Shown: in pieces, positions 1 to 64,000 of the stretch | How the letters are laid out: each line of letters starts with the position of its first letter | Numbering within the stretch: the first letter of the stretch is position 1 | From: Chiloscyllium plagiosum | Lineage: Eukaryota | NCBI RefSeq assembly: GCF_004010195.1 | Contig: NC_057755.1 | Coordinates: forward strand, 7,868,676-7,932,675 | Direction of reading: 5' to 3' | DNA length: 64,000 nt | Position numbers and translations under genes: made by a program | The notes under the pieces: generated by a model | Seen by the model: the letters and a program-made list of their open reading frames with translations, nothing else | Database searches by the model: none | Told to the model about the DNA's origin: nothing

Positions 1-620
1 TAGTCCCAAGTACCGATCCATGCCTTATGTTCACCCACCTTATTTCTGATACTCCTTGCGGTGAAGTATACACACTTGAGCCCATCTCTGTGTCCGCAAG
101 TATTCCCTGTCTGTGCTACCTTCTTCACAGCCTCCCTACATTCTTGGACATCCTGAAAAACAGCTAATCTACTTGCTGGACTACAAGTCCGGATCCCATT
201 CCCCTGCCAAATTAGTTTAAACCCCCCCGAAGAGGGCTAGCAAACTTACCTCCCAGGATATTGGTGCCCTTCTGGTTCAGGTGCAACCCGTCCTGCTTGT
301 ACAGGTCCCACCTTCCCCAGAATGCAGTCCAATTGTCCAAATACCTGAAGCCCTCCCTCCTACACCATCCTTGCAGCCACGTGTTCAACTGCGCTTTCTC
401 CCTATTCCTTGCCTCACTGTCACGTGGCACCGGCAACAACCCACTGAAATATCAATCACTTACCTTCCCGACCAGCTCTGCGCTCCAACCTCACTTCCGC
501 CCAGCTCGCGCCGCTCTCTGCTGAGAAAAGACCGTTGGCGTCGAGGTAAGTTCTTTATATATCACTTACCTTCCCGACCAGCTCTGCGCTCCAACCTCAC
601 TTCCGCTGCTCTCTGCTGAG
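1..620 (-). mobile_element. CR1-type LINE fragment (5' UTR, ORF1 esterase C-terminus, start of endonuclease)
   Basis: ORF 212-439(-) ...LNTWLQGWCRREGFRYLDNW...DGLHLN matches the CR1 ORF1 SGNH esterase. Bases 1-85 on minus read GLKCVYFTARSIRNKV (APE start). A ~60 bp 5'UTR-like segment is duplicated at 455-523 and 561-620. Confidence 0.8.
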
Positions 621-639
621 GGGCGTGTAGTTCCAGTGC

Positions 640-2850
640 ACGAAGGATGAGGGTGGGGAGGGCATGGACAGGATTTAGTGGTATTTGGAAGGTGTTGGCA
701 GACAGCAAGCTGGTTTGAAGTGTGTCTCCTTCAATGCCAGAAGTATCCGAAATAAGGTAGATGAGCTTGCAGCATGGATAGGTACTTGGAATTTCGATTT
801 TGTGGCTACTTCAGAGACATGGATGGAACAGGGTCAGGAATGGATGTTACAGTTTCCAGGATTTAGGTCTTTCATTCAGAACTGACAAGGTGGTAAAGTG
901 GGGGGTGGGGGGGTGGGGGTGGGGGTGAGGGCGTTTGGCCTTCTTAGCCAAGGATAGTATAAGAGTAGCTGAAAATACTTTTGATGAGGGATCGTCTACT
1001 GAGGTTTTATGGGCTGAGGTTAGAAACAGGAGAGGAGAGGTCACACCGCAGAGTTACAGTGAGGTGGAAGGGAGGATTGGCAAAATGATTCTGGGTAGGA
1101 GTGAAAAGAACAGGGAGGTCATTATGGGGGTCTTTAAGTTCCCCAAAATTGATTGGAAATGCAATAGGATGCATAGAATGGCGTAGGAAAATGCAGAGGA
1201 TGGAGACAATTGAAATATAGGGAGGAGATAGCGGAGCCTTTGGCTTCGATGTTTCAGTCGTCATTGTCGATAGGTTTAGAACCAGAGAACAGGAGGATTG
1301 GAAATGTTGTGCCATTTTTCAAGAAGGGCATTAGAGATGACCCAACAAATTATAGACGAGTGAGCCTCACTTCTGTTGTAGGAAAAGTTTTGCAAAGGAT
1401 TATAAGAGATAGGATTTATAATCATCTGGCAAGCAACAATTTAATTGGAGATAGTCAACATGGTTTCGTCAAGGGCAGGTCGTGTCTCACAAACCTCATT
1501 GACTTCTTTGAGAAGGTGGCCAAACATGTTATTGAGGGTAGGGCAGTTGACGTGATGTACATGGACTTCAGTATAACCTTTGATAAGGTTCAACATGGTA
1601 GACTGTTGGAAAAAATACAGAACCATAGGATTGAGGATGATTTAGTAGTTTGGATTAGATACTGGCTTTCTGAAAGAAGGCAGCGAGTGGTGGTTGATTG
1701 AAAATATTCAGCCTGGAATCCGGTTACTAGTGATGTGCCACAAGGATCTGTTTTGGAACCACTGTTGTTTGTCATTTTTGTAAATAACTTAGACGCAGGC
1801 ATAGGTGGATAGGTTAGTAAGTCTGCAGATGACACTAAAGTCAGTAGAGTAGCGGACAGTGTGGGAGAATGTTGCAGCTTGCAGGGGGACTTAGTTAAAC
1901 TATAGAATTTGAGCTGACAGGTGGCAAATGGAGTTCAATGCAACTAAATGTGAGGTGATTCACGTTGGGAAGAATACCAAGGCAGAATACTGGGACAATG
2001 GAAAAATTCTTGGTAGTGTGGATGGGCAGAGGGATTTTGGAGCCCATATGCATAGATCCCTGAAAGTTGCCACCCAGGATGATAGTGCTGTTAAGAAGGC
2101 ATACGCTATGTTAGGTTTCATTGGTAGAGGGATTGAGTTCCAGAGCCATGATGTCATGCTGCCGCCGTGGGGTGGCACGGTGGCTCAGTGGTTAACACTG
2201 CTGCCTCACAGCACAAGGGTCCCAGGTCCAATTCCAGCCTTCAGTGACTGCCTGAGTGGAGTTTTCATATTCTCCCTGTGTCTGCGTGGCTTTCCTCTGG
2301 GTGCTCCGGTTTCCTCCCACAGTCCAAAGATGTGCAGGTCAGGTGAATTGACCATGCTAAATTGCCCATAGTGTTAGGTGCATTAGTTAGAGGAAAATAG
2401 GACTGGGTGGGTTACTCTTCGGAGGGTCGGTGTGGACTTGTTGGGCCGAATGGCATGTTTCCACATTGTAGGGAATCCAATCTAAACTATACAAAATGCT
2501 ATTGCAGCCGCACTTGGAAGATTGTATACCGTTCTGGTACCCCATTACAGGACGGATGTGGAAGCCTTGGAAAAGGTGCAGAGGAGATTGACCAGGTCTG
2601 GAAGGAAGCTCTTATGAGGAAAGGCTGAGAGACTTGGGTCTGTTCGTATCGGAAAGAAGAAGACTAAGAGGGGATTTGATAGAGACATACAAGATGATCA
2701 GAGGTTTAGATAGAGTAGAGAGAGGAAGTCGTTTTCCTGGGATGATGACGTCAGCCTATTCGAGGGGGCGTAACGACAAATTGAGGGGTGCTAGATTTCA
2801 GACAGATGTCATAGGCAGGTTCTTCACTCAGAGAGTAGTAAGCACCAGAT
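640..2850 (+). mobile_element. Decayed CR1 LINE ORF2 (endonuclease + reverse transcriptase), interrupted by a SINE
   Basis: GLKCVSFNARSIRNK (EN); [51 protein letters not shown] and SADDTK (RT); 3' region GLF..ERRRLRGDLIETYK. Multiple stops and frameshifts. Confidence 0.9.
2168..2478 (+). mobile_element. HE1/V-SINE-type tRNA-derived SINE
   Basis: Head ggtggcacggtggctcagtggttaacactgctgcctcacagc (A box), central gtgtctgcgtgg...ctccggtttcctcccacagtccaaagatgtgcagg, CR1-like tail gggccgaatggc..gtttccacattgtaggg. Inserted within CR1. Confidence 0.85.
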
Positions 2851-2899
2851 GTAGTGTTTCCTCCCTTCTTGTCAACCCTTCGACATACTGTGCCAGGAA

Positions 2900-4420
2900 A
2901 CCATCCTGTACACATTGGACAAAAACTGATCCATCCGACGTACTAGAGTTATAGCATTTCCAGTCAATGTTGGGGAAGCTATGTCCCCCATAATGACCAT
3001 CCTGTTCCTTTCACTCCTACCCAGAGTAAGTTTGCTAATCCTCTCTTCCACTTCCCTGCAACTCTGCGGAGGCTGATTTAAAAAAAAACTCCAAGCAGTG
3101 AGACCTCTCCTCTCCTGTTTCTAACCTCAGCCCACACTACCTCAGTAGACGAGTCCTCATCAAAAGTTCTTTCAGACACTGTAATACTATCCTTGATTAA
3201 TAAGGCCACACCTGCCCCTCTTGGAAGATCTAAACCCTGGAACCTGCAACATCCAGTCCTCACCCTGCTTTATCCATGTCTCTGAAATGGCCACAACATT
3301 GAAGTCCTAGGTAACTATCCATGCTGCAAGCTTACCTTCTGTATTTCAGTAGACACACTTCAAACCAGCTTGTTGTCTGCCAGCACAGTCCTGTGACCGT
3401 GAAATCCTGCCCCTGTCCTCCCCACTCTCATCCACCTTAACACTGAAACTACACCTCAGGTTCCCAAACTCCTGCTGAGCGAGTTTAAACCCCCCTGAAT
3501 AGCACCAGCAAATTTCCCAACCAGGATATTAGTACCCCTCTGGTTCAAGTGAAGACGGTCCTGTTTGTAGAGGTCCCACCTTCCCCAAAATGAGCTCCAA
3601 TTATCCAAGTACCTGAAACCCTCCCTCCTGCGCCATCCTTGCAGCCACGTATTCAGCTGATACCTCTCCCTATTCCATGCTTCGCTATCACGTGGCATGG
3701 GTAACAAACCAGAGATAACAACTCTATTTGTTCTAGCTTTCAGCTTCCACCCTAGCTTCCTGAAATCCTGTCCTACATCCCTATCCCTCTTTCTCCCTAT
3801 GTCGTTGGTACCTATATGGACCACGACTTGAGGTTGGTCACCCTCTCCCTTCAGGATGCCCCAGATACGATGCAACACACCATGGACCCTCGCACCTGGG
3901 AGGCAACACACCAACCGTGAGACTCGTTCATTCCCATCAAACCTTCTATCTGAGCCTCTAACTATTGAGTCCCCAATGACTCACACTCTCCTGCTTTCCC
4001 TCCTTCCCTTCTGTGCAATAGGGACAGGCTCTGTGCCAGAGACCTGGGCCCTTCTGCGTACCCCTGGTAAGCTCCCCCCCAAACAGTATCCAAAAGTGTA
4101 TACATGTTTTTCAGGGGAACAACCACAATGTTCTCCACTGACTGTTTTCCCCCCTTCGAACAGTCACCCAGCTTTCTTATCTATCACAGCATCTGCCTCC
4201 CGAATGATCCGAAGTTCATCCAGCTCCCGCTCCAGTTCCATAACACAGTCTTGGAGAAGCAAGAGTTGGGTGCATTTCCTGCAGATGTACTTGGATGGGA
4301 CACTAATGGCGATCCTCACCTCAAACATCATGCAGGAGGAATAAAGCTCTCCCTGCACTGCCATCCCTGCTAGTCCCCTTGTCGGAAAGTAAAAAAGAAG
4401 AGACACTTACCTGATGTGCC
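2900..4420 (-). mobile_element. CR1 LINE 5' half: ORF1 (Zn finger/leucine zipper + esterase) and endonuclease
   Basis: 4164-4406(-) SSCMMFEV...YICRKCTQLLLLQDCVMELERELDEL; 3456-3914(-) CLPGARV...VVVHIGTNDIG...DRLHLN; 3078-3263(-) GVALLIKDSI...EVVWAEVRN. Confidence 0.9.
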
Positions 4421-4589
4421 CCTGGTCTTTAAGTTTGGAGGAGGTGGTTGGACAGAAAAAAATACCTCCTTTCCTAGAAACCTCTGCTCTCTGATTTCAA
4501 ATATAAAAGCTCAACTCAGTGACTCACCACTCCCCGCAGGCCCATGGTCCAAGCTCCCGCCCTCCAGATGCTGCTGCTGCTGCTGAAAA

Positions 4590-5230
4590 ACAGATGTTGG
4601 TGTTCAGTTCCATTTTCCCCTGAAGTTGGCTTGCATTCCTTCATCAGACTCGGTTGTGAGTACAACAGTTGGAAGTCATTTACAGTTGTATTGGACTTCA
4701 GTTCATCACATGTGGAAAACTGCGTGCAGTTCTGTTTGCCACATTATCAGAAGGATGTGGATGTTTAGAGAGGGTACAGGAGAGGTTCACCAGAATGTTC
4801 CCTGGCATGGAGGGCGCTAGCTATGAAGAGAGGTTAAGTAGGTTAGGATTATTTTCATGAGAAAGACTGAGGTTGAGGGAGGACCTGATTGAGGTCCACA
4901 AAATCATGAGTGGTACAGCCAGGGTGGATAGCAAGAGACTTTTACCCAGAATTGGGGGCTCACTGACTAGAGCTCACGAGTTCAAGGGAAGAGGGGAAAC
5001 ATTTAAGCAAAATATGTGCGTAAAGTTCTTTACGCAAATGGTGATGGGTGTCTGGACCACTTTGCCAGTGGAGGTCGGATAGGCAGGCACGATTGCGTCA
5101 TTTAAGATGTAGCTAGGTAGTTACATAACTGGGCAGGGAGCAGATGGATAGGCGACAGGTTTAGATAATGGATCTGGATCAGCGCAGAGTTGGAGGGCCT
5201 TAGGGCCTGTTCCAGTGCTGTAATTTTCTT
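4590..5230 (+). mobile_element. CR1 LINE 3' end
   Basis: LERVQERFTRMFPGMEGASYEERLSRLGLFS, REDLIEVHKIM, and typical 3' tail gggcc..agggcctgttccagtgctgtaa. Confidence 0.85.
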
Positions 5231-5799
5231 TGATCCTTGTTGTTTGCTTCTGCCTCTGTCCTAAAGGGCCGTGCTCATTCTGAGACAGTGTTCTTGCATC
5301 CCAGAATCCCCTTCAAATGGGAAAAATTTATTTCTTCATGATCACTGCATACAGGCCTCGCAGCATTCTGCATGTTTTAATCAGATCTCCGCCACATTCT
5401 TCTAAGTTCAATCGACTACAGACTCAGACCTCTCAACTACTCAACTGATAATAAGCCCTATATCGCTGGGATGATTCTTTTAAATTTCCTCTGGATCCAA
5501 CCAACACTAGCAGAACATTTTTAAGATAAGAAGCCTGCACCTGCTCACAACATTCCAAATGCAGTCTGACAAGAGCCGAGTACAATTTCAGCAGTCCATT
5601 CCTGCTCATATATTCTAGTTCTCTTGAAATGAGTGCTTACGTTGCATTTGCTTTTCTAACTAACAATTGCACCTGTATGTTAACCTTAAGAACATACTGA
5701 ACTATGTTTATTAATTAAATGCTGTCATCTCCACGTAACTTGACCCCTGCAGCAGCCTCCTGTCCCTCTTCCGCTATCACACACCAACAGACATCTGGT

Positions 5800-7280
5800 A
5801 CCCTCTTCCATTTTGTCAACTGGAACATGTACGGGTGGAGATAGGAATGAGAGGAAATATTAAATACTGGTGGGTTTTTTCTACGGACTCCAAACAGTAC
5901 TGGAAACATACGGGAACACATTATAAAGGAGAACTACACTGTACGGTTGCCAGCAGATAGGCAATGGGGATACGTCTGGAATGCATGCATGAGTTACAAA
6001 TAATTATTCCTTCCTCTGGTGCAAAAATAATACAAGGAAGTTGACAGTGGGCAGCCCTACGTGACTCCAGAGCTGACTGGGAAGCTTTTATATTTCTAAC
6101 CATTAACTGAGACTGCACTACAGGTGTTAGTATAGAGCAACCGAATGCAATTGCAGATTCCCTCCCCAAGCCCTTTGTGTAGGGCACGTTCCATATGTAG
6201 GTCTGCAGTATACTGAGAAAGGTCTTCTCCTGGTCCAGGCTGGTGAGATATGTATTCACTCTCTGTCCTCCACAAATGTGATTATATCCCTGAAGAGCAC
6301 GTGGCTGTCCGAGATTGCCTTGCTCGCCACGGGGCAGGTTTGGTCAAGATGAATCACCGATTCCAGAGCAGACCTGCCCTGGGTGGCGATGACATTAGAC
6401 AGGATTTTGTGATCTGCATTCAGCAGTGAAATTAGTACCAATTTCTAATTTCTTCTCTCTCTCCCGACCGCTAGTAGGTAATGATGATGGATGGATTCGT
6501 GCAGGCTACCTCCTAGAAAGAGACTGTCGTATGCCTCCAGGAGTTCCTGCCTAATAAAGTCCCACAGAGCTACGCTTCTGGGCCTTTTCTTTTCTTTTCT
6601 GAGGACTCCATGGCCATGGTGATCTCATCCAGAGAACACGTTTGATCCAGCCTCTCCTTTGTTGTGACCTATGACATAGACATCAGGATCGATTTGGAGG
6701 CCTCTTTGTTTGTGGGCTTTAAGTCGTTCAGTCCGGCATAAAATAATTTGTCGATCTTCAGAATGTCAGACTGAGATGACGCTATCATGCCAACTTCTTT
6801 CTGACTGTTGGGCACAGAGCTCTCCCTGTACAACTTCTGGAAGAAGAAACGTGAAAACGTCTCATCCGGCTCCATTCTGCACAGCCTGGACCAGAAGATT
6901 AATGTGGACGCCTCCACCATCTGCAGCTCTAGTCTGTTCTGTAAGATTTCCTGCAGCTTGGACAGTTGGGCTGTCTCTCTCTCTCTCTCTTTTTCCTTCC
7001 AAACACCTCTGAGAATAAAGAACCTCCTCAAGTTTTGCTTCAATGTTTCCCATCAGCATGCTTGAGACTCAAAGAGAGCTTCACAGTTATCCAACCTGTG
7101 AAATTTCTGTTGAGCACCTGAATGTTTTCTCGGGTCAGCAATTTCAGGTTCAGCTTCAACGTTCCCTTCTAAGCCGGCTGGACATCCCATAGAGAAACGC
7201 CGGTTTGACATGCAGCACAGAAACAGGAAATCTATCCATGAGCGGATAGACCCATCTGGTCGTTACCAGGTGTATCTTCA
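5800..7280 (-). mobile_element. Decayed Tx1/L1-clade LINE (RT N-terminal region)
   Basis: 6256-6441(-) ISLLNADHKILSNVIA...SVIHLDQTC..A.KAISDS; 5921-6259(-) SLDQEKTF; 6669-7043(-) ETFSRFFFQK. These match Tx1-type ORF2 motifs. Confidence 0.75.
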
Positions 7281-7294
7281 CCGCACGAAATTAC

Positions 7295-7410
7295 CAATAA
7301 ACAATATTACTAATGTATAAACACCAACAGCTCCAAGACACAATAATATTTATGTATAAGTATCAACAGCTCAAATACACAACAACATTGAAATAACAAC
7401 ATAAACACAA
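7295..7410. repeat. Degenerate AT-rich ~37-bp tandem repeat (left half of a split array)
   Basis: Units like aacagctc(c/a)a..acacaa(t/c)aa(t/c)att. The same motif resumes at ~15905-16290. Confidence 0.55.
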
Positions 7411-7419
7411 AATGCTCCC

Positions 7420-8022
7420 CGGACACAGAATGCCTTATGGTGAAATGCTGTCTGCCACGCGAGTTTACCTCTTCTGTCCTGACATCAGTCGCCATAACAG
7501 CCCAAGCAGATGTGAAGAAATTTACACTGCCACAATTACACTGGACCTGAAATTTCACAACGCCTTATTCAACACGGCCAGTGACTTTAACCAGGCCAAT
7601 CCCAAGACGGTGCAGCCAAAATGCGACCAACATAGCTGCTGCCCCACTGGAGAGCTGAATATCCTGAATAATTGCTACACCATTATCAAAGACGCCTATC
7701 GCTTTATCACTCGTCCACAGTTCGGAAAATCAGACCAAATCACTGTGTTCCTCTCTAAACAAAAAATGAGCAGCTGAAAACGTGGAGAGACCTTTATTGG
7801 GCAGAATAAAATATTGGTCCGAGAACAGCATCTCCAGGACACCTTGGAAAGGGTGTAATGGTCCGTATTCAAGTACTCAGTGTAACACCTAGACCAGTAT
7901 GCTGCAAACATCACGGACTTCATGAGCAAATTTGCGAAGGATTATGTGTCAAAAAAGTCAATCTGAGTTCATCAAACCGGAAGCACTGGATGAACCAGGA
8001 AATCCACTGCCAACTAAAGACC
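7420..8022 (+). mobile_element. Rex1/Babar-like LINE, 5' part (endonuclease C-terminus)
   Basis: 7412-7777 DFNQAN...QHSCCPTG.LNILNNCYTIIKDAYR.ITRPQFGKSD; 7858-8020 NRKHWMNQEIHCQLKT. The element continues after the LTR insertion at ~14140. Confidence 0.75.
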
Positions 8023-8055
8023 GGGGGCGGGGGGGGGGGGGGGCGGTGTAACTAT

Positions 8056-8736
8056 TGTGATGATGCTGCTCCTTTAAGAAGGTTATACTGTCCTTGGCCT
8101 TTTTTTTCATAGAGGCCGGAAGTGCAACGATTCCAAAAAAGTAGATTTGAATGGTCTTTGGACAAAATTGATTATAGCTAATGCCTCAGGCAAAAAAAAA
8201 CTTTCAAGTCTAATAAAAATCACTTGTATAATGGAAGAGGAGTGGCCGGTTTATCCAGCTCAGCCTACTCTGGTTTGGTTTGGCTCTTAGCATCCTGTCT
8301 TTTCATTGAAAGCAGTCAATCAGTTCGAGGCTGCTGGCCCAGTAAACAGCGACATGCAAGAAATTGTTCCATGCTGAATCTCTCTCTCTCTCTCTCTCGC
8401 TATCTCTCCTGTGAGACCCTGTATTTGATTTTACCTTTTCTATTCACCAAGGGGTGTTTATCGGAATTTTTGCAGGAAGTTGGAACAGCATCATTAAGTT
8501 GGGGTTGTCTGTTGGTTTTTTGGACAGGCTAAGTTATTCTTTATTCAGTTCACTTTTGTTCGTCTGCCATTCGGTAGTATTGCAAATACGTTCTGTTTTG
8601 TGCAAACCTAAGTGGATTGGCCAGCTACACCACTCCTGGAGTATTCACACGATACCTGCTTAAAACAAATAAAAAAAAAATAGGGTCCGGGCTACTTTCT
8701 TGAAATGTTCTGAGCGGCCTGCCCTGGACCATAACA
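8056..8736 (+). repeat. 5' LTR of Gmr1-like element 1
   Basis: Starts tgtgatgatgctgctcctttaa and ends ggaccataaca. Colinear with 13472-14135. Confidence 0.8.
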
Positions 8737-10828
8737 GCTTGGAGGGTCTCTGCATGATTTGTTATGTGGTTACGATTTAGGGATGCGGTCATTAGACACC
8801 AAGGCAGTGAGTGGTAAATGTTAGTGTCTTTTGTTTGGGGTGTTGAATTTGTTTGGTTTAAACAGTACTTGGGATAGCAATGGCTCTTTCAGTAACTAAG
8901 AGTTTTCTGCGGGTAAAAGAAGTGACTTTGGGGGTTTTACGAAAGTTGAATGAGGCCAAGTTGCAGGTATTATCAGACAAGCTGGAGTTATAGCTGCTTC
9001 CCTCTGTGAGGAAAGGAGATTGATTTCAACAGTAGCTCAGCATTTAAATTTGCAGGAAACCCCATCAGACTCTTTAGAAATGGCTAAAACTCAGTTGAAA
9101 ATGAAACAGCGTGAGTTAGAGGCGAAAGACAATGCAAGGTTAACGGAAATATAATAGTTTGAATTAACATTAAAAGCAGAGGAAAGAGAAAAAAGAAGGA
9201 ATCGATTCAGCAGAACAAATAAAAGAAGAGAGAGGAAAAGAGAGAGAGGAAAGGATGAAAGAGAGGGAACTTCAGAAGTTGCAACTGAGACAGGAGTTCA
9301 AAAAATCACTTCCTGTACTAGTGAAACCTCATGTGGAAGAGCAGGGAGTAAGATTGGCAAGGTTCTCCTCTGAAATAGGTAATGATCACCGTTTTGTGCA
9401 TTAATCAAAATGTGGCTCCTAATATCAATTTCAATCCATGACAGATGCAAATTGGGGAAAAGAGAAATCCTCACGTGGAAGTGGAAATGTAGATCTCGGT
9501 GAAGATCATCAGGAAAACTTACCATTGGGCAATAATTAAAAGAATGTAGGGGAAACAGAAGGCAAAAGCTCCGATGTTTTCACTGCAATAAAGTAGGCCG
9601 CATGAAATCGCTGTGTTGCTGGGTTAGGAGAAGCAGTGGGAAGCCAGATGTAGGAAAACAGGATAAGCCAGTGAATGCTGTTGGAATGATAATGGAAAAT
9701 CCAGTTGAGGTTAGAAATCTGCACCACAATGTACAAACTCGTCGGAGGTTGGTTAAGGAGCTGGTGTCAGACCCTCTGAAACGATAAACCTGTGAAAATA
9801 ATGTTTACTCGCATAGGGCAGGTGTAGTAGTTAAAGAAATTGCAATATTAGTAGATACAAGGTATTCTCAATCTGTGATGTTGAAGGATGAGGAGATGTG
9901 TTTGAAGGACTATAGACTTTCACACCACATCAAGAAGCAGTCAATTATGTAAAGTGAGGTTAGCATGTCCAGTGAAGAGTGGAGAAGTTGTGGTAGGAGT
10001 ACTGGACAAACTCCCAGCTCCAGAATATAATTTGTCCTTGATAACGACATAGCTGGTTCACAGGTAGGAGTGCTGCCTACTGTCGTTGAAAAGCCAGTAG
10101 TTAACCGAGGTATTTCATGAAGCATATCCTGGGATATTTCCTGACTGAGTGGCCACGAGGTCACAAAATCACCAGTTGAAACAGGAAAGGTCAAAGAGTA
10201 CAGACACACAAGTTGAAGTGGAGTTAGCAGAGACCCTGTTTGATAAAATTGTTAGGAAAAACCAGGAGCAGAAAGATAACAAAGCAGATATCCTTAGCTT
10301 AGAGAAATTAACTGAGTTACTATGGAAAGATGAAAAGTTAAAGCAATTGTACGAAAAGGCATAGACAGAAAAAAATCTGAATGCATCCTCGAATGTTACT
10401 ATGGAAAAAATATGTTAATGAGGAAATAGAGACCATGACATATTCAGGTAGATGCAAAATGGTTAGAAGTTCATCAAGTCATTTTGCCAATCTGTTAAAG
10501 AAACGAAGTATTGTAGGAAGTAGGGTATCATTTAGGAATGATGAAAACGTAGGCTAAAATAGGAAAACAATTTTACTGGCCTGGACTGCAGAAGGATGCA
10601 GTTGAATTTTGCCAGACATGCCATATGTATCAGATAATTGGAAAACCACAGGCAGCAACAAAATCTGCAACTTCAATACCTATTCCTGCATTAATTGATT
10701 GTGTAGGACTCCTACATAAAATGTAAAGTGGGAACCAGGTATTTGTTAAAAACAATGGATTAGTCCACCAGATTTCCAGAGGCCGTTCTATTTTGCAATA
10801 TCACAGCTAAAAGGATTGCAGAGGATTT

Positions 10829-11363
10829 NNNNNNNNNNNNNNNNNNNNNNNNNNNNNNNNNNNNNNNNNNNNNNNNNNNNNNNNNNNNNNNNNNNNNNNN
10901 NNNNNNNNNNNNNNNNNNNNNNNNNNNNNNNNNNNNNNNNNNNNNNNNNNNNNNNNNNNNNNNNNNNNNNNNNNNNNNNNNNNNNNNNNNNNNNNNNNNN
11001 NNNNNNNNNNNNNNNNNNNNNNNNNNNNNNNNNNNNNNNNNNNNNNNNNNNNNNNNNNNNNNNNNNNNNNNNNNNNNNNNNNNNNNNNNNNNNNNNNNNN
11101 NNNNNNNNNNNNNNNNNNNNNNNNNNNNNNNNNNNNNNNNNNNNNNNNNNNNNNNNNNNNNNNNNNNNNNNNNNNNNNNNNNNNNNNNNNNNNNNNNNNN
11201 NNNNNNNNNNNNNNNNNNNNNNNNNNNNNNNNNNNNNNNNNNNNNNNNNNNNNNNNNNNNNNNNNNNNNNNNNNNNNNNNNNNNNNNNNNNNNNNNNNNN
11301 NNNNNNNNNNNNNNNNNNNNNNNNNNNNNNNNNNNNNNNNNNNNNNNNNNNNNNNNNNNNNNN
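10829..11363. other. Assembly gap (535 N)
   Basis: Run of N inside the integrase region. Confidence 1.
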
Positions 11364-13471
11364 TTTTTGCGAACGGGATGCACCAAATGGATCGACAAAA
11401 TTCAGACAATTTGTATTCGTTTTTGAGCATGTTTGAGAGGACCAGTAAAATCGGTTAAGAAGAAATCCCTCAATCAAAATTCAGAAACCACATATTTGGA
11501 TGTCTGTCAAATTTCGGGAATGATTAAATAGAGTGGAGACGTTGTCTATAGAGCATTTAAAAGTATCACAGCATTCAGTGAAACATGAAACAAGCAAGAA
11601 ATCAAAACATCACAATGTTTCTGTTGGTAGTAATGTGTTAGTTTTGTATCCAGTGACAGGTGAATCTTTGAAAGCAAGGTTTAATGGACCTTATTAAGTC
11701 GTAAGCAATTTGAGAGATGTGAACTATTTGATAAGAACTCCAGACAGAAATAAATCTCACAGAGCGTGTCATGTGAATATGCTCAAAAGGTATTTTGACA
11801 GGGAAGAAAATCCAAAGGATACCACCTTATTGGCTACAGGACAGAACGAAGAAGCATTTACAGAGAATTGTGAATTTGACATTCCTCAAATTAAATTGGA
11901 AAATGAGGTATTTGTCAAAAACTGCCTGCCAGAGGAAAATAGAAATGACCTGAAAGAGTTATTACTATCATATAGGGAGATATATGGAAATTATGCTGGG
12001 AAATACTAACCTAATTGTGCATTATGCAGCTATAGGAGATGCTGTTCCGATTAAATAACATCTCAGAGGCATAAACCTCTAAAACTGGCACAAGCTCAAT
12101 GAATGCAATGTTCCAAGATGATATAATCGAAGTAAATTACAGTGACTGGAGCTTACCCATAGCAATGGTGCCAAAAATAAATGGTACCCAGCAGCTACGT
12201 GTGGACAGTCACAAAGTCAATACCATTGCAAAGACTAATGCTTATCTGATTGCACGTTTGGAAGACTGTGTGGAAAAGGTGGGACAAGCAACTTATATTT
12301 CTAAGTTGGACTTGATCAGACAATATTGGTTGGTTCCTTTGTGCAAAAGAACAATAACAAATTCTGCTTTTGTAATGCCAAATGGACGGTATCAGTTTAA
12401 AGTATTTCGGCATTTGGTATGAAAACTGCAACTGCCACATTTCCGAAACAAACCAATATGTTCATTGTCGGATTGTCCAGTTGTATCGTTATACTAATGA
12501 CCTGGTATTTTTAGTCGCACATGGAAGGAACATTTGCAACATTTATCAGACTTATTTGATTGACCTCGGAAGATGATAAACCTGTCTAAAAGTGAATTTG
12601 CCAAAGCTTGCTCGGCCATATTAATGAGCCATATTATTGGACATGGACAAATGGCCCCACAGAATGCAAAAAAAAAAGTACAGGTATTTAGGTAGCTTCC
12701 CATGCAAACGATGAAAAGAGTAGGATTACGATTCCTGGGATTGAGGAGTTTTTATCAAAATGAAGTAACAAATGTTAGCATTGTGGCTGCGTCACTTACT
12801 GAATTGCCGATGAAAGGCAAGACATTTCAACGGACTGCAAACTGACAGAAGGCATTTGGCAGCCTGAGATTTATAACAACCACTGTCTTATTATGAGGCC
12901 ACGCCTAATTGTGCAAAGCCAGTCAAAGTAGCTATTGCTGTAAGTCATGTAGGTGTTTGTGTTGTGCTCGTAGAAGGAGATGATGAGAAAATATGAAGAC
13001 CTATTTCTCCAGGAAATCGAACATTCATCAGCAGAAATGTTCAACAGTTGAGAAGGAGACATTGAGTTTGGTGCTGGCGTTGCAACATTTCAATGGCCAT
13101 GTTACCAGTAATGTATCCAAGACAATCATATAGACTCCTCATAACTGATTGAGGTTTGTGGAGAAAGTTAATAACAAAATGCCAGACTGTTGAGTTGGAG
13201 CTTGTTGTTACAGCCATTCTATTGAAAACTGTGCATGTGGCACGACGCGAAAATGTAATTGTCGATGCATTGTCAAGACTTGAATGAGAAATGGAAGCAT
13301 TCGGTGTCAACCGTAAAATAGACTGAAACAATATGTAGTAGTGCATGTTTGCATGATTATAGTCAATTTAATGTATATATGTGCTGTAGAGTAGTAACAG
13401 TTTAAAATTAAGGAGTTTTAAAATGAAACTGTTTTTGGATATTGATTGTTCATTTTTGTTAAGGGGCGAGG

Positions 13472-14135
13472 CATAATGATGCCGCTCCTTTAACAAAGTT
13501 AGTTGGCTTTTTTTTTCACGAGATCGCAAAAGCAGCCATTCTGAAATGTCCAGGTTAGAAAGGTTTTAAGGTTAATTTGATTATTACTAACAAATACTGC
13601 CTAACACAAAAGGGTTTAAAGTTTTAAAGAATTGTACAATGAAAGGAGAGTGGCCAGTTCTCCCAGCTCAGCTGAACTCTGGTTTGGTTGGTTTCAGCAG
13701 TCTGGCTGTTCACTGAAAACAGTCAGTCACTTTGAGGCTGCTGGTCCAAGAAATAGCTACATGGAAGAAGATGTTCCACGCTGAATCCTGCTGCCATCTC
13801 TCTCTCCCTCTGTCGCCTGTTCGACTCTGTGTTTGATTTTACCTTTTGTGCCAAATGGTCTTTATCAGGATTGTTGAAGGAATTTGGAACAAGCATCATT
13901 ACGTTGGGATAGTCTATTGTGTTTTAGTATAGGTTAAGGCATTCTGTATCCTGTTCTTTTTTGTTTGGCTGTCATTCAATAATACTGTAATATTTTTTGT
14001 ATTAAATTATGTGGCTGAGCCAACCGCATCACACTTGGAATATTCATCCTCCACCTGCTCTGAACAACTTGCAAAGTTAGGGTCTGGATTACTTTCTTAA
14101 AATGTTTTAAGGGAAGTTTGGCGTGGTCCATAAAA
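13472..14135 (+). repeat. 3' LTR of Gmr1-like element 1
   Basis: cataatgatgccgctcctttaa ... ggtccataaaa, preceded by a purine tract. Confidence 0.8.
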
Positions 14136-14139
14136 ATGC

Positions 14140-15900
14140 CAGTTGGAAACCCCATATATACAGAAAATCCCAGTCTGAATTCCTCAAATCCATCAGAGTT
14201 TTCAAAAGGTAAGAACAGACCAAGCTAGAGGGCTCAATAAATGATATAACCCCCGCCACCTGTGGCAAGTCTAAAAAAAAACAAAACAGCATACAAAGTG
14301 AAGCAGAGCATGATAGCAGACAAAGACACATCTCACCTTGATGTGGTCAATACTTTCTCCGCTCGGTTCGAGCAAAACGCCAATGGCGTGTTGTCACCTG
14401 TTGTGTCAGGCCCCAATACACATGTTTCCTTGGTGACTGTTGCAGACGTCTTCCTGAGAGTGAACCTAAGGAAAGAGACGTGCCTGGGTAGTGGCCTCGG
14501 CCGTGCTTTCGAACCTATGTGGAGGCATTTCACTGACATCTTCCACCTCTCCCTCTGACAAGCTGGAATCGGTACCTGCTTCAAAAGGACCACCATCATT
14601 TCAGTACCAAAGAAAGTGCATGCAACGTACCTTAATGGCTACCACCCCGTGCTTCTGACTTCCATATCGTCATGAAGTGCTTCGAGAGGCTAATTATAGT
14701 CCACATCAGCTCGAGCCTCCCAGCCTGCCTCATTCCCCTGCAATTTGCAGGTCAACTGTTGACGCCATTTCCATTGCTTTGCACCCATCCTTGCAACATT
14801 TGAACAACATGGACATCTATGTCAGACTCCAACTCATCGCCTACAGCTCAGGCTTCAACACCATAATCCCCTTCAGAATGATCACAAAGCTCCAACAACA
14901 ACAATGTGTCGGCTCTGCCTCTGCAATTGGATCATCGGTTTCCTGACCCACAGACTACACTCAGTGAAAACCGATGACTGTACTTTCCTCAGGATAACAC
15001 TCAACACTGGAGCCTCCCAAGGATGCAGTCTCCACACGCAGCTGTACTTCCTCCACACCCATGACTGCACTGTAAAATTTAGAGCAAACACTATCTTCAA
15101 GTTTGCTGATGACACCACCGTGGGAGAATGGTTATCAAATTAAGATGATTCAGAATACTGAAAGGAGATAGAGTGCTTGGTGACGTGGTGCAATATTAAC
15201 AATCTCTATCTGGGTGTTAGCAAAACAAAAGAACTGGTTAGTGACTTAAGAAAGAAAGGAGTAGAAAATGTCCACATCTCAATTAATTGATCACAAGTTG
15301 AGAAGATTGAGAGCGTCAAGTTCCAAGGAATGTCGAGAATACATCTTCTTCCACAAGTGGCTGAGGAAATTCATTACGATGATGAGAAGCCTCATCAACC
15401 TGTACAGATGCACTGTAGAAAGCATACTGTCCATGTGCATGGTACAGCAATCTCACTGCCATAGACCACAACAAACCAGAGAAGATCGTGTGCACAGCTT
15501 CGACCATCACAGAAGCCAACCTTTCATCCCTGAACTCCTTTTACGCTTTTTGTTGCTGCGGAAAGAATGCCAACATCAGCAAAGACCCGTCCCACCTCGG
15601 TAATGCTCTCCTACGCCCTCTTCCATCAGGTGGAAAATACAGAAACTTGAATACATGCACCAACAGGTTCAACAGTTGCTTATCCCTGCCTTTACTTGAA
15701 TGGTGAACAGACTCTTTACCGTCCAATCATGTTGATCTTGTTAATGCTGAACTTGCTTCACGAAGTTCTTTTGCATTGTAATTTGTATGGCATCTGTGCC
15801 AACGCACCCGATATATGACTTTGTTGACAATGACCTGCCTTTACTGCTTGCAATCAAAGGTTTTCACTGTACTTGTATACACGTGGCCACAACAAATCAA
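14140..15900 (+). mobile_element. Rex1/Babar-like LINE, 3' part (reverse transcriptase and tail)
   Basis: RSTVDAISIALH.SLQHL...YVRLQLIAYSSGFNTIIP; LNTGASQGCSL..QLYFLHTHDC; IFKFADDTTVG; KDPSHLGNALLRPLPSGGKYR. Tail ..ttttcactgtacttgtatacacgtg. Confidence 0.85.
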
Positions 15901-15904
15901 TTCA

Positions 15905-16290
15905 AAACAGTTTGAATACACAACAATATTTATGGATTAACGCGAACAACTCAAATTAATCCTAATATTTATCTGTCACCATAAACAACTCCAATGCACA
16001 ACAACATTGAAAGTTAAAACGAAACAGTAACAATATACAACAATATTTAGGTAGAAACACAAAGACATTCAAGATACAACAACATTGATGCAGATGCACA
16101 AACAGATCCAAGGCAGAAGAATATTAAAGTAAAACAAGACCAGTCCAAGGCAGAAGAATATTAATGTAAAACAAGACCAGGTCCAATGCACAACAATATT
16201 TCCAGAGAAATGCAAACACCTCAAATTCATTGCAATTCTATTCTTAAATACAAAGAGTTCCAATACACAACAATACTTATATACAGATAA
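15905..16290. repeat. Degenerate AT-rich ~37-bp tandem repeat (right half)
   Basis: Repeated acacaacaatatt / aacaactccaa motifs, and a near-exact pair ccaaggcagaagaatattaa.gtaaaacaagaccag at 16108 and 16145. Confidence 0.6.
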
Positions 16291-16544
16291 AAAGTGCACC
16301 AATTTCCCTGAAAAAAAGTATACTGTTTAGGATACTGTTGGGTCGGGGAGGCTTTAAGGGGCATGCATTGGGGTGCTGGCCTCTGCCACAGACTCTATCC
16401 CTGTTGTACAGAAGGAAAGAGGGAAAAAGGAGGAGAGTGTTGTCGCTGGGGACACAATATTTAGATGGACAGATAGGAGGAATGAAAGAGACCTGCAGTT
16501 GATGTGTTGTCTTCCAGGTGCCAGGGCCCATGATGTCTTAGATT

Positions 16545-16832
16545 AGATTAGATTACTTACAGTGTGGAAACAAGTCCACACCGCCCCACTGAAGCGCAAC
16601 CCACCCATACATTTATCGCTTACCTAACACTATGGACAATTTCCCATGGCCAATTCACCTGACCTGCACATCTTTGGACTGTGGGTGGAAACAGGAGCAC
16701 CCGGAGGAAACCCACACAGACATGGGGAGAATGTGCAAACTCCACACAGTCAGTCGCCTGAGGCGGGAATTGAACCCGGGTCTCTGGTGCTGTGAGGTAG
16801 CAGTGCTAACCACTGTGCCACCGTGCCGCCCA
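16545..16832 (-). mobile_element. HE1/V-SINE-type SINE
   Basis: Reverse complement head gggcggcacggtggcacagtggttagcactgctacctcacagcaccagagacccgggttcaattcccgcc with A and B boxes; (TTAGA)n tail on plus. Confidence 0.88.
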
Positions 16833-16869
16833 CATATTATTTGCATAAACCGAAATCAATAGACATTTT

Positions 16870-17100
16870 AACCACCACGGAGGGTGATACTGTATGGAAA
16901 GAGCTGCCACAGGAAATGGTGGAGGCTGGTGCAACTTCAACATTTAAAAGACATTTGGATGGGGATATGAATAGGAAGGGTTTGGAGGGATATGGGCCAG
17001 GCCCTGGCAGGTGGGACTACATTGCGTTGGGATATCTGGTCGGCATGGAAGAGTTGGACCAAAGGGTCTGTTTCCATTCTGTACATCTATAAATATGACT
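16870..17100 (+). mobile_element. CR1 3' end fragment
   Basis: WKELPQEMVEAGATSTFKRHLDGDMNRKG plus tail ggaccaaagggtctgtttcc. Confidence 0.8.
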
Positions 17101-18499
17101 CTACATATTTTTGGCACGACCCAAGGAACGTGCGAGTAGGCCATCTAGTGGCCATTTGCTAGTATTGTATCAGCTGAAATACTGTATAAATCCTTGTAGC
17201 AGATTGTATTTCGGAGCACTTTATTGACTGCTTCCCATGATATATATATCGTGAATAAAGTTGGTCAATACTGAAGGTCTGTTTCCAAGGTTTTCTCCAA
17301 CACTCAAATAAAAGCTTTTCTTTCTCCTTCTTAATTGTTTGATGTACTTGTCCAAAAACTATTATTTGATTGTATAGGCCACCCAGACTGTCCTGTATCT
17401 CAACATTCTCCAGTCATCTTCAGTTAATGAATATTTTGCTTGTCCATGCTGAATACGAGATGGACAATGCACAATATTATACTCAATCTCCTATTTTTTG
17501 TTTACTCATCTCAACTAAATGTTCCTGATGGAGACTTATTGTTCAACTCATCAACTTCCTTCTTGACTCTGTATTAGTGTGAGTACACTTTGTGATTATG
17601 AATGTACAAGCACTGATCTCTCGTTAGAGTTTAACGAAGTGCAAATGACCCATGTTTCCTCAATCTGTTTCTCATCATGACTCAATTCTCGCACTAAAGT
17701 AGCATCACCATGTGCTTCGAGAACAGGCTGTAACATTATAAATGTCCTTTAGAAATTTGAATGCGCTACATCTGCAGGCCACTCTTTATCCATCCGGCTT
17801 CATTTATCCTCATAGATTAGGGACTATTTAGCCACGTTTTGCTTTTCAGAAAACACTGCTGGCTTTGCTTCATTTCAAAATATCTTGCAACAAATTCCTT
17901 TAAAAAGGCAGTGTAGCAATGTTTTCGCTAACAGTAACTGCTAGACTGACACAGACGTTATTTCCTGGTTCTGATTCCCATCCTTCGTTTGAGGAGGAGT
18001 GTACTTTGTGGTAATCTCTGTCAGTGAGAGGGATTGAACCTTAGTCAGTGACAGGGATTGAATCCATTCTGTTGGCATCAGTGTGCATCATAAACCAGCT
18101 GACAGCGAACCAATCTTCTCTCAGAAGGTTCAGGTCAGAATAGAATCAGAAGCTAGCAGTGCCATCCATCTGGCAAATGAAGATGAGGCTGTACAATTCA
18201 AAGGGCTGAACGACTGTTCAGGATTAAAACAGCGATGCTGCTGAATGAAAATAGGTCGTTGTGATGTTAGCCCCTGTCAGGTAAAACAGTGACAATGATT
18301 TGACTGTACAGAGGGTAAACACCATGACAACTATTTCCCTCTGAGAAATGAGCCGGTGTACAGCATGAAAAAATGTATTTTAAGAACATTTAATATTCAC
18401 AAGTGCAATCCTCAGCCACATCAGAATAGGCTGTTCTGAGTGAGATCACGGGCTAATATTTACTTAGTTTATGAAGAAAGGTTTGGTTTAACTTTTTTC

Positions 18500-19377
18500 T
18501 TAACCAACGTCAATATCAAAAGGAAAGGATGCTTCATCATCTTCGTCATCTCTTCCCTGAATTTGGTTTTGTAGCTGTAAAAATACGTGGGTTTGTACAG
18601 GAACTCATGAGAATATACCCAGATTCAGTGGCAAAATATGTTGGAGCTGTGTTATCACCTCGGTAATACGCTGTTGTTGTGAGCTCGTTGGTTAAAAAGT
18701 TAACAACTGCTGTTAGCCACAATAGGACAAAACTGCCTGATACACTGAACAGTAACACGATGGATTTCCTTCTGCTTTTCATCTCAGGATCAGTGCTATT
18801 CTCATTGCTGAGACCCCACAGTGCGCTGCATACTTTGCTTGTCACTAAAATACACTGGAATGTCAAAGAGTTAAGCAGTAATATCAAACAAAAAGGCAGC
18901 CATGCAACTAAAATTTATTTCTGCCGAGAGTAGGCCTCACCTGAAGGCGATATATAAAAGGCCATATTGGAGCGACAGCCCCAGTCAACGCTTGATATTA
19001 TTCAGCTGGAGTTATAGGCAAACCAGAAAAAGAAATCAGGGCAGACAGCGTGGTTGAAATCACAGTGACAGTTCTCACTGTGCAGTAGTTTAATTTGAAC
19101 TTCTGACAACAGATGGTTACAAACGGGTAAATTGCAAAGAAGATAGTGAACCACACAGACATATCCAGTGTGGCAGGATTAACACAGAGAATGAACTAAC
19201 AAACAGCATTGTAGGATAGAAATGAATGTGTAAAGTGATAATTCAAAATATGATGCACAATTACAATAAAAAATGTCACCAGGAAATCTGCAGTTGCCAT
19301 GGCAATTATGTAAGGCAAGATACATTTAGAAAGTCCATAATTTCCACTGGAGAGAATGATGATGACCAGTAGGTTTG
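18500..19377 (-). pseudogene. GPR139/GPR142-like class A GPCR pseudogene, exon 2
   Basis: Acceptor ttcattcttacag|CA at 19377, then ANLLVIIILSSGNYGLSKCILPYIIAMATADFLV. An in-frame TAG lies at the start of TM3 (AVC*FI) and the FDRFVAIC motif is degraded to IYPFVTIC. 18546-18887(-) reads DPEMKSRRKSIVLLFSVSGSFVLLW...SSCTNPRIF. The 3' end is approximate. Confidence 0.85.
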
Positions 19378-19856
19378 CTGTAAGAATGAAAGAGAAGAGA
19401 TTAGTAGTCGGATTCCATAAAGAAATATCACGGAAATGTTTGGGAAATAGTTGGAGGTGAGTTTACAGCGAGTTTCCCAAAGATTTGTGTATAATGTAAA
19501 CGAATGGACTGCATTTTGAGGTCAAAACAACATTGAAAATTTAAAGTCTGTGCTCTTCCAATAAACTTTATATTTCACTAATAGCAAAATCTAAATTAAT
19601 TCTAGATAATTGCTAAATATTTCTTGATTCCAATCAAACATTCTGTTTGGACGCAAACATTGCATTAACATCCAAGAGTTGATTTCTTTGCTGATACCTA
19701 TCCTGGAGGCGCTGTTCAGTAAATGTGCATCATTGAGTCTGTATTCCCCAGTTCCTTCTGATGGATAAGTGACTCTGCAATGAGGATTATTCCTGAAATC
19801 TGTTACATGAACACCAAAACATTCACTGTCCAAGAAGAAAAATAACATTGTCTTAC

Positions 19857-19928
19857 CAAGAACACCAAAGGCTGCAATAAGAGGATAGTAAATGTTCTTT
19901 ATTTGGAGAATTGTAACCAAACTTTCAT
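19857..19928 (-). pseudogene. GPR139-like pseudogene, exon 1
   Basis: ATG at 19928 is one base out of frame with ...VTILQIKNIYYPLIAAFGVL G|gtaaga (phase-1 donor at 19856). Same exon structure as the intact gene. Confidence 0.8.
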
Positions 19929-20000
19929 GAAGAATAAAAAAATTCCCTTACATTATCTGGCTTCGTGTGAAATCTATCAGAGGTCCTTAATTTCACCTTC

Positions 20001-20007
20001 TTTATAA
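20001..20007 (-). promoter_or_regulatory. Candidate TATA box of GPCR pseudogene
   Basis: TTATAAA on minus ~75 bp upstream of the ATG. Confidence 0.45.
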
Positions 20008-20526
20008 ATCAAGCCATCTCTCCCTCAGATTAAACGAGGCCATATAATAACTGTGTCAAAACAATTAGTGGCAGTCCTTTAGCAGTCCTCAGCGTGGCTG
20101 GTTCATCAGGGGGTTAATTACAAAGCTCAGGCCATGAATTTCCAAACATTAGAATTTCTTTGAGTGTGTGAGAGGAAGGGAAGATGAACCCAATGTGTAG
20201 GGAATATTTTGTGAAGGCTAGATAGATCATTCCATTAGTCATTGCTGTTGTGGAATGATGCTAATTTAAGAAAATCTTCAAAAAAGTGTCATTTAATAAT
20301 ATTGTTTAGTCTAAGAATGACAGTGCAATATAATGATACTGACTGCTGTTAATTTCCTCACAGTACAATGCATTGTGTAACGTCATTAGCAGTGATGGCA
20401 ACTGTTATGTAAGATTACTCTTGATTGGCACCTACTCATATTCCTGGCGATGCACAAAATCTAGCATTAACGTTAACTCTAACAGCGCACAGGTGTAAAA
20501 GATAAACTGTCAAGACAGCATGGTGG

Positions 20527-20616
20527 TGCACACACATGCAGACACTTGTACACACACACATGTAAGCACACGCACACACACACGCACACACACATGCACA
20601 CATACACACATATACA
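20527..20616. repeat. (CA)n-rich microsatellite
   Basis: Imperfect CA runs. Confidence 0.85.
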
Positions 20617-22919
20617 GTATCAAAGGAACGTTGAATGCAAAGGATTATTTAGATTTCTGCAATCCCTGTGTGTCAGATTAACACAGGAAATTCATCCAGC
20701 TAGGTCAGGCTTAAGATTCCCCTCCCAGATAATGGAAACTGTTCATGTGGACATTTGGAAACGGGAATCTAACCGAGCAGAACGGAGAGAATCAAACAAG
20801 GAAATTTGCAGTGAATGTATAGAATGCTTCAATCCAGTTGAGAATGTTGCGAATGTGATATCATAGAATCATCGATTAATACCGTACAGGAAAGGACATT
20901 CGATCCAAAAAGTCTCTGCCACCAATAGCACACTCATCCCGAAACTAATCCCACGTTCCACACTAGGCCGAGAACCTTGGCTGCACCATGTGACCAACCA
21001 GGTGCTTTTTAAAGTTTGGGAAGTTTCCCATCTCAATTACCCACTCACACAGTGAATTCCAGGTTCCCACCGCTCTCTGATGGGAACACAATCCTCAAAT
21101 TCACTTTGAAAACTTCTGCCTTTCACTTTAAAAGTGTGCCCCTTGTTATTGACTCTTCAGTCAAGATATTTGACCATATGGTTGATCAGATTAAACTGTG
21201 TGCATGTGTGACAGTGTCTCTGCACAAGGGTGTTTGATAGTGTGTAAGAGCATGTGATTACATCTGTATGAATGTTTGAGTGAGCAAGGACAAGAATGTG
21301 CATTGTGTGTTTGTGTGTGTGTGTGCGCACACGCGCATGTGCTGACAGTGCAATGTGTCATTTAATGAGAGTGACTGAATAAGAGTGAGGGGCTGTGAGT
21401 GTGAGTGTTTTCGCTGCAAAGTATGAGAGTCTGAGAGCAGGAAATTGAGTTTGAGAGAGTATGAGGGTGTGTCAGAGTCAGTGACTGTGTGTGACACAGT
21501 GAGAGCAGTGGGTGTTTGGCATTGAGTGTGAGAGACTGTGACAGTATGTATGATTGTACAGTGGTCTGTATGTTTAGTGTATTATTACTGGGGCAGAGAC
21601 AGGATGGGGTTTATGGGCAGTTACACCATGGGATAATCGACACTCAGACTGTGCACTCGGATGGACACATGCAGGCAGACAGGCACAGTATCACATCAAC
21701 ATACTTAGGAACACCATTAGAAATACTCTCTCTCTCTCTCTCTCTCTAAACACACACACAAATGCAAAATAACAGAGTTCAAAATTACTGCTATTAATCA
21801 TAATAATAAAGATTCAGATATCGAATTATTACAAAGAAACACATAAAACTGGAATTGAGTCGGTCACTTGCGCACTGGAACTGACTCCGCCATTTCAGAA
21901 TTCACCATACCCATCGTCCCAGAGTAACCTTAGATTCTTATTATGCAAGGGAATACATCTAGCTGTAACTTAAATATATTCGTTGTCCCAGAAAGTGATG
22001 GGATGGGGACAATCAGTTCCAAAGTTACACAGCCCTAAAAACTAAATTCTCATCTGTGTCCAAAAAGGGTGACTCCCCCACTAATGTTCAAACCGTGCCC
22101 ACAGTCTGAACTCACCCACAAGGAGAAACATCCATTGCCCATCCACCATTTCCAGATCATGAGAGACATTATAGACATTGATCAGATTATACTTAACTCG
22201 TCTGAACTCCAGCAGGAACAATCCCTTTGTGTCCACCCATCCCCAAAGCACAAGCCACTCAATCAAATGATTATTGGAGTAAAATATGAGAGGCATGGAG
22301 AAAGTTGACAGCCAACCGCTTGTCCCCAGGGTAGGAAAGTCTAAGCCTAGAGGGCATGGAAATGTTGGGCTGAAGGGACTATTTCCATGCTATCAACCTC
22401 CATGGCTCTTTGACTCTGTGAGAGCCTATGGTACAAGACAATTGGATTGCGAATCAGTGATCCCGGTGTCACCCAATTCCCTGTCACATCAAGCCTATGC
22501 TCAACCGCCCATGAGACAGGGCTGAAAGTTATCAGTTGTTACAACACAGGGTAAACCCCTCTGCAAATGTAAACCCAATACACAGAAGCTGACTTTGTGC
22601 CGTCAACTGTTACCTTTCAAGAGGCAAAGATTTAACCCAGATGTGACTATTTGAAGTAAAAACTAACAATTTTATTCTTTAAGTCCCACAGAGAACCTTA
22701 AAACAATAGCTATTGACAACTCATTTCTCTTAAATCTATCTTTCATCTCTCACTCTACAATACTGGTCCAATTTTATTTTAAACTGAATTAAGATTTACA
22801 AAATAAATCATGTTTCAAAACCAGCCAGCATTGTAGATTTTCCTCTGTGTTTTCCTGGGTCATCTTTTCTTCTGTCTTCTCTTGCACAACGTTTCTTATT
22901 GACAGGTACCATTCAGAGA

Positions 22920-24072
22920 ACCACTATTACGCGTGGGAACACCTCCCACCTTGTACATGGCAGGTACTCATGTGACTCAGCCAACGTTGTCTATCTAATA
23001 CGTTGCAGGCAATGATGCCCGGAGGCATGTTACATTGGGGAAACTGAGCAAACGCTAGGTCAACGGATGAATGGGCACCACACAACAATCAACAGACAGG
23101 AGGGTTCCCTCCCAATTGGGGAACTCTTCAGTGGTCCAGGACATTCAGCGTCGGACCTTTGGGTGACCATCCTCCAAGGTGCACTTCTGGACAGGCAGCA
23201 GAGAAAAGTGGCCGAGCAGAGGGTGAAGGCTAAGTTCGGTACCCATAGGGAGGGCCTCAACCGGGACCTTGGGTTCATGTCACATTACAGGTGATCACCA
23301 TTGCACTACAGATATTCCCACACACACACTCTCACATACACACGAACACAGGTACACACAGACGCACAAACATACACTCAAACACACCCATATAGACACA
23401 CACACTCTCACTCTCACACATGCACCCCCTCACAGACTTAAGACACTCTGCACTCACTACAGACACACACACACACACACATTTTCTCACACTCACAGCC
23501 CTCACCCAGACAGACAAACACACACAGACAAAGACCCATATGCACACATATATTTTGTGGGGTGAATTTGTACTTGCAGAGTTACATTGTACTTTACTTG
23601 CATTCATGTAGAACTCTGAGCTCAAAAACTGCATGAATTTATCCAAAACTCTCTTATCTCACTTTTTAGATTAGAATCAATCTAAACCTCATGGCATAGA
23701 CAGAGAACACAGGTGGCCAACACCTTCAACATATTGTCTAGATATCACCACTGTTAACAGCTAACCCAAGAATGCTACTTGAAAAAAAAGGTTTTGTGAT
23801 TTATACATGAAAGAAGTGAAACTATCAGTGTATTCTAATAGATGAGAGGCTTAACACACAATAAATTTCTCAATGTATAATTTCTGTTACATCATACTGT
23901 AAATTTTTGCTATAAACTCTGTGTTACGATCGAGTCCTCCACTATCACCTGATGAAGGAGTGTCGCTCCGAAAGCTTGTGTGCTTCCAATTAAACCTGTT
24001 GGACTATAACCTGGTGTTGTGTAATGTTTAACTTTGTACACCTCAGTCCAACAACGGCATCTTCAAATCATG
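22920..24072 (+). mobile_element. Penelope-like element 3' part (GIY-YIG endonuclease, CA-rich spacer, terminal repeat with hammerhead core)
   Basis: YSCDSANVVYLIRCRQ*CPEACYIGETEQTLGQRMNGH...GLNRDLG; terminal cacctgatgaaggagtgtcgctccgaaagcttgtg. Confidence 0.88.
23945..23980 (+). ncRNA. Minimal hammerhead ribozyme motif (Penelope terminal repeat)
   Basis: cac-CTGATGA-a-GGAG-tgtcg-CTCC-GAAA-gctt-gtg: stem I cac/gtg, stem II GGAG/CTCC, palindromic stem III. Confidence 0.7.
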
Positions 24073-25346
24073 AGTAAAATTAAATTTCGATTAGATTTTG
24101 ATATCTGAGTCATAATTTAAACGGATTGGCCAAATTGGAATTTGTTTTTTTACCCTTGCAACGCAACTCCCGTTATTTGTTTCAAGCAAAAGTTCCCTTT
24201 TTAAATTGTTCAGCACACTCTGTGCTTTCAGTCAGTCCTTGCCAGTTTCCTCTCTTTCTTCAAGGTACAGTACACATCTAAACCTTCATACCACCGTCCC
24301 TAAAGAAAAAAAAAAGAGTCTTCATAATGAAAACATGGCATCTTCTTTTTCTCTATCCCTTCGCCACATCACTACAACATACATATGACTTTAATCTAAG
24401 TTCATTTTAACTGCCTCCCGCATATATGTAAAACATTGAATAGATACCAAGCACATCTATACTTTATCAGCTAAATTCACTGTAATTTATTGATGACATT
24501 CTTACAACCAGTAATATGCACGATTTGTAAATTGAAAGTCAGTAACATAAGACTCCAGTGGAATAGTCCTATGCTGTTGTCTTTAAAGCATTCGAAGAAT
24601 TTAAGGGGACGAGGATCCTTGCACACAACCATCTCTGACACGTCATTTGTGACATGCATATTAAAATGCTGTAAGGCCAGTATCAAATTCCACAGTTCAT
24701 TTTCGATCGCGGAGTATTTCCTCTGGTGGATGTTGAGTTTCTTCAAAAAATAACCAATTGGCAGTTCAATCCCATCCTCATTTTCATGTAGGAGTAAAGC
24801 TACAAATCCTGTTAGCATCATCAATGAAAACTTCGAAGGATTTCGAAACATTTGGCGTCGCTAAAACTGGTTTCGTGGTTAATATTGCTTTCAAATGATT
24901 GAATGCGTCCTGGAATTGTTCTGTCCAGTGAAACTCTGTGTTCTTCTTCAGCAAATCTATTAGCGGTGCCACTACATTGCTGAAGTATGGAACAAACTTC
25001 CAATAGAATCCGCTGAGTCCCAGAAAACCACGCACCTCTTTCTTCGAGGTTGGTCATGGAAATTCCTCGATGGCCTTCGTTTTTGTTTTCTGTGTGGTCA
25101 ACCTTCTCTGACCGATGATGCGTCCCAAAAATGTCAACAGTGCGTTCACGAATTCAGTTTTGTTTAAGTATATTCCAAGTTTTGCTTTTCACCGTCATTC
25201 TTAGGGCTCGGCCAATGGTATCATGTGATATTTCCAGGACTTACTAAAGATCGCTACATCTTCCAAATAGAAGCTTGTTAACCCAGCTTCTGGATCAGTG
25301 GTGCTGGAAGAGCACAGCAATTCAGGCAGCATCCGAGGACAGGCAA

Positions 25347-25382
25347 AATCGACGTTTCGGGCAAAGGCCCTTCATCAGGAAT
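25347..25382 (-). ncRNA. Minimal hammerhead ribozyme motif (Penelope-type terminal repeat fragment)
   Basis: Minus strand tc-CTGATGA-a-GGGC-cttt-GCCC-GAAA-cGTC-ga: perfect stem II and GUC triplet. Confidence 0.75.
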
Positions 25383-25393
25383 AAAGGCAGAGA

Positions 25394-25420
25394 TAGGGTT
25401 AGGGTTAGGGTTAGGGTTAG
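25394..25420 (+). repeat. Short interstitial telomeric repeat (TTAGGG)~4.5
   Basis: tagggttagggttagggttagggttag. Confidence 0.9.
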
Positions 25421-28016
25421 CCGACTCACCTACTCGATTTAAGCTCACCCTCACTTCTAATACATAATCTAATTGTGAGATCTCCGACTTTGGTCCAATA
25501 AATTTCTCTTTAATTAATTTCAAAGGGCCTTTCACTTCATGCACGAATATTAACTTGAAGGGAGTGGGCTGAGTAGATTCATTTGGCGCATCTCTAATGG
25601 CAAACAATACGAATGGGATACGTTTATCTCAATCATTCAGATAATCCTGACAGTATGCTCTCAACATGGACTTCAAAGTATGGTGCCACATTTCTAAAGC
25701 TCCCTGGGATTCAGGATGATACGCATTGGATTTAAAGTGCTGTATACCTAAACTATCCATACCCTCCTTAAACGGCCGAGCAGTAAGATTTGATGCTTGG
25801 TTCGACTGAATCTCTCTGGGTAGCCCATACAATGTGAAGAAAGGCATTACGTCCCCACAGCCCTTTTGGCCTTGATACTCCGGAATGGAATTGCCTCTGG
25901 AAATCTGGTAGTCACATGCATTAAGGTTAACAAGCACTGGTTCCCACTTTTCGTTCTCGCGAGGGGACCTACACAATCAGTTATAACCCGCATGAAAGGT
26001 TCTTCAATGTGGGAATTGGCAACAAAGCTGCTGTTTTTATTACCACCTTTGGTTTACCTACCATTTGGCATTAATAACACATACAGCTAAAGGGTACCAC
26101 GCCCTTGTGCATTCCAGGCCAATAAAAATTATTTTGTACCTGAGCCTGAGTCTTTTATACCCCTCGGTGACCTCCTACTGGTAGTCCATCTGCTATCCGT
26201 AACACCTCCTGTCTATATGCTACCAACAACACAATCTGATGCACTTCGGCCCATTTCTCTTCTGTACTAACCTGCCATGATCTCCATTTTCGTCTTAGGA
26301 TTCTATCTTTCAAATAAAATCCTCTGGATTATTCGCTGCATCCTTTTTAGAGTACACATCTACATATATAAATATCTTTTTTCATCTTGTTCTCCTGTTG
26401 CAAGTCCCTTAGCCTTTCAGGCCTAAACACTTCTGTCTGTCCCTCGACCTGTTCAGGTTATTTTTTTCCTGAACCATTTCATCAGACAGGATATCCGCTA
26501 ACTGAACCTCAACTCCTTCAGCTTTCTCTTTAGTTTTTACTTCGTGCTGTGATTTATGATAGTGGGATCTGGCTCCCACACAGTCTGGGGAAATACCAGG
26601 ATATTTCTGTTTTAACTCCTCAGTTTCTTGGTCTTCCTTGGGTTTCTCCTCAACAACGGACCACCTTGGACCCTGCCAAATCATTCTCAAAAACAAACTG
26701 GATTCCTGGAACTGACACTCTGTCAATCACTCCTAATGCAAATTACCCAGTCTCCAGTTGGCACTTCAAAATAGATCAGACATAGGGGAACGCTAAATTT
26801 CTCTCCATCTATTCCACAAATTGCCATACTTTCGTGTAACAGATCAGAAAAGGTGCATATTCACTCATCCCTTACTATCAGCGACTGGTTAGATTATGTA
26901 TCTCTCAAAATCATAACTTCTTGTCCTACTCCCCCTTGTTCTTTCTGAGTAAACTTTACCCACAGAGGTGAATTAGTTGTAGAGATCAGATACTAACTCC
27001 ATACCCAGCCCCTGCCCAGACTGTGCATTCTCCTGCATCTCCTCGGCTCTTCTTGGGGTTTCCTTTTCTGCTTCTACTAATGCTACTGGCTTAGCATATT
27101 TTACCACATCTTTTCCCATAATGCTTTTCTTCAACAACCAGCACTGTGACTTTATGTGTCCCACCTTACCACAGTGGAAACACCCGAGGCCTTTCAAACT
27201 CCCTGTCCACCGTCTTTTGCTTCTTTTTTGTCCTGTGGTAAATTCTTACCAGTGCTCTCTTCTCATGGTTTTGCAGTGTAGGATCTTTACTTCTCCCAAC
27301 TTCTGTACCTCACAGTACAAGATTATGGCCGGAAGCTTGTCTTATGCACCAACATGTATCCATCTGCTAATCTTGTTGCCCTTCTCACTTTCTGACCTTT
27401 CTGTTCCTCCACGTGAATTCTTAACATTTCTGATAAAGAATTTTTAAACTTCTCCAGCAGCATAGCCTCTCGTAAGGCCTGACACATCCTCTATTTTTAA
27501 AGCATGCAGCCATCTGTAAAATGGCTATTTTTAATTCTTTCGAACTTGGAATAAGTCTGACCTGGATCCTTCTTTTTGTTTCTGAAACACTGTCTGCATT
27601 CTTCTGGTATCAATTCATAAGCAGTTAAAATAGCGTGAGTGACCTCTTCATAATCTCTTGATCCCTCATCTGACATAACTTGCTCCGCCTCCCAGATTAG
27701 TCTTAACAAACATGGGACCACTTCATCTGCCCAGACAACGTTTCAAATGAAATAAAGAATGTTTCGACATCTTTCTCATCAAAATGCGGCAGAGTTTTGA
27801 CATATTTGTTTATATCACTACCATCTGTTTTAATCTCCATCCTGATAACTTGAGTTTGCTGACGAAGTCGCAACCTCTCAAGTTCAAATTCTCTCTCCTT
27901 TTACTCAGTGAAGAACGGTCTCTCTCTTTCTTAATTCTCTCTCTCTCTTTCTCGCTCCCTTTCGTCTCTCTCTCTCCCTCTTTGCTCAGCTAAAAAACTT
28001 ATCTTTTTCTCTTTTG

Positions 28017-28048
<32 letters not shown>

Positions 28049-28521
28049 CCTTTTCTCTGTCTTTGTTTATATCCTAACTACATTTTCCTCAATTGTAATT
28101 AAAGTTTTTCCACCTCGACTGCAATTATCTGTTTCTCTAATACACCTAAGTGTTTGCGTAATTCCTTTATAATTTCCACTTTACTTTAATCCTTGGTCAA
28201 ACCCAAATCTAACTTATTTACTAATTCTAAAAGTATGGCCTTTTTCTTACTTTATAAACTTTCTTGGCAAATTTGAGAATCATCTTCAAATTCCAGAAAT
28301 TCTTTGGCAATTCTAAGAGCCATTTCTCTCACGTTTAACCAACACAAGTCATTGAAATTAAACAAATTGTCCCACCTCCATTTTATTTAAAGATCTAGGA
28401 CACTAACCTGCAAGTAATTAAATCCATTGGGTTTTCACATTCCCCAAATCGATTCAAATCTGAACAAATCCCAGCGCGATCTGTCTAAACCTGTTCAGAT
28501 CGTGCACAAAAGCCCCCAAAC

Positions 28522-29244
28522 TGTTAGAGCATGGGTAAATCCCTCTGCTAATTTAAACCAGCAACACAGAAAAGATTCACCCCGTGCTGTAATCTGTTAA
28601 AATTCAAGAGGCAAAGAAATTTCCCAGAGGTCACTATTTAAAGTAAAAAGTAGCAACTTTATTCTTTAAGTCGAACAGAGAATATTGAATCCAACATCTA
28701 TTTGAAACTTCTTTCTCTTAAACTTATCTTTTCCTCCCACGCTACAATACTAGTCTGACAAAAAATCCTGATAATGATTTACAAAATAAAATCCCGTTTC
28801 AAACCTAGTCAGCTTTGCTGCATCTCCTTTGTAGATTTTCCTCTGCAAATTCTCACCAGGTCGGCCTCGATGTTCTGCAGTGCAAACCCCTTCCCCAGAT
28901 AGGCACCTTTCAGAGACCTCTTGTGCTAGCAGTGCCCGTGCCAGTTCTCTCTCAACTGTTCAACAATGTCCGGTCTTACATCCTAAAACAACAGATCGTT
29001 TCATTGGTTTTAATATTATTAAACTATTAAATTCAAACTTGATTGGAGTTTGGTATCTTGGGACATAATTAAATCTGATTGTCCGAATTTGAATTGCATT
29101 TTGTCTCATGACAACCTATCTGTTCTATTTGTGTCAACCACGTGTTGCATTGTCACCTTGTTCAGAACACTTTATGCTCGATCAGGTAGTTTTGCTAGCT
29201 TTTCAACTCCCTTAAAGGTACAGTACCTCTACACCTTCACAACA
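28522..29244 (-). repeat. 5' LTR of Gmr1-like element 2
   Basis: Plus-strand tgttagagcatgggtaaatccctctgc... is colinear with 22537 tgttacaacacagggtaaacccctctgc.... Both end ...aaggtacagtac....accttca(c/t)a. Confidence 0.8.
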
Positions 29245-30497
29245 CTTCCTACCATCAATCCAATTTTGTATCCAGTTGGCTAGCTCTCCTAGATCCCATG
29301 AGATTTAACGTTACTCAACAACCTACCCATACGATACCTTATCAAAGATCTTGATTAAGTCCATGTAGAAAATGGTTATTGCACAGTCTTCATCTACCTC
29401 GTGGTTCCCACTTCAAAAAACCAGAATCAATCAGGACTTTGTTTTGGCCAGAGTTGGAGAATTGTGTGTAGTTCTCACTGAAACCAGAGGATGGATGTGA
29501 TTGAACTGGAGGAAGTGCAAAGGAGATTCTCCATGAATGTTGCTGTGGGTGTCACAATGCAGCTGTGAAGAGGGTGGTTCATAAGCTCGGCTGCTTTCTT
29601 TAGAGCAGGAATCGGGGTAAATAATACTATGTGGGGCATGGACAGTGCGGATAAACAGTAGTTGTTTTCCCATTGTCGAATGTCCAATAAGAAGGCGGGA
29701 TAATTTTAAACTGAAAGGCTTAGTGGGGAGCATGAGGAAAACACTTCTCTGCTCGAGGATGGAAGGGGCCTGCAATACACTGACTGGGAGTGTAGTTGAG
29801 ACGGGAAACCTCTCAACCTTTAAACAATACTTGATGAACAGTTGAAATATAACATTCAAGCCCACGGGCCAAGTGCTGAAAAATAGGATGAATGTGGATT
29901 CAGTATAATTTCAGTGGGACAAACATGATAGCTGCCCAGTTATTTCTCCTCTATGTGATTCTGTCATTCTGTAATTCTGAAGGGAAGGTTCCGAATTAGT
30001 TTCTTTTCTCGCATTTGTCTGAGTATCAGTTCCAGTTCTTGATATGATCAGTATCAGCTTCACGTTCTGTATTAGAGTGCTCGTTCACAGATAGACTTTC
30101 CCAAATGTGTTGTAAAACTGAATGAACAAGAACAACAGTGGGACAACAGGGTGCAGTAGAACAGCTCTCAAGGAGCTGGACAGCATGAGGTACTGAATGA
30201 CTGGATAACCTCAGCAAAATGAAAGGCTTCACGAAAAAGAATATCAGAAGATATTTAGATATGTATGGCATTGTTAGGATATGGAACAATGCAAGTATTG
30301 TCATTTGAAGATAAATTGAAATTAACTTTGTTGCCTGATAGGTTCAGATTAATCTAGTCTTTAGGGTATTCAATTACAGCGGAAAATCTCAATGATATCA
30401 CATCACTAAATTAAACCTGTTGTCATACTTTGTTTGTTCAAAATGATATTAAAAAATTAAGATATAATCACAATTTCTCTGTGGAGATACAATACAG

Positions 30498-30507
30498 TAT
30501 ATATAAA
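30498..30507 (+). promoter_or_regulatory. Candidate TATA box of GPCR gene A
   Basis: tatatataaa ~100 bp upstream of the ATG at 30603. Confidence 0.5.
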
Positions 30508-30602
30508 AAAATACTGTTTCTGTGTCAGTTCCAGTTTTGAGGGAATGCTCCCGTTCCAACAGATTGGCAGCAGCAAGGACAGGTTGTTTCACAATCAACA
30601 AA

Positions 30603-30669
30603 ATGCATCTTCCAATACAAAAGGTCGTCAAAGTATATTGCACCATCCTTGCTGTTGTTGGTATTCCTG
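30603..30669 (+). CDS. GPR139/GPR142-like GPCR gene A, coding exon 1
   Basis: ATG...MHLPIQKVVKVYCTILAVVGIP G|gtaagt. Consensus phase-1 donor that joins in frame to 37237 (G|TT AAT = GIPVN, TM1 motif). Confidence 0.85.
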
Positions 30670-33600
30670 GTAAGTCTTATAACAACTTAAGTTGCGTACA
30701 TCTCTGCATTAAATCAGACTTATTCCACTCTCTGACTCTTAATCATTTTATTTCCATCTAGCAAGGCAAATAATGATGCTAAATTCCAGTATCCTCACTT
30801 ATTGAGTTCAAAGAAATTCGTTTGATTAGTAGGTTCCTCAGTAATGTGCAGCATTACCTGTTTCTCTATACTGTGCAGAATAGGTTTACCCAGAGCCCAC
30901 CTTGATGGGGTTGGGCTGAGCAGAAGCCCTGGCTGGTCTAGAAAGTGTTTAGCAAGACCACTCTCTCTCTCTGTCTGTGGGAGTCCAAAGCCTGCTATTG
31001 GTCAGATGGGTTTATATAACAACCCACCTGTTAGTGATACCTGGTGTTTCCCATTCCTTGATGGGAAGGGATTGTGTTGGGGGTCTTGCTCAGGCAGCTC
31101 GCTCTAAATAGGCCCAGATACAACAGGTGGGCAACGATCGAGTTGAACAAGTTATTACAGAGTGAGAAGAGAATGTCAGCATGGATAGCTTTGACCATCT
31201 TGTCTGTTGTTTTCAGTCAGTGGATGTGTGGGGGCATGATATTTGTGAGGATAGTTCACTGGGAGGGCCGTTGAACATAGGATTCCAATTATGATGTGTA
31301 ATGTTGGATTATTTGATTGGCAAAAAGACGAGAGAGTTGTGCCATTTGTAAAACGGTGGACAGTGCTGTGGTGTGGAGTTTACTAGGACAAATACTGAGA
31401 TCTGGAGTACAGTGGTAACAGCTCTCACACAGAGGAACAAACAACATTGTCTAACAGGATGTTTCCCATGTTGCACTTTGTTGCTGTTACCCTTTGATGC
31501 TCCTGGAGCAATACTGGTCAATGTGAAGGGGCTCCCACGTACATTCGTTTGGGATTGTTATTTGGACTTTGATTACCAGTTTGAATAAGTGTTATTATTA
31601 TTTTGATTATTGTTATGGTTATTTGTGCGTACCTTTAGGTGAATCCTATGGATATATTTTAAAACCAATTCAATGTGAGACCATAGAGTTACACCATGGA
31701 GGGCAGTATCCCGTCAACTTTGCGAGATCTCTGTTCTTTCACCTGGTCCACGGGGCTCAGAACGGTGGAGATTGCGTGGTACAATAGGGTTTTTCACTGA
31801 TGAATGGCAAGTTGGTTTTGGGTGACTGGTGTGCGATTTAGGATATTTGATATCGTTGTGTTCCTCCAAGGGTCAATCGGGATCAAAAACATCCGGCCAT
31901 ATGGACTGATTGTTAGCTCTGCTGTTGGCATGTTCAGTTGACCTGATGCTCAGGACTCAGGGACTTGTTGAGTTGGATAATATATCTGGGTCACCGGTTG
32001 ATTCATGCCCATCCATAGCACACTGCTAAAAGAATATGAATTATAGATGTATATTGTTGAATCCTTTGATTGTCAAAAAGATATGTATGTTGTACTGCCT
32101 CATTATCCTGGATTGAATGATGTTCTTGGCCCACAACATGGCACGTCATTGCACCAAGTGTCACACGGGATGTCTGTCCAAATAGTGAATGTGGTTTATA
32201 GGTGGGGTGTTTATAGGAGGTCACATATCGATACTGTGTAAAGCCACCCTGTTTCTTAGCTGTTGAAGTTTGGAAATTGTGTAGGGGGGTGGGAATGAGT
32301 TAGTATCGAAGGGATTCGTTGTTGCCAGCTCACAGTTGGATGTTTATAAATGTTTGTAGCATTCTAAACACTGAGCTGTTCACTCCCACAGCACACTCTA
32401 AATGTCAGGGCTGCTACACTAACCCTGCCGGGTGGGAGACATCTGGCACAATGTGTTTTACATCAGGGGAGTAACACAGTGGATCAAACTCTTTGATGCA
32501 ATAACGTCCCCTTTCTTCAATTCCAAAATAGTTCACTTGACAGAAAATGTTATTGTTGGAGTGTTGGTTGGAAAAATATCAGATGAGATTCATGTGGCAT
32601 TCGATAAGACTGTAAGAATGAGAAAACATGGCTGCCATAGAGCCACAGGTTAGTGCAGTACAGAAGACTGAATCAACAGCAATAGCAACAACAAAACAGA
32701 TACTGCTGGGAAAGGTCAGCAGGTCTGGCAGCATCTGCGGAGAGAAATCACAGGAAACGTTTCAGATTCAGGAGCAGTATGCAATGGATTGCAAATCGGA
32801 AATCTTTGCAGCTGGCTGCATATGTTTGGCGCTTAATTTATAAAGTGAAATGTCCCAGTAAATATAAACAGATGTGATAGTTGTTATGAAATTAAAATGG
32901 CAGATTAACAACGTTAGTTCAATGAAGTGCCCTGTACAAATATTTTGTTGACCCAAATAATATTGTTGGTACTGATTAATTTTCCAGCAAGGTTAGGACA
33001 AGCTTGGGGATGTGGCTACATTAATTTACTACTTGTACGTTATTAATCTTGGATTTACAGCTGGACTGTTTCACATTAGTATTTGATTGGAATTGGATGA
33101 ATAACCGTTGAATCTGCTTTTCATAATCTGCCCACAGTTAAATTTCGAGTGTTCGCTGCTCTTCACTTTGAGGTGTGTGTCCTCCTTGGGAGGAGGAAGT
33201 GAACCGTTAATCAGTGAAAAGTCAATCAGCTTTAAGACAATATATAAAAATAAAAATACAAATGAATGGGAATACAAATGTCTGTTTCACCAAATAACTA
33301 ACTTTACTAACTGCAATATTAAGATTATGGTTGATAATTAAATTGGGGAGAATCACCTCGAATTGACAGTCCAGAATTCCGAACATTTAACATGGTGCTT
33401 TAATATACCATACAAGCCTCTACCTCTACCAAGTGCTCTAACGCTGAAGAAGTATTCCACATTAATGAACTTCATTTGCCATTTCTTTTAGTAGTGTAGA
33501 TATTCTTTCCGTATCTACGTCACAAAGTTCTTTATATCTAGACGTGTCATTGTACTTTATGTCAATAACATTGCTCACAAGTCCAGTTTCCAGCATTAGG

Positions 33601-34149
33601 TGCATTTCTGTTACTTTAGTATGATAGTGACAAACGTTCCGACTCGGCCAGGAGCCCAAACTCTGTCACTCGTTGCTTGTTTATTCTACTGTAACCTCAT
33701 ACCTTCCGACACAGCCACATGTTGCCTGACCTTTCCAGCTCAACATTATGTCCACTCTGACTTCCAGCATCTGCTGTGCTTACCATCTCCACATGTTAAC
33801 TCTGTAATGCACCAAACTCAGAATTGTTTACCTTACATTTACAGAAGGATTGATGATCTGTTCCTCAATTACTTATTTTTCCAGTTAACGTTTAATTCCT
33901 GAAAAGAAATCTTCAGCTCTTAAACATATTAATTCTGAGCACATGCTCACAATAAGGAACCCTTGAAAAACTGAACTCAATGAGATTGCAACACTCTTTT
34001 GTTTCATCCTGACCTTAGGTGGAATTGGTTAGGGCTTCTGGAGGTCAGTCATCTTAGTCACCATGCATCTCTGCTGGCTTCTGCATGGTGGTACTTTGAC
34101 CCTAAAATCTGCAGCTGCCTCTATGATGCCCTTCCTTTATCATAATTTC

Positions 34150-34705
34150 AAAATTAGAGATATAGATGTACCTTGAATTCCAGCATCAACAGATGTCTGT
34201 CTTTATCAATACCATGGACTAACCATTGATGAGAAAATGACCTGGCCCAGCCACACAAGTGCTGTAGCCACAGCAGTATGTCAGTTACTCTGATAACTGT
34301 GACAGTAAGCTCCCTGACTGCCTCTATAATCCATGTCCACTATCCAAAAGCACAGGTCAGGACTGGGATGGAATGATCTCCATCTAATGGCTGAGTGCAG
34401 CTCAAATGCAGCATTGAGTGTAACACTCACAGATCTCCACATTGTACAGGACAGACAACTGGTCCTAGTGATTGGCACACATATCATTTAGTACTCACTC
34501 TCTTCACCAATGACATCATGACCAGCAATGAAAATCATCAACATGATGCAAACCAGTGCAAGTCTCATTTGAATAGCACTTTCCATGATCTCTCGGCAGA
34601 ACAAGGACAGTAGATGCAGAGAAACACCATCACATGCAAGTTCTCTTTCAAACTAGATTTAATTCTGACTGAAAAATATTGTCATTCCTTCACTGTTGCT
34701 GGGTA
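34150..34705 (+). mobile_element. L2-like LINE 3' fragment (duplicate at ~46020-46565; similar at ~59240-59660)
   Basis: Resembles the recurrent shark L2-type tail (accattgatgagaaa..acctggcccagccac ... gcagaacaaggacagtagatgca..gaaacaccatcacatgcaagttc). No intact ORF. Confidence 0.5.
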
Positions 34706-34709
34706 AAAA

Positions 34710-34992
34710 GATTAGATTAGATTACCTACAGCATGGAAACAAGCCCTTCGGGCTAGCAAGTTCACACCAACCCTCTGAAGAGTAATCCACCCAGACACAT
34801 TCCCCTAACAATTTAGGATAGCATGACAATTTAGCATGGCCAACTCACCTGACTGCACATATTTGGATTGTCGAAGGAAAGCTGCACAGACAATGTGCAA
34901 ACTCCACACAGACAGACGACTGAGGCGGGAATTGAACCTAGGTCGCTGGTGCTGTGAGGCAGCAGGGCAAACCACTGAGCCACCATGCCATC
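34710..34992 (-). mobile_element. HE1/V-SINE-type SINE (duplicate at ~46600-46815)
   Basis: Reverse complement of the head ggatggcatggtggctcagtgg...gctgcctcacagcaccagcgacctaggttcaattcccgcc; (ATTAG)n tail. Confidence 0.82.
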
Positions 34993-35987
34993 CTGACTCT
35001 GCAACTGTACCCCAGAAACACAGTGGGCTTTCCTGTATCTCAGGCAATGTAGATGTTCAAAAAGGTAGATCTCCAATCCCATCAGAAAGGTGAATAGAGC
35101 TGGGCAATGAATATTGGCCCAGCCACGAAAGCTCACATTCCGGTGGGATATTTAAAAATAACGCCCATTACAACATTTGCAAGAGGATATTTCTGAACCC
35201 GAGAGGTGGCTAATGTCTCGGAGAATGTTTCGTTTGGCAGAGAGAAGGAGAAATGTCTTGGCTGAAAGAGTGGATGTTTGGTACTGAGCGGATAATCCCT
35301 ATCATAGCTTATTTTACCAAATCCCATAACTTTCCTAATTCTTAATGGTTTCAACGCCAGGAGACCGATCTTATTGCCTCAGTTTTCTTTGCTAAGTACT
35401 GGTCTGTGTGTTAATGTTTCAAACTCCGGTAAACTACGGTGATTTGAGTGGACAATCCCTTGTCTTCAAAACTGGATCAAATTTGGAGTGGATCATTTTT
35501 TATCTGTGATAATGGACTCAGTATGGGGATATCCAATCCCAGATAAAGATCGAAAAAGGAAGCAGTTGGCGGCAGTACAGAGTTGGCTGTGCATGTGGAG
35601 CTTCATTTTCTTTTTTTCATTGAAGGGATGTGAGTGTCGCTGGTTTGGTCAACATTCACCTCCTTTCCCTAATTGCCCAGAGGGCAGGTAGCAGTCAATC
35701 AGGTTATCGTGGGTCTGGAGTCACACGGTGGCGAGACGAGGTAAGGATGACAGATTGTCTTCTCTGAAGGACATTAGTGAACGAGATGATTTTTCTTCCT
35801 GACAACTGTCAATTATTTCATTGTCATCATTAGACTCATAAAAATTCCACCATCTGCTATGGGGAATGTTGAACCCAGCTCCCCAGATCATTAGCTAAGT
35901 CTATTAATTAACAGTCTCGATATAGTCCCATTAGGACATTATCCTCCAACATCTTTAGTAATGGTGTGAATCCACAGAGATTCAAGA

Positions 35988-36300
35988 TTGGCACAATAGT
36001 TAGCATTGCGGCCTCGCAGTGCCAAGGACCTTGAGTGACTTTCTGTGTGAAGCTTGTACATTCTCCCCATGGCTTCATGAGCTTCCCCTGGGTGCTCTGG
36101 TTTCCCCACACAATCCAAAGGTGAGCAGGTTAGATGGGTGGCTAAGCTAAATTGCCCTATAGTTCCCAGGATATCTGGTTAGGTGAGTTAATCATGATAA
36201 AACCATATGCATTGGGTGAGGTCTGGTTAGAATGCTGTTCAGAAGTGTGCTGCAGATTCGATGGGCCGAATGACCTCTTTCCGCACAATAGGGTTTCTAC
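35988..36300 (+). mobile_element. HE1/V-SINE-type SINE (duplicate at ~47808-48135)
   Basis: ggcacaatagttagcattgcggcctcgcagtgcca...ggtttccccacacaatccaaag...gatgggccgaatgacctc. Confidence 0.75.
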
Positions 36301-37236
36301 GATGTTATCATAGAAACAGACTCTGATGATTGCCATGGAGAATGCTGATTAGGTGGTGAAGATTCCGAGCCCCAGTGTGTTCTCTGAATCTGAGAGGGGG
36401 ATCTCTATTCACAAGGAGAGGTGATTTGGAACATGAGCCTGGACACGAGGCAGGAAGGTTTGCTTAAACTCTGATAAAATGTGTGATTTCTAAACCAGAA
36501 AGTTGCTATGAACAATGCAGCATGGATTCAGGTTATATTTGAGTGGGAGCTATAGTATACAGTACAGCCATGTGGGAGAGTCCCTGTCAAATGTTGCAGT
36601 GCCTATGGTTTCAGTGGGTATGCAGCTTGTGATATGATGGTTCGATTCATTGCTGGATACTTCTGTGGTACAGATTGTCAGGATGCTCAATCCTGTCCAC
36701 GAGGGAGGGACTCAATGCCCTATCAACTGTTCATCAACAGTCATTCCTGGACAGTGTGGATTGATTTAATGTCATTCATATAGTGTGGGTATACACTTCA
36801 GGGGACACTCTGAGCCGTGGAGGCTCCAAAACCAAAGACAGAAATTTTTCAATCAATGTCCACGTTAGGTGCATCCCATTCATTGTTTTATTGATTTGAG
36901 GTGTCCTGATGTGGATGTTGTGATCTCAGGGGAATCTCGAGCCAGTCTGAGTAACCTATAAACCAGGTGAAATCAACCACTGCCAACCCCCCCAAAAAAA
37001 ATAATTGAGCACATGGCTGTGCCTTGTGTGCACAATTTGCTGTTCTCATTCTTCCCCTTCTTTTTAAATTGCAAATGATTCATTTTGAGAGAGCTTGCTG
37101 CTATGGTTCAGATTCTTTAAACTTCATATGACATGGAGCAACATTTATCTTTGTGCTATTATTTTCAGTCTAAGCTCAGGCACGGAGAATGTTTGATCAG
37201 TAACTTCAAGTCTTTCTCTCTCTCTCTCTTTTGCAG

Positions 37237-38120
37237 TTAATCTAGTGGTGATTGTAATCCTAGCTCGGCAGAAGTGTGGTCTTTCTACATGCATCACTCA
37301 CTATCTGGTGGCCATGGCAGCGTCTGATCTACTGTTCACTATTGTTTATTTCATCTTTCGCCGATTCCCTTACTATTATTTTCCACTGTGTTTCCTGGAC
37401 ATCACTCCTGTTTGTACTGTTGTCTATGTCCTTCACGTCTTGCTCATTGATTGCTCTGTCTGGTTCACTGTTGCTTTTTCTTTTGACCGATTTGTTGCGA
37501 TTTGTTTTCATCAGATGAAAGCTAAGTATTGTACAGAGAAAACTGCAAAGTGGGTTGTAGCAACAATCTGCATTTTCTTTTCTTTAAAGAACATTCCCAA
37601 CTACTTTCGATATATACCTCAAAAGATTATCAACAATGTTCCATGGCACTGTAAAACAAGGCTCAGTTATTACAATGACCGGTGGGAAAGTTTTCAATAC
37701 TTTGAACATTTTTTAACACCAATGTTACCATTCACTTTTATTTTCTTTCTCAACGTTCTGACTGCCAGACACATCTTCGAGGCTGTGAAGATGCGTAAGG
37801 GACTGAGGGGCCAGAGAAAAACAGAGAATGACCCAGAGACAGAGAGCAGAAAAGATTCTGTGATTTTACTGTTTGCCATTACCACCAGCTTCATACTTCT
37901 GTGGATTCTATGTGTTTTAAGGTTCTTTCGAGCTGGTGATTCCTTGAATTACGCTAATTATTTGCTCTTTGAAGAAGTCGGATATATGCTGCGGAACCTC
38001 AGTTGCTGCACAAATGCGCTTATTTATGTGGTGACGCAGAAAAAATTCAGAGACCAGTTAAAGTATGCAGCAAAATATCCAGTTATAAAAATAATTCAAT
38101 TGGTGAATAAATCCAAGTAA
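37237..38120 (+). CDS. GPR139/GPR142-like class A GPCR gene A, exon 2 (spliced protein 316 aa, 7TM)
   Basis: (CT)n-ttttgcag acceptor at 37236 and an open frame to TAA 38118-38120. Motifs YLVAMAASDLL (TM2), SVWFTVAFSFDRFVAIC (DRY equivalent), ECL2 Cys, LPF (TM5), SFILLW (TM6), SCCTNALIY (NPxxY equivalent) and KFR (helix 8). Confidence 0.92.
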
Positions 38121-38939
38121 CTGACAGACAAGATTAGACACAGCAGATAATGGAATGACGAGTCCACGTGAGGCATGTGCAGAAGGAGAAGGAGGAACAC
38201 CAACGTGACAACACTCATTTTCTAATGGGTAAGGATGACTCAATCTGAGGGACAAAACAAAAGCGACTGCAGGAACAAAGCCAGTGTAACGTGCTGTCAG
38301 CAAGGAACAACAGTTAGTAGAAAGCTGAACAACAAAAGCAAAACTGAAAGAGGAGTTAGACATGCACCAAAGATACAATCATTCGAAGCAATCCGTTCTC
38401 TGTAGGTGACACGGACACATAAATAAATGAACTGGAGGAACGGATCATCGTTCACTATCGGCCCAGAGTGTAAGACGCAGCGACAGAGTCCTTTCCACTC
38501 TTCCTCACTGAATTAACTGATCCACACATCGTGACAAAGAGAGGAAAAAACAAAGAGTGTTATAAGGAGAAAATAATTCTTGTAAAAACATTCTGTGCCC
38601 TTTGATTGTAAGTTTACTTTCAACAGTAATTTACTTCATTTTCATTCAATCTCTAGTATCATTCTGTTTCTTTAATCCTGCCTTTCCATGAACTAGCTGA
38701 TGGGTTAGTGGGGAATCCAAGGCCAACCAGACGGACTTCTGGACTCTCTCTCTCTGCAGCTCTCAATGACCCAGCTACCCTTTCGATTTAAGATGCTCCT
38801 ACAAATCTGCCTCTTTATATCAGTTACTGTCACCTGACCTAACATCACGTTCGGTGGGTGAACATCAGCTCTGTTTAATTTGTCATGATAAATGTCTTTA
38901 TAAAATGTCTTTGGGGATTATGTTGAGTTAAAGTGGACA

Positions 38940-39011
38940 GTGATGGTACTGTCGTGGTGAGTATAACTGCCTTCCAAGCAGGTGAACTGGGTTTGATTCA
39001 CGGCAATGGCA
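38940..39011 (+). pseudogene. tRNA-Gly(TCC)-derived pseudogene
   Basis: gtggtgagtataactgccttccaagcag...gggtttgattcacgg matches vertebrate tRNA-Gly-TCC. The anticodon arm is intact; acceptor, D and T arms are mismatched. Confidence 0.75.
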
Positions 39012-39549
39012 AGTTGTGATTTTAATATTGATCAACGGGAAATCGAAAAGAGGAATTTGATCAGGATGAGAATATATACAGTTTTCATCCCAAGACGATA
39101 TTTTCCCACAACCCAATCCCTGCCTCCTTCTAATCCTTCTAATCCCACCAAGAATGACTCTGGCTGTGATCCATCTCTGGGGAAGTCGACCCACAGAAAG
39201 AGAGAGCTGGGAGCTGACTGAATGAGCTGGGTCTTGGGTGGAATGGGCGTCTATGAGTGACAGACCTGGGGGTATTTCGAATAGGTTCTGGCAACCACTG
39301 TCCCTTTCACCATGTGCACTGAGCAGGGAGTGAGTATCTGTGTGTTTCTGTCTGTATGTGTGTGAGGGTGTGGGGTGTGTTTTAATGTCAATCCCAGTTG
39401 GATCCTTTAATACTCCCCATTCCCTCCCTGAACCGTCTCCTCCTGGAGCAGGGTATGTCCACAATGGGAAAGAGGGAGTGTGAGAGACCCTCGAGTGAGC
39501 TGCAACCAACTAGAATGGAGAGTATCACCACATTAATCTCACCATGTCT

Positions 39550-39795
39550 TTCCTTAACTCCTGTTTATCTCTGAGTGATCCTCTTTTCTGTCTATCTCTT
39601 ATACATTCCACTTCTCTCTCAATCTTTTTTCTTTCTCACACTATCTCTCTCTTTTTACTGATACCCTTTCTTTTTGCCTTTTTCTCTCCTACTTCGTCTT
39701 TCGACTTGTGGATATTTTTCCCACTCTCTTCCTTTCTTTCTTCTCGTTTCACTTTCTCTCTATCTTTCTTTCCTTCCCTATTTTTGTCTTTCAAT
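39550..39795. repeat. Pyrimidine-rich low-complexity tract (duplicate at ~51420-51640)
   Basis: Almost exclusively C/T on the plus strand. Confidence 0.8.
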
Positions 39796-40089
39796 CCTGA
39801 AACTGCAGCCCTCCAACACCAATTTTACGCACCCCACTTCCTCAAATTTTGCAGTCCCACAAACTTAGCACCCCCCCTTCCATTGTCCTGTCTAATTGCC
39901 CTCCCCGTGGGTCTTTCTTCTCCCTTGAACTGCGCATTCTGTACTTCCTACATTACACATCCACTGTATATCAGAGACCCTCTGTGTCTCCATACATCCA
40001 CAATACTCTCCATTCCATGTCCCTGCCCCTGGGGCGGGTGACAAAAGGAGCATATGTATAGACAAAACTGTCCTTTGCCTACCTGCTGT

Positions 40090-41110
40090 AACGTCAGAGA
40101 GTTATACAGCACAGAAATCGACCCTACAGGCCAATCTGTCCACACTAACCATATTCTAAGACTAAGAAGTTCCACCTACCTGTGCTTGGTCCGTATCCTT
40201 ACAAACCTTTCGTATTCATTAACTTATCCAAATGCACATCTTGATAAGGCAAATCGTAATGGCGAGGTCCTGGGAGTGTTGCTGATCAAATACACCTTTG
40301 ATTTCAGGTTGACAGTTCCTTGAAAATATAGTCACAGGTAGATAGGATCGTGAAGAATGCATTTGGTATGCTTTCCTTTGTTGGTCAGAGCATTGAGTAT
40401 AAGAGTTGCAAGGTCATGTTGCAGCTGTTCATGACATGGTTCGGCCAGGTTTGGAATTCTGCATTCAGTTCTGGTCTCCTGCTTATCGAAAGGATGTTAT
40501 GAAAACTGAAAGGGTTCACAAAAGTCCTACAAGGACATTGCCAGTGTTGAAGACTTTGAGGCTGAATAGTCTGGGGCTGTTTTCCCTGGAACATTGGAGG
40601 CCGATGAGAGACCTTATAGAGATTTATAAAATCATGTGGCATGGATAGATTCAAACAAGAGGTGAGAAGGGAAAGATTTAAAAGGGACCAAAGGGGCAAC
40701 ATTTTCATGCAGAGAATGGTGTGAATATAGAATGAGCTGCCTGAGGAAGCGGTGGAGGCTGGCAAAATTACTGCATTTAAAAGACAAGGAGAAACTGAGG
40801 ACCGCAGAGGATCGAGATCAGTGTCGAGAGTGTGGTTCTAGAAAAGTACCACAGATCATTCCTGATGAAGCCTTATGACCGAAACGTTGATTCTCCTGCT
40901 CCTCAGATGCTGCCTGACCTGCTGTGCTTTTCCAGCACCACACTCCTGACAACATTTAAAATGCATCTTTATGGGTAAATGAACTGAAAGGGCTTAGAGG
41001 AATATGGGCCAAGTGCTGGCAAATGGGACAAGATTTAGTTAGAATATCTGGTTGGATTGAACGAGTTCGACGGAAAGGGTTTTCTTTTGCTGTTCATCTC
41101 TATGACTCTC
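40090..41110 (+). mobile_element. CR1 3' fragments with inserted Penelope-type inverted-repeat piece (duplicate at ~51940-52960)
   Basis: LEFCIQFWSPAYRKDV, LGLFSLEHWRPMRDLIEIYKIM; insert ~40790-40948 with a CTGATGA...GAAAC core. Confidence 0.75.
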
Positions 41111-41119
41111 TGCCTTTTA

Positions 41120-42820
41120 AACGTTAGAACTGTACCTGCATACATCACTTTCTCCGGCAGTTCATTCCAGCACGCAAACCACAATCTGTGTAAAAAAAGA
41201 GTTGCCCCTTATATCCTTCTTAAATCTTTCTCTTCTCATTTTAAAGTATGCCCCTACTTTTGATAGGGAAACGACCCTCATTATTTCCCTTATCTATACA
41301 CCTTACGATTGTATAAACCTCAATAAGGTCATCCCTCCACCTCCAATGTTCCAGTGAAAAACAACCTAACCTTTCTTGTCTATTTTTACATCTCAAACTC
41401 TCCTTTTCCGGCAACTTCTTGATAAATCTTTGTAGGACCCTCTCCAGTTTGATCTTTCCTTAACAGGTCACTAGAATTGCACACATTAATCCAGAAGAGG
41501 TTTCCCCAACACTCTGTAAAACGTCAAGGTTCACATCCCAACTGCGAGACTCAATGGTCTGAACAATGAAGGCAAGAATGCTAAAAGCCTTCTTAACCAC
41601 CCTGCCTACTCTCTAATGCAAATTTCAAAGAACTTTGTACCTGAACCCCGAAGCTTCTCTGCTGTATAAACTGCCACTAATTCATGTCCTTGTGTGTTTT
41701 ACTAAAATGCAATCCCTCACACGTTTCCAAATTAAACTCCATCTGATACTCCTCAGACCATTGAAGCAAATGATCAAGATCTCTATGCAATCTTTAGTAG
41801 CATTCTTCACTGACCACTTCACCAGCAATTTTGGTGCCTTCCGCAAACTAACTAACCATGCTTTCTATGTTGTCATCAGAATCATTTATATAAATGACAA
41901 ACAAAAGTGGATCTTGTACCGATCCTGATGGAACACCGCTGGTCACAGACCTCTTGTACAAAAAATATACCTCTGCTATCAGTGACTGTCTGTTCCCTGT
42001 CATGAAGCCAAATTTGTATCCAATTAGCAAGCTCACTCTGAAACCCATGTGATCGAATTGTACTAACTGGTCACGATACAGAGCCTTGTCAAAGTTGCTC
42101 AAGTAAACAATGTCTACCACTCTGTCCACATCAACTATTTTGGTCACTTCTTAAAAAACTTAATCAAATTTTGTGAGACATGATTTTCCTCACGCAAAAC
42201 CATGCTGCCTATCCCTGTTCAATCCTTACCACTCAAAATGCATATACATCCCAACTTTCAGAATCACCCCCAAAGTCAGACTCACAAGTCTATAATTTCC
42301 TGGCTTCTCCTTACATCCCTTCTTAAATAATGGCACAACATTAGCCATCCTCCAGCCCTCTGGTATTTCAAACGTGTATCTGGATGATACAAATAATTCT
42401 GCCCCACAACTTCCTCCCCAATGCCCCACCATGTCATGGATACACTTGATTAGTCCTCGAGATTTATCTATCTGTATGTCTTCTAAGCCCTCCAGCACTT
42501 TCTCTTCTGTCATGTTAAACCTGTTTTCAAAACATCAATACTTATTTCACCTTGGGCCTCTATCAAAACTAATGCAAAATATTCACCTCCTGAGTTTCAA
42601 CACAAAGATAACCTTGTTAATCTTTAAGCGGTCTTGCTCTCTGGAGTTGCTGTCTGGCTCTTAATGTCGTTATAGAATCTTTTTCGATTATCATGAACAT
42701 TATCTGCCAGGGCTATCTCACATCTCTCTTTCCCTTCCTAATTTATTTCCTCACAATGCTCCAATACACTTGATAGCCTTCAAGAGTTTCAGTTGATCCC
42801 AATTGTCTGTATCCAACATA
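41120..42820 (-). mobile_element. CR1 LINE ORF2 (RT), decayed; truncated by gap
   Basis: WRMANVVPLFKKGCKEKPGNYRLVSLT; VDIVYL..FDKA; VTSGVPSGSVQDPLLFVIYINDSD. Confidence 0.88.
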
Positions 42821-43320
42821 NNNNNNNNNNNNNNNNNNNNNNNNNNNNNNNNNNNNNNNNNNNNNNNNNNNNNNNNNNNNNNNNNNNNNNNNNNNNNNNN
42901 NNNNNNNNNNNNNNNNNNNNNNNNNNNNNNNNNNNNNNNNNNNNNNNNNNNNNNNNNNNNNNNNNNNNNNNNNNNNNNNNNNNNNNNNNNNNNNNNNNNN
43001 NNNNNNNNNNNNNNNNNNNNNNNNNNNNNNNNNNNNNNNNNNNNNNNNNNNNNNNNNNNNNNNNNNNNNNNNNNNNNNNNNNNNNNNNNNNNNNNNNNNN
43101 NNNNNNNNNNNNNNNNNNNNNNNNNNNNNNNNNNNNNNNNNNNNNNNNNNNNNNNNNNNNNNNNNNNNNNNNNNNNNNNNNNNNNNNNNNNNNNNNNNNN
43201 NNNNNNNNNNNNNNNNNNNNNNNNNNNNNNNNNNNNNNNNNNNNNNNNNNNNNNNNNNNNNNNNNNNNNNNNNNNNNNNNNNNNNNNNNNNNNNNNNNNN
43301 NNNNNNNNNNNNNNNNNNNN
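42821..43320. other. Assembly gap (500 N) at the duplication junction
   Basis: Run of exactly 500 N, probably a placeholder size. Confidence 1.
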
Positions 43321-46300
43321 ACACAGAGGATCAAACAACATTGTCTAACAGGATGTTTCCCATGTTGCACTTTGTTGCTGTTACCCTTTGATGCTCCTGG
43401 AGCAATACTGGTCAATGTGAAGGGGCTCCCACGTACATTCGTTTGGGATTGTTATTTGGACTTTGATTACCAGTTTGGATAAGTGTTATTATTATTTTGA
43501 TTATTGTTATGGTTATTTGAGCGTACCTTTAGGTGAATCCTATGGATATATTTTAAAACCAATTCAATGTGAGACCATAGAGTTACACCATCGAGGGCAG
43601 TATCCCGTCAACTTTGCGAGATCTCTGTTCTTCCACCTGGTCCACGGGGCTCAGAACAGTGGAGATTGGGTGGTACAATAGGGTTTTTCACTGATGAATG
43701 GCAAGTTGGTTTCGGGTGACTGGTGTGCGATTTAGGATATTTGATATTGCTCCGAGGTTCCAATCGGGATCAAAAACATCCGGCCATACGGACTGATTGT
43801 TAGCTCTGCTGTTGGGATGTTCAGTTGACCTGATGCTCAGGATTCAGGGACTTGTTGAGTTGGATAATATATCTGGGTCACCGGTTGATTCATGTCCATC
43901 CGTAGCACACTGCTAAAAGAATATGAATTATAGATGTATATTGTTGAATCCATTGATTGTCAAAAAGATATATATGTTGTACTGCCTCATTACCCTGGAT
44001 TGAATGATGTTCTTGGGCTCACAGCAGGGCACATCATTGCACCAATTGTCACACGGGATGTCTGTCCAAATAGTGAATGTGGTTTATAGGTGGGGTGTTT
44101 ATAGGAGGTCACATATCGATACTGAGTAAAGCCACCCTGTTTCTTAGCTGTTGAAGTTTGAAATTGTGGAGGGGGGTGGAAATGAGTTAGTATCGAAGGG
44201 ATTCGTTGTTGCCAGCTCACAGTTTGATGTTGATAAATGTTTGCAGTATTGTAAACACTGAGCTGTTCATTCCCACAGCACACTGTAAATGTCAGGACTG
44301 CTGCACTATCCCTGTTGGTTGGGGGTTATCTGGCACAGTGTGTTTTACATCAGGGGAGTAACACAGTGGATCAAACTCTTTGATGCAATAGCGTCCCCTT
44401 TCTTCAATTCCAAAATAGTTCACTTGACAGAAAATGTTATTTTTGGAGTGTTGGGTGGAAAAATATCAAATGAAATTCATGTGGTATTCGATAAGACTGT
44501 AAGAATGAGAGAACATGACTGCCATAGTGCCACAGGTTAGTGCAGTACGGAAGACTAAGTCAACAGCAATAACAACAACAAAACAGATACTGCTGGGAAA
44601 GGTCAGCAGGTCTATCAGCATCTGTGGAGACAAATCAGAGTTAACGCTTCAGATCCAGGAACAGTATGCAATGGATTGCAAATGGGAAATCTTTACAGCA
44701 GGCTGCATATGTTTGGCGCTCAGTTTACAAAGTGAAATGTCCCAGTAGATATAAACAGATGTGACAGTTTTATGGCAGATTAACAACGTTAGTCCAATGA
44801 AGTGCCCTGTACAAATATTTTGTTGACCCAAATAATATTTTTGGTACTGATTAATCTTCCAGCAAGGTTAGGACAAGCAAGGGGATGTGGCTACTACTTT
44901 TTAGTAGTAATTTACTACTTTTACGTTATTAAGCATGGATTTACTGCTGGAATGTTTCACATCAGTATTTGATTGGAACTGGATGAATACTTGTTGAATC
45001 TGCTTTTCATAATCTGCCCACAGTTGAATTTCGAGTGATCGCTGCTCTTCACTTTGAGGTGTTTTCTCCTTGGGAGGAGGAAGTGAACCGTTAATTAGTG
45101 AAAAGTCAATCAGCTTTAAGACAATATATAACAATAAAAATACCAATGAATGGGAATACAAATGTCTATTTCACCAAATAACTAACTTTACTAACTGCAA
45201 TATTAAGATTATGGTTTATAATTAAATTGGGGAGAATCACCACGAATTGACAGTCCAGAATTCCGAACATTTAACATGGTGCTTTAATATACCATCCAAG
45301 CCTCTCTTTCTACCAAGTGCTCTAACGCTGAATAAGTATTCATTTGCCATTTCTCTTATTAGTGCAGATATTATTTCCATATCTACGTCACAAAGTTCTT
45401 TATATCTGGATGCGTCTGTGTACTCTATGTCAATAACATTGCTCACAAGTCCAGTTTCCAGCATTAGGAGCATTTCTCTTACTTTAGTGTGATAGTGATA
45501 AACGTTCCGACTCGGTCAGGAGCCCAAACTCTGTCACTCGTTGCTTGTTTATTATACTGTAACCTCTGGTCTTCGGACACAGCCACATGTTGCCTGATCT
45601 TTCCAGTTCCACATTCTATCCACTCTGACTTCCAGCATCTGCTGTCCTTACCATCTCCACATGTTAACTCTGTCATGCATCAAACTCAGAATTGTTTGCC
45701 TTGCATTCACAGAAGGATTGATGATCTGTTCCTCAATCACTTCGTTTTCCAGTTAACTTTTAATTCCTGAAAAGAAATCTTCAGCTCTTAAACATATTAA
45801 TTCTGAGCACATATTCACAATAAGGAACCCTTGAAAAACTGAACTCAATGAGATTGCAACACTCTTTTGTTTCGTCTTAGGTGGAATTAGTTAGGGGTTT
45901 TGGTGGTCAGTCATCTTAGTCACCATACATCTCTGCTGGCTTCAGCATGGTTGTACTTTGACCCTAAAATCTGCAGATGCCACAACGATGCTCTTCCTTC
46001 ATCATAATTTCAAAAATAGAGATGTAGATGTAGCTTTAATTCCAGGATCAACAGATTTCTGTCTTTATCAATACCCTGGACCAACCATTGATGAGAAAAT
46101 GACCTGGCCCAGCCACACAAGTGCTGTAGCCACAGCAGTATGTCAGATACTCTGATAACTGTGACAGTAAGCTCCCTGACTGCTTTTAAACTCCATGTCC
46201 ACCATCCAGAAGCGCAGGTCAGGGCTGGGATGGAATGATCGTCATGTACTGGCTGAGTGCAGCTCAAATGGAGCATTGAGTGTAACACTCACAGATCTCC

Positions 46301-49080
46301 ACATTGTACAGGACAGACAACCGGTCCTAGTGATTGGCACACAGATCATTCAGTACTCACTCTCTTCACCAATGACACCATGACCAGCAATGAAAATCAT
46401 CAACATGATCCAAACCAGTGCAAGTCTCATTTGAATAGCACTTTCCATGATCTCTCGGCAGAACAAGGACAGCAGATGCAGAGAAACACCATCACATGCA
46501 AGTTCTTTTTCAAACTAGATTTAATTCTGACTGAAAAATATTGTCTTCCTTCACTGTTGCTGGGTAAAAAGATGAGATTAGATTTCCTACTGTATGGAAA
46601 CAGACCTCTGAAGAGTAATCCACCCATAACAATTTAGGATAGCATGACAATTTAGCATGGCCAATTCACCTGACCTGCACATCTTTGGATTGTCGGAGGA
46701 AAGCCACGCAGACAATGTGTAAACTCCACACAGACAGACGACTGAGGCGGGAATTGAACTCAGGTCCTGGGTGCTGTGAGGTAGCAGCGCAAATCACTGA
46801 GCCACCATGCCATCCTGATTCTGCAACTGTACCCCAGAACACATTGGGCTTCCCTGTGTCTCAGGTAATGTAGATGTTCAAAAAGACAGATCTCCAATCC
46901 CATCACAATGGTGAATAGAACTGGGCAATGTATATTGGCCCAGCCACGAAAGCTCACATTCCAGTGGGGCATTTAAAAATAACCCCCATTACCACATCTG
47001 CAAGAGGATATTTCTGAACCCGAGAGGTGGCTAGTGTCTCGGGAATGTTTCGTTTGGCAGAGAGAGGAGAAATGTCTTGGCCAAAAGGGCGGATGCTTGG
47101 TACTGAGCGGATAATCCCTATCATGGCTGATTTTACCAAATCCCATAAATTTCTGGATTTTTAATAGTTTCAAAGCCAGGAGACCGATTTATTGCCTCAG
47201 TTTTCTTTGCTAAGTACTGGTCTGTGTGTTAATGTTTCAAACTCCGGTAAACTGCGGTGATTTGAGTGGTCAATCCCTTGTCTTCAAAACTGGATCAAAT
47301 TTGGACTGGATCATTTCATATTTGTGATAATGGACTCAGTATGGGGATATCCAATCCCAGATAAAGATCTAAAAAGGAAGCAGTTGGCGGCAGTACAGAG
47401 TTGGCTGTGCATATGGAGCTCCATTTTCATTTTTTCATTGAAGGGATGTGAGTGTTGCTGGTTTGGTCATTATTCACCACCTTTCCATAATTGCCCAGCG
47501 GGCAGATAACAGTCAATCAGGTTGTCTTGGGTCTGGAGTCACACGGTGGCGAGACGAGGGAAGGATGACAGATTGTCTTCTCTGAAGGACATTAGTGAAC
47601 GAGATGGTTTTTCTTCCTGACAACTGTCAATTATTTCATTGTCATCATTAGACTCATTAAAATTCCACCATCTGCTATGGGGAATGTTGAACCCAGCTCC
47701 CCAGATCATTAGCTAAGTCTATGAATTAACAGTCTCGATATAGTCCCATTAGGACATTATCCTCCAACATCTTTAGTAATGGTGCGAATCCACATAGATT
47801 TAAGATTAGCACAGTAGTTAGCATTGCGGCCTCACAGTGCCAAGGACCTGGGTTTGATTCCATCCTTGAGTGATTGTCTGTGTGAAGCTTGCACATTCTC
47901 CCCGTGTCTGCATGAGCTTCCTCTGGGTGCTCTGGTTTCCCCACACAATCCAAAGTTGAGCATAGTAGATGGGTTGGCTAATCTAAATTTCCGAATAGTG
48001 CCCAGGATATCTGGTTAGGTGAGTTTATCATGATTTAACCACATTCATTGGGTGAGGTCTGTTTAGAATGCTCTTCAGAAGTGTGCTGCAGATTCGATGG
48101 GCCGAATGACCTCTTTCTGCACGTTAGGGTTTCTATGATGCTATCATAGAAAGAGACTCTGAAGATTGCCATGTAGAATGCTGGTTAGGTGATAAAGATT
48201 CCTAGCCCCAGTGTGTTCTCTGAATCTGAGAGGGGGAATCCCTATTCACAAGGAGAGGAGTTTGGGAACTTGAGCCTGGACACCAGGCAGGAAGCTTTGC
48301 TTAAACTCTGATAAAATGTGTGATTTCTAAACCAGAACGTTGCAATGAACAATGCAGCATGGATTCAGGTTTTATTTGAGTGGGAGTTGTAGTACATGGT
48401 GTACGGCCATGTGGGAGAGTCCCTGCCAAATGTTGCAGTGCTTATGGTTTCGATGGGCATGCAGCTTGTGATATGGTGATTCGATTCATTGGTGAATACT
48501 TCTGTGGTACAGATTGCCAGGATGCTCAATCCTGTCCATGAGGGAGGGACTCATTTCACAATTATTTGTTCAACAACATTCATTCCTGGACAGTGTGAAG
48601 TGATTCAATGTCGTTCATATAGTGTGGGTATACAATTCAGGGGACAATCTGAGCTGTGGAGGTTCCAAAACCAAAGACAGAAATTTTGCAATCAATGTCC
48701 ATTTTAGGTGTATCCCATTCATTGTTTTATTGATTTGAGGTGTCCTGATGTGGATGTTGTGATCTCAGCAGAATCTCCAGCCAGTCTGAATAACATATAA
48801 ACCAGTTGAAATCAACCACTGCCAACCCAAAAAAAGTCATTGAGCACATGACTGTGTCTTGTGTGCACAATTTGCCGTTCCCATTCTTCCGCTTCTTTTT
48901 AAATTGCAAATGATTCATTTTGAGAGAGCTTGCTGCTGTGGTTCAGATTGTTTAAACTTCATATGACATGGAGCAACATTTATCTTTGTCTTTATTATTT
49001 TAAGTCTAAGCTCAGGCACGGAGAATGTTTGATCATTAACTTAAAGACTTTCTCTCGCTCTCTCTCTCTCTCTCTTGCAG

Positions 49081-49964
49081 TTAATCTAGTGGTGATTATA
49101 ATCTTGGCTCGGCAGAAGTGTGCTCTTTCTCCATGCACCACTCACTATCTGGTGGCCATGGCAACGTCTGATCTACTGTTCACGATTGTTTACTTCATCT
49201 TTCGGCGATTCCCTTACTATTATTATCCACTGTGTTTCCTGGACATCACTCCTGTTTGTACTGTTACCTATGTCCTTCACCTCTTGCTCATTGATTGCTC
49301 TGTCTGGTTCACTGTTGCTTTCACTTTTGATCGATTTGTTGCGATTTGTTTTCATCAGATGAAAGCTACGTACTGTACAGAGAAAACTGCATTGAGGGTT
49401 GTAGCAGCAATCTGCATTTTCTTTTCTTTAAAGAACATTCCCAATTTCTTTCGATATATACCTCAAAAGATTATCAACAATGTTCCATGGCACTGTAAAT
49501 CAAGTCGCAGTTATTATAGTGAAGGGTGGAAACGTTTTCAATACTTTCAACATTTTTTAACACCAATGTTACCATTCTCTTTTATTTTCTTTCTCAACTT
49601 CTTAACTGCCAGACACATCTTCGAGGCTGTGAAGATGCGTAAGGGACTGGGGGGTCAGAGAAAAACAGAAAATGATCCAGAAATAGAGAGCAGAAAAGAT
49701 TCTGTGATTTTATTGTTTGCCATTACCACCAGCTTCGTACTTCTGTGGTTTCTGTGTGTTTTAAAGTTCTTTCAAGCTGGTGATTCCTTGAATTACAATA
49801 ATTATTTGCTCTTTAAAGAAGTCGCATATATGCTGCGGAACCTCAGTTGCTGCACAAATGCGCTTATTTATGTGGTGACACAGAAAAAATTCAGAGACCA
49901 GTTAAAGTATGCAGCGAAATATCCAGTTATAAAAATAATTCAATTGGCAAATAAATCCAAGTAA
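49081..49964 (+). CDS. GPR139/GPR142-like GPCR gene B, exon 2 (exon 1 not visible, probably in gap)
   Basis: tctcttgcag acceptor at 49080; 884-nt open exon, the same length as in gene A. About 35 aa differences in 294 by manual count; all 7TM motifs retained. Confidence 0.88.
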
Positions 49965-50786
49965 CTGACAGATAACATTAGATACAGAAGATAATGGAAT
50001 GAAGAGTCCACGTGAGGCATGTTCAGAAGGAGAAGGAAAACACCAACGTGAGAACACTCATTTTCGAATGGGAAAGGAATGACTCCATCTGAGGGACAAA
50101 ACAAAAGCGACTGCTGGAACAAAGCCAGTGTAAAGTACTGTCAGCAAGGAGCAACAGTCAGTAGAAAGCTGGACAACAAAAGCAAAACTGAAAGAGGAGT
50201 TAGACATGCACCAAAGATACAATCACTCAAAGCAATCCGTTCTCAGTAGGTGACACGGACACATAAATAAATGTGCTGGAGGAAAGGATCATCGTTCACT
50301 ATCGGCCCAGAGTGTAAGACGCAGCGACAGAGTCCTTTCCACTCTTCCTCACTGAATTAACTGATCCACACATTGTGACAAAGGGAGGAAAACATAAAGA
50401 GTGTTATAAGGAGAAAATAATGTCTTGTAAAAACATTCTGTGCCCTTTGATTGTAAGTTTATTTTCAACAGTAATTTACTTCATTTCCATTCAATCTCTG
50501 GTATCATTCTGTTTCTTTAATCCTGCCTTTCCATGAACCTGCTGATGGGTTAGTGGGGAATCCAAGGCCAACCAGACGGACTCCTAGACTATCTCTCTCT
50601 CTGCACCTCCCAATGACCCAGCTCCCCTTTCGATTTAAGATGCTCCTTCAAATCTGCCTCTTTATATCAGTTACTGTCACCTGACCTAACATCATGTTCG
50701 GTGGGTGAACATCAGCTCTGTTTAGTTTGTCTTTACAAATGTCTTTATAAAGTGTCTTTGGGGATTATGTTGAGTTAAAGTGGACA

Positions 50787-50858
50787 GTGGTGGTACTGTC
50801 GTGGTGAGTATAACTGCCTTCCAAGCAGGTGAACTGGGTTTGATTCCCGGCAATGGCA
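50787..50858 (+). pseudogene. tRNA-Gly(TCC)-derived pseudogene (duplicate)
   Basis: gtggtggtactgtcgtggtgagtataactgccttccaagcaggtgaactgggtttgattcccggcaatggca. Confidence 0.75.
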
Positions 50859-52974
50859 AGTTGTGATTTTAACATTGATCAACCGGAAATCGAAAAGAGG
50901 AATTTGATCAGGATGAGAATATATACAGTTTTCATCCCAAGACAATATTTTCCCACAACCCATCCCTCCCTCCTTCTAATCCTTCTAATCCCAATAAAAA
51001 TGACTCTGGCTGTGATCCATCTCTGGGGAAGTCGACCCACAGGAGAGGGAGCAGGGAGCTGACTGGATGAGCTGGGACTTGGGTGGAATGGGCGTCTATG
51101 AGTGACAGACCTGGGGGTATTTCAAATAGGTTCTGGCAGCCACTGTCCCTTTCACCATGTGCACTGAGCAGGGAGTGAATATCTGTGTGTTTCTGTCTGT
51201 ATCTATGTGTGATGGTGTGGTGTGTGTTTGAATGTCAATCACAGTTTGATCCTTTAATACTCCCCATTCCCTCCCTGAACCATCTCCTCCGAAAGCAGGC
51301 CCCTGGAGCAGGGTCTGTCCGCAATGGGAAAGAGGGAGTGTGAGAGACCCTCGACTGAGCTGGGACCAACCTGAATGGAGAGTATAACCACTTTAATCGC
51401 ATCATGTCTTTCCTTAACTCTGAGTGTTCCTCTTTTCTGCCTATCTCTCATACATTCCACTTCTCTCTCAATCTTTTTCTTTCTCACACTATCTCTCTCT
51501 TTTTACTGATACCCTTTCTTTTTTGCCTTTTTCTCTCCTACTTCGTCTTTCAACTTGTGGATATTTTTCCCACTGTCTTCCTTTCTATCTTCTTGTTTCA
51601 CTTTCTCTCTATCTTTCTTTCCTTCCCTACTTTTGTCTTTCAATCCTGAAACTGCAGCCCTCCAACACCAATTTTGCACACCCCACTTTGGCAAATTTTG
51701 CAGTCCTACAAACTTCGCACCCCCCTTCCATTGTCCCTGTCTAATTGTCCTCCCCGTGTGTCTTTCTTTTCCCGTAAACTGACCATTCTGTACTTCCTCC
51801 ATTACATATCCACTGTATATCAGAAACCCTCTGTGTCTCCATCCATCCACAATACTCTCCATGCCATGTCTCTGCCCCTGTGGTGTATGACAAAAGGAGC
51901 ATGTGTAGAAACAAACCTATCTTTTGACTGCCTGCTGTAATGTTAGAGAGTTATACAGCACAGAAACAGACCCTCCAGGCCAATCTGTCCACACTAACTA
52001 TATTCCAAAAATAAGAAGTTCCACCTGCCTGTGCTTGGTCCGTATTCTTCCAAACCTTTCGTATTCATTAACTTATCCAAATGCACATCTTGAGAAGGCA
52101 AATCTTAATGGTGAGATCCTGGGAGTGTTGCTGATCAAATGCACCTTGGATTTCAGGTTCACAGTTCCTTGAAAATAGAGTCAAAGTTAGATAGGATCGT
52201 GAAGAATGCATTTGGTATGCTTTCCTTTGTTGGTCAGAGCATTGAGCATAAGAGTTGCAAGGTCATGTTGCAGCTGTACAGGACATTGGTTTGGCCAGTT
52301 TTGGAATACTGCATTCAGTTCTGGTCTCCTTCTTATCGGAAGGATACTATGAAAACTGAAAGGGTTCAAAAAAAGTCCGACAAGGATATTGCCAGTGTTG
52401 AAGACTTTGAGGCTGTATAGTCTGGGGCTGTTTTCCCTGGAACATTGGAGGCTGAGGAGAGACCGTTTAGAGATTTATAAAATCATGTGGCATGGATAGG
52501 TTCAAACAAGAGGTGATAAAGGAAAGATTTAAAAGGGACCAAACGGGCAACGTTTTCATGTAGAGAATGGTGTGAATATAGAATGAGCTGCCTGAGGAAG
52601 CGGTGGAGGCTGGTAAAATTACTGCTTTTAAAAGGCGAGGACAAACTGAGGACTGCAGATGATGGAGATCAGTGTCGAGAGTGTGGTTCTGGAAAAGTAC
52701 AGCAGATCATTCCTGATGAAGTCTTATGACCGAAACGTCGATTCTCCTGCTCCTCAGATGCTGCCTGACCTGCTGTGCTTTTCCAGCACCACAATCCTGA
52801 CTACATTTAAAAGGCATCTTTATTGGTATATGAACTGAAAGGGCTTAGAGGGATATGGGCCAAATGCTGGCAAATCGGACAAGATTTAGTTACGATATCT
52901 GGTTGGCTTGAACGAGTTGGACGGAAGGGGTTTTCTATTGCTGTTGATTTCTATGACAGTCTGCCTTTTAAACG

Positions 52975-55900
52975 TTAGAACTGTACCTGCATACATCACT
53001 TTCTCTGGCAGTTCATTCCAGCACGCAAACCACTATCTGTGTAAAAAAAAAGAGTTGCCCCTTATATCCTTCTTAAATCTTTCTCTTCTCATTTTAAAGT
53101 ATGCCCCCTACTCTTGGTAGGGAAAAGACCCTCATCGCTTATCTCTACACCTTACGATTGTATAAACCTCAGTGAGGTCATCCCTCCACCTCTCAACTGC
53201 TGTACTCAATGGTCTCAGCAATGAAGGCAAGAAATATAAATGCCTTCTTAACCACCATGTCTACCCTCTACCGCAAATTTCAAAGAATTATGTACCTGAA
53301 CCCCGAGGCCTCTCTGCTCTACAACAATGCCTTTAATTCCTGTCCTTGTGTGTTTTAATAAAATGCAATCCCTCACACGTTTCCAAATTAAACTCCATCT
53401 GATACTCCTCAGTCCATTGAACCAAATGATCAAGATCTCCTTGTAATTTTTACTAGCATTCTTCACTGACCACTTCACCACCAATTTTGTTGCCATCCAC
53501 AAACTAACTAATTATGCTTTCTATGTTGTCATCAAAATCATTTATATAAATGACAAACAAAAGTGGATCCTGAACCGATCCTGATGGAACACCGCTGGTC
53601 ACAGACCTCCTGTCCAAAAAAATACCTCTGCTATCAGTGACTGTCTGTAACCTGTCATGAAGCCAAATTTGTATCCAATTGGCAAGCTCATCCTGAATCC
53701 CATGTGATCGAATTTTACTAACTGCTCATCATACTGAGCCTTGTCAAAGGTTTTGCTGATGCCCAAGTAAACAATGTCTACCATGCTGTCCACATCAAAT
53801 ATTTTGGTCACTTCTTAAAAACTTAATCAAATTTGTGAGGCATGATTTTCCTCACACAAAACCATGCTGCCTATCCCTGTTCAATCCTTACCATTCAAAA
53901 TGCATATAAATCCCAACTTTCAGAATCACTACCAAAGTCAGACTCACAAGTCTATAATTTCCCGGCTTCTCCTTACATCCCTTCTTAAACAATGGCACAA
54001 CAGTAGCCATCCTCCAGTCCTCTGGTATTTCAAACGTGTATCTGGATGATGCAAATAATTTTGTTGCTCCACCCCCACAACTTCCTCCCCCGTGCCCCAC
54101 CATGTCATGGATACACTTGATTAGTCAACGAGATTGATCTATCTTTATGTGTTCTAAGGCCTCCAGCACTTTCTCTTCTGTCATGTTAAACCTGTTATCA
54201 AAACATCAATATTTATTTCCCTCGGTCCTCTATCAAAACTAATGCAAAATATTAATCTCCTGAGTTTCAACACAAAGATAACCTTGTTAATCTTTAAGAG
54301 GCCTTGCTCTCTGGAGATGCTGTCTGGCTCTTAATGTCGTTGTAGAATCTTTTTGGATTATCGTGAACATTATCTGCCAGGGCTATCTCACATCTCTCTT
54401 TCCCTTCCTAATTTATTTCCTCACAATGCTCCAATACTCTTTATAGCCTTCAAGAGATTCAGTTGATCCCAATTGTTTATATCCAACATATGATTATTTG
54501 TTATTCTTGACTAGAACTTCAATATCTTTATTCACCAATTGTATCATAATCTTACCAGCATTGACTTTCACTCTGACTGGAGCAACATGGTCCGAACACT
54601 CCTTACCACGCTTTTCAGGTTGGTGCCGTATTAGGAAAATTAAATTCACCTGCTATTACAACATTATTATTCTTACATACATTTGAGATCTCAACATGTT
54701 TTCTTCTCCATCTCCTTCTGACTACTGGGGGGCCTGTGGTCCAATCCCATCAAGGTGAACATCCCTTTCTTATTTCCCATTTCAAAACATAGATTTTTCA
54801 CTAAATGGCCCCTCAGTTATATCTGCATTAAGTACAGTCGTAATTGAGTATCTGTGATTCCATATCTAAATAACCTAAACTCGTCCGTTAGATTCCAATC
54901 TACAGTTCACTCCCTAGTGATGTTTAATCAGATGTGAACCATACCATACCCTTCGAATATACTCTAATCTAGAACTCACTCCGTGGTACCTGTTACTCTG
55001 TATATTGAATCTCCTCCTCCCTTCCTCAATCAAAAATGCTATCCCCCCTCCTGCCTTGCCTCTATTTCTATCCTTCCTATAACATCTGAAACCCAGAACA
55101 TTGAGCAGATTGCCTTGTCCTTGCCTCAGCCATGTTTCTGTAAACACTCAAACAGGCTAGTTCTATGTTGCCACACATACCCTGAGTTCATCAGCCTTAT
55201 CTAGATAGAAATAAATGCAGTTTAATTCTTCAGAAATACTTTGGGCTCTGAATTGCTGTTGTCTATCTTTTCTAATTATCTTGTTCTTTTCCGATTCAGA
55301 ACCATTCACATCTTTCTGTCTATTTTCAATGTTACATAGGAAAGACCCACCCTGCCCCTTCCCCAACACAAATGGTTCATAGCCTCTCGAAACAGGATAT
55401 TGGTCCCTTCCCTCTTCAGGTGAAACCCTCCCTTTGTGAACAGGCCATTTCTGTCCCAGAAGACATCCCAATGATCCTCGAAAATGAATCCCTGCACATT
55501 GCACCACCTCTTCAGCCATTGATTTGTCTGCCCTGTTCTTCCCTCATTTGATATTGGGACCGGAAATAAACCAGAGATTACAACTTGTGAAGTTCTGTTT
55601 ATTTCACCTCTTAACCAAGCTCTTCGACTCACTCCACAAAGCCCTAACCCTTGTTCTGATGATGTCATTCCCTCCCAACGTATACAACAACTTCCGGCTT
55701 CTCACTCTCCGCTTTGACAATCTGCTTCACATCTTTTGATATGTGTTTCACCCTGGCACCATCCTCGGTTCACACTTACTGCTGCTAAATCTCTTCTCGG
55801 TGCCCCTGACAGGACGGCCCCCTGTAACAATCATTCTTTACATCTTCACAAACCCATTTAACATAAGATTCATTCTTAGTGCCCAAGATCTGACTAGTAC

Positions 55901-56075
55901 TACTGTTTTCCTCTGAGGGACTTTCGCTTTCAACAGTACACAAAATTGAATATCTCTTTAAAAGAGGAATAGGAGACGTCTGGTCTACCCTCTTATCTTT
56001 CCTGACAGTCAATCATCTATCTTACTGACTCTGCTATGTAATCAGTTCTCTAAATATACTTGTCGTCACACTCAG
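52975..56075 (-). mobile_element. Long decayed CR1 LINE (ORF1 esterase, EN, RT, 3' end)
   Basis: 55306-55668(-) VVISGLFPVP...WLKRWCNVQGFIFEDHWD...GFHL; 54914-55147(-) TETWL...RKDRNRGKAGGGIAFLI; 53888-54103(-) PEDWRMATVVPLFKKG. Confidence 0.88.
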
Positions 56076-56095
56076 TGTCTCCTGTATGCGCTCAT

Positions 56096-56365
56096 GGTGG
56101 CGGCACGTTGGTTCAGTGGTTAGCACTGATGCCTCACAGCGCAAGATCCCAGTTTCGATTCCAGTCTCTGGCAACTGTTTGTGTGGAGTTTGCATATTCT
56201 CCCCGTGTCAACGTGTGTTTCGGCCAGGGGCTCCGATTTCCTCCCACACTCCAAAGATGTGCAGGTCAGGTGGATTGGCCATCGTGTTCGGTGCATTATT
56301 CAGAGGAAAATGGGCCTGGGCGGGTTACCCTTCAAAGGGTCGGTGTGGACTTGTTGGGCAAAATG
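56096..56365 (+). mobile_element. HE1/V-SINE-type SINE
   Basis: ggtggcggcacgttggttcagtggttagcactgatgcctcacagcg...cagtttcgattcca...ccaaagatgtgcaggtcagg...gggtcggtgtggacttgttgggc. Confidence 0.85.
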
Positions 56366-57224
56366 TAACCTAATCAGTAAAATTAATACTAATAAAGCAG
56401 CTCTCAACAGTACCTTATATATAAAACTAAATGTAATCACAAATTAATATGAACCATGTAGAGAAAATATTAAACTTAAAACATTAAAACATTTAAACGA
56501 AATCAAACACTGAACTGAACAAATAAAAAAAAAATAATCCAACAATCGGCTTTTAGTCTCTGGATTAAAACAACCTTTCCAAGCAATCCATGTGCAGGCC
56601 TCTCTGGAAGCTCTGTGTGTAAACCGTCTCTCCCCTTTCTTTGTTTTTTTATGCATCATTTTCATTTTGTCAAATTCTACCCACCACTGATGATATGCTC
56701 ACGGATCTGCAGATCCCTGGCTTTTCCTTACTACCTTTATTCAATAATGCCACCACCAGGCACCATCCAGTATTTCAGCACCTCACCCGTGGCTTTCAAT
56801 TATACAATTATATCAGCAATAGGGCCAGCAAACTTTTCCCACAGACTGACATTATTAAAGATCTGAGATTTGTTTAATGCAGGACAGTGTGAGGTGAAGT
56901 GACCAAACAGCACAGCTTCCCATCCGTTCCCAAACGACATCACGGACAGCACAGACAGTAACATATTGGAGGATCAGGACAAATCACTAACGCTGGAGAA
57001 TTCTTTCAGAAGAACACAACTCCCAGAATCAGTGAACCAGTATGTTGCATTTGTCTCGATGGGACTTGACCAGCCATGACTCGCTTGTGGTTTGTCAGAC
57101 CAGAACTCTGCTTGGCAGCATGTCTGAATCCATGAGGAAACGCATTGTCATCCCTGTCTACACGTGGAAGGGGTTAAGGCAGCAGGCCGACGCCACTGTG
57201 CCTCTGTCATTGACCAAGGTGAAA

Positions 57225-57735
57225 CCACACTGAGCCCACTGTGTCTCTATCACTGTTCCGTACAAGAGCCCACTGATCCCACTGCGTCTCTGCCTCTGAC
57301 CAAGGGGTGACCCCACTGTGTCTCTGTCACTGACTCAGGTGAGACCACACTGACCCCACTGTTTCTCTGTCACTGTCCAAGGGGAGACCATACTGACCCC
57401 ACTGTTTCTCTGTCACTGACCCAGGGGTGACCACACTGTGTCTCTGTCACTGACCCAGGGGAGTCCACACTGATCCAACTTGTCTCAGTCACGGACCCAG
57501 CGTAGGTGACACTGACCCCACTGTGGCTCTTTCCTGAATCTGGGAGACTACACTGACTGCACTGTGTCTCTGTCATTGACCCAGGGTAGTGCACACTGAC
57601 CACATGGTGTCTCTGTCATTGAACCGGGGAGACCACAAGGACCCCATTGTGTTTTTGTCACTGACCCAGGGGAGATTACATTGACCCCGCTGTGACTTTG
57701 TCACTGACCCAGGAGAGACTGCACTGACCTCTGCT
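57225..57735. repeat. Minisatellite, ~43-bp unit, ~12 copies
   Basis: Consensus ccacactgaccccactgtgtctctgtcactgacccaggggaga, with some shorter units. Confidence 0.9.
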
Positions 57736-58249
57736 GTGAGCATCACTCTATATCACAAAGCAGCCATCCAGCTAACTAAGAATCATACAACGGGGACAGC
57801 GGATTAATTCCTGATGAAGGACTTATGCTTGAAATGTCAACCGTCCTGCTTCTCGGATGCTGGCTGACTGGCTGTGCTTTTCTAGCACCGCATGTTTCGT
57901 TTGCGAATTATGCAAGCCGGTCACAACACAAAGGTGCCAGTTGGCATTTCAAATCCGTACCAGCCCATCGAATAGCATTCCACCAGACCCATCCCCTCCC
58001 CACACTATCCCTATAACCCTGCATTTACCATGTCTAACCCAGCGAGCCTGCACAAGTCTGAACAATATGGACAGCAATGTTGAAATTTTTCATACTTCTG
58101 AGGCTCCTAACAGTGACACATGTTCTGTGTTATAGCATTGAAATAATTCATGTTGGTATTTCAGGGGGTAGGTGCTGCCTTCTCAAAGGATGGTGAAAGG
58201 AAGATAGAGGACGCAGTATACATATCTATGAAATAAAAGTTTTCTTCCT

Positions 58250-58445
58250 TGAGAAAATGGCGGCTGATTCCTCCTCCTTACCCCCAACGGGAGCGGATTT
58301 GCCTTGCTTCATAGCCCTGTCTTGGTCTCCTCTTGCCTCCTCCACCGCCTCCTCCCCGCATCCTTGTCAGTACTTCTCCATGGGGGCGGCCATCTTGGGG
58401 TGACATCACTGCGCAGCCTCTTGTGATTTTGCGTCACTCAGGTCA
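58250..58445 (-). promoter_or_regulatory. GC-rich promoter/first-exon-like island
   Basis: YY1 motifs aaaatggcgg (58254) and gcggccatctt (58386), GC box ggggcgg, CRE-like tgacatca and tgcgtca, and a minus-strand donor GG|gtaagg at 58281. Confidence 0.5.
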
Positions 58446-60113
58446 TTGTGAGACTGTCAGAAATAACAGAATGAATTGTCCCAGAAACAAAAATCTTCAG
58501 CTTGTGTAGTGGGTGGCGAGGCCAGTAAATGGTGGCATTGTATCACTTTAAACACAAGAGGGACAACCAGACAGGGAGAGTCAGAGACATCAATTAAAAA
58601 GCAATTAATCAAATAGTTAATTCAAACTTCACTCCAGGACAAACTGTGTACCATTCTAGGCAGAGGTGGGCACACATACAACTCACGCAGATGCACGTCA
58701 ACATGACCAACAACATCGTATCACTTTAAACACAAGAAACATGGATAGAGAGACATTTCAAATGATGCAAATCCCAAAGCAACAGAGAGCCCATTCTAGA
58801 GAGATACAGACAAGGAGTGACTCACAAACAGAGACAAATATTAGTAAAACTGTGAGACATATTAACACACAAACACGTACTCACACAAGCACAGATAGTC
58901 AGATCGTTAGACAGATTCACAGAGATACAGAGATTCATAAAACACATGAATATACATACATTCATGGAGAAACACACACACACACACACATAGGGTCTGT
59001 ATGCAATAACTGACACTTCCCTGAGTTCCCTGCAACACAAACTGTGTCAATCAGCTCATCAATAGCTTTTACAAATGAGAAAGTGGAACAGTTGTGTGAT
59101 GTCCCTCAGACCATTGTTAGGGGATGAGATGAATCTGTGTAACATTTCATGATCATTTGTAATATTAGCAAGCTTGTACAACAGATTCGTGTAACCATTA
59201 CATGTCCATCTGTGAAATGGATTGATGATAATGGAGAGTAGTTGTGCTCTTTATATTTAGGTAGAATACACTTGCAGTGCAGCTTGCTCAGCACCACAGC
59301 CACAAACTTCTCCTGTCTCCATCACCGACACTCAGTAGCAGCAGTGTATACCATAGATAAAAAGCACTGCAGAAATTCACCAAGGTTCCTTACAGGGCAG
59401 CTTCTCGACTCACGACACTATAGTCTAGAATGCCAGGCACATCAGATACATAGGAACACCATCAGTTGACAATTCCACATCAAGCCACTCTCCCCCGGCT
59501 TAGAAAAAGTCTTGAGTCTGCAAGTGCCATTGGTTGAAAATCCTGGAACTCCCTCCTTTGGTGCGTTAACCTGCACCAAATGATTGCAGCAATTCAAAAC
59601 AATAACCCATCGTCATCTTTCCCACAGCAATTATGTTTGAGCAATAAATGGTGTCCCAGCCAGCGGTTACCCAAATACATTAATGAATCTTAAAAAATAA
59701 TCTTCTTTATTGAGTACTCGATGTGTTCCTACGCTGAGTACCAGAATAAATTGATTCTATATTATAGAAAATAGGAAGGCAATTTCATTAGAATGTATCA
59801 GATTCTGAAGGACAGAGGTTTGATAGAGTAGATGCAGAGAAATTATTCCCAGGGGTCCAGGAATCTTAAACACAATGACACAATCTCAGGAGTTGTTGGA
59901 AAAACTCAGCAGCACTGGCAGCTTCTGAGAAATGAAATCAGAGTTAACGTTTCTGGTTCGGTGACTGAACGGTTTCACTCTGATTTCACTTCAAAGATGC
60001 TGCCGGTAAAGCTGAGCTTTACCAGTCAATTCTGTTTTTATTTCAGCCCCATTCACTTGATGATGATCACGGTTTAGTTAATGTGTTTGGGAATACTGAC
60101 AAGCTCGCTGTCG

Positions 60114-60185
60114 GTGATAGTGTTATAGTGGTGCGCATAGCTGCCTTCCAAGCAGTTGACCCGAATTTGATTTCCGGCCATTGCA
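60114..60185 (+). tRNA. tRNA-Gly(TCC)-like gene, probably a pseudogene
   Basis: gtgatagtgttatagtggtgcgcatagctgccttccaagcagttgacccgaatttgatttccggccattgca is close to canonical Gly-TCC. The B box is mutated (gaatttga for ggttcga) and the acceptor stem is weak. Confidence 0.7.
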
Positions 60186-60364
60186 ATGTTGCAACTTTAA
60201 AGCAATTTCAAAGGAAAAATCTCAAGATAAGATTTATTGGAAATGCATAAATGTATCTAATAGATCCATCAGATTGTTGCTCGATCTTTCTGATGATGAT
60301 TTCTGTGAAATTACAATGTGGAACCAGGCAACGCTGTTCGGTATCTCGGAAGCTTCAGAGTCAA

Positions 60365-61290
60365 GAATATGGTGCTGGAGAATCACAGGTCAGGCAGTAT
60401 CCGAGGAGCAGGAAAATCGACATTTCGGACAAAAGCCCTTCATCAGGAATGAGGCTGGGAGCCTCCAGTGTACAGAGATAAATGGGAGGTGGGATGGGGC
60501 TGGGTGGGAAGTTAGCTGAGAAAGTGAAAGGTGGAGGGAGGTGGGAGTAATGGTGATACTACGGAGGGCATGGTTAAGTGGATCAGTGGGAAGGAAGATA
60601 GATCGGTCATGATGCAGTGCTGAGCTAGAAGTTTGGAACGGGGGGAAGTTGGGAGGAGGGGAAATGTGGAAAATGGTGAAGTCCAACTTGATGCGATTGG
60701 GTTGGTGGGTCCCAAGTTGGAAGATGATGGAGGAGGCCCAGGGCCTGCATGTCCTCGGCAGAGTGGGAGGGGGAGTTGAAGTATTCAGCCACAGAGTGGT
60801 GGGATTGGTTGGTGCAGGTGTCCTGGATATGCTCTCTGAAGCACTCTGCAAGTAGGCGTCTTGTCTCCCCATTGTAGAGGAGACCACATCGGGAGCAACG
60901 GATGCAGTAAATGATGTGTGGAACTGCAGGTGAAATTTTGATCGATGTGGAAGGCTCCTTTGGGGCCTTGGAGAGAGGCGAGGGGAGAGGTAAGGGAGGA
61001 ATTATGGGCGCAGGTTTTGCAACTTCTGCCTCGGCAGAGGAAGGTGCCAGGAGGAGAGGGTGGGTTGTTTGTAGGCATGGACCTGATTGATAGGTTTGGA
61101 AAAAGTGAGGAATGCAGGTGTTGGGGTTCAGAATCGAGAGAGTATGGTGCTGGAAAAGCACAGTAGATCGAGAAGCAGGAGAAACAACATTTCAAGCATA
61201 ATTCCTAAAGAAAGGCTTAAGCTTGAAACTTTGACTCTCATGCTCCTCGGATGCTGCCTGACCTGCTGTGCTTTCCCAGTGCCACGTTCT
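60365..61290 (-). mobile_element. Penelope-like element (GIY-YIG) with terminal repeats
   Basis: CRGRSCKTCAH; IIYCIRCSRCGLLYNGETRRLLAECFREH. Hammerhead core on minus at 60416-60450; related repeat in both orientations at 61140-61285. Confidence 0.85.
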
Positions 61291-61861
61291 CCATCTTCAA
61301 AGATTTCCTCTCCGCTGTTTCCCATTCCTTATCTACATGTTGATGGCAGCACAGGGATTTCTGGAGCACGACAAATGAGATACTGCTCCATTTGGGACCT
61401 GAATTAATGACCGAAGCTACTGGAAACACTGAAGACTTCCAACAGTGACTGCACAGATGGGGAAAGAGAATTAATGTGTCAGATCCAGCCTCAAAATAAT
61501 CAGTGGTGCTGAGTTTTACATGTTATTATGAAATTAACATTTTCTCTATTTCAACTCTTTCAGACTAATGCTTAATTATTTTGCCAAATTGTGCTCAATT
61601 TTGAATAAAATTGAACTGGACAAGTTCACAAATATCCAAACAATATTCTTTATAATGTACAGCCTGTTTTATTTCTCAATCTGAACATATTACAAACTGA
61701 GTTGTCAGTGTACAGACGGAATCTGTTTGCTCACATGAGCTGGTTTATTGACCCTGACAGACTCTGAGCATTTCTGCAAGGTGGCTGCAGTTACCATTCC
61801 TGGACAGGAGAGATTTCTAGCCTGCGGAACAGTGAAGTTCCCGAATCAAAGAGATCGCGAC

Positions 61862-63050
61862 AACAGACAATAATTATTACCCGCGTGTTGGACAGTATGA
61901 GGGCAGGAGAAGCAATAATTGTCGCCCTCGTGTTGGACAGTGTGAGGGAGCGAGAGACAACAATTATCGTTCTCGTGCTTTACAATGTGATGGAGGGAGA
62001 AAGAATAATTATTGCCCTCGTGTTGCAAATGTGCGGGAGGGAGAAGCAATAATTATCGCCCTCGTGTTGGACAGTGTGAGGGAGCGAGAGACAATAATTA
62101 TCGCCCTCCTGTTGGGCAGTGTGACTGAGCGAGAGATAATAATTATCGCCCTCGTGATGGACAGAGTAAGGGAGGGAGAGACAATGATTATCGCCCTCGT
62201 GTTGGACGGAGTGAGGGAGGGAGGGAAAGGCGATAATAGTCGCCCTCATGTTGGACAGTGTGAGGGAGGGAGAGACAATAATTAAAACCCTCGTGTTGGA
62301 CAGTGTGAGGGAGGGAGAAACAATAATTATTGCCCTCATGTTGGACGGTGTGAGAGAGGGAGAAACAATAATTATCGCACTCATGTTTTACAATGTGAGG
62401 GCGGGAGAGATAATAATTATCGCCGTGGTGTTGGACAGTGTGAAGGACGGAGAGGCAATAATTACAGCCCTCGTGTTGGACAGTGCAAGGGAGGGAGACA
62501 ATAATTATAGCCCTCGTGCTGGACCGTGTGAGGGAGCGAGAGACAATAATTATCGTTTCCTTGTTTGACAGTGTGAGGGAGGGAGAGACAATAATTATCG
62601 TCCTCGTGTTGGACAGTGTGAGGGAGGGAGAGACAATAATTATTGCCCTCGTGTTGGACAGTGTGGGGGGTGAGAGCCAATAATTATCGCCATCGTGTTG
62701 GACAGTGTGAAGGAGTGCGAAGCAATAAGTATTGCCCTCGTGTTGGACAGTGTGAGGGAGTGAGAGGTAAGAATTATCACCATTGTGTAGGACAGTGTGA
62801 GGGAACTAGAAACAATAATTATTGCCCTCGTGTTGGACAGTGTGAGGGAAGGAGGGAGAGACAATAATTATCGCCCTCGTGTTGGACAGTGTGAACGAAG
62901 CAAGGAAGGACAATAATTATCGCCCTCTTATTGGACAGTGTGAGGGAAGGAGGGAGAGACAATAATTATCGCCCTCGTGTTGGGCAGCGTGAGGGAAGGA
63001 GAGAGAGACAATAATTATTGCCCTCGTGCTGGACAGTGTGAGGGAGCGAT
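61862..63050. repeat. Minisatellite, 45-bp unit, ~26 copies
   Basis: Consensus ataattatcgccctcgtgttggacagtgtgagggagggagagaca. Confidence 0.95.
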
Positions 63051-63159
63051 AAACAAATTTAAGAATCTCTCCGCTCTCCCCCCCAATAACCACCATCATT
63101 AACTTCAGGAACGGCACTTTACGGACACAGTCCTCTCTCCCTTCGACTCTGCTCCTTTC

Positions 63160-63260
63160 TGGCTGGGACCAGCCGTCGCAGCCATTTTAGCTCCAGGCCC
63201 CGCCCCCTCGGGCCCCGCTAGATGGCGGTTCACGGCCGCTCTCGTGCCCCGAGTGACCGT
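63160..63260. promoter_or_regulatory. CpG-rich promoter-like island with YY1, GC-box and CTCF-like motifs
   Basis: gccatttt (63181), ggccccgccccc (63196), ccgctagatggcgg (63215); locally high CpG in a CpG-depleted window. Confidence 0.5.
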
Positions 63261-63739
63261 TAGCAGATGCTTCAAGGGAAACTCTTTATAGAGAAACAAA
63301 CCTTTCAGGGGAGAAAACACAAAAGCGGCCGACTCCAGGTGCGGCCAAACACAATAATATGGATCAGAATGAAATCTTCTCACAGACAGAGAGGTGAAAG
63401 TGATGGAGGAATTGTGTGTCCCCGCATCAAGTCTCAAAACACACTGCCGCGAAGGACAGCCGCCCCCGTGACTCGAAACGTAATCTCTGCTTTATCTCTC
63501 TCTGAGCAGATGCTGCCAGACCTGAAACATAGTAACAGATACTCAGTGGGGTGAGTCCTCGTTCAGGATTCACTGAAGGTTCAGTTGGCAGCTGGAATGC
63601 AATGGGGAACGTATGTGTGAGGTTATGCACTGGATTAAAAGGAGAGATGGTCCTGGGGGCGGTGGTACTGAGTCTTCCTTCACACATCTCTTTCTGGAAT
63701 GTGCTTTTGCAAAGTAAGTCAGAAAAAGATGCAGTGCTT

Positions 63740-64000
63740 CTGCTAAGGTTTATCCCAACACCAAAAGCATGACACATTAGAGGTACAGTTTGCAGATGAC
63801 ACCAAAATTGGAGGTTTGTGGACAGGGAAGAAGATTACCTCAGATTTCAACAGGATCTGTACCAGACTGGGCCAATCGGCTGAAAAGTGGCAGATGGAGT
63901 TTAATTCAGATAAATGTGAGGTGCTGCATTTTGGGAAAGCAAAACTTAGCAGGACTTATACACTTAATGGTAAGGTCGTAGGGAATGTTGCTGAACAAAG
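63740..64000 (+). mobile_element. CR1 RT fragment
   Basis: FADDTKIGG ... WQMEFNSDKCEVLHFGK. Confidence 0.85.

Follow-up and report, generated by a model that had tools for sequence, protein, structure and literature searches.

The locus considered here raises the question of what kind of receptors are encoded by three related genes lying close together in the genome of the shark Chiloscyllium plagiosum, and what these receptors might detect. The window, i.e. the whole stretch of DNA that was analysed, comprises 64,000 nucleotides of contig NC_057755.1. Three class A GPCR loci were confirmed where the initial annotation had placed them (Table 1), and these loci (genes A and B, and a pseudogene) belong to a class A GPCR family of sharks and rays that numbers more than 2,400 copies.

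Table 1. Features of the receptor locus (positions within the window)
Feature	Coordinates	Strand	Description
Pseudogene, exon 2	18469..19377	-	Runs from the end of TM1 through the C-terminus; in-frame stops at positions 19198, 19004 and 18917; two frameshifts, near 19020 and 18562
Pseudogene, exon 1	19857..19929 (approx.)	-	Holds the first half of TM1; donor GT at 19856, followed by a 479-nt intron
Pseudogene, weak copy of promoter element	20021..20030	-	Low score (4.6); AT-rich box downstream
Gene A, promoter element	30477..30510	+	10-nt near-palindrome at -126, then TATA-like box near -100
Gene A, exon 1	30603..30669	+	67 nt; holds the start codon, a very short N-terminus and the first half of TM1; GT donor in phase 1
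Tandem duplication unit 1 (visible part)	31427..42820	+	Intron, exon 2 and 3' flank of A
Gene A, exon 2	37237..38120	+	Class A 7TM receptor; open to stop codon
Assembly gap (N)	42821..43320	.	Expected place of promoter and exon 1 of B
Tandem duplication unit 2	43321..54490	+	91–92% identical to unit 1, introns and flanks included
Gene B, exon 2	49081..49964	+	Open; protein 88% identical to A

The spliced frame of gene A encodes 316 aa with no stops, and its N1.50 is residue 24, which leaves few extracellular residues ahead of TM1. Exon 2 of gene B differs from that of A by 35 residues over 293, and 20 of the 38 non-synonymous changes between the two genes fall on the extracellular side. The divergence of A and B was about equal in exon 2 (6.8%) and in the introns (6.7%). 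Duplicate assembly of two alleles was rejected as the source of the A/B pair, since the two units are too divergent throughout. The unplaced contig C90083 (G000; locus L176) carries an intact exon 1 and ends at the base homologous to the right edge of the assembly gap; gene B is therefore probably complete, with its exon 1 deduced from this contig.

The pseudogene, with three in-frame stops and two frameshifts, is only 33–37% identical to A and 45–55% identical to another subfamily. On these identities it is a member of a subfamily other than that of A and B and, therefore, not a product of their duplication. Thus, of the earlier description of one pseudogene and two open paralogues made by tandem duplication, the three loci and the A/B duplication stood, but the pseudogene falls outside it. 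The proposed two-exon structure with a phase-1 intron in TM1 held, as the phase-1 acceptor two bases ahead of the 1.50 codon is common to all three loci. A very short N-terminus, ascribed to both visible exons 1, was verified for gene A; an in-frame start codon was sought in exon 1 of the pseudogene and none was present, and its short N-terminus is deduced from homology.

The family motif yielded 2,438 exact matches genome-wide (0 for the reversed-pattern control), and all of the first 100 matches fitted the family HMM. These 100 comprised 41 loci with an intact main exon, 39 broken and 20 cut by gaps, the intact fraction being taken from contigs 1–8, where one subfamily dominates. About 1,000 intact genes are therefore likely in the genome. 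A second motif (522 matches) was too strict, missing gene A and the largest subfamily, and was used for overlap alone: 13 of its 14 matches in the same range adjoined a match of the first motif. The family total, based on one motif plus this overlap, is estimated at about 2,600 loci. The closest pairs among 95 intact exons 2 were 98.4% and then 97.8% identical, and no allelic inflation of the count was seen in this sample, with unplaced contigs surveyed in part. The initial annotation had proposed a lineage-expanded birth-and-death family, with a genome-wide count as its check and only a few copies as the adverse outcome; the observed scale goes beyond that claim.

The splice acceptor was kept in all 95 intact exons 2, and an exon 1 with start codon and donor was located for 16 of 19 diverse loci. 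Because the intron and promoter are retained, the copies were made by DNA-level duplication, and many have since decayed; retention of these features also led us to reject a retrocopy or transposon-cargo origin. The 10-kb flanks of 20 loci (four compared with the rest) displayed patchy, decaying homology and no fixed element. Subfamilies common to skate and other sharks show that the family is old, and the best 120 of 734 homologues all bear shark or ray names.

The genes belong to class A. The 7tm_1 profile scored 66.8 and 65.8 bits for A and B (cut-off 30.5), and was found in all 25 members scanned with Pfam, one of which also touched TAS2R (E 0.012); no Pfam chemoreceptor family was above cut-off for A or B. 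The predicted model of exon 2 (pLDDT 91) fitted class A structures at a TM-score of about 0.7. Its input alignment included GPR139/142 rows, so the model is not independent evidence. A Foldseek search with this model did not single out GPR139 (rank 38), and the ESM Atlas returned generic class A clusters. D2.50, D3.49-R3.50, P5.50, W6.48, N7.49, Y7.53 and both TM3-ECL2 cysteines were present in 92–95 of the 95 intact members, which thereby retain the G-protein-facing core, including a DRF motif; P6.50 and P7.50 are absent from the family.

We computed dN/dS for 31 disjoint paralogue pairs. In the core the ratio was 0.36–0.44, compared with 0.56–0.68 (against its own dS) or 0.79–0.95 (against the global rate) on the extracellular side, and this contrast was found in 28 of the pairs. 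Extracellular values of up to about 1, against about 0.4 in the core, agree with a diversification on the pocket side that goes beyond what had been proposed, although relaxed constraint on the loops can yield the same contrast. Of 42 sites with a ratio above 1, 34 lie within the 116 extracellular sites (298 in total), as do all six sites at p<0.01; a single site, L142, passed Bonferroni correction, and no gene-wide dN/dS exceeded 1. Entropy among the 95 intact members was near 3 bits at pocket positions 3.32, 6.54, 6.58, 7.32 and 7.35, and below 0.2 in the core motifs. The paralogues thus conserve the core and differ on the side predicted to form the pocket.

Databases name members of this family GPR139, and the initial annotation called them GPR139/GPR142-like, but this label does not hold. 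GPR139 and GPR142 (L-Trp/L-Phe receptors; PDB 7VUG) are the nearest named relatives, with which the family shares the phase-1 intron before N1.50, in the same position in the GPR142 and GPR139 of this genome, and the lack of Pro at 7.50; the family and these receptors fall on the same chordate branch, apart from those of protostomes (97/92). However, GPR139 and GPR142 are single conserved genes, here found as separate single best-match loci (GPR142 on C24, 92% identical to a named shark GPR142; GPR139 on C21), whereas the family comprises thousands of copies with 20–22% identity to them. In trees of 70 rows (one) and 46 rows (the others and the AU test), which omitted the majority of the retrieved rows and were freed of long-branch rows and near-duplicates, the family formed its own clade (100/100) and GPR139 plus GPR142 grouped without it (100/99), in the strict sense an outcome named in advance as adverse; the label falls and the repertoire idea stays. 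An arrangement with GPR139/142 as the immediate sister group of the family was not rejected by the AU test (p 0.127), and a family-only profile matched GPR139 best among solved structures (E 7e-15; next 4e-9).

The Trp/Phe ligands carried over from these receptors find no footing either. The agonist pocket of GPR139 consists of E3x32, F3x33, H5x43, W6x48, R6x51 and N7x38 (PMC8807744). Among the 95 intact members W6x48 is kept, but F3x33 occurs in 11, H5x43 in 25 and N7x38 in 15, and Glu3.32 and Arg6.51 are outside the six commonest residues at their sites. Relative to GPR139/142 the family has lost these two residues and Pro6.50, and it has kept the TM3-ECL2 cysteine pair that they lack.

The closest branch consists of unnamed, conserved vertebrate receptors also auto-labelled GPR139, which we term L3 (e.g. 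coelacanth, lungfish, bowfin, teleosts) and L4 (coelacanth XP_005988539, Odontesthes KAM4562537). Support for the family plus these lineages was 99/94, and for L4 as sister 93/81 (unstarred). Like the family, both keep the cysteine pair, and L4 also lacks Pro6.50; unlike it, L3 and L4 have an invariant pocket and are each represented in this genome by a single clear match (C98156 for L3; C26 for L4, 64%). A literature search for the function of L3/L4 receptors found none. The nematode Srw family (PF10324) is a chemoreceptor expansion from the same wider peptide-receptor group, and seven of the 13 Srw-model matches in this genome were family loci. However, A and B had no model match and the seven passed weakly, below galanin-like receptors, so the likeness reflects at most a parallel expansion.

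Promoters that are otherwise unalignable share an element 85–145 nt upstream of the start codon, the 3' half of which, as found in gene A, is conserved across 29 subfamily promoters. These regions were examined after a lead and after the element had been noticed by eye. De novo search of 16 unalignable promoters (9 of 26 being left out because they aligned with another promoter or lacked sufficient length) placed the best motif in -160..-80 with an LLR of 43.7, above all 40 intron controls (≤37.9) and eight other windows (≤35.0). When all 400 nt were searched, the motif was not above controls (32.5 vs up to 32.3), a 16-nt motif search did not beat its controls, the element scored ≤5 in 3 of 17 promoters, and k-mer enrichment was borderline after multiple testing. 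Searches seeded on loci L070 and L099 recovered mostly repeats. By general resemblance to olfactory O/E sites, the element is a putative site of this kind. In several promoters a homeodomain-like core was visible by eye immediately 5' of the element. Mouse OR promoters are marked by O/E, homeodomain and TATA motifs (excerpt of PMC12547500).

In a single-cell library of unstated tissue, stranded reads of one subfamily stacked at its 3' end (mean depth 28.1 vs 0.47; 23–28 starts); the depth was very low, with some 30 reads out of 13 million records. RNA depth over exon 2 of gene A was near repeat background, and no spliced exon 1–exon 2 reads were seen in the two read sets examined.

On balance, we lean towards the family being an overlooked chemosensory repertoire, probably acting in olfactory neurons. 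On this reading, EBF and homeodomain factors would act on the shared compact promoter, with its homeodomain-like core, O/E-like palindrome and TATA-like box, to activate a single member or a small number of them in any one neuron. Having hardly any N-terminus, each receptor would use its helical pocket to recognise its own small water-borne molecule or short peptide, and would signal via a G protein, probably by the Go/TRPC2 pathway characteristic of shark olfactory neurons. Like OR, TAAR, V1R/ORA, V2R/OlfC and T2R, the family is a large, clustered repertoire of hundreds to thousands of copies with many pseudogenes, and it resembles vertebrate olfactory repertoires in its constrained core, variable pocket and short N-terminus and, putatively, in its O/E-like element. 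Unlike them, it is of separate origin and has a coding intron in TM1; descent from OR, TAAR, V1R, V2R or T2R is unsupported by Pfam, the trees being built from other families. Several observations weigh against the olfactory reading: the near-background RNA depth over gene A and the lack of spliced reads; the olfactory neurons of the catshark, which are all microvillous and already express V2Rs (excerpt of PMC10116579); and the catshark OR-family genes expressed elsewhere than in the nose (excerpt of PMC11979771). More tentatively, and as a possibility somewhat short of probable, we propose an independent shark and ray olfactory family of about 1,000 intact genes, with a GPR139-related peptide-receptor origin and a mammalian-type EBF/homeodomain promoter logic.

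The chief rival reading, though an unlikely one, is that the family instead serves immunity or barrier epithelia, where leukocytes or sentinel cells would detect microbial peptides or metabolites, as do expanded formyl-peptide or Mas-related receptors; we know of no immune GPCR family near 1,000 intact members with one compact promoter. Fast copy turnover and pocket variation would nevertheless suit host-pathogen races as well, and EBF1, a factor that also drives B-cell genes, would bind an O/E-like site just as well, EBF not being nose-specific. The single-cell library need not be olfactory, but its very low depth, like the homeodomain-like core, speaks against this reading. OR genes themselves stray from the nose: one conserved gene is reportedly expressed in immune cells (excerpt of PMC13113109), and several catshark OR-family genes are expressed elsewhere, with or1 and or4 spleen-specific (excerpt of PMC11979771).

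Receptors in gonad, ducts or brain that read variable signals of the animal itself (pheromones, peptides of mating or of egg and sperm, cues for individual recognition) would continue the peptide-receptor habit of the SPR/FMRFamide/GPR139 group, but we regard this as improbable. To our knowledge no matching expanded ligand family exists, the N-terminus is minimal, and Arg6.51 and the acidic 3.32, conserved in single-copy relatives, have been lost. In its favour, the predicted ECL2 hairpin and fold match peptide receptors, protostome GPCRs resembling peptide receptors form the outgroups in our trees, and the receptors for AST-B, proctolin and FMRFamide are relatives of GPR139 (excerpt of PMC12208981).

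Mostly neutral inflation of duplication-prone cassettes in repeat-rich chromosomes, with a few copies doing an ordinary job and loops weakly constrained, appears more improbable still. The 39 broken of 80 assessable copies, the matching exon and intron divergence of A and B, and the kilobases of flank common to neighbouring copies are as it would predict. However, the low core dN/dS over independent pairs argues against it, as do the subfamilies shared with skate, the promoter elements retained where the remaining promoter is unalignable, and the many deep subfamilies still open, given that intact members are only 32–75% identical pairwise (5th–95th percentile 38–75%). Finally, true GPR139/GPR142 duplicates sensing aromatic amino acids, a reading implied by the names in databases and by the initial annotation, are very improbable: the structural match, the TM1 intron and the AU result would fit, but both orthologues lie elsewhere, their clade excludes the family, and the ligand-pocket residues are mostly gone.

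A literature search found no paper on this family. Cartilaginous fishes have been credited with 20–62 olfactory receptor genes (PMC10869828) and described as relatively poor in GPCRs (PMC8455134), and the small repertoire of the large, complex shark nose has been explained by sensitivity traded against discrimination (excerpt of PMC10116579). More than 2,400 loci, with about a thousand likely intact genes, contradict the statement of GPCR paucity whatever the function of the family. If immune, it would be the largest such GPCR family known to us. If olfactory, it would add one more independent origin to those of the vertebrate chemoreceptor families and remove the paradox of the small repertoire: that of the shark nose would be among the largest in fishes, and not the smallest in vertebrates.

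Three class A GPCR loci were identified in the window by tblastn and Pfam, in agreement with the group of related receptors proposed in the initial annotation. Gene A encodes a spliced product of 316 residues, residue 24 of which is N1.50; its closest named homologue, among the best 120 of 734 homologues, comes from a carpet shark (71%). Genes A and B, described initially as two open paralogues made by tandem duplication, indeed both lie within a duplication of at least 11 kb (91–92% identity), which is split by an N gap at the expected place of exon 1 of gene B. The unplaced contig C90083 (locus L176), which probably fills this gap, ends at the base homologous to the right edge of the gap and carries an intact exon 1, and therefore gene B is probably complete. 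Close siblings of both genes, with about 96% DNA identity to gene B, are also present on unplaced contigs C95541 (L002/L175), C49259 (L005) and C90083. The minus-strand locus contains 3 stops and 2 frameshifts, and no in-frame start codon was found in it, so that its designation as a pseudogene holds; it is 33–37% identical to gene A and was assigned to another subfamily.

Coordinates of the receptor loci, neighbouring sequence features and related loci
Feature	Location	Strand	Remarks
Gene A, exon 1	window 30603-30669	+	67 nt
Gene A, exon 2	window 37237-38120	+	after 6.6-kb intron
Gene B, exon 2	window 49081-49964	+	open; 88% identical to gene A
Pseudogene	window 18469-19929	-	
Decayed retroelement frames	window 600-4000, 24480-24860, 55300-55700, 60390-61200		
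Tandem array	window 57189-57729		43-bp unit, about 13 degenerate copies
Minisatellite	window 61865-63056		45-bp unit, about 26 copies
Short GC- and CpG-rich stretch	window 63100-63330		adjoins the 45-bp minisatellite
L3 match	L058 (G000:C98156)		one clear match in genome
L4 match	L299 (G000:C26:36.6 Mb)		one clear match in genome
Open frame, presumably somatostatin-receptor-like	L042:211-2007 (G000:C9, near 94.39 Mb)		599 codons

The decayed frames presumably include pieces of LINE-like reverse transcriptase and esterase-type ORF1, and we also take them to include one fragment each of an LTR-type RNase H and of a Penelope-like endonuclease. The GC- and CpG-rich stretch could be a promoter. Elsewhere in the genome, ECL2 of the L042 frame is extended by a minisatellite that stays in frame and spans roughly 170 residues.

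The window, located on contig C46 of the 3.56-Gb genome, gives little idea of how large the family is. Among the matches listed in a genome search with gene A, all 134 scored candidates showed at least 65% identity (28 with an in-frame stop, by hand count), and each distant relative used as a query revealed more than 100 further, more distant members, many of them on small chromosomes. A degenerate TM3 motif, present in 56 of 65 loci collected beforehand (two of the misses were GPR142), had 2,438 matches genome-wide, against 0 for the reversed control. The first 100 hits all matched the family profile, which supports the lineage expansion suspected initially; exon 2 was intact in 41 of these loci, broken in 39 and cut by a gap in 20. 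A stricter TM7 motif gave 522 matches, and 13 of the 14 lying within the shared range had a TM3 match beside them. Taken together, these counts indicate approximately 2,600 loci, with roughly 1,000–1,300 intact main exons. Since the sample covers contigs 1–8 only and is dominated by one subfamily, and since 8 of 30 first exons in the gene A subfamily look damaged (hand count), about 1,000 intact genes is a fair figure, although an estimate rather than a count. The same intron acceptor was retained in all 95 intact second exons collected, whose median pairwise identity was 43%.

Exon 1 was found for 16 of 19 diverse loci. A recurring promoter element had been noticed by eye before the de novo search, for which 26 promoters were reduced to 17 non-aligning ones. 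With 400-nt promoters the best 10-mer scored no higher than the controls; all but one of its 10 strongest hits fell in the stretch from -98 to -144. Within the -160 to -80 interval the motif score (43.7) exceeded all 40 intron controls and every other interval. The element is a near-palindrome of pyrimidines followed by purines, usually with an AT-rich box within about 25 nt downstream and, in several promoters, a homeodomain-like core upstream. By its likeness to the O/E consensus, the element is a putative O/E site. EBF1 is active in B cells as well, and immune or epithelial sensing is the foremost alternative, albeit an unlikely one. The best reading, towards which we lean, is a putative chemosensory, probably olfactory, repertoire. 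Parts of two published studies describe mouse OR promoters as marked by O/E, homeodomain and TATA motifs (PMC12547500), and the EBF half of an enhancer composite as accepting pyrimidine/purine stretches (PMC5608512).

Transcription was analyzed in 2% of one single-cell run from a related organism. Gene A attracted few paralogue reads, close to background, and no splice joint was seen at this gene in the run. At a member of the largest subfamily, reads from one strand piled up over the 3' flank and the stop codon, reaching a depth of 28.1 vs 0.47 (23–28 starts), with reads in the opposite direction close to the 5' end of the exon; repeats in the same run were read from both strands. If the library is of the 3' droplet type, the pile-up would be sense polyadenylated RNA of one or a few paralogues. 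This suggests that the family is transcribed somewhere; nothing about the nose follows from it.

In 31 disjoint close pairs, with regions fixed from residue numbering before counting, dN/dS was 0.47–0.63 overall (depending on transition weighting), 0.36–0.44 for the core and cytoplasmic side, and 0.56–0.95 (depending on the method) for the extracellular side; the contrast was seen in 28 of the 31 pairs. The sites that change fastest, placed using helix limits from a predicted structure model, lie at the top of TM2, directly behind the ECL2 cysteine and at 7.32 and 7.35; one site passed Bonferroni correction. In class A receptors such sites face the pocket or vestibule. This pattern fits many ligands with one output, and leaves positive selection unproven. 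Beside the chemosensory reading, receptors for endogenous signals appear improbable, and near-neutral inflation of copy number slightly more so. Within the family alignment, Asp at 3.37, a candidate common ligand or ion anchor, is almost invariant (93 of 95 intact members), and the otherwise near-invariant N1.50 is replaced by Ser in 28 of 95.

The family lies outside the GPR139/GPR142 clade. The GPR142 of this genome, reached by an Srw-profile search, is 92% identical to a named shark GPR142, and served as the starting point for locating its GPR139. The highest Srw-model scores in the genome belong to three second exons (L031-L033), which we assume to be galanin-receptor-like. In the careful tree (46 rows) the family forms a single clade (100/100) apart from GPR139 plus GPR142 (100/99), so that the initial attribution to GPR139/GPR142-like receptors does not stand; the family joins lineages L3-L6 and a lamprey receptor (99/94), with L4 as a weakly supported sister (93/81) and two amphioxus receptors as the next branch (94/83). 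The quick tree (70 rows) gave a concordant grouping, and the AU test did not reject direct sisterhood of the family with GPR139/142 (p 0.127). The family shares an intron with GPR139, which is also its nearest solved structure by profile. W6.48 is the only residue it keeps among those that the available portion of the GPR139 structure paper assigns to the pocket (PMC8807744), and it has the TM3-ECL2 cysteines absent from GPR139/142. The GPR139 label is wrong, and true GPR139 duplicates are a very remote prospect. At least four conserved vertebrate lineages (L3-L6) and the lamprey receptor (proteins of this set: P0375, P0378, P0372) are likewise auto-named GPR139 and form their own clades beside the family. 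L3 occurs in sharks, chimaera, coelacanth, lungfish and ray-finned fishes, with no tetrapod name among its best 120 homologues; a caecilian sequence was placed in L5. Skate and several shark orders are represented within subfamilies, which indicates that diversification is older than the shark-ray split.

Family sequences are already present in databases under automatic names. No report of the expansion was found in the openly accessible papers searched, partly at title and abstract level; GPR139 was absent from the top 40 of 2,259 entries in one such search, and a term look-up in the main texts of the catshark, zebra shark, bamboo shark and shark-nose papers returned no mention of GPR. Available sections of a vertebrate survey give 20–62 olfactory receptor genes for cartilaginous fishes (PMC10869828), and those of the whale shark paper describe a "relative paucity" of GPCRs in this group (PMC8455134). 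The size of the family by itself contradicts this published generalisation.

What the first reader, a model, noticed from the sequence alone, without database searches (positions are those of the whole stretch)
37656..37706. Paralogue differences concentrate in the predicted ligand-facing loops
Seen: about 35 of 294 exon-2 residues differ between genes A and B by manual count. Nine fall in one 17-residue window after the ECL2 cysteine (A TRLSYYNDRWESFQYFE vs B SSRSYYSEGWKRFQYFQ at 49500-49550). Five more lie at top of TM6/ECL3/TM7 (R/K, R/Q, A/N, E/K, G/A), and several are charge changes. TM7 and helix 8 are almost identical. Inference: diversifying selection on ligand specificity, or patchy gene conversion from another paralogue.
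Basis: partly seen in the sequence, partly recalled or inferred. Interest (0 to 1): 0.72.

Follow-up and report, generated by a model that had tools for sequence, protein, structure and literature searches.

The report
Shark receptor copies diversify pocket rim
Two neighbouring copies of a shark cell-surface receptor gene differ most in a short stretch predicted to form the entrance of the ligand pocket, likely because mild selection keeps retuning what the members of a very large, little-studied receptor family detect.

Summary
Genes A and B are tandem GPR139-like class A GPCRs of a shark. 35 of 293 exon-2 residues differ, nine of them in 37656-37706, against one synonymous change (scan p 0.003). 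Gene conversion is not supported: no donor was found in the genome, and the changes fall on at least two lineages. The family has 1,619 motif matches in this genome. In 101 intact paralogues, 10-19% of codons show dN/dS above 1. The signal survives site-rate variation and double mutations but shrinks (LRT 183 to 19-24, omega 1.4-1.9). These codons ring the pocket and match 8 of 17 GPR139 ligand contacts. Limits: the window as a whole has omega 0.87 family-wide. Only three or four of its nine differences sit at selected codons. The TM6/ECL3/TM7 group is what family rates predict (5 vs 5.0). Relaxed constraint plus chance is not excluded for this pair (p 0.04-0.40). Ligand and tissue are untested. 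This scan noted the family before, in this and other shark and ray genomes.

The parts
30603..30669 (+). Gene A exon 1 (ATG, 22 codons plus 1 base; first half of TM1), followed by a GT donor
   Evidence: tblastn with N-termini of homologues; sequence and splice sites
30670..37236 (+). Gene A intron (phase 1, GT..AG)
   Evidence: splicing is inferred, no spliced read was seen
37237..38120 (+). Gene A exon 2, GPR139-like class A GPCR (Pfam 7tm_1), open to TAA
37656..37706 (+). Gene A codons 140-156: distal ECL2 after Cys45.50 and the top of TM5; nine amino-acid differences from B
37920..37982 (+). Gene A codons 228-248, top of TM6, ECL3 and top of TM7; five differences, four at family-selected codons (228, 231, 239, 245)
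42821..43320 (.). Assembly gap (N). Gene B's exon 1 is missing from the window; unplaced contig C90083 (L151) carries an intact exon 1 and ends at the A-equivalent base just before the one where B resumes
   Evidence: the placement is inferred
43321..54490 (+). Copy B of an approximately 11-kb duplicated unit (copy A 31427-42820), about 93% identical in aligned columns
49081..49964 (+). Gene B exon 2, open to TAA
49500..49550 (+). Gene B codons 140-156. Four changes are B-only; five amino-acid states are shared with unplaced paralogue C
49764..49826 (+). Gene B codons 228-248

Best explanation
A and B are tandem copies in a shark family of GPR139-like receptors with well over a thousand gene copies, and their ECL2/TM5-top cluster likely arose as point mutations, a share of which were favoured by mild, site-specific diversifying selection on the predicted rim of the ligand pocket. 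Shown: the duplication, the cluster, its non-synonymous character, the lack of a donor in the assembly, dN above dS at a ring of outer codons across the family, and constraint on the G-protein side (omega 0.34-0.44). Inferred: birth-and-death duplication supplies copies; changes at 45.51/45.52, distal ECL2, 5.36, 5.43, 2.61-2.65, 3.29-3.33, 6.54-6.57 and 7.28-7.35 would shift ligand range while signalling stays fixed; the -1 to +2 charge shift in B would favour more acidic ligands at the entrance. The other differences in the window are probably near-neutral changes in a loosely constrained loop.
For: Window: 9 non-synonymous vs 2.5 expected at the flank rate, 1 synonymous vs 0.69. Family, 101 intact genes: M8 vs M8a 2dl 183, omega 1.94 on 10% of codons; 23.5 (omega 1.37, 19%) with shared site-rate variation; 18.9 (omega 1.62, 13%) with double mutations added; 17, 56 and 64 on three thirds with their own trees, omega held at 2.0. 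21 of 23 selected codons lie in the outer half and 11 of 33 a-priori pocket positions are selected, vs 12 of 237 others. 8 of 17 GPR139 contact positions match, p 0.004 within the outer half alone (contacts from passages of PMC8807744). On the tips of 44 broken genes, not used to pick the sites, the 23 codons have omega 1.63 with ordinary synonymous rate (1.13 vs 1.11), while the window has omega 0.56 there, which argues against a mutational hot spot in the window. The excess survives CpG removal in 25 sister pairs (123 vs 65 expected; partly circular). 26 sister pairs put 71 of 532 differences (13%) in a window that is 6% of the codons.
Against: The window's family-wide omega is 0.87 and the a-priori pocket set's is 0.86. 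The M8 statistic falls almost tenfold once site rates vary. In clade cross-validation the top 20 codons give median omega 1.29 in held-out clades; 33 of 40 splits are above 1 but only 11 of 40 are significant, and their synonymous rate is raised (1.88 vs 1.45). The N/S ratio of the window vs the rest of the A/B pair gives p 0.076. Exon dS is 1.47 times the flank rate, and on that yardstick the cluster has p 0.04-0.40. Only 2 A/B differences fall on the 17 GPR139 contact positions. The whole A/B exon diverged as fast as its flanks (6.8% vs 6.7%), and 44 of 145 sampled genes are broken, so constraint is weak. PHI detects recombination in the 11-gene subclade (p 0.002), which can inflate site tests. 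The codon models are my own code, with fixed relative branch lengths and no null simulation.
Confidence: 0.6

Rival explanations
1. Relaxed constraint plus chance. Distal ECL2 is nearly neutral in a redundant, fast-turnover family, and this pair is the upper tail among many pairs, helped by one two-base mutation.
For: Window omega is 0.87 family-wide. Scan p 0.04-0.40 under neutrality at exon dS. Five of 26 sister pairs have 6-9 differences in the same window. Five of the nine differences are at codons not selected family-wide. 44 of 145 sampled genes are broken.
Against: It does not explain omega above 1 after site-rate and double-hit corrections, the match to GPR139 contacts within the outer half, or omega 1.63 on broken-gene tips. 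Scan p is 0.004-0.018 at the flank rate.
Confidence: 0.3
2. Patchy gene conversion from another paralogue wrote the ECL2 patch into A or B.
For: PHI p 0.002 in the 11-gene subclade. 6 of 18 informative sites among A, B, C and D conflict with the main split. The assembly is fragmented, so a donor could be missing. K150 is also found in L004 and L131.
Against: B's 36-base motif matches only B at up to 3 mismatches. The motif shared by B and C matches only B and C at up to 2 mismatches. There is only one synonymous difference, and it is on A's side. The changes fall on separate lineages: 6 separate A from B+C, 4 are B-only. Triplet patterns are steady over 10 kb, and no fragment is significant among 24 subclade genes (best global p 0.068, not involving A or B).
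Confidence: 0.06
3. Part of B's ECL2 sequence is an assembly or consensus error, or A and B are divergent alleles placed in tandem across the gap.
For: An N gap separates A from B. The four B-only changes are transversions within 34 bases. Contigs of three public runs show no depth at 49510-49523 at 90% likeness, although the tool warns that such a hole proves nothing.
Against: 6.8% divergence over 10 kb is far above usual allelic levels (general knowledge). There are four close exon-2 copies and four close exon-1 copies. Five of the nine differences are confirmed by independent contig C95541. The frame stays open.
Confidence: 0.04

Closest known systems
Vertebrate GPR139 and GPR142 (Trp/Phe-activated orphan class A GPCRs; PDB 7vug, 9m42)
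   Same: Best solved-structure match for the family profile (56 bits, next 38). Databases name the shark relatives 'probable GPR139'. D2.50, DRF, P5.50, W6.48 and Y7.53 align. Selected codons match 8 of 17 of its ligand contacts.
   Different: Gene A scores only 24.6 bits against human GPR139, which a review calls highly conserved across vertebrates (PMC12208981, abstract passage). The family lacks R6.51 (Y, H, C, F, D or S in all 101), which PMC8807744 says occurs only in GPR139 and GPR142. It has C3.25 (101 of 101) and an ECL2 cysteine (99 of 101), which the aligned GPR139 chain lacks. It has over a thousand copies rather than one.
GPR210A/B and a third GPR139/142-related orphan subtype of coelacanth, gar and some fishes (Rinne et al. 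2019, PMC6504862)
   Same: Non-mammalian orphans placed beside GPR139/142 (passage read).
   Different: Described as a few subtypes; the word 'shark' does not occur in the main text. Orthology with the shark family was not tested.
Expanded chemosensory and immune-sensing GPCR repertoires (OR, TAAR, V1R/ORA, T2R; MRGPR and FPR from recall)
   Same: Tandem clusters, birth and death, many pseudogenes, variable pocket and conserved inner face (recalled for those families; shown here).
   Different: A different class A lineage. Cartilaginous fishes average 43.8 complete olfactory receptor genes (PMC10869828 passage) against 1,619 motif matches here. Expression in sensory cells is untested.

Membership tests
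Class A (rhodopsin-like) GPCR | Pfam 7tm_1 above the curated cut-off | tested here: met
   66.8 and 66.2 bits vs cut-off 30.5
Class A (rhodopsin-like) GPCR | Seven-helix fold with the TM3-ECL2 cysteine pair | tested here: met
   Model of exon 2, pLDDT 70, pTM 0.59; Foldseek TM about 0.6 to peptide receptors; C59 in 101 of 101, C138 in 99 of 101. The disulfide itself is inferred.
GPR139/GPR142 orthologues | Arg at 6.51 | tested here: not met
   0 of 101 intact paralogues; A and B have Cys (PMC8807744 passage)
GPR139/GPR142 orthologues | High sequence conservation with human GPR139 | tested here: not met
   phmmer 24.6 bits, E 1.5e-4
GPR139/GPR142 orthologues | Activation by L-Trp or L-Phe | not testable with these tools
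   Needs a signalling assay
GPR210A/B | Groups with the coelacanth and gar GPR210 sequences in a tree | not tested
   Sequences were not fetched
Chondrichthyan GPR139-like expanded family | Close homologues confined to sharks and rays in the top hits, many copies per genome | tested here: met
   All 120 listed hits of 734 are from sharks or a skate, mostly 52-62% identical, one 71%; 134 scored matches in this genome; 1,619 motif matches vs 2 in the control
Chemosensory receptor repertoire | Positive selection on pocket-side residues with a conserved inner face | tested here: met
   the effect is modest (omega 1.3-1.9)
Chemosensory receptor repertoire | Expression in sparse sensory cells | tested here: inconclusive
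   A small share of two single-cell runs gave about one-fold depth of family-like reads on exon 2 in one run and none in the other; not assignable to A or B, tissue unknown
Gene conversion tract | A donor paralogue, and synonymous sites changed along with non-synonymous ones | tested here: not met

The most novel reading that the evidence does not exclude
Sharks carry an undescribed chemosensory repertoire of a thousand or more GPR139-related receptors, far larger than their known olfactory families, and A/B catch one step of its retuning: a young duplicate that switched the charge at the pocket entrance (-1 to +2) under positive selection.
Probability: 0.35. Interest if true: 0.85.

Novelty: new variant of a known kind. 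Interest (0 to 1): 0.55.

Why it matters
Selection on the pocket of an expanded GPCR family is a familiar pattern, and one pair of paralogues adds little to it. What matters is the family. Cartilaginous fishes are reported to have only about 44 olfactory receptor genes (PMC10869828) and a 'relative paucity' of GPCRs (PMC8455134), yet this genome has 1,619 matches to one family motif, with diversification at pocket-side codons. If these genes are expressed in olfactory, taste or immune cells, the view that sharks smell with a small repertoire would need revising. A, B, C and D are a small natural series (88-91% identical to A, with a defined ECL2 swap) suited to mapping specificity.

Tried and rejected
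Expression: no RNA holder was listed for gene A. Runs X1 and X2 have depth across the intron and look like DNA. X5 (2 in 100 read) gave 579 reads, nearly all on repeats, and X6 gave none. No spliced joint between exons 1 and 2 was among the joints listed (15 shown, 139 not shown). This says nothing for or against expression. Laying three contig runs and one RNA run on B's window showed no depth at 49510-49523, which is inconclusive. AU tests of segment trees against the whole-gene tree were not used, because a segment's own best tree is favoured by construction; in the same call the optimiser left omega at 2.0, so those LRTs are for a fixed value. Per-branch substitution counts from inferred ancestors are not available, so placing changes on branches rests on observed patterns among A, B, C, D and outgroups. 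The fold search did not single out a family. The atlas search returned GPR139-like and srw-like clusters only. FEL-like per-site tests (11 of 270 positive at uncorrected p below 0.05, 100 negative) are weak alone. Literature: nine searches found no paper describing this shark expansion or its selection; the library lacks most subscription journals, and I read no supplements. A conversion donor was sought and not found. A mutational hot spot was not supported. B lacking exon 1 was made unlikely by contig C90083.

Full report
Anatomy. The window holds an approximately 11-kb duplicated unit, copy A at 31427-42820 and copy B at 43321-54490, split by a 500-N gap. Each copy has an open exon 2 of 293 complete codons that scores as Pfam 7tm_1. 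A's exon 1 is 30603-30669, with a GT donor and an AG acceptor at 37235-37236. B's exon 1 is not in the window. Unplaced contig C90083 has an intact exon 1 and ends at A-equivalent base 31426, and B resumes at 31427, so it is probably B's missing 5' part (inference). All 120 listed homologues of 734 are shark or skate proteins, mostly named 'probable GPR139'. The family profile's best solved structure is human GPR139.

The observation. 35 of 293 residues differ; nine lie in codons 140-156 with one synonymous change; five lie in 228-248; 249-288 is identical. The exon diverged 60 of 884 bases (6.8%), the same as upstream (382 of 5,717) and downstream (213 of 3,201) DNA. Against the flank rate the window has 9 non-synonymous changes vs 2.5 expected and 1 synonymous vs 0.69. 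The whole exon has 38 vs 42.2 and 22 vs 15.0. Scan-corrected p is 0.0026 (uniform omega), 0.0015 (free width) and 0.012 (neutral exon at the flank rate). Using exon dS as the yardstick it is 0.04 or 0.13, and 0.14 or 0.40 if the adjacent two-base change at codons 147/148 is one event. Six non-coding spots in about 10 kb also reach 10 substitutions in 51 columns. The cluster is real; how far it exceeds neutrality depends on the yardstick. The 228-248 group is not significant alone (p 0.088).

Where the changes lie. With anchors D30=2.50, R84=3.50, C138=45.50, P164=5.50, W222=6.48 and N259=7.49 (alignment to GPR139; model), the window runs from 45.52 through distal ECL2 to 5.42. Only T140 and E156 are in my a-priori pocket list, which is recalled class A consensus. 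A/B differences lean to the outer half (19 of 33, p 0.038) but not to pocket-lining positions (5 of 33, p 0.57). 'Pocket rim' fits better than 'binding site'. The model lacks exon 1 and has pTM 0.59, so the placement is approximate.

Conversion. Two unplaced paralogues, C (C95541) and D (C49259), are 94-95% identical to A in exon 2. In the window D differs from A at three bases (codons 142 and 145, and none other non-synonymous in 140-156 beyond 142; a third lies upstream at 135). B and C share five amino-acid states, and B has four of its own. Counts are 6 vs 2.4 expected for A against B+C (p 0.034) and 4 vs 1.0 for B only (p 0.017), so at least two lineages contributed. B's motif has no other match in the genome at up to 3 mismatches, and the B/C motif matches only B and C at up to 2. 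A Sawyer-type test on 24 subclade genes found no significant fragment (best p 0.068). Against this: PHI is significant in the 11 intact subclade genes (p 0.002) though not in all 101 (p 0.98), and 6 of 18 informative quartet sites conflict. Some exchange or parallel change occurs in the subclade, but no tract explains this window.

Family. A protein search scored 134 matches among 8,050 candidates. I fetched 130 of them and 18 more from a DNA search. Three were dropped for coverage or length, leaving 101 intact and 44 broken genes, a sample biased towards A's relatives. A 20-base TM3 motif has 1,619 exact matches vs 2 for the reversed control. 56 of 101 intact and 24 of 44 broken genes carry it, so the true number of loci may be near 3,000, pseudogenes and uncollapsed haplotypes included (inference).

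Selection. I used my own MG94xREV code on codons 11-280 with a fixed tree. M0 omega is 0.55. M2a vs M1a gives 2dl 240, M8 vs M7 242, and M8 vs M8a 183, with omega 1.94 on 10% of codons. With rate variation shared by synonymous and non-synonymous changes the LRT is 23.5 (omega 1.37 on 19%). With double mutations added it is 18.9 (omega 1.62 on 13%), and codons 139, 142, 145, 146 and 150 stay above 0.9. By region, omega is 0.87 for the window, 1.31 for 228-248 (LRT 7.0), 0.76 for 37-67 and 0.34-0.44 for the inner parts. Of 23 M8 codons, 21 are in the outer half and 8 coincide with 17 GPR139 transmembrane contacts named in PMC8807744 (p 1e-5; 0.004 within the outer half). Checks that avoid circularity: with A-D masked, 9 of 33 A/B differences fall on the 23 codons (p 0.0005), and the window expects 3.6 differences against 9 seen (p 0.008; scan 0.013). 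Tips of 44 broken genes give omega 1.63 at those codons with normal dS, and 0.56 in the window; these tips include time as functional genes (overall omega 0.69). Clade cross-validation gives median omega 1.29, above 1 in 33 of 40 splits and significant in 11 of 40. The selection is real but mild and site-specific. Among 26 sister pairs under 10% diverged, the window holds 71 of 532 differences, and five pairs have 6-9 there. A/B is at the top of a family-wide tendency and is not unique.

Mechanism. Shown: duplication, an outer-face excess of amino-acid change, a constrained inner face, and no donor. Inferred: new copies are retained or lost quickly, and changes at the pocket rim that shift ligand range are mildly favoured while G-protein coupling is kept. 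In the A/B window three differences are at strongly supported codons, one is marginal (140, posterior 0.84) and five are not supported. The charge shift from -1 to +2 would alter which ligands enter; this is untested. Whether the ligands are odorants, tastants or microbial products is open.

Comparison and literature. The genes are related to GPR139/142 but are not orthologues: they lack R6.51, have the TM3-ECL2 cysteines and score weakly against human GPR139. Papers seen as passages: PMC8807744 (ligand contacts), PMC6504862 (GPR210), PMC10869828 (shark repertoire sizes), PMC8455134 (GPCR paucity) and PMC12208981 (conservation). All others were seen as search listings only. Nine searches found no description of this expansion in the held library. 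Earlier notes of this scan describe the same family in this and other shark and ray genomes. They prompted my copy count and the GPR210 check and are not independent evidence.

Verdict. Observation confirmed; interpretation partly supported. Selection 0.60, relaxed constraint plus chance 0.30, conversion 0.06, artefact 0.04. New variant of a known kind; interest 0.55, carried by the family more than by this pair.

Noticed in passing
window 18561-19893, minus strand: A third, distant family member (33-37% identical to A) with in-frame stops and a frame break in TM4/ECL2, and a short exon 1 about 0.5 kb upstream of exon 2: a pseudogene.
   Followed up: partly
gene A codon 147/148 (37677-37682): A, B and their subclade lack one ECL2 codon that most family members have, next to B's two-base change.
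   Followed up: partly
window 42821-43320; L151 (G000:C90083): An unplaced 8.6-kb contig appears to belong in the gap and holds B's exon 1; the gap is longer than its 500 N.
   Followed up: yes
window 37237-38120 vs 49081-49964: Synonymous divergence in the exon is 1.47 times the flank rate (22 vs 15.0 expected); unexplained.
   Followed up: no
window 30400-39400 and 49440-49620, runs X1, X2, X4: Public runs under one species label hold only 0.42 of A's sampled words, and at many intron positions every laid contig differs from A. A and B may vary in presence between individuals, or the runs may be of a close relative.
   Followed up: partly
family alignment, position 7.42 (A codon 252) and 5.42 (codon 156): R7.42 (94 of 101), E5.42 (86 of 101) and W5.35 (100 of 101) are conserved inside an otherwise variable pocket and may anchor a shared ligand group; B and C have Q at 5.42.
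   Followed up: no
window 1177-2371, 3456-3980, 60390-61191: Open frames that look like LINE reverse transcriptase, SGNH-like ORF1 and Penelope-like fragments (labels from recall).
   Followed up: no
window 61865-63062 and 57189-57739: Tandem repeat arrays, the first with a unit of about 45 bases.
   Followed up: no
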